Shown here: positions 1 to 37,914 of the stretch, piece by piece
Position numbering within the stretch: position 1 is the stretch's first letter
How the letters are laid out: each line of letters opens with the position of its first letter
Assembly: GCF_004010195.1 (NCBI RefSeq)
Contig: NC_057752.1
Location: 2,605,412 to 2,643,325 of the forward strand
DNA from: Chiloscyllium plagiosum
Lineage: Eukaryota
Direction of reading: 5' to 3'
DNA: 37,914 bases
Notes under the pieces: generated by a model
The model's database searches: none
Told to the model about the DNA's origin: nothing
Seen by the model: only the letters and a program-made list of their open reading frames with translations
Made by a program: the position numbers and the translations under genes

Positions 1-236
1 TCTACATATTGTGTCAGGAAACCCTCCTGCACACATTGGACAACACCGACCCATCTAACGAACTCGAGCTATAGCTTTCCCAATCAATATCAGGAAAGTT
101 AAAGACCCCCATAACAACCACCCTATTACTTTCACTCTTCTCCTGAATCATCCTCTCAATCCTTTCTGCTACGTCTCTAGGACTATTAGGAGGCCTGTAC
201 AAAACTCCTAACAGGGTGACCTCACCTTTCCTATTC
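1..236 (-). mobile_element. CR1-like LINE fragment, APE endonuclease region of ORF2
   Basis: Minus translation YRPPNS...VVVMG(V)FNFPDIDW matches the YRPP and GDFNxPDIDW motifs of CR1 endonucleases; degenerate. Confidence 0.85.
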
Positions 237-343
237 TCCCACTTGAGTTTGGATGATCTTTTACACCAGTTTGTTCATTTTTTTTTTAAAGTTTAATTGG
301 TGAGCATCAGTTGTGGCTTGGTCAATACTACTCTTGCCCCAGT

Positions 344-479
344 CATAGAGCTGTATAGCATGCAAGGAAATAGACAGTTTGGTCAGTATGGATGAATTGG
401 ACTGGATATCCTAACCTAATCTAGTCCCATTTGCCAGCATTTGGCCCATATCCCTCTAAACCCTTCCTATTCATTGACC
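344..479 (-). mobile_element. CR1-like LINE 3' end remnant
   Basis: gatatcc...ctagtcccatttgccagcatttggcccatatccctctaaacccttcctat closely parallels the CR1 tail at 2640-2710. Confidence 0.7.
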
Positions 480-570
480 CGAACTGAAAATGTGTTGCTG
501 GAAAAGCGCAGCAGGTCAGGCAGCATCCAAGGAGCAGGAGAATCGATGTTTCAGGCATAAGCCATTCATT
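480..570 (-). mobile_element. Penelope-like terminal repeat (pLTR) fragment with decayed hammerhead
   Basis: ctgaaaatgtgttgctggaaaagcgcagcaggtcaggcagcatccaaggagcaggagaatcg is shared with 28615, 32281 and (rc) 24325-24385; flanked by ATTCATTGACC at 469-479 and 564-574. Confidence 0.8.
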
Positions 571-687
571 GACCTGCCCAGACCAGAGGTTGTGGCTGAA
601 CCCTGAATTCTCGGCTGACTCCTTCATACAGTATTTAGGGAGTAAAGTTGCTGCTGTCTTACCAGATATCAAACTACTCTTTTATTA

Positions 688-856
688 GTGGCAGTTGGTG
701 GCAGTTTAACCAGAGGGTCACCACACTTCTGACCAGGGGAGAGGATGAGAGAGACCATACTACATGGAAACCTCAGCTGGTGTGAGAATTGAAGCCACGC
801 TGTTGGCATTACCCTGCATTACAAACCAGCCATTCAGCTAACTGAGCTTACTGACC
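688..856 (-). mobile_element. tRNA-derived SINE (family C in this window)
   Basis: rc head agctcagttagctg...cttcaattc is tRNA A/B-box like; homologous copies at 8190-8360 and 16855-17030. Confidence 0.65.
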
Positions 857-859
857 CTT

Positions 860-1510
860 AGCACCTCCCTCAGTGTATGACTTTCAGTCGAGGTGTTAAA
901 ACTGAGGCACCACAGATTCCATGGCACAAATCCAAAAATCCACTTTCATCCTTCCAGCCAATGTTAGGGTGAGATGGTGTCATGGTACCGTCACTGGGTT
1001 AGTAATCAGGGAGTGCTGGTTTGATAGATATGCATTCAAATGCTACCACAGCTGCAAAAAGGAGTCTAAATTGTGGAAATAATTCTGGAATGGGAAGCTA
1101 ATCTCCGTGACTGTGCTCATAAAATACTCATTGATCGTTTTCAAAACCCATCTGCTTCACTAATAGGAAGGAAATCTGCCATCCTTATCTGGTCTGGCCT
1201 ACATGTGACTCCAGGCCCACAGTGTTGCAGCTGGCTCATAACGACCCTCTGAAATGGCTGAGCAAGCCACTCAGTTCAAGGGATGCGTAATAAATGGCTG
1301 ACCTTAAGTGACACCTAAAGCATATCTTAGAAAATGACTTTTTCTTTTGGAAAAAATCAACTAAAAAGCAGGTTAACATCAATTTGCTGTTTGTGAGATC
1401 TTGCTGGGTACAAATTGCCTGTTTTCTGGGAGCTGTGACAACACTTCACAAAGTGCTCATTTGGCTGCAAAGGGTGTGAAAGGTGCTATTGAAATGTAAA
1501 CTTTCTCTCT
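860..1510 (+). mobile_element. Degenerate Deu-domain SINE-like element interrupted by a family A SINE
   Basis: ttgctgtttgtgagatcttgctg...acacttcacaaag...tgaaaggtgctattgaaatgtaaactttc recurs at 13950-14070 and 36410-36920, and (rc) 3650-3800 and 18610-18790; family name recalled, not searched. Confidence 0.5.
970..1330 (+). mobile_element. tRNA-derived SINE (family A)
   Basis: tRNA-like head plus body aaacccatctg..tcactaat..ggaaggaaatctgccatcctta.ctggtctggcctacatgtgactccag shared with about 10 other copies. Confidence 0.8.
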
Positions 1511-1590
1511 TTATAAATGGATGTATCCTGAGAAGCTAAATCCTGTCAGAGACATCCTTAAGTCACTTTGAAAGGAGATTTGTTCTTGCG

Positions 1591-1616
1591 CTCTCTCTCT
1601 CTCTCGCTCTCTCTCA
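1591..1616 (+). repeat. (CT)n microsatellite, imperfect
   Basis: ctctctctctctctcgctctctctc seen directly. Confidence 0.9.
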
Positions 1617-1641
1617 AACTTTATTTTGCATCTGCAACAAA

Positions 1642-1883
1642 ATGGGGTCTGGCAAAACCTCCTTGTATGCCCAGAATTGTCAAGTGGATGGCTTCTCCCC
1701 CCGCCCCAAGGTTAATGGCCATTCTTTGCTTAGGAGCACTCGAGAACGTGTTGTCCTGGGGCACAGCGGAAGGTGGCACACAGTTTATGCTGGTGGTACT
1801 GCCATGGTGATCAATGGCTGCTCTCAGCCAGTGAAAGTGTTCCACTTGGCAAACAATAAGATTGAATTGGTGCCAGACACAAG
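1642..1883 (+). CDS. Candidate first coding exon of an unidentified host gene (MGSGKTSLY...KIELVPDT)
   Basis: Non-repetitive, strong Kozak (caaaATGG), 80 open codons ending at AAG|GTATTG (phase 2), TATAAA at 1512-1517, no ATG between 1542 and 1641. No downstream exon or protein family recognised. Confidence 0.4.
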
Positions 1884-1929
1884 GTATTGGATAGGTTTGT
1901 CAAAAATTGAGCTATCCTGTTGATGGTTA

Positions 1930-2131
1930 GAAGCAAATTGCTGCTGGTGCTGGAATCTGAATGGGAAACAAAAAAATGAGATCACAGCGGGTCAGGCAGC
2001 ATCCATGGAGAAAAACAAACGAATGTTTAGAGTTTAGATGACTCTTCATCTCTGAAGCTCGAAACGTTAGCTTGCTTTGTCTCTATGGATGCTGCCTGAC
2101 CCACTGTGATCTCTGCATGTTTTTGTTTTCT
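1930..2131. mobile_element. Older Penelope-derived fold-back (inverted pLTR pair)
   Basis: Arms gagatcacagcgggtcaggcagcatccatggaga (1978-2011) and tctctatggatgctgcctgacccactgtgatctc (2080-2113) are reverse complements with 2 mismatches; ctcttcatc and ctcgaaacgtt hammerhead remnants lie between. Confidence 0.75.
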
Positions 2132-2298
2132 ACTGATGTTTAGTCCGTGTTGTCCATGCTCAGACACTGTGTAAAGCAACTTCAAACTTCTTTTTTATCT
2201 TTCTGTCTGTTGAGTATCCCTCCAATTCCATCTGAGGAAAAAATACACAGTGGGGTCTTTTTGATAACTTTACATTTTTTTCTTCTTTTGAGTGTAGG

Positions 2299-2480
2299 AG
2301 GAGATGGTGGTGTAGTGATAATGACACTGACTAGAAACCCATGCTAAAGTACTAGGCACACAGTTTACAGTCCCATCATGGCAGACAGTGACATATAAAT
2401 TCACTGAGCACTTGGCCTAATGGCGATTATGAAACCACTGTCAATTATTGTAAAGATCCATTTGTTTCACTTGTTCTTTA
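2299..2480 (+). mobile_element. Family A tRNA-SINE, 5' part
   Basis: ggagatggtggtgtagtgataatgacactgactag...tcccatcatggcaga head matches the other copies. Confidence 0.65.
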
Positions 2481-2584
2481 GAGTGGTTGCTCTTTTAAAA
2501 GTGGGGAATACTGCCAAATTGCCAGTGAAGAATTTGCATGTTGGGACAGCATGGCTTTACATTTTGAAAAATGTGTTTTAAGTT

Positions 2585-3230
2585 ATAGAGATGTATGGCA
2601 AGGAAATAGACCCTTTTGGTGCAATTCATCCATGAGGACCAGATATCCTAAATTAATCTAGTGCCATTTTCCAGCACTTAGCCCATATCCCTCTTAAACC
2701 CTTCCTAATTATATACCCATTCAGATGTCTTTTAAATGCAGTAATTGTACCAGCCTCCACCACATCCTCTGGCAGCTCATTCCATACACTCATCACCCTC
2801 CTATGTGAAAAAGCTGTCCCTTAGGTCTCTTTTAAACCTTCCCTCGTAACCTTAAACCTATGCCCTCCAGTTGTGGGCTCCCCTAACCCGGGGAAAAGAC
2901 CTTGCCTATTCACCTTATCCATGCCCCTCATGATTTTATAAACCTCTATAAGGTCACCCCTCAGCCTCCAACGCTCCAGGGTAAACAGCCCCAGTCTTTT
3001 CAGCCTCTCCTTATAATTCAAACTCTCCAACCCTGGCAACATCTTTCAGAATCTTTTCTGAATCCTTTCAAACTTAATAACAACTTTCCTATAGCAGGGA
3101 GACCAGAATTGAACACTGGTTAGCCACTTATGGAATACAATGTCTTGTACAGATGCAACATGCCATCCCAACTCCTATACTCAATGCACTGACCAATAAA
3201 GGCAAGTGTACATGCGCTTAATGTGTTTAA
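2585..3230 (-). mobile_element. CR1-like LINE 3' fragment (ORF2 C-terminus + 3'UTR)
   Basis: [40 protein letters not shown] is the typical CR1 ORF2 C-terminus. Confidence 0.92.
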
Positions 3231-3469
3231 TGCCCTTTGTCTGTGCATTCTTAACCTTGATGATGCAATTAACATTCCATGAATAAAAGATAATAGTAAT
3301 GCAAGTTGTAGCAATTGGTAAATAAAGGGTGTCAGGAGGAGGAAACTGCATCAATTTGAATGTGTTTCTTGTCCGATGTGCTGTCAGAAGCAGACTCAAT
3401 GGGCTGAATGGCCTATTTCTGCTCCTGAGTCTTATGGTCGTGAGATCTGGTACCTGAGCAATGGTACGT

Positions 3470-3577
3470 ATTCCTGATGAAGGGCTCTTGCCCGAAATGA
3501 CGTCTATTCTCCTGCTCCTCGGATGCTGCCTGACCTGCTGTGCTTTTCCAGCACCACACTCTCTCCTCTATTTCTCC
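3470..3577 (+). mobile_element. Solo Penelope-like pLTR with hammerhead core
   Basis: ttcCTGATGAAGGGCtcttGCCCGAAAtgaCGTC then ggatgctgcctgacctgctg; flanked by TACCTGAGCAATGGT (3451-3465) and TACCTAAGCAATGGT (3578-3592). Confidence 0.82.
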
Positions 3578-3651
3578 TACCTAAGCAATGGTGTCTTGCA
3601 AACTGGTCGCCCCCCCCCCCCCATTTGAGAAGACACAAACTGTGAATAGGG

Positions 3652-3830
3652 GAAAGAAAACTTGCATTTTTGATGTACCTTTCATGATCCAGACATTCCA
3701 AAGTTTTTACAGCGAAATTTCGAAGCATTGTCATTGCAGTTGCAGACAGGAAGTTCTCACAAACAAGAATGTGATAAATAACGGGTGAATCTGTTGTTTC
3801 TTAAGCACGTTTCATTGAAAAATGAAATGT
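3652..3830 (-). mobile_element. Deu-domain SINE-like 3' remnant
   Basis: aagaaaacttgcattt...cctttcatga...ccaaag..tttacagc...ctcacaaaca is the rc of the 1380-1505 tail. Confidence 0.5.
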
Positions 3831-4244
3831 TGTGCAGGGCATTCAAAATGGAAAATGATGCCAAGAACCTTTTTTTTTTCTCCTCCCATTTTTTGGATAT
3901 TTGTGTTTTGGTTGGGACACCACACAATGTACAGATTTCTGGCAGATGTTGTGAGCTGCAAGATCAGGGAGTCCAATTAATGAACACATGAATTGAGAAC
4001 ATCATGAATGTCCAGGCAGTTCAGTATTTGTGAGAGATGATAATTCATCAATTCTCATTGTCCATCTCGGGGATGTTTATCCAACGGAAGAGGCCATTTG
4101 GACCATCATGAAGGTGCTGGCTCCTCTGAGGAGCTACTCAGAGTCCCGTCCCCCCCTCCTTTTTAAAACTCCTTTTCAAGGATTTATCTAAATCCCACTC
4201 ATGGTCAATAAACTGACTGAAGCAACAAATACTGCAGTTAGTGG

Positions 4245-5115
4245 GAAGATGGTTGTATAAGTTGTAGCGTCAATGGTTGTGTAATCCACGGGATAGGAAA
4301 TCAAATCCCACCACGGGATCTGGTAGATATTAAATCCAATAAATAAATCTGGAATTAAAAACTATTCTGAGTCATAGTGACCATGAAACTATGATCAATT
4401 TGTCATAAAAGCCTATTTGGTTCACCAATTCCCTTTTAGGGAAGGAAATCTACTAACTTTACCCAGTCTGGCCTATATGAGACTCCAGATGCATAATTTA
4501 TCAAAGGAAACACCTATGCTGACATTGGAGGCAGTCCAGAGAAGGTTCAATTGGCTAATTCCAGGAATGGAGCGACTGGTTTACGAGGGGAGGTTAAGTA
4601 GGTTGGGCCTTACTCGTTGGAATATTGATAAATGAGAGGTGACCTTATTGAAAGGTACAAAATTCTTAGAGTGGGGCTTGACAGGGGAGATGGGGAAATA
4701 TTGTTTTCCATTGTGAGAGAGTCTAGGACCAAAGGGTATCATCTCAGATTAAGGGGTCGCCCATTTAAAACAGATGTGGAAGAATTTCTTCTGAATGGAA
4801 TTAATCTTGAATTCTCTACTGCTGTCAAGGCTGGGTCATTAAGTATACTGAAGGCTGAGACAGACTTTTAATCAGGAAGGGAAATGAGGGTTATGGGGCA
4901 AAAGGCAGAAAGGTGGAGATAAGGCTTATCTGGTCAGCCACAATCTCATTGAAATGGCGGAGCAGACTTGATGGGCCAAATGTGTGATCAATGTGGTTGA
5001 CTCTTAACTGTGCTTTCAAATAGCCTAGAAATCCACTCCGTTAAAGGACAGTTGGAGGACAGGCAACAAATGTTGGGGCCTTGCCAGTGACACTCCCATC
5101 CCATGAATGAATAAA
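4245..5115 (+). mobile_element. Family A tRNA-SINE split by a CR1 insertion (4245-4490 and 4988-5115)
   Basis: SINE body stops at gactccaga and resumes at caatgtggttgactcttaactg...catcccatgaatgaataaa. Confidence 0.8.
4492..4985 (+). mobile_element. CR1-like LINE 3' fragment
   Basis: LEAVQRRFNWLIPGMERLVYEGRLSRLGL / MRGDLIERYKILR; frameshifted. Confidence 0.9.
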
Positions 5116-5457
5116 TTCAGAAAGAAAATGTGCTCTAATTTCTGAGATGAAGGAGTGGAGAGAGAAACCCGTTCAGTGGCTTGGCCAATGCTGACTGTCA
5201 TTGGCACCAACAAGTCCGGGAAAGTTCGTTTTCTTTGTCGCTTGGAAAGGCTACGCTCTGTGTGCAGCACCTGACTACATCTCCCCACCCCTGCCACCAG
5301 CAACTCGACTTCAACGCAAACCACTGCTAACCTGTCGAAGCCTGTACAGGAACGCCCTAAAGGCAGCACAAGCTTTCTGGTTGTGTTGCATGAGCTCTTT
5401 TCCAAGCCATCTGCCCTTCTGTGAATGAGCTGCATGTTGTTGGGCGTAATTAAAATA

Positions 5458-5470
5458 TGACCTTTGACCT
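5458..5470 (-). promoter_or_regulatory. Perfect nuclear-receptor DR1 element
   Basis: TGACCTTTGACCT (rc AGGTCA A AGGTCA) in non-repeat sequence; function not shown. Confidence 0.45.
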
Positions 5471-5865
5471 TTCAATCGCCTCACTGAGCCAAGGTAGGCC
5501 CCATAGAGTTTCTGAGGTATTTTCTACTCCTTTTTTGTCAAAGAAAATAAATGTCAGTGTTGGTTTTCTTTTCAAGTGTTTTTCTTTTCCTTTTTCCAGC
5601 CTGTTTAAAGCAGCCAAGTCTGATCTTGTTCTTTTCCACCATTTGGATATTTCTCTCTGGTTTCTGCTTGAACTGAGAGTAGAATTGCCAGCTACCATTC
5701 CTGGAGGTTGCCGTGCATGCTTTCACCCTGCCATGGCTCACCCACAATGCCAGTCCTCTTGATGTCCAAGGCCAATCAGACAGCTGCCAATCAAATTGCT
5801 CTTTCTCCCTGTGTCTGACATTCTAACCAAAGAAAAGTTGATAAAAATCTTTGGAAAGAGTGGCT

Positions 5866-6228
5866 TTTTTGGTTTTATTCATCCATGGGATGAGAGCATC
5901 TCCAGCTAGCCCAGCATTTATTGCCCATCCTTGATTGTCCAGAGGGTAGTTGAGAGTCAACCACATTGCTGTGGGTCTGGAGTCACATGTCAGCTAGACC
6001 AGGTAAGGACAGCAATTTCCTTCCCTAAAAGATATTAGTGAACTAGTTGGGTTTTTCCAACCATTGAGAATGGACTTATGGTCATTATTACACTCTTAAT
6101 TTCAGTTTGTTTTGTTGAATTCAATTTTCACCATCTGCCATGGCAGGATTCAAATCCAGGTCCCCAGAACATTTCCTGGGTCTCTGATTAATAGTCCAGT
6201 GATAATATCACTCGGCCATCACCTCCCC
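5866..6228 (-). mobile_element. Family A tRNA-SINE, full length
   Basis: rc of the family A consensus from the head (ccatcacctcccc) to the tail (ttattcatccatgggatg). Confidence 0.85.
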
Positions 6229-6574
6229 GAGGGTTTGTCCCCAGGGTTGTTCAAAGCAGACTCCTGAAAATAATTCCGTAATTCCTCGAGGCTTTGGGAC
6301 CTTCCTGGAGAGGTTGGCAACTTTGAGGTGTGATCGCTCATCGAGGCTGCACTGAGATTATCTGTCCTCTCCATAGACTAGACCAGCGAGACTCTCTCCC
6401 ACAGTGTGTAGTGTGTTTATGGGGTATTGTACCAAAGGCCTACACCTATGAGCTAGACGCTCTGAGTCCATGTCCCACCAAAGCTGCTTAAAAACTTCCG
6501 ATCTAGTATCAACAATGCTGAATTACAAGATTCCGAATTTTGTAATCCTTGCATCAGCTTTATGAATGGCCTCC

Positions 6575-7085
6575 GGGGAGGCAGTCTGCCATCCTTACTT
6601 GGTTTGACCTACTGAGACGGAGGAGGTCATTCAGCCTCTTCAGGCTACTCTGCCGATTTAACTAAACCATGAAGTTATGTTCTTACACCATCCCTGTCAC
6701 CCTTGATATCTAGAAATCTATCTCCGTCTTGAATATACTCTGTGACTGAACCCTTCTAGGGTAGAGAATTCCAAAGATTCCTAGTCATCCGAGTGAAGAA
6801 ATTCCCTCTTGTCTCAATTCCGAACAGCCCTGCCCCTTATCCCAAGCCTGTGTCTTCTGGGTCCCAACCCTCCCTACCAGGAGACAATATCCTTTCTGCC
6901 AGGCCCTACATAAATTTTGTGTGCTTCAATGTGACTCCAGACCTCGAGAAAAAGTGAGGTTCCCTCTTTTTAATTGCTTTCTGTAATGACTCTCGATAAG
7001 GCAGCTTGCTTCTCGAGGGCATTTCGGGAGCGGGCAGTAAATGTTGGCTTTTGGTGTGGCCCAGGTCTGACAGATGAATGAAGAA
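6575..7085 (+). mobile_element. Family A SINE 3' half split by a minus-strand CR1 fragment
   Basis: tctgccatccttacttggtttgacctac (to 6612) resumes as atgtgactccagacc (6929). Confidence 0.65.
6613..6928 (-). mobile_element. CR1-like LINE 3' end
   Basis: ggtagagaattccaaagattc...gagtgaagaaattccctct matches the rc of other CR1 tails. Confidence 0.75.
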
Positions 7086-7429
7086 AATGTACCCATTGAT
7101 CTTGCTTCATTCATAATCACACACAGAACAATGAATAGCAGCGAACAAAAAGAAGTCAAGCATAGGATTTTTTAAATATAAAGGTCACTGAGCATGAGCA
7201 GTACCAGATCAAAAGGATGGCGATAAAATTATTGGAAGGTGATTGCAATGTTAATTGGATGATACAGTGGTGATAAGCCGGCCTGTACGGGGATTTAGCT
7301 TAGCTCTAGATTTGTTCAGTGGTGACGGGGGCTATTAACAAACCGGGTAAAGAGCCAAGACTGAACGCCACTAAGGCCAAAAAGGTCAAGCAGAAAGACA
7401 GTGTTGAAACACGGGAGCCTTCAGATCTA

Positions 7430-7835
7430 ATTGAGGTGTTCCAATGAAGAAATTGATGTGCTAAGTTAAAATTATTGCCTCTTGTTATGGGTGGGACTGC
7501 TGAATGAAGTGGGTATGACCATAAAATTTGAGCCAGGTGGGGGTGGGAATCTCAGTATCTCAGTCAGCACTTCTTCACGCAAAGAGATTTGGGAAATCTG
7601 GAATTCAACATGCAATCCCACTTCCTACCCATCCCACAGAAAATAAATTGTCTACGTCATTTGGCGAATTCAAGACTGCATTCAACAGGTTTTGTTTGGG
7701 AAAGGGAATTGGTACAAACTGGTGACTGTAATTGAAGGTAACAAAGCTGGTCATAGGCACAAATAATCAGCCACCATTCGATTGAATAGGAGCAGGCTTG
7801 AGTGGCCAAATGGTCTCCTCTCGCTCCTGTTTCTC
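7430..7835 (+). mobile_element. Highly degenerate CR1 3' end
   Basis: cacttcttcacgcaaagag...tctggaattc...ggagcaggcttgagtggccaaatggtctcctctcgctcct. Confidence 0.6.
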
Positions 7836-7892
7836 GTGATTTTGATATTTACACGAGGTGGGAATGTGACTGTGCAGCAACCAAGTACATTT

Positions 7893-8075
7893 TTTCTTCA
7901 TGGGATGGGCAATAAATGCTGGGCCCAGCCAGCGACACCCACATCCCTAGTTGCCCCTTGAGAAGGTGGGGGTGAGCTGCCTTCTTGAACCACTGCAGTC
8001 CATGTGCTGTAGGTTGACCCACAATGCCCTTAGGGAGGGAATTCCAGGATTTTGACCCAGCGACACTGAAGCACT
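7893..8075 (-). mobile_element. LINE 3' end (L2-like) sharing its tail with the family A SINE
   Basis: Minus translation FSVAGSKSWNSLP...GLQWFKKAAHPHLLKG followed by the gggcaa.tagggatg tail found in family A. Confidence 0.75.
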
Positions 8076-8189
8076 GCTGAGTGTTGGTGTGGAGGGAATG
8101 AATGTCAAATGTCCCCAACATGGATGGGGTGCTGATGATATAGACCAGGACCAGTGCCAGTAAAGTGGATGTTATCCCAGAGGACCATA

Positions 8190-8360
8190 AGGCTACTCTC
8201 CCATTAGAGAGATGACTGGTGGTCATTTGACCGAGTAGTCACCATACCTCAGGTAAGAGGTGAGGTTGAGAAGGGATCTTCATGGTAACCTCTGCCAATG
8301 ATGGAATTGAACCCCCGCTGTTGGCATCACTCTGCATTGTAAACCAGCCAACTGAGCGAA
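8190..8360 (-). mobile_element. tRNA-derived SINE (family C)
   Basis: catggtaacctc...ggaattgaacccccgctgttggcatcactctgcattgtaaaccagccaactgagc is homologous to 688-856. Confidence 0.7.
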
Positions 8361-8869
8361 ATGTCAAACCTGTGAACTAGGCCATCATCTACTTGGATTG
8401 CAAGACTGGAGGGAAGAAGAACAAAGCAAGCTTCACTATCCACTTGAGCAGGAAGATAGAAATAAAGAATTTAGACAAATCTGCTTTTGGTGAACTCCTG
8501 AACATGTGCAGCGAAAGCTGTACCAAATAACCCACAGCTCATTAAAATGCAGCATTCAGAATCTGAAAGCCATACTTTTAATCAAACTAGAACTGTGTTA
8601 TCTTTTCCATGACATCCTGTGAGCAGCTAGAATTGTGAATGATCTGAAATATCCTGCTAAACCAGTTCACTACAAGCGGAATGGTGATTAGAGATTAGGG
8701 CAACTTGTGAGGTGGGGAAGGTACTGGCTAAAGAATCGGGTGAGGAGAATTTCAAATGTATCCACTCGAGATTTTGATGTGTATTTGGGGATTCGTTGCT
8801 TGTCCAGATGATTGTTCAATCAGGGAGGAGTTGGGAGGGAGTAGGTAGGGTCAACCACTCTGAGACCAA

Positions 8870-8980
8870 GGTACTGAAATAAAAAGCTGGAGAAACTCTG
8901 CAGGCTTGTCAGCATCATGGGGAGAGAGAGAGAGAAACTGAGTTACTGTTTCAGGTCTGGTATGACTCCTCTTCAGAAAA
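8870..8980 (-). mobile_element. Old Penelope-like pLTR remnant
   Basis: gctggagaaactc..caggcttgtcagcatc...gtttcaggtc...gactcctcttcag resembles the pLTR/hammerhead layout. Confidence 0.5.
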
Positions 8981-8994
8981 GAGACTAAAGCAAG

Positions 8995-9235
8995 TGTGGT
9001 GACATGACAACTATCATTGTTGTTAAACCCCATCTGTTCACTAACATTCTTCAGGGAAGGAAATCTGCTATCCTCACCTGGTCTAGCCTACTTGTGACTC
9101 CAAACCCACAGCGATGTTGCTGAGTCTTAATTGCCCTCAAATGGCAGGGCAAGCCACTCAGTTCAAGGGGCAATTGAGGGATGGGCAACAAGTACTGACT
9201 CTTCCAGTGACACGCACATCCAAGAAAGATTTTTT
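8995..9235 (+). mobile_element. Family A tRNA-SINE, 3' part
   Basis: agggaaggaaatctgctatcctcacctggtctagcctacttgtgactcc...gggcaattgagggatgggcaac. Confidence 0.8.
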
Positions 9236-9594
9236 TTTTAAAAACCCACAGGATTTTCCAGAATTGGCTTGAATGGTTGCTTCAGCTTGCCACTAGTTTT
9301 TCATTTCAGCAAGGACTTTTATATTCCTCTGATACAGTGGAGACAGTTTTATGGGTGCTGCTTTAACAAGATTGGGTTGCTTCCTTTACTTTAATGGAAA
9401 GGGTCATGGCACCGCTACAGAACTGGCTTACATGAGGAAATGGTTACCTTGCAAATATTGCAAGTGGCACAGTGCTAGTCGTCTTTCCTCTGGGCCAGAA
9501 GGCCTGGGTTCAAGTCCCACTTGTTCTCGAGACGTCCCATAATATTTTTGAAGAGGTTGATTAAAAAGCATGATAAGTCTGTATGAATCTATTA

Positions 9595-10445
9595 AAAAGT
9601 GAGGTGATGCATTTTGGGAGGTCTAACAGGGCAGGGGATATTTAATGTGGGATCAGAAGGATCTTGATATGTATGTTCACAGATCCTCGAAGGCAGCAGG
9701 ACAGGATAATAAGACAGTTAAGGTGGCATATGGGATACTTTTATTTGTCAAGGCACTGAATCCAAGAGCAAGGAGGTTATGATGGATCTGTATATAATGC
9801 TAGTTAGGCTGCAGCTGGAGTATCGTCTGCAGTTCTGGTCACTGTGCTATAGGAAGGAGGTGATTCACTGGGGTGGAACGTTTCAGCTCTGAAGGAAAAC
9901 TAGATTGGCTGGGGTTGTTTTCCTTAGAGCAGAGAAGGTTTAGAGGGGTATCTGACTGAGGTGTAGCAAGTTGAGGGGCATAGATAGGGAAAAGCTTATC
10001 CCGTTAGAGAGATAAATAACTAGGGGGCACAGTTTTAAGGTAAGGATAATGGGATTTGGGAAAAGTAAAATGCACCCAGAAGGACTTGGATATCTCCAAT
10101 TAATTGCCTGAAAGTGTGATGGATGCAGGAACTCTTTAAACATTCCTTAAATGTCTTGAGTTCTAAGGGTGATGCTGGATGATGTTAAAGAGATGGAAAT
10201 AAGCATCCTCATGATTGGGACAAATGAGTTTTTTTGAAGTGATCTTCTTCAGGGAGCTAGCTTCCTGATTAACATCCATGGTATGCTGCTCTATCTAGTG
10301 AGTTTAAAAAAGTATTTAGGTGACCATTTGAAAATCATCACATACAAGGCTCCAGGTTGAGTGCTGGAAAATGGGACTCTAATAGATAGATAGATGTTTG
10401 ATGACAATGGGCCGAAGAGCCTCTTTCTGTGTTCTACAAACTCTT
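9595..10445 (+). mobile_element. CR1-like LINE 3' fragment, degenerate, with about 160 bp unrelated insert (10145-10300)
   Basis: gtgaggtgatgcattttgggagg...cagctggagtat...ttctggtcac...agaaggtttagagggg...gggccgaagagcctctttctgtg. Confidence 0.8.
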
Positions 10446-11078
10446 TGCCTGTCCGAAGCCTGGATCAATTTTAAATTGGACACAGTTGATGGCTTGGAGG
10501 GAGCTTCAAAAGACGTGCATAAATATGGTTTGTTCAGGGGGGAGAAATGAAGAGTGGTTCATGAATGCTTTGAAAGGATGGTGTTTCTTTTTTTTAAAAG
10601 GGCCCACTCGTTGGCCTGCTGGGGGGGGCGGCTGGCACTGAAAGTTGCTGATTGAGCTGTCGTTGTTGTGTGCATTGTGTGGGCCGTGTAACAGACAAGC
10701 AAGCACGCACAGAAAACCTTTTAGTGATCGTTCAGCTGTAAAAGGCCGAGGATAATCACAGCACAAAAACTAACAACTGCTCGTGTCAAAGGTTAGCGCA
10801 GACAAAGGACACCCTTGAAAACCCCAAGTGACCCCGGTTGTAGAAACAGGAAATAGTCCATGGCCTCTGCTGTTTGTTTAACATTGGTCTGGTGATCCCT
10901 TACCACTGGAACCTTTTAATTACCCTCTCCTTCGAAAAGAAAGAGTTGCCCAATTAAAGGGGCACTGACTTTGTACAAAAATAATATCTCCAAACATGCT
11001 TCTATAAAGGCAGGCAATCAGCATGATTCTCCGCCTTTTTTTGTTCCAAACATAAAAGAACTTGTCAAACTCCCTCCT

Positions 11079-11100
11079 CCCCCCCCCCCCCCCCCCCCCC
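11079..11100 (+). repeat. Poly-C tract (22 nt)
   Basis: Seen directly. Confidence 0.95.
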
Positions 11101-11559
11101 AACCATCCCGATTTGCAGCTCCCCTTTAAGTGAAGCATCAGTACTGGGTTAAATATTATACCTACTTTGAGAATTAATTTGCATCTGAGTTTGTCACCTG
11201 GAAGGGAATTTCTTGATCATTATTAAAAGCTGGATGTGGAAACCTTCTTAGTGTTCCCAAATCCAATTTGTAAGAGACCAACATTGTTCAATCAGTGGGT
11301 GAATGTAAATGCTCAGTCAGGTTTGTTTCTTCTCTTCCATTGACACTAACTTGAATACTGTGTAACGAATAAAAACAAACTGCACACTATTACACAATTC
11401 AAGATATCCTTGTTGATCTTTAGCAGACAATGGCACAGAATTCTGCAAGTAGATGCCTGGGATTTACGTTTACTTAATAAACCCATCCACCAGCATACAA
11501 AGAAATAGCTTGGAATGCTGCAGGATTCGAAGCCCACTTTCTGGAAGTGTGTGAGTGTG

Positions 11560-11920
11560 ATTTTTAGAATGAGAAGTGACCTGGCTGAAACAGATATGAT
11601 TCTTAGCGGCCTTGACAGAGGACATGAGGAGAGGTCATTTCTCCCTTGTGGGAGAATATCAGATTATCTCAAAATAAGGGGTCGCCCATTTAAGACAGAT
11701 GAGGAATTTCTCCTATCTGGGGGTAATGAATCTGTGGAATTCTTTACCGCAAAGGGCCCTTGAGGGTGGGTCATTAAGTATATTCAAGACTGAGGTAGGT
11801 GTTGAATCAGGAAGGGAATCCAAGGTTATGGAGAACAGGCAGAAAAGTGGGATTGAAGATCATTAGATCAGCCATGATCTCATTGAATGGTGGAGCATTC
11901 TGCTCCTGTGCGTTATGGTC
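11560..11920 (+). mobile_element. CR1-like LINE 3' end
   Basis: FRMRSDLAETDMILSGLDR...LKIRGRPFKT then the tail cagccatgatctcattgaatggtggagca. Confidence 0.85.
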
Positions 11921-12304
11921 CAGACTAGCACGTCGTTGCAGTCTGTCAGGGCTTTGAACCTGCATTCCCTCTGATTTTCTTACTGTCTGCATAAGCCACT
12001 GGGGGTCCGTGACAGTAACTTCCAGAATTGGATGTCAGTGCTACTATTGGTGTTCTTGACACTGATCAACATTGGAGTGGCTGCGCACGTGCCCAGCTGC
12101 ATCGCTTGGTTGGGGGAGGGGTGGGGTGAGGCAGCATTGCTCCTTTGAAGAGATAGCTCTTCTTAATAACATGGTCACAACATGTGTCAAATTGCTCTTG
12201 TTCCTCTTCCAGGTTTAAGCCAATGCAAAAGAAGGCCATCCTGCCCATCAAACTCCTATTTGCTCTCTTGTAGAGCAGTCCACTCCGTTCATTCCCCACT
12301 CTGT

Positions 12305-12615
12305 GTGGAGGCGATGACCTAGTGGTATTATCATTAGACCATTCATCCAAGATCCACGTAATGTTCTGAGGGACCGGAGTCTGAATCCTGCCAGCAGATG
12401 GTGGAATTTTAATTAAAAATCTGGATTATTTGTCTAATGATGACCATGAAACTGTTGGGGCGGGGGGGAATAACCCACTTGATTCACAAATGCTCTTCAG
12501 GGAAGGAAATCTGCTGTCCTTATCTGGTATGGCCTACACATGAATCCAAATGTACAATGATATGGTTGACTCTTAACTGCTCTCTGGGCAATATATGGTA
12601 GTCCAGCTAGCACCG
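12305..12615 (+). mobile_element. Family A tRNA-SINE
   Basis: Matches the family A head and body. Confidence 0.8.
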
Positions 12616-12929
12616 TGCAGCCTCCCACCACCATACTGTTGGCCCAGAACCGGTCTCTGAATACTGTCTGCTTGCCCTATGCCATCAGTGAATGGGACTG
12701 CCTTTCTTTGCTTACTCTTACAAAGCTGAAACTAAGGGAGTTCTGCCTCTTGGAAACACCACCGTCCACTCTTGTGGTTGGCAGGGTGTTCAACTTCCCA
12801 TAGCAACCATTTGATAGGGAGTTTGAGAAATTCTCTTGTGGTCCCAGCCTTGCGACCTTAGCCACCACCAGCACATACTGGTCAGACATTCTGGGGGGGC
12901 ACAGAAAATAGGATGGGTACCCAGCCTCA

Positions 12930-13222
12930 TCATAGAATCCCTACAGTGTGGAAGCAGGCCATTCGGCCCATCAAGTTGTTTTCGATCATCTGAAGAGCCA
13001 CCCACACCCACCCCATCACCCTGCATTTCCCATGGTTAACCCACCTAGCCTGCACATCATGGGGCAATTTAGCACGTCCAATCCACCTAACCCGCACATC
13101 TTTGGACCGTGGGATGAAAGCCAAAACACCCAGAGCAAACCCGTACAGACGGTCACCTGAGGCTGGGATTGAACTCTGGTGCTGTGAGGCAGCAGTGCTA
13201 ACCACTGAACCAACATGCCACC
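12930..13222 (-). mobile_element. HE1-like V-SINE (family B)
   Basis: rc ggtggcatgttggttcagtggttagcactgctgcctcacagcacc...ccaaagatgtgcgggttaggtggattgg with a CR1-like tail. Confidence 0.85.
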
Positions 13223-13605
13223 ATAATGTGCTTGTAGTTTTCTAAGTATTAGCTCCAAAGAATCCATTTCTTATTGAGACAATTAGCCAAACCTTACCTG
13301 TCCCATAACTCTCAACTTGGCTCACGCCAGAGAGCCATTGGTTATAATGCCCTGCCCATTACTGCCCTCAGGCTGTGAGGTAGGTTTTTCCTCAAGTCTG
13401 TGGGTAGGCTGCTGACTTTCCTTGGAGAGGCAGTTTAATTCTGCCCTTCCTCACCACCCCCACCAAAAATATTCTGTCCTTCTGAGTGCCCCTCTAAAGC
13501 AGGGGAGAAAATATCCCATACAAACCAGAATGGATGAGATACATGTTCTGAGAGAAACTAATTCTGAGGGAGGATAGAATAAAGGCAGATGAGACCACAT
13601 TTTGT

Positions 13606-13640
13606 GGGGGGACGGGGTGGGACGGGGGACGGGGGGGGGG
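13606..13640 (+). repeat. G-rich (GGGGAC-like) tract, potential G-quadruplex
   Basis: ggggggacggggtgggacgggggacgggggggggg has five G-runs. Confidence 0.7.
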
Positions 13641-14199
13641 AGGAGAAAAGAAAACTCTCTTCCACCGAGCTGCTTTTCTCCTTCAAAAGGGTTGGTGTAC
13701 TTTATCTGCTTGGAATGTTTTGAATGATGCTATGCTGTGAAGGTCAGGTTATAAAACACCCGAGTGTAAAATCAGGTGCTCCATTTAACAGTGCTTCCTA
13801 CGCAGCGAGACAAAGCAACATGTGAGGAGAACGTAGACAAAATAGATTGTCTATACAGCCTACTTCCTTGTGTTTTGCTGTTTCACCGTTGTCCTCACTA
13901 TTTGTTCTCTCCCAACTACCATCAAAACAAGATTCTCTGGCTATTACCATAGCGCTATTTGAGAGCGCTTTCTGTGCACAAATTGGCTGTCAGCTTTGTA
14001 ACATTGCTACATTGACTATGCTTAAAAAAAAACCCTCTTACACTCTAAAGTGCGTTGTGGGTGTCTTAAGGTGGTGCATCTGCTTAACGTGGGCAATGTG
14101 GGCCATGTCTGGCATGCCAGTTTGGTTCCATCTGCCTCGGGTCATTTATTTGGAAGCAGGTTAGGACCTTGGAAGAGCTCCCAGGATCCAACTGCCTGT

Positions 14200-15142
14200 C
14201 TCCATAAAAGAAAATACGAGGTTGGAAGAATAGAAGTGCTGAATATTATTCAAATGGGGAAGACTGCAGAAAGCTACAGAATTGCCCATAGTGTTCAGGG
14301 ATATGTAGGTTAGGTGCATTAGACATGGGAAATGCAGGGCTACAGGGAAAAGGTAGGGGGAAATGGATCTGGGTGGGATGCTCTTCGGAGATTTGGTGTG
14401 GATTTGTTGGGCCAAATGGCCTGTTTCCACACTGTGAAGGGGTTCTCTGAGAGAACACAGTGACTTGGGAGTCCTCATCACGAATTGCAATAAACTAGCA
14501 TCCAAATTCTGCAGGTAGTAGGAAAGGCAAATGGAATGTTGGTCTTTCTTTCCAAGGGAATGGAGTATAAAAATTGGGAGAATTTGCTAAAATTATACAA
14601 AGTACTAGTCAGGCCACAGCTGGAATACTATGAACAGTTTTGGGCCCTTTATCCAAGGAAAGATAGACTGGCATCACAGGCGGTCCAGAGAAGGTTCATT
14701 TGGCTGTTACCAAGTATGGAGAGACTGTCTTATGAGGAGAGGTTGAGTAGGTTAGGCCTGTACTCACGAGTTTAGAAAAATGAGAGGTGACCTTATTGAA
14801 ATCCAAGATTCTTGGGGGAGTTGACAGGTTAGATGTGGAGAGGTTGTTTCCCCTTGTGAGTGTGTCTAGGAACAGAGGGCATCATCTCAGAATAAGGGGT
14901 CGCCCATTTAAGATTGAGATGAGGAGGAATTTCTTCTAAGGATTGTGAATCTGTGGAAATGTTTACTGCAGAGGGCTGTTGAGGCTGAGTCATTGATTGT
15001 ATTCAAGGCTGAGAGATTTTGTTTTACTTAGTAAGGGATTGGAGAGTCATGGAGTAAAGACAGGAAAGTGGAGTAGATCTCATTGAAAGGTGGAGCAGAC
15101 TCGATAGACTGAATGGTCTACTCCTACGTCTTATGGTCTAAC
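14200..15142 (+). mobile_element. CR1-like LINE 3' fragment interrupted by an HE1 3' half
   Basis: MLVFLSKGMEYKN...LYKVLVRPQLEYYEQFWALY...[27 protein letters not shown]; ends cctacgtcttatggtct. Confidence 0.92.
14279..14437 (+). mobile_element. HE1-like SINE, 5'-truncated
   Basis: aattgcccatagtgttcagggatatgtaggttaggtgcattag...gggccaaatggcctgtttccacactgt is the rc of 16245-16400. Confidence 0.8.
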
Positions 15143-16245
15143 CTATGGAGTCTCCTGTTGCTAGAGAGACTGCAGCACGTTGAGGTCTTTCCTGACTACT
15201 TAGCCACTGCTGCAGCTGCAGGCTGCCCAGTGGAGGGATGGGGGTGTTCCACTGTACAGTGACGTTTCAGTAATGAGACAAATTTTTAAATTTAAGACTT
15301 TGATACATTACGAAGAGGTTATCTCAAGATGGAGGCCCTGCACCTTCCTCCCCTGCTGAGGGTGTGTCTTGTAATGAAGGTTACCTCTCACCCTGGCCAA
15401 TGGTGTCTCAAAATGGAGGCCCTCTTGGGCAAGTCTCAAGATGGAGGCACCCATCTCTCTGTCTTACCTGAACTTCATGCTGTTGGTTCTTCAAGCTGGA
15501 GAGCCTCCTATTGGCCCCATACTCAAGAGCCTGTCCACTACCTTTAACAGGATGGTGCGCCAGGCCTCTGGCCATTTATTGCTAGGTGACTGATCCTGAT
15601 AAGTTGGTAGTGCCAACGTGCGTGATCACAGAGGCTTCAGGAAGCTCCCGATTATATTCTGCCATCCACCTGATTGAATTTTGTTTATTCTTTTCCACTG
15701 CTATACCTACCTCCCTGTCCATGCTAATCATCCTCCCTATTTAAACAGTGAGACATGTCAACAAGATCGCTTTCTACAATCAAAACAGCAAAAAGTCTCC
15801 CAATCACCTTTTGTAATCTCTGTAATGCCTATTTTTTGGCCATTGCTGATTCTTATGAATATTTTAAGTGAGAGCTAAATGTCGATGCCTTCACGGGGAT
15901 CGATCGACCTGCTGAACGTTAAATTTACAGCTGGAACGATGCTGGATTAACCTTGAGTTGCTCGGTATCGTGTCATTCCAGTTCGATTGTATTTTGTGCA
16001 ATGAAACACATCCAGCCGGTCACTTTCTGAACTGTCTCCTCCTTAATGAGGGTCCGGTCAAGTCAAGAATGATTATCTGAGCTCAAATGACCGACTGCCT
16101 TGAAAGTTCAAGCCTAATCTGGTTGGAGTTTGAGCAGGGCCTTTCCCACAGTGACTTGTCTCCTGTGGTTTGTGGAACCCTGCTTTTGTGAATGCTTTGA
16201 CTTCAAAGCTTTTGGCAAGGTTTGGAACAAAGTATTTGAACTCCA

Positions 16246-16558
16246 AGAATCCCTACAGTGTGGAAACATGCCATTTGGCCCTTTGAGTCCATACTGCCTT
16301 TCTGAAGAGCATCCCACCTAGACCCTCCCTATCCCTGTAATCCTGCATTTGCCATGGCTAATCCACCTAACCTACACATCCCTGAACACTATGGACAATT
16401 TAGCATGGCCAATCCACCTAACCTGCACATCTTTGGACTGTGGGAGGAAACCCATGCAGACACAGGGAGAATGTGCAGTTGCCTGAGGGTGGAATCAAAC
16501 TTGGGGTCCTTGATGCTGTGAGGCAGCAGTGCTAACCACTGAGCTACTATGCCACCCT
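16246..16558 (-). mobile_element. HE1-like V-SINE
   Basis: Full-length rc copy: tgctgtgaggcagcagtgctaaccactgagc head and cacatctttggactgtgggaggaaacc central domain. Confidence 0.88.
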
Positions 16559-16854
16559 CAAATGACTAATTAATTCTTTCTGCCAAAGTAGTGTTCCCAC
16601 TTAATTTAACTTCCCTCATTGGCTTATGCCTCAATCTCATTTTCCACTGGTTCAGTTGCCCCTAAGTTCAATTTTTCTCCAGCACACTGCCCTCATCCAA
16701 TTGATATACAACACCATCCACTCTTCAGTTCCTGATTCCACGTCACACTCTCAAATATCCTGCAAATAGCTTTGGACACAGCTGCCAAAGGAAAGCCTTG
16801 AAATGAGCAAACTGAGCTACTGAATCATAGTTGGTATTCATATAATAATGGCAT

Positions 16855-17030
16855 AGGGCTGTTCTCTCATTCGAGGGAAATGACCGGGGGGTCACTGCGC
16901 CTCAGGCAAGGGGAAAGGTTGAGAAGGAGAATCCTTTATGGTAATCTCAGCCAGTGTGTGAATTAAACCCATGCTGTTGACGTCACTCTGCATCATAAAT
17001 CAGCAGTCTAGTCAACTTAGCAAACCAACT
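16855..17030 (-). mobile_element. tRNA-derived SINE (family C)
   Basis: Homologous to 8190-8360. Confidence 0.65.
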
Positions 17031-17034
17031 CCAA

Positions 17035-17640
17035 AGGTAATAAGGTGGTCAAAAAGAATTAGGGCATTTATCCCTGAATGAATGGAGTATAAAGAAGGAA
17101 AAACTTGTTGCAACTGCAGTTTATTGGTGAGACCAAATCTGGAGTTCTGTGTACAGTCTTGCTGTCCTTACTTGAGGAACTGTATTCAAGGTGAAGGTTC
17201 ACTAGATTGATTCCAGAAATGAGAGGCTTGACTTTTGAAGAGAGATTGAGCATTTTAGACCTTTACTCCCTGGAGTTTAGAAGAATGAGAGGAGATCTAA
17301 CTGAGGTCTATAAAATGCTAAAGGCGATTGACAGAGGATGTTTCCTTATGTGGGGCAACCTAAAACAAGAGGTAATAGTTTTAGGATAAGGGGAAGCAAA
17401 TTTAAAACAGATGAGAATTTTCTTCTCTGAAAGGGTCATGAATCTCTGGAATTCACTGCCCCAGAGTGTGATGGATGCCAGGACATTGAATAAATTCAAG
17501 CAAGAGACCGATTTTTAATGAGTAACATGTTGGAAGGGTTATGGAAAATGGGCAGGAAAGTGGAGATGAGATCAGCTATGATTTGTATTATATGGGGGAG
17601 CAGGAACAAGGGGCTGAATGGCCTACTCCTGCTCCCAGTT
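17035..17640 (+). mobile_element. CR1-like LINE 3' fragment
   Basis: IPEMRGLTFEERLSILDLYSLEFRRMRGDLTEVYKMLK. Confidence 0.9.
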
Positions 17641-17719
17641 CTCAGGTTCTGTTTGAGATGAAGTTCCTCATCTTGGGAGCTTAATGAAAACTGGATCAAA
17701 CTAGTAAAGAAAGGGAATG

Positions 17720-18060
17720 GGAATGATAAGGGGAGCAGATTTTATTTAGATGCAGTACATTAGTGTTATTAGACATAAGTGCGTACCTCATGTATTAATT
17801 ACTTCCTCCCTCTCACTGGCTCCCTGCGAGTTTATCAAACTGGTTCGGGTGAAGAAAGTTTCTGATTTTGTATGTACGCCAACGGTTTAAGAAAATGGGG
17901 GCCAGAAAGTGAAGCTGATAAAGTGATAGGAAACCTCCAGTGCAACATTGTGCCACCTATCAGACTGACATTTCTATCACAAATAGCAATCAGTGATTAC
18001 ATTAACGAGGCGGGTGTGGGACCATTAATTCTCTTGTCAGTTAAGATTTCTATCTGTCAG
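17720..18060. promoter_or_regulatory. Candidate enhancer: cluster of GATA sites plus a KLF site
   Basis: WGATAR at 17724, 17832, 17916, 17924, 17957, 17974 and 18050; GGGTGTGG at 18012, in non-repeat sequence. Confidence 0.4.
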
Positions 18061-18204
18061 CTTTCTGTCCCGAGATCAACAGAAGGCTGGCAGAGTCCCA
18101 ATTGATGATGATGCACCTCCATTCATTCGGTTCCCAGCAAACATGGTGCCAACACGACTGGTTGGAAGGTAGGGGCCAACCAGTGGCAGAGTCAACAAGA
18201 CAGT

Positions 18205-18528
18205 TCATAGAATTATAGAATCCCTGCAGTGTAGAAACGGGTTATTTGGCCCAACAAATCCACATTGACCATCTGAAGAATATCCCACCCAGACCTATTA
18301 CCCCTACCCTATTGCTCCACATTTCCCCTGACTAATGCACCTAGCCTAGGCATCCCTGAACACTACGGGCAATTTAGCTTGGCCAATTCACCTGACCTGC
18401 ACCTCTTTGGACTGTGGGAGGAAACTGGAGCACCCGGAGGAAACCCACACAGACAACCACCCAAGGCTGGAATCGAACTTTGGGTCCCTGGCACTGTGAA
18501 GTAGCAATGCTAACCACGGTTAGCCACC
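18205..18528 (-). mobile_element. HE1-like V-SINE
   Basis: ctttggactgtgggaggaaactggagcacccggaggaaacccacacagaca V-domain-like core; (catagaat) tail repeats. Confidence 0.88.
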
Positions 18529-18604
18529 CAGTTGTTTGTGGACCAGACGAGAAGAGAACAGCTATATTGGGTTGTTGGTGAGGGGATTGAATGGGACGAT
18601 AAAG

Positions 18605-18800
18605 AGAGAATATTATCTTCACAACTGGAGGACACCCCAAAGTGTTTTACAGTCCTGGGCACACTTTTCAAGTGTAGTCGCTATTGTCATGGAGCAACTG
18701 CTTTGCACACAGCAAGATCCCACAAACAGCAATGCGTCAATGGCCAGATCACCTGTTTTAGGCAACATTAGTTGAGGGATTAATAATGGCCAGGGTCCTG
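18605..18800 (-). mobile_element. Deu-domain SINE-like remnant
   Basis: tttgcacacagcaagatcccacaaacagcaatg...ttagttgagggattaataatggccagg. Confidence 0.55.
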
Positions 18801-19379
18801 GGAGAGCTCCATTGCTCCCCACCGTGGGATCCTTTTGGTGACAAAGCAGATGGGATTGGGGGGGGTTCATTGTTTAGCACCTCCTGTGAAGGTTGGGCAC
18901 TTCTGGTGGCACAGGAGTGTGGTGTGGGTAATTTGCTCCAAACTCTGCAGTGGAGTTGTGAACCCATTAAACCTTCTGATCTGTTGGGAGCAGTGCCAAC
19001 TGAGCCATTACACAGTGGGCTCTTGCACCTGTTGGCATTCACCACTGTAGCTGGCATAAGTGTTGTTTTGGCAGTGCTGCCATGTGAAATCTCACCCTTC
19101 TTTTCATAGACCAGTTGGATACAGTGACCGATCCCTGTGCTGTCAAAGTTGATTTGTGAGTGAGATTTACAGTCTTCCAGGTCCATTTGAAAGGAAAAAG
19201 ATTGGAGGAATCATCGCATTGTCAAACCTGGGTAACCGTTGACAACATCCTTTAGCTTCGGTGTCGGGTCTAGACTCCGTCAATTTATGTCTCAGAAAAG
19301 AACAGTGTAATCTTAAACTGTTCAATTACACTCCTTTTAAAACATCCCAGTGAACAGGAACAGCTTTCTATGCGGAAAG

Positions 19380-20430
19380 GAAAAGCTGACAGGAAACAAA
19401 GCAGGCATAAATGGGTCATTTTCTAGATGGGAAAATGTCATTAGTAATATGCCACAGGGATTGGTGCTGGGCCTCAACTGTTCATTTGTACAAATGCCTT
19501 GGGTGAAGGGACCGAAAGGCACGATTGCTAAGGTAGATAGGAACATAAATGTAAGGAGGGATGTAGATACATTAAGTGAGTCAGCAAAAATCTGGTAAAT
19601 AGGTATGTAGAAAAAAAATAAATTTGTCTATTTTAGCGGAGAGTAAAAATGAAGCATGTTATCTAAATGGGGAGAGGTTGCAGAGTGTTGAGATGCTCGC
19701 TGACTGCACATCCTTGATTCTCACCAGCAACTGCTCAGACCATTAGCTCTGAAGTCCCTCTCAAGACTTCTTTTGTGGAGTATCAACAAGCAATGGCAGT
19801 CACCTAGCAGTAGTATTGTTGAACTGAATCCAGACACCCAGCTGATGTTCTAGGGGGACAGGTTTGAATCCCACCACAGCAGAGATTTGAATTTGATAAA
19901 CATCTGGAATTAAGTCTAACAATGACCCTGAATCCGTTGTCAATTGTCAGGAAAAACTAATCTGGTTCACTAATGTCAGTTATACAAGGGTCTGGTGAGA
20001 CTCCATCTGGAGTACTGTGCACAGTATGGGTCATGTTATTTAAGGAAGGATCTGAATGTGTTCAACTTCACACAAGTAGTTCAAAGAAGGTTAACCAGAA
20101 TAATACCTGGAATGAGTGGATTCCTTTATGAGGAAAGGCTGGATGTGGAAAAGAAGTTTCCTCTTGTGGGAGAATCTAGAATGTGGGGTCACTGTCTAAA
20201 AATAAGGGAGTGCCTAATTTAAAATGGTGTCAGGGAGAATTTGTTTCTCTCAGAAGTTTGGGAGCTCTTTAGAATTCCCTTCTTCAAAAGGCAGTGCAAG
20301 CAGAGTCCTTGAATATATTTTTAAAGCAGAGGTATTTGATAAATGTTTGGGGGTGGGGGTGGGGGCGGAAGAGGGTGGTTGAAAGGTTATCAGAGGTGGT
20401 TGTGAATATGGAGTTATGATCTAGCTGAAT
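19380..20430 (+). mobile_element. Degenerate CR1 (RT C-terminal part to 3' end) interrupted by a family A SINE
   Basis: GINGSFSRWENVISNMPQGLVLG (PQG motif) and RLHLEYCAQYGSCYLRKD...RLTRIIPGMSGFLYEERLD. Confidence 0.82.
19790..19978 (+). mobile_element. Family A tRNA-SINE, 5' part
   Basis: ggtttgaatcccaccacagcaga...catctggaattaagtctaacaatgacc...tctggttcactaatgtc. Confidence 0.75.
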
Positions 20431-20604
20431 GGCATTCCGCATTCAAAACCGCTCACTGTGTCACGAGGTCATTTTTAATTTAAAAATACCACCTTTGCTT
20501 GCTTTGCCATTCTGCAGAATGTGTTGACTTGTTTTAGATTCAGTGGCGCAGCCTTTGGAAGATTCTGTCAATAAATCAGAAAGACCTGAGCAGTTTCGAG
20601 CAGA

Positions 20605-20925
20605 GTGGGAGAACCTTGAACCGGAGGTCAGAGTTCAAAATTAAGGGGGTGCCCATTTAAGTCAGAAATGAGGAAACCTACTTTTTCTCTGAGAGTTGAG
20701 TGTCTTTGGAATTCCCTTCTTCAAAAAGCAGTGGATGTAGAATCATTCAATATGTTTAAAGGCAGACGTAGATTCTTGATGACCAAGGGCATGAAAGATT
20801 ATCGGAGGATATGCAGGGATGTAGAGATGAGATTAAAATCCGATCAGCCAAAATCTTATTGAATGGTGGAACAGGCTCGAAGGGCTGAGTGGCCAACTCT
20901 TATTCCTTGTTTGTATGTTCATACG
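20605..20925 (+). mobile_element. CR1-like LINE 3' end
   Basis: MRKPTFSLRVECLWNSLLQKAVDVESFNMFK plus the tail. Confidence 0.85.
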
Positions 20926-21254
20926 GGTATGTGTCTATGGGGGAGCGGTGATCATAGAATATCAAGTTGAACTTGCTTGGGGTTTCCATTATCACTAAAG
21001 ACCAAGCTTCTTGATTTAAAGTTCAAAGAGAGGAGCGAGGAATTGAAACCGATAGATTGAAGGGAGATGTTTGTCCAATGGAAGTCAAGGAACATGTTGA
21101 AATGAGTGGAATAGGCTGAATGTGCAAGACCGCCCCAAACTCCAACTGAACAAGCATTCAGTGGGACAAATGTGAGAACACAGAAATGTGGTAAGAGGGA
21201 CAAGAGAGACCACTTTGACCTGTTGGGTTCCAAGATCTCACCCGATCCCCTTGA

Positions 21255-21478
21255 CGCGATCACTGCAGTTACAAAGTTCCACACCTGTAATACTGCCCCT
21301 GCTTCAACTCTTCGGCCGCTGAAACCCTCCTCAATGCCTCATTACACCCAGACTTGGCTGTCCTACCACATTCTGGCTGGTCTCCCACATTTTAACCTCC
21401 ATAACCTTGAGATCGTTCAAAACACTGCCGTCTGCATCTTAACTCCCAGTAAATTTCATTCTCCCAACACAATTGTTA
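21255..21478 (+). mobile_element. L2-like LINE remnant (post-RT region)
   Basis: LAGLPHFNLHNLEIVQNTAVCILT resembles the L2 LQxIQNxAARxLT motif. Confidence 0.6.
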
Positions 21479-21534
21479 TGGCACAGACGTGGTAGTTATT
21501 GAGAGTGCAGACTTGATGGGCTGAAGGGCGCTGC

Positions 21535-22556
21535 ATGACTCTAGATAGAGGCCATTCAGTCCATGTCTGCACCTGCTCTTCAAACCAGCATCATTCCCTA
21601 ATGCCAATCTCCTGCATTTACACTGCACTCCATTTCTATCCAAATAACCATCCAATGGCTCATTTCTGATGAAGGGCTTATGCCCAAAACGTTGATTCTC
21701 CTGCTCCTCGGATGCTGCCTGATCTGCTGTACATTCCTGCACAATACTCTCGACTCTGATCTCCAGCATCTGCATCCTCACTTTCCCTTAGTTGATTTTA
21801 ACTCTAATGCAAAGCCTCTTCCAAGGATGCCTATCTTGAAGAAGTTCTCCTCCCCTCTCGACAAGGATCTCAGTGAGTCTCTTTCTCACTGCATTCCCCT
21901 GGTTATATCTGCTTTGAAGCTCTTCAGCCACGTCCTGAAACAGACTCACTACCACAGCCACATCTCCTTCCTCAGTGCCTACCTACAGAATCGACTGATC
22001 CTGCATTGACTCCGGATCACATTCAGACCAACACAATTTGGATCTGAACAGGACAACTAGTACCTACTACAAATCTGAACCCTTCAGAAACTGTTCTCCT
22101 TCTGGATCCTCCGCTCCACACTTGCAGCCATGTGTCGCCACCTAATCTTGTCATTCCTCATGAAGGGCTTATGCCCGAAACGTCAATTCTCCTGCTCCTT
22201 GGATGCTGCCTGAACTGCTATGCTTTTCCAGCACCATATTGTCGACTCTGATCTCCAGCATCTGCAGTCCTCCCTTTCTCCTAAGCATCCAATGCCCCTC
22301 TTAAATGCTTCAATTGAACCTGCATTTCCAGGCATTGTATTCCAGACCCGAAGTGCTTGCTGGGTGAGAAAGGGTTTTCCTTGCTACATATTTGCTTGTT
22401 GTGTAAAACACTTTAAAACACACACTCTGCTTCTTGATCTGTTTCCAAATGGGAACATATTCTCCCCATCCACTCTGTCCAAGCCCCTCATGATTTTGAA
22501 AACTTCTGTCAAAATCCCCTCATAGCCTTCTCCTTTCCAAGGAAAACTGTCCCAAT
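21535..22556 (-). mobile_element. CR1 3' fragment split by a Penelope-like insertion (21535-21657 and 22286-22556)
   Basis: The CR1 rc tail resumes after the insert; CATCCAATG is duplicated at 21649-21657 and 22286-22294. Confidence 0.75.
21660..22285 (+). mobile_element. Penelope-like element remnant: pLTR - ORF N-terminus - pLTR
   Basis: Direct repeats of about 130 bp (21660-21790 and 22151-22283), each with a hammerhead core carrying one substitution; the internal frame HSHISFLSAYLQNRLILH resembles the PLE N-terminal HxxFLxxCxxxxLIPxGL motif. Confidence 0.85.
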
Positions 22557-23164
22557 GTTTTACTCCAATATTTGTTTTTAAAGATGACTGCTACAGCTAA
22601 AAGGTGACTACGGATATAAATTGAGGGAATGTCTGGCAGAGTCCTGTGTAGACTCTTGGAAGTCCCACCTGTGCAGAGTCAAGGAAACTTCAAACAGAAA
22701 CACTAACAGGGATGAGATAACAAGAGGCCACATCCCTACTCCAGTAGTGAACTATCCACTGCAGACATGTTTGTGTGTTACCTTTCTAGGGATATACTTT
22801 AAAAAAAGTCTGGGTGTGTTGCTGCACTGGTATATTAGTGTGTGGACTAGTGTGCTGTGAAGGTCACAGTTTGAGATTAGCCATTAAATATCCTGCACTG
22901 CAGGTGGGGAAAAAAAATGGAAAATATTTTCTCACTCTGAAAGCTTCCCAGTCATGCATGATTGAAAGGAACCAGGACACATGAATTTCAGTCAACCTGC
23001 AAATAAGCCACCTACTCTTCATGAATTTACTCAAAGACTAATCTGTGTATCTTTTAACTTTTATTTCTTGGGGAGGGTGGGGGTACGCGTGTCATTCCTA
23101 ATCTCTATTTGTGTTATGCATTACTATTTGGAGTATCCCATTGCGTGGTCACAATTGTAACACT

Positions 23165-23397
23165 GGACTCCAAACTCTGCAATTCCCTCCCTCCATTGTG
23201 TCATCCCTCTCTACCTCACTTTCCTCCTTCAAGAAACTCCTTAAAACCAATGTCTTTGACCAAGCTTTTGGTCACCTGACCTAATATCTCCTTGGTACGG
23301 TTTGGTGTCATATTTTTAATGCTTTCTGAGGCTCCTATGAAATATTTTAGGATTTTTCATGATCTTGAAGGCACCATGCAAATTGAAGCTGCTGTTC
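23165..23397 (+). mobile_element. L2-like LINE 3' end
   Basis: aattccctccct...ttcctccttcaagaaactccttaaaacc..tctttgaccaagcttttggtcacctg. Confidence 0.6.
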
Positions 23398-24029
23398 CAA
23401 CGACTGGCTGCCAGGTAGCTCTGCTAGGTGACCAGGATCCAGGAACGAAAAGGAACTTTTAGCATTTTGATTGGGTAATGTTAACAATTGGATCACACAA
23501 TGCTAAGAAAAGTCCCTTTAAAGCTCAGTGCTAGTTGTGTGAATGGGAGCTCGTACTCTGGTGTGAATTCACAACCTTGTGGGAGGTGTTTAAGATCACC
23601 GATCAAAAGCAGAAATACCTAGAAATACACAGATGCGTCATTATTTGAAAAGGAGAAAAGGTTAACCTGTTCTTTCCAGATATTGATGCATTACTGTTGT
23701 TCTTTTGCAGCACTGTTTTATTTTAGCCTTGTATTTTACTGTAAGAAAACTGATGGGGAATAGAAATAGGAAACTGGGAATGTTTGACAGCTAAATGTTG
23801 GGAATAGTCGAGAGTCAGATCTCCGTTTCCTTGGAGAGGGTGGGAGTGAGGTCCCTGTGGCTTTGTTGCCACAGACACAAACACAGACTCTTATCATCTT
23901 ATCTTACCTCCCTGTGCCCAGCTCATCTCCCTTAGAAACAGTTCTATATTTGTCTCTCTCTTAATTCACCCAGCAGCATAGTTGTTCACTTTGCGAGTTT
24001 GGGTTGTGTGTATGTGGCTGCTTTTGCAC

Positions 24030-24244
24030 CTTCACACACATCATTTACTGCATCCGCTGCACCTGATGTGGCCTCCTCGATATTGGGGAGACAGGCCGCC
24101 TACTTGCGGAACGTTTCAGAGAACACCTCTGGGACACGCGGACCAACCAACCCAACCACCCCGTGGCTCAACACTTCAACTCCCCCTCCCACTCCACCAA
24201 GGACATGCAGGTCCTTGGACTTCTCCATCGCCAGACCATAGCAA
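24030..24244 (+). mobile_element. Penelope-like GIY-YIG endonuclease remnant
   Basis: Manual translation HIIYCIRCT*CGLLDIGETGRLLAERFREHLWDTRTNQPNHPVAQHFNSPSH: IYCI-C-x2-C...(Y>D)IGETGR..R..EH, with a stop; absent from the ORF track. Confidence 0.88.
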
Positions 24245-24386
24245 GTCCCTCCTCCCTACCTTTTATCTTAGCCTGCATGGCACACTCTCCTCATTCCTGA
24301 AGAAGGGCTCATGCCCGAAACGTCGATTCTCCTCCTTGGATGCTGCCTGACCTGCTGCGCTTTTCCAGCAACACATTTTCAGCTCT
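24245..24386 (+). mobile_element. Penelope-like pLTR with intact hammerhead core (24297-24324)
   Basis: attcCTGAAGAAGGGCtcatGCCCGAAACGTCgatt; near-identical to the rc of 28615-28756. Confidence 0.88.
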
Positions 24387-25308
24387 GCTTTTCTACACTC
24401 AACCCCCACCCTCAACCCCTCGCTGCTCCCTTCCCAACCCTCAGTCACAGACTCCTAACAAAATGTTCCCTGTCGGCATCCAAATAAAAGGACTGACGTG
24501 AAGGCCTGTAAAATGTCAGCTATAAACTTGGACATACGTCTGTTGATTTCACTGAAGTCAACTGATGTCTCTCCAAGTGCATAGTTGACACTTTACAGAC
24601 CCCCACCTCCCCCAGTTACAGGCAATCTATCGCGCAAGGAGAACGTGGTGCCTTTTTCACGCATTTAACCTGCTGTTGAAAGGGATAAAGGATGCGGTTT
24701 GCAAGCGCAGATAGCTTTGTACGTTTGCTTCCCAAATCCACCCACTGGCTTACATCACCGCACATTTGGAAGTATTTAGCCAAAGCTGAGTTGCCAATGT
24801 TTTGACAGAAACTGAAACCGTCACGTTGCATTGAGAGGGGAGTCAAAAGTGTGGTCAATCCTATCAGCAACAGAGAGACTTTGTGCCACTGTTGAGGTGA
24901 GGAAGTGAAACGAGTACCTGGGGTAGGGCTAAATGTTTCCACCATCACCCCTCCCTGGGCAGAGGTCATATTGGGGGGTCATCATGGCAGTGTGCCCCTG
25001 CCCAGTCAACTGGTAAGCAAACGTGGCTCAAGTGACTCTTGAGTGTCGGTCTTTCCTTTGTCCCGTGGCCAACTCATTTTTGAATAACTGCTATAAAAAT
25101 GTAGAAAGCTTTTTTTTTATAATTTCATACCTCAAGTCATTTTATGGTTTCCTCACAGCGTGTCTAGGTTATTTAATCCAACATCTCGTGAGACATGGTT
25201 GATGACTTCAGCCATTTTTTTTGCAGCGCCATGCAAACATGTCTCCAAGCGATGGGTTTCATTCCAATTTCTCTCAAACCATCTCCCCAAGGTTTGGAGA
25301 ATGACCAG

Positions 25309-25543
25309 TGAAATAACTCCACAGAGGCTCGTATCCTATCACCAAGTCCCCCTTTATTTACACATGGAGAGTCCTTGACACTGATCAAGCTCCCTCAGAG
25401 CCAGCTCTCAGAGTGAACAGAACCTCTGACCCTTCTGTTTATACCTGTCAGCCAGGGCTCCCTGATTTGACAAGATTAACAGCCCAATCAGGGAACTCAG
25501 ATTCTTTGAGGTCCACCTGACTGACCTCATTCCAATTATGACA
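25309..25543 (-). mobile_element. Probable solo LTR (Gypsy-like)
   Basis: TG...CA ends with imperfect IR (TGAAATAA / TTATGACA); on the minus strand CCAAT-like dyad, TATAAA and AATAAA occur in LTR order; no clean TSD. Confidence 0.6.
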
Positions 25544-25574
25544 TCCGTAGCCTGCTGTGGTAAAGCCATTGCCA

Positions 25575-25860
25575 TGGTAAAGAGCACTTTGTTTCAGATT
25601 TAACAGAAACTTGTCATTTGTGTTGACACTGTTGCTACGTGTAACCTCCAGATGTCCCTTTTAAATCATAGTCTACGGGAATCATGGCAGCCAGTCTCTG
25701 TGCAGCAAGGCCCCAGTGAGCTAGCGACTAGATCGTCTGTTATTTCGAGGTTGATATGAAGGATAAATATTGGTGAAAGCAAAAGGGCTTTTGTTTTATC
25801 ATCTTATTTGAATGTAGCACCTCTGACAAGGCAGCACTCTCTCAAGACAGCGTTGAAGTA
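25575..25860 (-). mobile_element. Deu-domain SINE-like remnant
   Basis: aacagaaacttg.cattt...tgcagcaagg...gaaggataaatattgg...gcacctctgacaaggcagcactctctcaag. Confidence 0.5.
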
Positions 25861-26915
25861 GACTTCCATGTCATCTCTCCAGCTGGTTCACTAAACCAAC
25901 CTTTTTGGGGAACCAGGAGGTCCAAATGAGATACTCCTCCTCGATGTACAGTCTCAGCTTGCCACCTCTCGGGCCCCCATTTGCCTTGTTTCCCTCACTG
26001 ACCTCTCCCCATCCCTGGGTGCACACCACAAATGTACCCAATAGCCAAACTGACATTGCACTTGGCCAAATTTCTCAAGACCCCAACTGATGTGCAGGGC
26101 TAGGCATCACCGATTGTCAGCTTTATAGAAATGAAGCCTGAGGCCTAACTTCTGGTGAGCCTTCTCTGACCGCTTCAGACGGTCCCCATATTCCTAACCC
26201 CACCAGATATTCCTAGTAGTAGTAAGATTCAAATTGCCTGCAGACTATGAAGTCAGCTGGGTCTTATGGCCTTAAAGGGACAGTTTACATGTGAGCAATG
26301 GCACTCCTGTGTCTGTCCATGTCAAAACAGCATATTGTCAGATTTCCTGAGCACACATCCACAGGAGATCTACTCATTTACAAGGCAAAACAAAACTTCA
26401 GACTCTATGTGGGACAGATCTAAGAGCAACTGGTCTTTTGAAAGTTTTATCCTTTTTCACATTCCAGTTTTAATCTTGTTTGGCCCATGGGAGGGGGATG
26501 TCATCTGTGGAATGTGACTGGTGAGGGCTGAGTAACTGAGATGGTAATTTTAGAAGGAAATATTGGCACCTCCGAGAAGCATATCTGTTGCTCGAGGGGA
26601 ATTTTTAATGTGCGATTCACTTTTTTTCAGTAGACTAACTTGAGGCGAGTATGAAGGCCCACACTATTCTGTCATTTCCCACGTTCTTTTGAGGAACAAA
26701 TAGTATTACATTGAATATTTCTCAAATTCTAATTAGGCCACAACTGGAGTGAAGGATTTTCTCTCCGAGGGGAGAGGGGGGCGGGTGTAGAAGCTGGGAT
26801 TGTTGGAGTGAAGGAGATTGATCAAGGTGTACAAGATTATGAGAAGGTTAAACAAAGCTGTTCTCTTTGGCTGACAAGACAACGACTAGGGGGTCAAGGA
26901 TTTCTGATTTTGGGT

Positions 26916-27170
26916 TGAAACTTTATTGCTGGAACAGCACAGCAGGTCAGGCAGCATCCAGGGAACAGGAGATTCGACGTTTCGGGCACAGGCCCTTCTT
27001 CAGGAATCCTGAAGAAGGGCCTGTGCCCGAAACGTCGAATCATTCCTGAAGAAGGGCCTGTGCCCGAAACGTCGAATCTCCTGTTCCCTGGATGCTGCCT
27101 GACCTGCTGTGCTGTTCCAGCAATAAAGTTTCAACTTTGATCTCCAGCATCTGCAGACCTCACTTTCTCC
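26916..27170. mobile_element. Young Penelope-like fold-back pLTR insertion with three hammerhead cores
   Basis: Perfect 94-bp IR (26914-27007 / 27042-27135); 15-bp TSD TTTCTGATTTTGGGT (26901-26915, 27171-27185). Confidence 0.92.
27042..27077 (+). ncRNA. Minimal type I hammerhead ribozyme motif
   Basis: AUUC-CUGAAGA-A-GGGC(CUGU)GCCC-GAAAC-GUC-GAAU: stem I AUUC/GAAU, stem II 4 bp, palindromic ACGU stem III. Confidence 0.8.
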
Positions 27171-28299
27171 TTTCTGATTTTGGGTGCAAGGTGAGCTGAG
27201 GGCTGGAATGTGAAGGAGAACTATTTTACTGAGTATATCCTGGAACCTGCTGTCTGGAAAATCAATGGAGAATGATTTCCAAAACAAATTTGGCAGGCAT
27301 CTGAGGGGAAGAAATGAACTACAATACAGGAATAGAGCCAGGAATGCGACTGACTGGGTGACTCGAGTGAGGTGCTGACTGAACTCCTTCTGTACTGTGC
27401 AGACCTATGATGAGAGTAAAGGTACCTTTCTTGGAGGAGAGAGTTCTTTATCAGCCTGTTGGGGCAAGCCTCTGTTGCTCATTCCTCTCCATGTGCTTGC
27501 TTGGGATTCTTTCTCTCCTTCCTTACCCTACCCTCGCACCAGTTGGGGAACTTTGTAATTCTGGACATTTCGAGGAAACCTCTTCACATTTAAAGGTGGA
27601 GGTGGGGAGTGTGTCAGATGAGCCAAGCTATTCTGGAATATTTCCTGATATAAATCCAGAACTTCCCTCAAAAAGTTGTCAAGGCCTGGGGTTAGCTGTA
27701 AATCTGAAGACCAAGATTGGTGAGATTTTTGATCGTCGAGGATATTTCAGAGGGATGAGAGAATTGAGATGCGGATTTGAAGTGGAAAACTGGAAGAAAC
27801 TCGATGGGCCTGGACGGCCTTCCCATGTTCACTAGTCTTTCAAATTCAAACCGCCTTTCCACAGAAACACAGCCCAGTTCGCAATCGTTTGAAAATCTTT
27901 GATGAAATCACCTCCAAGTCAATGCTTTTGTCGAGGAAGATGTCTCAATTTCCCTGGTCTGTTGTAGGCAGCACTAAAGGTGACATGAGGAAAAACTTGC
28001 TGTTTCACATAGAGAGGCTGGGGTCGGGATTGTGCTGCTGAAAGAGTGTGCGAGAAGCAGTTTAAATTCTTAGAAGAGAACTGGTAACTTCTCTGAATTG
28101 AAAAGGTTTGCAGAACTATGGGGAATAGGTGGAGGCATACAGAGTGGTGTGTTGCTCTTGTAGAGAAAGCCAGGACAGACACAAGGGTTATCGTGAGCAG
28201 GACGGATCAAATGGGGCCAATTGCCAACCAATCGGTCTACCCTGAATCATCAGTGTGGTGATAGAGGTGTCATCAATAGCGCTAACAAGCACGGTTCTA

Positions 28300-28614
28300 G
28301 TCGCCCTGCTATAGAAAGGATATTGTTAAATTGGAAAGGATGCAAAAATGATTTACCAGGATATTGCCAAGACTGGAGGGTTTGAGCGATAAGGATAGGC
28401 TAGGACTTTATTCACGGAAGTGTCGGAGGTTGAGGGATGACCTATAGAAGTTTATAAAATGATGAGGTGCATAGATAAGGTAAATGACAAGTGTCTTTTT
28501 CTGAGGGTGGGGCATTCAAAACTGGGGAGTGTACTTTTAAGGTGAGAGGAGAAAGATTTAAAAGGGACCTGATGGGCAACTTTTTCACAGAGGGTGGTTT
28601 GTATGTGGAATGAA
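28300..28614 (+). mobile_element. CR1-like LINE 3' fragment truncated by a pLTR
   Basis: ttgagggatgacctatagaagtttataaaatgatgagg...aactttttcacagagggtgg...tggaatgaactg. Confidence 0.85.
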
Positions 28615-28773
28615 CTGAAAATATGTTGCTGGAAAAGCGCAGCAGGTCAGGCAGCATCCAAGGAGCAGGAGAATCGACGTTTCGGGCGTGAGCCCTTCTT
28701 CAGGAATGAGGAAAGTGTACCAAGCAGGCTAAGATAAAAGGTAGGGAGGAGGGACTTGGGGGAGGGGCGTTGG
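28615..28773 (-). mobile_element. Penelope-like pLTR with intact hammerhead (28676-28703), running into the gap
   Basis: rc CTGAAGAAGGGCtcacGCCCGAAACGTC. Confidence 0.88.
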
Positions 28774-29292
28774 NNNNNNNNNNNNNNNNNNNNNNNNNNN
28801 NNNNNNNNNNNNNNNNNNNNNNNNNNNNNNNNNNNNNNNNNNNNNNNNNNNNNNNNNNNNNNNNNNNNNNNNNNNNNNNNNNNNNNNNNNNNNNNNNNNN
28901 NNNNNNNNNNNNNNNNNNNNNNNNNNNNNNNNNNNNNNNNNNNNNNNNNNNNNNNNNNNNNNNNNNNNNNNNNNNNNNNNNNNNNNNNNNNNNNNNNNNN
29001 NNNNNNNNNNNNNNNNNNNNNNNNNNNNNNNNNNNNNNNNNNNNNNNNNNNNNNNNNNNNNNNNNNNNNNNNNNNNNNNNNNNNNNNNNNNNNNNNNNNN
29101 NNNNNNNNNNNNNNNNNNNNNNNNNNNNNNNNNNNNNNNNNNNNNNNNNNNNNNNNNNNNNNNNNNNNNNNNNNNNNNNNNNNNNNNNNNNNNNNNNNNN
29201 NNNNNNNNNNNNNNNNNNNNNNNNNNNNNNNNNNNNNNNNNNNNNNNNNNNNNNNNNNNNNNNNNNNNNNNNNNNNNNNNNNNNNNNNNNNN
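28774..29292. other. Assembly gap
   Basis: N run. Confidence 1.
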
Positions 29293-29692
29293 TTTAGAAG
29301 ATTAAGGGGAAATCTAATAGAAACTTACAAGAAAACTACATGGCTTGGAGAGGGTGGATGCTAGGAAATTGTTTCCGTTAGGCGAGGAGACTAGGACCCG
29401 TGGACACAGCCTTAAAATTAAAGAGGTTAATTCAGAACAGAAATGCGGAGACATTTCTTCAGCCAGAGAGTGGTGGGCCTGTGGAATTCATTGCCACAGA
29501 GTGCAGTGGAGGCTGGGACGCTAAATGTCTTCAAGGCAGAAATTGATAAATTCTTGATGTCACAAGGAATTAAGGGCTACGGGGAGAATGCGGGTAAGTG
29601 GAGTTGAAATGCCCATCAGCCATGATTGAATGGCGGAGTGGACTCGATGGGCCGAATGGTCTTACTTCCGCTCCTATGTCTTATGGTCTTAT
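29293..29692 (+). mobile_element. CR1-like LINE 3' end
   Basis: FRRLRGNLIETYK...; tail gctcctatgtcttatggtctta. Confidence 0.9.
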
Positions 29693-29854
29693 AGCCCTTG
29701 AGTCTGTTTAGCCACACATTCAACTCATGTCTGATGTGGATTGAACATCACCAGCTCTGTCCAGGGTCATTTCAACTCGGCCCTCTTAATAATTTTCTAG
29801 CAACGAAAGTTAAGCAAATGGACAGAGAATCTCGCAGGTTCAATTTCTTGCCTG

Positions 29855-29987
29855 TTATTCTATCGCACTCCTGACTTGTACCTTGTAGATGGTGAACAGG
29901 CTTTGGGGAGTCAGGAAGAGAGTTATTTGCTGCAGATCTCTAGCCTCTAACCTGTTCTTGTAGTAACTGTGTTTGCATGATGAGTCC
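29855..29987 (-). mobile_element. L2-like LINE RT C-terminal remnant, probably continuing at 30785-31125 and near 32100
   Basis: LTPQSLFTIYKVQVRSAIE resembles the LINE IYKxxVRxxxEY motif. Confidence 0.6.
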
Positions 29988-30783
29988 AAAGAACAAACAA
30001 AATTTACAGCCCAGGAACAGGCCCTTTGGCCCTCCAAGCCTGAGCGATCCAAATGTACTGTCTAAACCTGTCGGTCAATTCCTAAGCACCTGTATCCCTC
30101 TGCTCTCCACCTACTCATGCATCTGTCCAGACGCATCTTAAATGAATCTACCGTGCCTGCCTTTACCACCTCTGCTGGCAATGCGTTCCAAACGCCCACC
30201 ACCCTCTGTGTGAAGTACTTGCCGCCTGTATCCCCCTTAAAATTTCCACCTCTCACCTTGAAAGCGTGACCTCTCGTAATTGAATCCTTCACCCTGGGCA
30301 AAAGCTTGTCTCTATCCACCTTGTCTATACTCTTCATGATTTTGTAAACCTCAATCAGGTTCCCCCCTCAATCTCCATTTTTCTAATGAAAATAAACCTA
30401 ACCTACTCAATCTCTCTTCAAAGCTAGCACCTTCCATACCAGGCAACATCCTTGTAAACCTTCTCTGCACCCTCTCCAAAGCGTCCACATCCTTTTGGTA
30501 ATGTGGTGTCCAGAACTGTACACAGTATTTTTAAAGCGGCCGAGCCAATGTCTTGTACAATTTTAACATGACTTGCCAGCTCTTATACTCAATACCCCAT
30601 CCAATGAAGGCAAGCATACTATATGCCTTCTTGACCACTCTATCCATCTGTGCAGCAAACTTCAGGGTACAATGGACCTGCACTCCCAGATCTTTCTGCC
30701 CATCAACTTTTCCCAAGGCTCTTCCGTTCATTGTATAATTTGCTCTAGAATTAGTCTTGCCTAAATTCATCACCTCACATTTG
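29988..30783 (-). mobile_element. CR1-like LINE 3' fragment
   Basis: KCEVMNLGKTN...KDLGVQVH...KKAYSMLAFI...LYKTLARP and FTQRVVGVWNALP. Confidence 0.93.
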
Positions 30784-31127
30784 TTGAGTTTCTCGTCAGT
30801 GGTATCTCCCAGGATATTGATGGAGTTCCAACAGATTGATAGTACAGCAGTTGGCTCAAATACAGGAACTAGGAGCAAGTCAGTTTCTAGTTAATGGTAA
30901 CCTCCAGGCTACATTTTCCCTCACTTTTTCTTGTGCTGACATCCATTTGCAGAAGTGAATGGGTCAGCATGGCAATCAGCATGTGTGGGATCACTGAGTG
31001 GCTGTGTGGTAGCAGATTAGAAGGAATGTTCCCTTTGGACGTTGACAGTGATGGTAACACCGTTGAACATCAAGGGGCAATAGTTTGATTGTCTTGTTGG
31101 AGAGGTGTTGGCCTGCTGGTGTTATCA

Positions 31128-31430
31128 CAGAATCCATACAGTGTGGAAGCAGGCCATTCAGCCCATCGAGTGCATACTGATTGTCCAAAGAGTGTCCCAC
31201 CCAGACTCTCCCTCTTACATTTTCCCTAAAACCCTGCATTTTCCATTGCTAATCCACCTGGCCTGCACATCTTTGGACTGTGGGAGGAAACTGGAGAAAT
31301 CAGAGGAAACTCATTCTGACACGGGGAGAATGTGCAAACCCCACACAGACAGTCGCCTGAGGCTGAAATCAAACTCGGGTCATTGGTTCTATGAGGCAGC
31401 AGTGCTAACCACTAAGCCACTCTGTCACCC
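31128..31430 (-). mobile_element. HE1-like V-SINE
   Basis: rc copy with head tgaggcagcagtgctaaccactaagccac. Confidence 0.88.
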
Positions 31431-31432
31431 CA

Positions 31433-32095
31433 AATTATTGCTAGACTATTAATCCAGAGACCCAGATAATGTTTTGGGGACCTGGACTCTAATCTCGCCA
31501 TGGCAGATGGTAAAGTTTAAATTCAATAAAAAATCTGGAATTTGGGACGGCACGGTGGCTCAGTGGTTACCACTGCTGCCTCACAGCACCAGGGACCCGG
31601 GTTCGATTCCAGCCTCGGGCAGCTGTCTGTGTGGAGTTTGCACGTTCACCCCATGTCTGCGTGGGTTTCCTCCAGTACTCTGGTTTCTTCCCACAATCCA
31701 AAAGATGTGCACATCAGGTTAATTGGCCGTGTTAAATTGTCCGTAGTGTTAGGTGCATTAGGCAGGGGTAAATATAGGTTTGGGGTGGGTTAGTCTTCAG
31801 AGGGTCGGTGTGGACTTGTTGGGCTGAGGGGCCTGTTTCCATACTGTAGGGAATCTAATCTAAAAAGAGTCTAATGATGACTATGAATCATTGCCGATTG
31901 TCAGGAAAGACCCATCTGATTCACTATAATGTCCTTTAGGGAAGGACATGTTTGTGCTTACCTGGTCTGGCCTACGTGTGACTCCAGACCCATAGCAATG
32001 TGGCTGACTCTCCACTGCCCTCTGGGCAATTAGGGATGGACAATAAATGCTGGCCCAGCCTGAGGTATCCACAGCCCATAAGTGACTATGAAAAA
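31433..32095 (+). mobile_element. Family A tRNA-SINE split by HE1 (31433-31543 and 31866-32095)
   Basis: aaatctggaatt | aagagtctaatgatgac continuity across the insert. Confidence 0.82.
31545..31863 (+). mobile_element. HE1-like V-SINE, full length
   Basis: A box TGGCTCAGTGG, B box GGTTCGATTCC, V-domain-like core, CR1-like tail ending aatctaatcta. Confidence 0.92.
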
Positions 32096-32217
32096 ATATG
32101 GTCATTGCCTGGCATTTGTGTTTGCCCTGTAATGCCTTTTAACAGCATTATAGGGACATTTATCTCAGAGTCCTAACACAACTGAATATAAATTATAATG
32201 ATAATCAATTAAAGAGA

Positions 32218-32675
32218 ACTGGTGGCATTGTGGTAATCTCAGTGCATTAATAATCCAGAACCCCAAACTAACTTTCTGGGGTGAAAATGTGTTGCTGGAA
32301 AAGCGCAGCAGGTCAGGCAGCATCCAAGGAACAGGAGAATCGACGTTTTGGGCATAAGCCCTTCTTCAGGAACTTTCTGGGATTCCTCCTTTCTGGGGAC
32401 CTGGGTTCGAATCCCACCATGGCAGATGGTGGGATCTGAATTCAATAAAATTCTGGAATAAGAAGCTAGTCTAAAAGTGACATTTTCAATTGTTGTAAAA
32501 CCCTATCTGATTCATTACTGTCTTTTGCGGAAGAAAATCTTACCTGGCCTGGTCTATGTGTGACTCCAAATCCACAGAATGGGATTGACTTTGAACTGCC
32601 CTCCAGGCAACTGGGATGAGTAATGAATGTAGGGTGCAGACACCAATGGGCCATTCTGTGAAAGAATTAAACAAA
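32218..32675 (+). mobile_element. Family A tRNA-SINE split by a pLTR
   Basis: Head ggtggcattgtggtaat...; B box GGTTCGAATCC at 32404 after the insert. Confidence 0.8.
32281..32370 (-). mobile_element. Solo Penelope-like pLTR with hammerhead (one core substitution)
   Basis: Flanked by AACTTTCTGGG at 32270-32280 and 32371-32381. Confidence 0.88.
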
Positions 32676-33544
32676 AGACTTTGTGACGACAGTTATGCAG
32701 AGTTTGCTTTTCAAATCACCTCATCGCGTCAAGAAAGTTGCTGGCTCAAAGCAGGACTGAGGGAGTGCTGTGTTGCCAGGAGCATGGCCTTTCAGATTAC
32801 CTTTTCAAGGCGTGGGAACGCTCCCCCAGTACCCCTGTGTTCCCCTCCCCCAACATGAGGTCTGTGAACTCTTCCCCTCTACCTTTCCCCCCCCAATCTC
32901 CTGGTGTAAGGCCTGTGAACATTCCCCCTATTCAATTCCACATTACCATCACAAGAGATGGGATGGTGAAAACGGTAATCGTTGTATATTGACTGATCTA
33001 TCTTCTTCTGCACTTAAAATAGCCTGACCGATTAAGGTCACGTCAGGCGGGCTGCTATGGTGTGGAATAGTAATGGGTCCGCATTCAGGTAAGCAAGTTC
33101 TCAGATAAAAGCAAAATAAACACACAGTGCAGCCTGCTTATTATCAAACCGGTTTGTGCTTGAATCCTGAAGATTGTAATAAAACACTATCCAGCATTCA
33201 GTGTCTGTCACCACACCCCTGATACATGCGATAACATTAGCTCTGTCCACCTACCTGTTGGAGCTGATGTAGCCACGAAAACCTGGCTCTCCTCCTCCTA
33301 TCTTACCCCAAGTCAGGTGGATTTGCAAAGCAGGCCCAGTTTCTTCTTCAGATCTGCCACAGACTGCCTCCTTTGCCTGCCCACTGCCTATAAATGCCAG
33401 CAGCTGAGAGTCTATAGGGCCTAGCTCCCGAACCTGTATCCATCCTGGAGGTAGGTACTAATGTATGCCTGACCTAGCAGAGCTCACTGCTCCGATCCAA
33501 TGCTTTTTGAAAGACCTCACTTTGGGTTTAAACCTTCTGAATAT

Positions 33545-34255
33545 AATGTGAGAAATGTGAGTTTGTGCACTTTGGCAGGAATAATAGAGATGCTGAATAT
33601 TATTTAAATGGAGAAAGAGTTCTGAGAAATTTGGGAATCACAAAAGTTAGCATGCAAATTCAGTGGGTAATAAGGAAGGCAAATGGAATGTTGGCCTTTT
33701 AAACAAAGGGAATGGAGTTTAAATGTAGTAGGGTTTGCTAAAACTATACAACGCACTAGGAAGATCTCAGCTGGAATACTGTGAACAGTTTTGGGTTACT
33801 TACCTGAGGAATGATATCGTGGCATTGAACGCCATCCAGAGAAGGTTCACTTGGCTGACCCTGGATATGGAGGGACTGTCTTATGAGAGATTGAGTAGGT
33901 TGAGCCTGTACTCATTGGAATTTGGAAGAATGAGAGGAGACTAGGTTGAAACATACAAGACTTTTAGAGAACTTAATGAGGTAGATGTGGAAAGGTTGTT
34001 TTCCCTTGTAGGAAAGTCTAGAATATGAGGGCATCAGCTCAGAATAAGGATTGTCCATTTAAGACAGTGAGGAGGAATTTCTTCTCTCTAAGGGTAATGA
34101 ATCTGTGGAATTTTTTTTACCAGAGGGCTGTTGAGGCTGGGCCGTGAAGTATATTCAAGATTGAGATAGGGAATATCAGGAAGGGAATCGAAGGCTATCG
34201 GGGAAAAAGCAGTAGAGTGGAGTTGAGGATGATCAGACCAGCCATGATCTCATTT
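33545..34255 (+). mobile_element. Older CR1 3' fragment; its last bases resume at about 35680-35737
   Basis: LKLYNALGRSQLEYCEQFWVTYLRNDIVALNAIQRRFT...; the tail breaks at gccatgatctcatt. Confidence 0.88.
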
Positions 34256-34528
34256 AGACAATCGACAATAGACAATAGGTGCAGGAGTAGGCCATTCTGC
34301 CCTTCGAGCCTGCACCACCATTCAATATGATCATGGCTGATCATCCTTAATCAGTATCCTCTTCCTGCCTTATCTCCATAACCCTTGATTCCACTATCCT
34401 TGAGAGCTCTATCCAACTCCTTCTTAAATGAATCCAGAGACTGGGCCTCCACTGCCCTCTAGGGCAGAGCATTCCACACAGCCACCACTCTCTGGGTGAA
34501 GAAGTTTCTCCTCATCTCTGTCCTAAAT

Positions 34529-34675
34529 GAGGTAAAAACAATGACTGCAGATGCTGGAAACCAGATTCTGGATCAATGGTGCTGGAAGAGCACAGCAGTT
34601 CAGGCAGCATCGAGGAGCTTCAGCAAAATCGACGTTTCGGGCAAAAGCCCTTCATCAGGAATAAAGGCAGAGAGC
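34529..34675 (-). mobile_element. Penelope-like pLTR (distinct subfamily) with intact hammerhead (34631-34658)
   Basis: rc attcCTGATGAAGGGCttttGCCCGAAACGTCgatt. Confidence 0.88.
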
Positions 34676-35137
34676 NNNNNNNNNNNNNNNNNNNNNNNNN
34701 NNNNNNNNNNNNNNNNNNNNNNNNNNNNNNNNNNNNNNNNNNNNNNNNNNNNNNNNNNNNNNNNNNNNNNNNNNNNNNNNNNNNNNNNNNNNNNNNNNNN
34801 NNNNNNNNNNNNNNNNNNNNNNNNNNNNNNNNNNNNNNNNNNNNNNNNNNNNNNNNNNNNNNNNNNNNNNNNNNNNNNNNNNNNNNNNNNNNNNNNNNNN
34901 NNNNNNNNNNNNNNNNNNNNNNNNNNNNNNNNNNNNNNNNNNNNNNNNNNNNNNNNNNNNNNNNNNNNNNNNNNNNNNNNNNNNNNNNNNNNNNNNNNNN
35001 NNNNNNNNNNNNNNNNNNNNNNNNNNNNNNNNNNNNNNNNNNNNNNNNNNNNNNNNNNNNNNNNNNNNNNNNNNNNNNNNNNNNNNNNNNNNNNNNNNNN
35101 NNNNNNNNNNNNNNNNNNNNNNNNNNNNNNNNNNNNN
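34676..35137. other. Assembly gap
   Basis: N run. Confidence 1.
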
Positions 35138-36109
35138 CTTTGTTTCCTATCAGTCAACCAACTTTCAATCCAAGTTAGTACTTTTCCCCCACTACCATGC
35201 GCCCTAATTTTGCTCACTAACCTCCTATGTGGGATTTTATCAAAAGCTTTCTGAAAGTCCAGGTACACTACATCTACTGGATCTCCCTTGTCCATCTTCA
35301 GAGTTACATCCTCAAAAAATTCCAGAAGATTAGTCAAGCATGATTTCCCCTTCATAAATCCATCTCACTCTGACCTATCCTGTTACTACTATCCAGATGT
35401 GTCATAATTTCATCCTTTATAATAGACTCCAGCATCTTTCCCACCACTGAAGTCAGACTAACTGGTCTATAATTTCCTGCTTTCTCTCTCCCACCTTTCT
35501 TAAAAAGTGGTACAACATTAACCACCCTCCAATCCGCAGGAACTGCTCCCGAATCTATCGAACTCTGGAAAATAATCACCAACGCATCCACGATTTCTGA
35601 GCCACCTCCTTCAGTACTCTGGGATGTAGACCATCAGGCCCTGGGGATTTATCAACCTTCAGACCTAACAGTCTCCCTAATAGTAGAGAAGATTCAATGG
35701 GCTGAATAGCCTACTTCTACTCTTAAATATTATGGTATGTGGTCAGCAGATGCCTTTTAATGTTTCTTTCCATCTCATCTAGCAAAGCAGAAGCAGTACC
35801 TTTTTTTTTCATTTTAGTGGGGGTCAATGCCCACATACTGGCTGGGACCGCACCACAAAAGCTTAATACCTCTGACCCAGAAAATTGAGTTGGGTTTGTG
35901 GTAGACTAGGGGGGAAATCCCATTGGGGTGAATATAGGGAAATTCAGGCCTAAATATCATCTGAGAACTAATTAAAGCAAGCACACGAGGGCCTAGTTTG
36001 CATGTGGCCAACATTGACTGTCAGTTCCTCAAACACTGGAAGAGAAGGAAATGGAGATCTATATAACAGCTTAACATGTCTTTGAAGCATCTGAAAGTGC
36101 AGCCATAAT

Positions 36110-36920
36110 TTGTGGGGGTACACTTACTGCTGAAGTGCAAGGTTCAAAGTTCAAGTCCTGCTTTGGGCCTTGCCAGAAGGCCTGATTTCAAGTCCCACCT
36201 GCTCCAGAGATGTGGTATAACATCTCTGTACCAGTTTAAAAAAAAAACTGCTCCATTTGAGGGAGTGCTGCATAGTCTTCCCAATGTGATGTTAAGCTAT
36301 GGTCCCATCTGCTTCCTCAGCTGGCTACAAAGCTCCAATGGGACTATTATCAAACAGTACCTGCACGGTGGAAAATATTTATCATTTATTCAGCATCACG
36401 AAAACAGATTGTAGCTTGTGGGAGCTTGCTGTGAATAAATTGTTTGTTGCCTTTCATGCATTTAAACAATGAATACACTTCAAAAGGGATCAATTGACTT
36501 TTTTACTGTGGGATATGAGTGTTGCTGGCAAGGCTGGCTTTTTTTGCCCATCCCTAAATGCCCATGAACTGACTGGCTTGCTCGGCTGTCTCAGAGGGCC
36601 ACTAAGAGTGTGCCACATTGCTGTGGGTATGGAGTCAAAAGTAGGCCAAACCAGGTTAGGATGGCACTTTCCTTCCCTAAAGAATATTAGTAAAATAGAT
36701 GGGTTTTTACAGCAATCAATGATTCATTTTTCAGTCACCATCACTGAATCTAGCTTTCAACTCCAGATTTATTAATTGAATTTAAATTCCACTAGTAGGC
36801 ATGTTGGAATTTGATCACCAATCCAGTGACATCATCAATAAGCTCCCCCTCATCTTGAAAAGTGCTTTGGAGTATTTGGTGGTCAAGAAAGATGCTTTAT
36901 AAATGAAAGTCTTTCTCTTC
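36110..36920 (+). mobile_element. Deu-domain SINE-like element interrupted by a family A SINE
   Basis: ggttcaaagttcaagtcc head, gagggagtgctgcat core, ttgtgggagcttgctgtg...acacttcaaaag, tail aaagtgctttgg...gatgctttataaatgaaagtcttt. Confidence 0.55.
36497..36832 (-). mobile_element. Family A tRNA-SINE
   Basis: rc of the family A body and tail. Confidence 0.82.
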
Positions 36921-36991
36921 CTGAAGGCAGTCAGAATGCACCCAGTTTTCTTTCTTGCCCTCAACAAAGAGGGGGGGTCAAAGCTTTGAGT

Positions 36992-37914
36992 TAGAACATA
37001 GAACATTACAGCGCAGTACAGGCCCATCGGCCCTCGATGCTGCGCCGACCTGTCATATCAATCTGAAGCCCTTCTAACCTACACTATTCCAAGTGCGTCC
37101 ATATGCTTGTCCAATAACGACTTAAATGTACTTAAAGTTGGTGAATCTACCAACGTTGCAGGCAAAGCATTCCATACCGTTACTACTCTGAGTGAAGAAA
37201 CTACCTCTGACATCTGTCCTATATCTATCGCCCCTCAATTTAAAGCTATGTCTCCTCGTGCTCGCCGTCACCATTCTTGAAAAAAGGCTCTCCCTGTCCA
37301 CCCTATCTAGCCCTCTGATTATCTTATATGTCTCTATTAAGTCACCTCTCAAACTTCTTCTCTCTAACAAAAACAGCCTAAAGTCCCTCAGCCTTTCCTC
37401 GTAAGACCTTCCCTCCATACCAGGCAACATCCTAGTAAATCTCCTCTGCACCCTTTCCAAAGCTTCCACATCCTTCTTATAATGCGATGACCAGAACTGT
37501 ACACAATACTCCAAGTGCAGCCGCACTAGAGTTTTGTACAGCTGCAGTATAACCTCATGGTTCTGGAACTCGATCTCTCTATTAATAAAAGCTAAAACAC
37601 TGTATGCCTTCTTAACAACCCTGTCAACCTGGGTGGCAACTTTCAAGGATCTGTGTACCTGGACACCGAGATCTCTCTGCTCATCTACACTACCAAGAAT
37701 TTTACCATTAGCCCAGTACTTTGTTACTCCAACCAAAGTGAATCACCTCACACTTGGCCGCATTAAACTCCATTTGCCACCTCTCAGCCCAGCTCTGCAG
37801 CTTATCTATGTCTCTCTGTAACCTACAACATCCTTCGTCACTATCCGCAACTCCACCGACCTTAGTGTCGTCTGCAAATTTACTAACCCACCCTTCTATG
37901 CCCTCATCCAGGTC
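36992..37914 (-). mobile_element. Relatively young CR1 LINE, 3' portion of ORF2 and 3'UTR (continues past the window)
   Basis: ORF 37122-37736 EQRDLGVQVH...LYKTLVRLHLEYCVQFWS...[20 protein letters not shown] motif near 37860-37880; (tagaaca)n tail. Confidence 0.95.

Follow-up and report, generated by a model that had tools for sequence, protein, structure and literature searches.

Penelope-like retrotransposons (PLEs) of the EN+ type are defined by a C-terminal GIY-YIG nuclease that has a CCHH motif and lies immediately 5′ of the pseudo-LTR (pLTR). Their reverse transcriptase (RT) is telomerase-like and shares one open reading frame (ORF) with the nuclease, target-site duplications vary in length, and partial tandems, inverted pLTRs and an optional tail of 30–40 bp occur. 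The Penelope/Poseidon clade, in contrast to Neptune and Nematis, lacks a Zn-finger linker connecting the RT to the nuclease. Minimal hammerhead ribozymes (min-HHRs) of PLEs have been found from cnidarians to reptiles and follow the consensus CUGANGAH G..C GAAAN NUH, with a stem I of 2–6 bp, no loop III and an extra base after A9; their action as dimers is a literature model, and their in vitro activity is low (PMC4209133). In the Poseidon element PAc of Anolis carolinensis, the one vertebrate element tested, insertion needed the element's protein, not hammerhead cleavage, and reverse transcription starts at two sites 30–40 nt apart (Frangieh et al. 2024, PMC11167929).

We analysed a window of 37,914 nt from the carpet shark Chiloscyllium plagiosum (GCF_004010195.1, NC_057752.1, positions 2,605,412 to 2,643,325, forward strand), in which an earlier note had described a family of such hammerheads. 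PLE min-hammerheads have been known across metazoans since 2014, and the shark family is a further example. A literature search returned nothing on Penelope hammerheads in sharks or on elasmobranch hammerhead ribozymes; no shark name among those looked for occurs in two of the three supplementary files of PMC4209133, and the remaining supplement may list shark motifs.

Hammerhead motifs and the insertions that carry them

The minimal type I layout (CUGANGA-A, 4-bp stem II, GAAA-CG-UH) occurs ten times in the window. Motifs are numbered here by C3; on the minus strand these are 27003, 28703, 32369 and 34658, for which the earlier note used the low coordinate (C17). That note had proposed a search with a type I hammerhead model, and a min-HHR descriptor run over the whole window recovered the motif at every core position listed. 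Six of the 11 sites have exact cores with a 2-nt CG palindrome (24297, 27003, 27009, 27046, 28703 and 34658), the number claimed; nine have at most one mismatch; and 3474, whose stem III carries a 3-nt insertion, was found in addition to these nine. In 20 block-shuffled windows the descriptor found no match. Rfam returned eight matches to the window at E up to 10, with no hammerhead family among them; one of these, to MIR408 at 1966–2123, was rejected because it is an inverted pair of distant relatives described below (family E).

As separate copies, the sites are fewer. The identical motifs 27003, 27009 and 27046 lie in one insertion and 21666 and 22157 in another, so the 11 sites, correct as positions, reflect only eight insertion events. 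Duplications of 8–15 bp, evaluated against 300 null trials, bound six of these eight, and the remaining two end in N gaps. Diagnostic downstream blocks divide the copies into four groups (A–D).

In group A, a pLTR head at 480–563 (minus strand; offsets +9 to +93; the 572 copy) is bounded by an exact 11-bp duplication (469–479/564–574; null 0/300) and so starts inside stem II, with no CUGANGA box. What had been taken at 545–570 for a decayed hammerhead is thus a 5′-truncated one, its seeming CUGANGA being target DNA. A second head, at 32281–32370 (minus strand; min-HHR 32342–32369 with G12>A), also has an exact 11-bp duplication (32270–32280/32371–32381; 0/300). The insertion at 24026–24384, within an 8-bp duplication (24018–24025/24385–24392; 4/300), joins a broken endonuclease fragment to an intact core at 24297–24324 (plus strand). 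The copy at 28613–28773 (minus strand; intact min-HHR 28676–28703) comprises the element's 3′ end and a pLTR head, matches 24242–24336 at 95% and loses its 5′ side in an N gap.

Group B includes a pLTR head with tail end at 3466–3577 (plus strand; hammerhead 3474–3504), flanked by a 15-bp duplication with one mismatch (3451–3465/3578–3592; 0/300). It also includes a partial tandem at 21658–22281 (plus strand), a single insertion with a 13-bp duplication (21645–21657/22282–22294; 1/300) and a 491-nt unit, in which a pLTR head and the start of the ORF are followed by a second head with tail. Descriptor search and alignment show both of its cores to be damaged (21666–21693 by G12>A and C17>U, both CpG transitions, and 22157–22184 by G5>C). 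Group C is one insertion at 26916–27170 with an exact 15-bp duplication (26901–26915/27171–27185), consisting of an inverted pLTR head, a hammerhead-only tandem (period 37, 1.9 copies) and a pLTR head with tail; the inverted arms are 94 nt long and 100% identical. Its three intact motifs lie at 26976–27003 (minus strand), 27009–27036 (plus strand, the first tandem unit) and 27046–27073 (plus strand). Group D, with 73–80% identity to the other groups, is a copy with tail at 34530–34675 (minus strand; intact min-HHR 34631–34658) whose 5′ side is lost in an N gap.

The earlier list was incomplete: nhmmer revealed two distant, decayed relatives. Family E is an inverted pair at 1959–2131 (E 4.3e-6 and 8.6e-6) whose stem II reads GAGT/ACTC in place of GGGC/GCCC; family F, at 8886–8979 (minus strand; E 0.021, best control match E 1), has kept a CUGAAGA box and lost G12. 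Neither has a significant target duplication (null 22/300 and 205/300, respectively).

The endonuclease fragment at 24028–24243 (plus strand) begins, in translation, a few residues before a GIY-like motif and has a CxxC between this and a YIG-like motif, with two later His. From these motifs and a Pfam match below the cut-off (PF01541, E 0.027), it is probably a GIY-YIG nuclease; it shares its duplication-bounded insertion with min-HHR 24297 and is joined to the element's 3′ end through an internal deletion, with loose ends at 24242. The broken 5′ part of the ORF lies at 21827–22144 (plus strand, with in-frame stops), and its first 60 residues match carpet-shark proteins P0002–P0006 and P0009 at 56–77%. 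These homologous proteins begin about 160 nt after C3, which makes coding constraint on the hammerhead motif unlikely; in PAc, by contrast, the ORF starts at stem II (PMC11167929). The window holds no PLE RT domain or whole ORF. No RT match was found in the seven relatives of the ORF start (P0002–P0006, P0008 and P0009), and none of 170 candidates proved to be a longer relative. Searches for full-length ORF proteins matched one of 18 candidates in one case and gave eight matches in another, one of them a plant PPR protein rejected as a chance match. By eye, degenerate GxKF- and DKG-like motifs are present at the end of P0009.

The motifs share with metazoan PLE min-HHRs the consensus, the A9 insertion (an A before G10.1 in 8/8 cells), the G10.1–C11.1 pair, the palindromic CG at 15.2–16.2, a short stem I, the location in the pLTR, and the occurrence of mostly solitary copies with some inverted pairs (PMC4209133). 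The CG, with no loop III, is present in seven of nine aligned copies, the others being 3474 with its insertion and 572 with a CpG change. Stem II, with one difference in 71 cells, is 4 bp long, whereas many published examples have 5–8 bp (PMC4209133). As in the Penelope elements of Adineta vaga (PMC3846280), an inverted pLTR with a junction palindrome carries a tail on one arm only, and duplications (8–10 bp in Adineta), solo pLTRs and an initiator-like motif are present. Several Adineta solo pLTRs, ascribed to recombination, lack duplications (PMC3846280), whereas the shark solo heads have them, which makes these heads primary insertions. Together, the consensus match, the adjacent GIY-YIG fragment, the target duplications, the tail, and the inverted and partial-tandem layouts bear out the identity proposed earlier: as the best explanation of the whole, these motifs are very probably minimal type I hammerheads of endonuclease-bearing PLEs and sit on the pLTR's 5′ edge.

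The 37-nt unit, repeated head to tail so that two intact motifs follow each other, raises a different reading, in which the short copies are monomers of non-LTR retrozymes spread through self-cut circular RNAs. Like the shark copies, retrozymes of this type derive from PLEs, carry a type I hammerhead and occur as dispersed monomers, and they have been reported in one chondrichthyan (Li et al. 2026, bioRxiv 10.64898/2026.07.22.740005). Among DNA contigs, joints from 24327 to 24293/4 are seen repeatedly, at low depth. They form multi-unit arrays, however, with complete hammerheads in tandem units of 51–972 bp in print (bioRxiv 10.64898/2026.07.22.740005). The window has a single such tandem among two arrays, with a unit below that range, a joint 3–5 nt past the cut site rather than at it, and a position within a perfect hairpin of 94 bp in which the motif is buried. 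In the 491-nt partial tandem of group B, both cores are damaged. The copies also have PLE tails and duplications, and the 5′ edge at which they end is fixed. We therefore consider retrozyme monomers very unlikely.

Constraint between groups and decay of copies

The earlier note had counted at least three subfamilies, and the downstream blocks bear this out with four groups, although C and D are single insertions and tree support outside the identical pair is only 0.63–0.84. Its description of a varying stem II loop, T or A at N7 and constant GGGC/GCCC is accurate for the listed copies, and comparison of core with loop variation, which it had suggested, gave a clear contrast: between groups, none of 23 core and stem II positions differs, versus three of five free and 24 of 64 downstream positions. 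Differences from the majority fall in 6/199 constrained cells (five being CpG transitions), 12/44 free cells and 63/572 downstream cells, cells that are not independent in Fisher tests. For this count, nine target-DNA columns of the 572 copy were masked, 27003 and 27009 were dropped as duplicates of 27046, and the insertion in 3474 was ignored.

Genome-wide reads from two organisms gave 54,578 and 45,557 contigs, respectively, on a 221-nt stretch, contig depth not being copy number. Among 40 of 100 rows of contig variants, four of five free positions vary (up to 52–81%), as do three of 23 constrained positions, all by CpG transitions (1.4–12%). A 19-nt non-ribozyme block downstream (24339–24357) likewise has no variant among these rows, so the motif is not alone in being strongly conserved. 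The abundance seems to exceed the 4,000–9,000 copies of coelacanth and Xenopus (PMC4209133), although contig counts are not copy numbers.

It is extremely unlikely that this conservation is due only to the recent shared ancestry of a young repeat, with loop changes concentrated by chance. Only eight independent events are available, two groups are single insertions, and identity between groups A and B (77–90%) overlaps with identity within them (84–98%), all of which would suit that explanation; yet downstream positions diverged while core and stem II did not, the pattern recurs genome-wide in two organisms, and the motif matches a consensus common to cnidarians through reptiles (PMC4209133). 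Constraint between subfamilies is real, and individual copies decay by CpG loss.

Whether the fold itself was kept under selection, as proposed, is answered in part. The claim stands for the source lineages as sequence constraint; it fails in that stem II lacks covariation within the main family, three of the four groups have a U.U mismatch in stem I, and copies decay at CpG sites. Families E and F do change stem II on both sides (four two-sided cells, 3/500 shuffles), in two decayed copies only. Stem I of groups A, B and D has two contiguous pairs, the U.U and one further pair, the mismatch position being unpaired in 7/8 cells, unlike published PLE min-HHRs (PMC4209133); in group C it has four pairs, and the U.U is also closed in 4–13% of the depth of organism A.

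Thermodynamic folding supported neither stem I nor the double-hammerhead form. Folding energy is not unusual in three of four intact monomers (z −0.2 to −0.5), and outside group C the predicted pairing probability of stem I is near zero. For each of the four intact types, folding as a double hammerhead costs 5–14 kcal/mol relative to the dimer optimum. Junctions of this kind are underrated by nearest-neighbour models. An in-cis dimer of 27009 and 27046 was rejected because the 94-bp hairpin dominates on either strand, with energies near −212 and −215 kcal/mol.

Insertion ends and the RNA template

In 7/11 copies (4/8 insertions), the 5′ end lies within 8 nt upstream of C3, and none lies at the cut site. 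The 3′ ends form two sites about 35 nt apart: relative to C3, the short set ends at +88, +88, +89 and +93 (and, by eye, at about +91 for 28703), and the long set at +125 and +125 (by eye, about +128 for 34658), with 3474 ending in the same sequence. This spacing equals the 30–40-bp tail, or the distance between RT start sites, of the anole element. Shark copies and PAc also share the hammerhead in the pLTR, an ATT at the 5′ edge and, probably, insertion from unprocessed RNA (PMC11167929). Since the copies extend across GUC, we infer that the short insertions are pLTR heads reverse-transcribed from uncut RNA. A poly(A) single-cell run, the only one used and a weak test, showed no pile of read ends at the cut site or the presumed start. 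Raw-read depth rises across 24328–24343, which copies starting near the cut site could also produce.

Uncut templates, the interrupted stem I and the missing covariation in the main family would also fit a motif of hammerhead descent that no longer cuts and is kept for another job, as an internal promoter or as an RNA element to which the PLE protein binds. Penelope's internal promoter sits just downstream of its start in the literature, and mutating the anole hammerhead leaves insertion in vitro normal, with no RNA ends mapping to the cut site; yet in the presence of its protein the anole motif does cut (PMC11167929). Moreover, what varies is N7 and loop II, positions that hammerheads leave free, published min-HHRs likewise have a stem I of 2–4 bp (PMC4209133), group C and part of organism A close the U.U, and families E and F changed stem II two-sidedly. 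On this evidence, a motif kept for another job and no longer cutting appears unlikely.

A proposed route of insertion

For the PLE hammerheads, we propose the following route. Transcription would begin a few nucleotides 5′ of the core, at an initiator-like TCATTCC, or the transcripts would be resolved there by the element's nuclease, at ATT. The PLE protein would nick DNA and start reverse transcription inside the RNA at about +90 or +125 from C3; a run to the RNA 5′ end would leave a 90–130-nt insertion with an 8–15-bp duplication, and template switches would give the inverted and partial-tandem forms. The templates would be uncut, as the copies run through GUC. In active masters, the motif would cleave slowly after GUC, as a dimer joined at the ACGU palindrome and/or assisted by the element's protein, and this would keep the core constrained; dispersed copies would be inert and decay neutrally.

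We tentatively suggest, as a possibility that is far from certain, that the first 90–130 nt of the carpet-shark Penelope transcript (start site, hammerhead and two RT start sites) form a self-contained SINE-like unit, which inserts from uncut RNA with its own target duplication, about once per 4–5 kb in the window. Stem I would be compromised because its 5′ strand doubles as the start-site motif, and the core would therefore be kept by a protein-dependent or non-cleaving role.

As an identification alone, the family carries little weight, such hammerheads having been known for years. Its insertion boundaries, however, agree with the internal-initiation model that was demonstrated in vitro with the anole element, here in a second vertebrate lineage, and point to uncut RNA as the usual template. 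The role of the PLE hammerhead is still called unclear in print, and a large shark family would allow constraint to be measured position by position. If the SINE-like reading is true, tens of thousands of variants, together with natural 37-nt double-hammerhead units, would amount to a ready-made mutational scan of that role.

Penelope-type hammerhead motifs in the window

The hammerhead motif was found in the window sequence at every site listed in the earlier note. Its start-of-core nucleotide, C3, lies at 3474, 21666, 22157, 24297, 27009 and 27046 on the plus strand and at 27003, 28703, 32369 and 34658 on the minus strand, where the numbers given earlier were low coordinates rather than C3. 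The motif runs in the order CUGA(A/U)GA, extra A, GGGC-NNNN-GCCC, GAAA, CG, UC. A descriptor search of the window returned six exact cores and nine with at most one mismatch, and 20 shuffled windows returned 0 matches. Of the six intact cores, three are identical parts of one insertion event. A profile made from eight copies, whose own scores are circular, matched the window at 11 main-family and three distant sites (1981-2010, 2054-2111 and 8886-8979); in the reversed window, its top match reached only E 1. In Rfam, none of the eight matches to the window is a hammerhead. The intervals 1959-2131, an inverted pair of which one arm carries a tail, and 8886-8979 represent two further distant, decayed hammerhead-bearing repeat families with a GAGT-type stem II.

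Within the insertion that holds 24297, translation of 24028-24243 yields a broken GIY-YIG nuclease, which falls under the Pfam cut-off against PF01541 (E 0.027). Two cysteines lie between its GIY- and YIG-like motifs, followed by two histidines, the arrangement stated to be the hallmark of Penelope-like element (PLE) nucleases (PMC8557442, text available in part). A broken ORF start lies between 21666 and 22157, and its first 60 residues match Hemiscyllium, Chiloscyllium, Stegostoma and Rhincodon proteins at 56-77%, a match that assigns the window to the carpet sharks; protein searches found an RT domain in none of seven relatives of this ORF start and no longer relative. The tail closes, at 21773-21792, with a pyrimidine run and then AG immediately ahead of the ORF region; this resembles a 3′ splice site, and no clear donor to pair with it was seen. 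PLEs often keep a 5′ intron.

The motif fits the consensus and feature list for PLE minimal type I hammerheads in the available part of PMC4209133, which reports them from fish, coelacanth, frog and reptiles. The motifs are real and were correctly named as Penelope hammerheads; they are an ordinary example of an already known class. The accessible text of a 2026 preprint (bioRxiv 10.64898/2026.07.22.740005) describes PLE-derived retrozymes in one chondrichthyan. The shark literature found, including the available part of PMC6155905, held nothing relevant on PLE hammerheads, and supplementary lists may hold shark examples.

Insertions and neighbouring repeats

Downstream diagnostic blocks divide the copies into group A (24297, 28703, 32369 and a minus-strand copy at 572), group B (3474, 21666 and 22157), group C (the 27003/27009/27046 event) and group D (34658); identity does not cleanly part A from B, and the tree gives these groupings modest support. 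Target duplications, searched for and scored against 300 random zones, are exact and 11 bp long at both 572 and 32369, and 15 bp with one mismatch at 3474. An exact 15-bp duplication flanks 27003/27009/27046 together, a 13-bp one flanks 21666 and 22157 together, and an 8-bp one flanks 24026-24384 (null, 4/300). Because grouped sites share duplications, the 11 sites represent eight insertions, or one per ~4.6 kb of non-N sequence. The supposed decayed core at 545-570 is not one, as the 572 copy begins within stem II and the preceding letters are target DNA.

The 28703 and 34658 copies extend into N gaps (~28774-29291 and 34676-35137), which start directly at the upstream side of intact-core copies and may therefore conceal longer, young Penelope bodies.

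Several Penelope heads sit inside non-LTR (LINE) fragments, presumably CR1-like. RT and 3′-end fragments of this kind are many, at 35158-35364 (−; Pfam RVT_1, E 1.5e-5), 37122-37742 (−), 30062-30890 (−), 14494-15140 and 33540-34260. SINE-like copies lie head to head at 31303-31436 and 31539-31672 (81% complementary) and also at 12934-13150, 16246-16481 and 18217-18455. A dispersed repeat family with a unit of at least ~110 nt occupies 1137-1249, 9026-9138, 12472-12584 and 31910-32022.

Public sequences 80% alike were aligned to 24200-24420, giving 54,578 contigs from set X1 (organism A) and 45,557 from X11 (organism B), depths that do not equal copy number, 4,412 contigs from X15 and 2,582 raw RNA reads from X21, on both strands. 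At 27007-27078 lies a head-to-tail 37-nt unit comprising the hammerhead only; joints like its own (24327 back to 24293/4) are seen again in the two organisms' DNA contigs, as are inverted joints at 24293, in each case at low depth. The partial tandem, inverted arm and one-arm tail seen among window copies are forms described for PLEs in the available parts of PMC8557442 and PMC3846280.

Copy ends and the template RNA

The 3′ ends fall into a shorter class (+88, +88, +89 and +93 from C3, and ~+91 by eye for 28703) and a longer class (+125, +125, and ~+128 by eye for 34658), and the 3474 copy, which has undergone an internal deletion, ends in the same sequence as the longer class. The spacing of 35 nt between classes matches the 30-40-bp tail that separates two internal RT start sites in Poseidon of Anolis carolinensis (PMC11167929, in part).

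Seven of the 11 copies (4/8 insertions) start with TCATT or ATT, at most 8 nt upstream of C3. Another starts at +9, three reach further upstream and none of the 11 starts at the base after GUC. Loose read ends pile up before 24293-24294 in at least 189 raw X21 reads and at least 34 X15 contigs among the matches listed. The TCATTCC at the 5′ edge agrees with a vertebrate initiator consensus. This edge could be set by an initiator-type transcription start, Penelope having an internal promoter (PMC2377424, in part), or by a nuclease preferring ATT, as the anole enzyme does within its own pseudo-LTR (pLTR; PMC11167929, same portion); the two are indistinguishable here. Under either cause the template RNAs crossed the GUC cut site intact. 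Copying from uncut RNA is shared with the anole system, in which unprocessed RNA is the main substrate (PMC11167929, same portion).

Constraint and folding

Constraint was counted over nine rows, leaving out 27003 and 27009 as duplicates, masking nine columns of 572 and ignoring the 3474 insertion. Of the constrained cells, 6/199 were off majority, five of the six being CpG transitions, versus 12/44 for N7 plus loop II (Fisher p 2.5e-6); the downstream figure is 63/572 (p 2.8e-4), and cells are not independent in either test. Group majorities differ at 0/23 constrained, 3/5 free and 24/64 downstream positions. In the public sequences aligned to 24200-24420, among the 40 listed of 100 variant rows, variants from C3 to C17 comprise N7 (5-29%), loop positions 1-3 (position 2 at 52-81%) and three CpG transitions (G12, C15.2 and G16.2; 1.4-12%). 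A downstream 19-nt block is likewise without variant in the same 40 of 100, which counts against motif-specific constraint.

Thermodynamic folding gave stem II a predicted probability of 0.8-1.0 in every core-bearing copy folded and stem I one near zero outside group C. In groups A, B and D, stem I has U·U at its third pair, where 7/8 cells are unpaired; the change closing it occurs in organism A at 4-13% and in organism B at 0.1%. Two-sided changes in stem II are absent within the main family, and four such cells appear only once two decayed distant copies are added (3/500 shuffles). In the available text of PMC4209133, PLE hammerhead monomers are inactive and dimer activity is low; the dimer model recurs in a review (PMC6765202, in part). 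For the four intact types, the predicted double-hammerhead form is less stable than the dimer optimum by 5-14 kcal/mol, and the only in-cis intact pair, 27009/27046, lies in a 94-bp hairpin.

As a pattern, the sequences thus support a hammerhead that was kept constrained in its source lineages, and give no backing for activity of the window copies. More tentatively, and as a rather doubtful possibility, the pLTR head would be a SINE-like unit mobilised from uncut RNA, with a hammerhead that is protein-dependent or non-cleaving.

What the first reader, a model, noticed from the sequence alone, without database searches (positions are those of the whole stretch)
26901..27185. Perfect fold-back insertion holding three hammerhead cores, two of them in tandem
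Seen: 15-bp perfect TSD, 94-bp perfect inverted arms, and a 34-bp loop that is itself a third core; the plus-strand cores start 37 nt apart (27009, 27046). Established: these minimal ribozymes need two copies pairing through the ACGU palindrome, and inverted pLTRs are typical of PLE integration. Inference: a very recent insertion whose plus transcript could form either an intramolecular double hammerhead or a long dsRNA hairpin, possibly cutting a host pre-mRNA. It also records two template switches, both at the ATTC-CTGA boundary.
Basis: partly seen in the sequence, partly recalled or inferred. Interest (0 to 1): 0.75.

Follow-up and report, generated by a model that had tools for sequence, protein, structure and literature searches.

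The report
Penelope stump with stuttered ribozyme core
This 255-base hairpin insert is one of about 2,500 mirror-image stumps left by a young family of Penelope-like jumping genes; its extra ribozyme copy is likely a rare stutter of the copying enzyme, seen at dozens of other sites, and the hairpin is predicted to keep the ribozymes from cutting.

Summary
The structure is real and as described: 15-bp TSD, 94-bp perfect arms (2 bp shared with the TSD), and three minimal hammerhead cores. A related species has the empty site. It is the 129-nt end of a very abundant Penelope-like element (PLE). The genome holds 11,575 exact cores, 2,498 fold-backs of this subfamily and 59 loci with short tandem cores, 12 of them with this three-core layout. 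In 39 of 46 fold-backs one arm ends near +94 and the other near +129, never both at one site, which points to priming from both nicked target strands. The extra 37 nt likely arose when the reverse transcriptase ran off the RNA 5' end and restarted just past the ribozyme cut site; at other loci this repeats several times with differing junctions. The double-hammerhead fold lies 72 kcal/mol above the hairpin, and no host exon was found, so cutting a pre-mRNA is unsupported. No read spans the 37-nt repeat. The scan already noted two-sided priming and start-site stubs on other DNA; the stutter census is what this adds.

The parts
26901..26915 (+). Left copy of 15-bp target-site duplication; its last two bases (GT) also match the element at +93/+94
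   Evidence: single copy at the empty site in organism B
26916..27007 (-). Inverted short arm: element positions +1 to +92 (+94 with the shared GT), ending at the upstream 3' end site
26976..27003 (-). Minimal hammerhead core on the minus strand
   Evidence: motif scan
27008..27041 (+). Extra unit, positions +4 to +37: hammerhead core 1 (27009-27036) plus GAATC; likely reverse-transcriptase re-copy
27042..27170 (+). Forward unit, positions +1 to +129 of the pLTR end; hammerhead core 2 at 27046-27073
27040..27046 (+). TCATTCC, initiator-like (consensus recalled); A at 27042 is the modal 5' end of the family and likely the capped RNA start; TC is a 2-nt overlap between the two units
27136..27170 (+). 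35-nt one-sided PLE 'tail' between the two 3' end sites (+94/95 and +129)
   Evidence: PMC11167929, PMC8557442
27122..27127 (+). AATAAA in the element (mirrored at 26922-26927 on the minus strand)
   Evidence: poly(A)-like loose ends after 27136 in 26 RNA reads
27171..27185 (+). Right copy of 15-bp target-site duplication

Best explanation
This is a single, likely dead insertion of the 129-nt end of an endonuclease-bearing Penelope-like retroelement, likely written from both nicked strands of the target, with one likely stutter of the reverse transcriptase that doubled the hammerhead core; the long hairpin is predicted to keep the cores inactive. Steps: (1, inferred) the endonuclease nicks both strands 15 nt apart, giving the TSD (shown). 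(2, inferred) The bottom-strand end primes at RNA +129 and copies to the RNA 5' end at +1, giving 27042-27170. (3, inferred) The enzyme runs off, restarts at +37, five bases 3' of the uncut ribozyme site, and copies the core again to +4, giving 27008-27041. (4, inferred) The top-strand end, whose GT matches the RNA at +93/94, primes at +94 and copies to +1, giving the antisense arm. (5, inferred) The two cDNA 3' ends are joined through their last bases, leaving the common AGG-AAT-CCT junction (junction shown). The unit has no ORF and no shown function.
For: PLE identity: longer copies join the same end to an endonuclease C-terminus (L046, L056) and, across an internal deletion, to a frame with RT-thumb-like, CxxxxCxxC and IIYCxxCxxCxxxYIG sequence (L070; Pfam GIY-YIG E=4e-4, 21 bits, just under the 22.6 cut-off). 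Two-sided priming: 39 of 46 fold-backs have one arm ending at +88..100 and the other at +124..129; none has both arms at one site, and the other 7 have at least one arm that could not be classed. Solo copies use the two ends equally (20:20, 5 other), so independent choice would give P about 0.5^39. PMC11167929 shows in vitro that a PLE protein cleaves and extends both strands and starts at two internal sites that bound the tail. RNA start at +1: 5' ends cluster at A+1 (68 of 98 core matches start within 3 nt; cores cut shorter could not enter this sample), and 13 of 16 extra bases before A+1 in tandem junctions are G (P=1e-4), as a copied cap would leave. Enzyme-level stutter: deleting the 37 nt gives the standard fold-back junction (1,533 exact matches over several subfamilies), but the ATT before unit 2 is absent from that standard form, so a plain DNA duplication cannot make it. 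Only 17 of 76 junctions have 2 or more bases of overlap; 56 are blunt or carry extra bases. In 9 of 10 loci with several junctions the junctions differ from each other. 21 of 59 tandem loci have no inverted arm, so a hairpin is not needed. Silence: energy gap 71.7 kcal/mol; tandem minimal hammerheads cleave weakly even in vitro (PMC4209133).
Against: All mechanistic steps are read from genomic end patterns, not from biochemistry on this family. No read or contig spans the 37-nt repeat. This locus's own junction has a 2-nt TC overlap. The fold-back sample is the first 46 usable places on one contig, and my reference stopped at +129, so longer arms would also score as +129. The GIY-YIG hit is below Pfam's cut-off, and no full RT was retrieved. 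Folding energies ignore protein, and the anole hammerhead cleaved only with protein present (PMC11167929).
Confidence: 0.72

Rival explanations
1. Self-priming fold-back: one cDNA folds at its 3' end and is copied back, and the endonuclease resolves the intermediate to leave the tail on one side (the reading of PMC3846280 and PMC8557442).
For: Arms share subfamily variants: 27 of 30 have the same loop II and the other 3 differ by single changes or truncation. Palindromic junctions are common. Published proposal.
Against: The short arm ends at the site that also ends solo copies with their own TSD and that matches an in vitro RT start in another PLE (PMC11167929). The commonest junction would need a 1-nt loop, and the spacers vary widely. 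Shared variants also fit one RNA copied twice, or subfamilies active at different times.
Confidence: 0.17
2. The 37-nt repeat is a later DNA-level slip or an assembly mis-join through a repeat graph; the true allele is a standard two-core fold-back.
For: No spanning read. Gapped assembly (981 N in the window). 2-nt TC overlap. The identical GAATC-ATTCC junction occurs 7 times in the genome.
Against: The ATT before unit 2 is not in the standard fold-back, so simple slippage cannot make it. 76 such junctions occur with varied, partly untemplated bases, and a second subfamily has 109.
Confidence: 0.1
3. The tandem cores act as an intramolecular double hammerhead that cuts a host transcript, or seed a retrozyme-like unit.
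For: A fully nested double-hammerhead fold can be drawn: stem I of core 1 from 27003-27008 with 27074-27079 (one A-A mismatch), 4-bp ACGU stem III, and a 3-bp stem I hairpin for core 2. Dimeric and trimeric minimal hammerheads showed low cleavage in PMC4209133.
Against: The fold is 6.3 kcal/mol above the minimum on its own and 71.7 above it in the whole insert; at every transcript length tested one core is fully paired. The tandem is 0.7% of cores (76 of 11,575), with scattered lengths and separate TSDs, i.e. not an amplifying unit. No Pfam exon was found near it.
Confidence: 0.05

Closest known systems
EN+ PLE insertion unit with inverted 5'-truncated pLTR, partial tandem and one-sided 30-40 bp tail (Adineta Pen2a_Av, PMC3846280 passages; Fig. 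2 legend of PMC8557442; D. virilis Penelope, PMC2377424 passages)
   Same: Head-to-head arms, palindromic junction, tail on one arm, TSD, no poly(A) end.
   Different: No ORF, only the 129-nt end. The upstream tandem unit is cut at its 3' side at +37, not at the tail, so it holds the ribozyme core alone.
Anolis Poseidon PAc (PMC11167929; parts 1-2 of 4 read)
   Same: Two internal RT start sites bounding the tail; both target strands extended; uncut RNA is the template; weak, protein-assisted hammerhead.
   Different: Different clade: the CxxxxCxxC linker in L070 suggests Neptune or Nematis type. The parts I read do not discuss inverted insertions or re-copied cores.
Minimal hammerheads of metazoan PLEs (PMC4209133; parts 1-2 of 4 read)
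   Same: Type I, no stem III loop, palindromic 15.2-16.2, extra base between 9 and 10.1, G10.1-C11.1, 4-bp stem I; opposite-strand pairs also reported.
   Different: Natural 37-nt spacing of two cores, buried in a 92-bp hairpin; activity not tested here.
Non-LTR retrozymes (bioRxiv 10.64898/2026.07.22.740005; part 1 of 5 and passages read)
   Same: Two consecutive units each with a type I hammerhead, derived from a PLE pLTR; would probably pass that paper's two-unit rule (energy filter not applied here).
   Different: Retrozyme units are thought to be cut-site-to-cut-site monomers that amplify by rolling circle. Here the unit runs from the likely RNA start to 5 nt past the cut site, varies between loci, and shows no amplification.
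L1 twin priming (recalled) and R2 template jumping with untemplated bases (PMC8857657, abstract and outline)
   Same: Second target strand primes an inverted cDNA; the enzyme continues on a new template after running off, often adding extra bases.
   Different: L1 twin-primed halves copy adjacent RNA parts, while here both copy the same 5' tip from two fixed sites. The jumps here land inside the RNA, not at a known 3' end.

Membership tests
EN+ Penelope-like element (derived insertion) | GIY-YIG endonuclease with two Cys between the motifs, linked to this pLTR end | tested here: met
   L070 frame IIYCIRCSRCGLLYIG, Pfam PF01541 E=4e-4 but 21 bits versus cut-off 22.6; L046 and L056 link the EN C-terminus to the end
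EN+ Penelope-like element (derived insertion) | PLE-type RT domain in a full-length partner | not tested
   Only a thumb-like stretch seen in L070 (label recalled)
EN+ Penelope-like element (derived insertion) | Inverted 5'-truncated copy and 30-40 bp tail at one end only | tested here: met
   35-nt tail on the right arm only; 39 of 46 fold-backs alike
EN+ Penelope-like element (derived insertion) | TSD at a previously empty site | tested here: met
   15 bp; empty site in organism B; family mode 15 bp
Neptune/Nematis clade | Extra Zn-finger-like motif between RT and EN (PMC8557442) | tested here: inconclusive
   CNRRRCNTC seen in L070; no tree built
Minimal PLE hammerhead | CUGANGA and GAAA cores, stems I and II, palindromic 15.2-16.2, extra base at 9/10.1 | tested here: met
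   Core 1's own stem I has an A-A mismatch. No Rfam hit
Minimal PLE hammerhead | Self-cleavage as a dimer | not testable with these tools
   Folding predicts the cores are sequestered
Non-LTR retrozyme | Fixed tandem monomer that propagates as a unit | tested here: not met
   76 junctions at 59 loci with varied unit ends and separate targets
Non-LTR retrozyme | Circular RNA from self-cleavage | not testable with these tools
   Poly(A) short-read runs only

The most novel reading that the evidence does not exclude
This telomerase-related reverse transcriptase re-uses the 5' tip of its RNA: after reaching the capped start it restarts at preferred points and can do so several times in a row. The main restart point (+3 to +5 past the cut site; 33 of 59 loci, and +3 is also the commonest point in a second subfamily with a different sequence there) is the strand that pairs with the RNA 5' end in hammerhead stem I. 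The stutters would then be a genomic footprint of the folded, possibly dimeric hammerhead in the inserting complex, and a route by which tandem-ribozyme repeats could be born.
Probability: 0.3. Interest if true: 0.6.

Novelty: new variant of a known kind. Interest (0 to 1): 0.3.

Why it matters
The locus itself is an ordinary retroelement scar with no shown function. Its value is as one of dozens of natural stutter products. How PLEs form tandem and inverted ends is called undefined in PMC8557442, and PMC2377424 leaves frequent tandem formation to future work. The junction census gives positions (+94, +129, +1 with extra G, restart at +35 to +37) that a reconstituted reaction like that of PMC11167929 could test directly. 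If restarts follow stem I pairing, the hammerhead would have a structural role in insertion apart from cleavage.

Tried and rejected
Rfam gathering scan of the window: 0 hits; E-value scan of 26800-27300: only hairpin-type chance hits far below the gathering score. DNA search of the genome with the 131-nt end returned nothing because very common words are skipped; patterns were used instead. Host gene: 150 of 227 non-repeat frames of the window and 100 of 223 from 60 kb of flanks gave no convincing Pfam hit (two weak hits below cut-off). Short exons and large introns would be missed, so intronic location is neither shown nor excluded. RNA: no RNA holder listed; 217 reads of X21 (about 2% of the run) lay only on the repeat and none on the flanks, X22 laid none, and no pile-up of read ends was seen. 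This is too shallow to show silence or absence of cleavage. Polymorphism: no empty allele among organism A runs X1, X2, X5, X8, X9, but X5 and X8 did not bridge either junction. 'GAA sequence preference' as the cause of the +3 restart peak: weakened, since +3 is also the top position where the sequence is GAT (19 of the 100 listed of 109, counted by eye). Stem I as the sole cause: rejected, because there are further peaks at +11/+12 (20 of 100) and +20 (8 of 100), and about 45 of 55 matches at -8 to -4 (by eye; many could be loop inversions or GAA slips). Restarts exactly at the cut site (6 of 76; 12 of 100) are too confounded by TC overlap and CpG decay to show cleavage in vivo. Re-copies with spacers over 30 nt were not counted, so the background further 3' is unknown. 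Lunse et al. (PMC5785218) is not held; known only through PMC6765202 passages. Literature searches listed no paper on re-copied PLE hammerhead cores or twin priming in PLEs; subscription papers and supplements were not seen, including those of PMC11167929 and the bioRxiv preprint, which could bear on this.

Full report
Observation. The window holds a 255-nt insert (26916-27170) between two identical 15-mers. Reading left to right it has an inverted arm, a 34-nt unit and a 129-nt forward unit. Numbering the forward unit from the A of ATTCC (27042 = +1), the inverted arm is +1..+92 (+94 counting two bases shared with the TSD), the middle unit is +4..+37, and the last 35 nt (+95..+129) occur only on the right. 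Each piece has CUGAAGA, an extra A, a 4-bp stem II, GAAA and CGUC, matching the minimal PLE hammerhead described in PMC4209133 (parts 1-2 of 4 read). Rfam does not detect it.

Reality and age. A 2,630-nt contig of related organism B joins 26900 to 27171 with a single TSD copy, so the site was empty and the TSD is exactly 15 bp. Organism A runs X1 and X2, which differ from the window at flank SNPs, enter the left arm by 22 nt and the tail by 20 nt; X9, from another study, enters the tail by 23 nt. These overlaps are short of the tool's 31-letter bar, and nothing spans the inner repeat. Flank divergence to organism B is 16 of 831 letters, and perfect arms have P about 0.17 even at the age of that split. 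The insertion is therefore lineage-specific, not shown to be very recent or polymorphic.

Family. The exact 34-nt core occurs 11,575 times in the 3.56-Gb genome, which is shark-type (label recalled and taken from scan notes; not tested). Head-to-head pairs of this subfamily with a spacer up to 30 nt occur at 2,498 places, and the exact 25-nt junction seen here occurs 1,533 times across subfamilies. Longer copies tie the end to a GIY-YIG endonuclease C-terminus (L046, L056, L070; Pfam score just below cut-off), and some continue past +129 into shared downstream sequence (L067, L089, L188), so +94 and +129 are internal to the RNA. Inverted truncated pLTRs, palindromic junctions and a one-sided 30-40 bp tail are described as typical of PLEs (PMC3846280 and PMC8557442, passages; PMC2377424, passages).

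How the fold-back forms. Of 46 fold-backs examined (from the first 50 listed on contig C1; four not taken), 39 have one arm ending at +88..100 and the other at +124..129. None has both arms at one site, 7 have an arm cut short or misaligned, and TSDs are mostly 12-17 bp with mode 15. In a mixed-subfamily set the tail was on one arm only in 26 of 30, scored on both in 3 and on neither in 1 by a loose motif test. Solo copies end at the two sites equally (20:20:5 of 45). PMC11167929 (parts 1-2 of 4 read) found that an anole PLE protein nicks and extends both strands, starts at two internal sites bounding the tail, and uses uncut RNA. The simplest reading is one priming event from each nicked strand, one at each start site, with the cDNA 3' ends joined at the RNA 5' tip. 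The top strand of the left arm is antisense to the RNA and begins with a GT shared with the TSD, as priming by that strand would give. Self-priming (PMC3846280) remains a rival. Earlier scan notes reached the same reading on other DNA; I had stated it before the first look-up, and they are not independent evidence.

The 5' tip. 68 of 98 core matches begin within 3 nt of A+1 (copies cut inside the core could not enter this sample), in an initiator-like TCATTCC. Where a tandem unit starts exactly at A+1 with an extra base, that base is G in 13 of 16, as copying of a cap would leave. In solo copies the base before A+1 showed no G excess (3 of 10). A capped start at +1 is an inference.

The extra core. 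Short tandem cores occur at 76 junctions in 59 loci of this subfamily (0.7% of cores). 38 loci also have an inverted arm, and 12, including this one, have an intact inverted core plus two or more sense cores. A second subfamily has 109 junctions. The junctions are mostly blunt or carry extra bases (56 of 76), differ within 9 of 10 multi-junction loci, and here include an ATT that the standard fold-back lacks. This points to the reverse transcriptase running off the RNA start and restarting internally, sometimes repeatedly, rather than to DNA slippage. The upstream unit includes GAATC beyond the cut site, so its template was uncut. Restarts cluster 3-5 nt past the cut site (33 of 59 loci; 29 of 51 among units starting near +1, P=8e-9 against an even spread), the strand that pairs with the RNA 5' end in stem I, and +3 is also the top position in the second subfamily (19 of 100 by eye). 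Against a purely stem I explanation, other peaks exist at +11/12, +20 and -8..-4, and spacers over 30 nt were not surveyed.

Function. A nested double hammerhead can be drawn on 27003-27079 (-11.3 kcal/mol), but it is 6.3 above the minimum fold alone, 29.2 above it with 13 nt more of the arm, and 71.7 above it in the whole insert. During plus-strand transcription core 1 pairs with the upstream arm first, and core 2 replaces it later. The minus strand has one core, also in the hairpin. Tandem minimal hammerheads cleave only weakly in vitro (PMC4209133; review passages in PMC6765202). No Pfam exon was found in 150 window frames or 100 flank frames, and the shallow RNA lay was uninformative. Any read-through RNA would most likely form a 92-bp hairpin rather than cut itself.

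Verdict. The locus is a known kind of PLE insertion with an uncommon but recurrent stutter. Interest is 0.3, resting on the family-level restart pattern as a testable clue to PLE copying, not on this copy.

Noticed in passing
window 485-567, 3470-3553, 21662-21789, 22153-22282, 24293-24387, 28616-28707, 32282-32372, 34545-34662: Eight older copies (79-89% identity) of the same element end; 24 BLAST pieces of it lie in 98 kb around the locus.
   Followed up: partly
window 1966-2128: Decayed fold-back (79% self-identity) of a different, related PLE-like end with hammerhead-like remnants.
   Followed up: no
window 31129-31856: Old 730-nt inverted arrangement (68% self-identity) of another repeat also found at 12929, 14271, 16246 and 18212.
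   Followed up: no
window 27122-27136: The young subfamily carries AATAAA; 26 RNA reads of X21, likely from other copies, leave the element after 27136 with a poly(A)-like consensus (agreement 0.61), so insertions may supply poly(A) signals.
   Followed up: no
L119, L091, L075, L034, L138: Loci with four or more successive core units whose junctions differ in untemplated bases.
   Followed up: partly
L032 / L088 (G000:C6:74179367): Two cores only, ending at GTCGAA, flanked by an about 60-nt duplication of host sequence; no downstream pLTR part.
   Followed up: no
L048/L049 and L060: Two near-identical long fold-backs on C1 appear to share the same flank, suggesting a segmental copy or a haplotype duplicate.
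   Followed up: no
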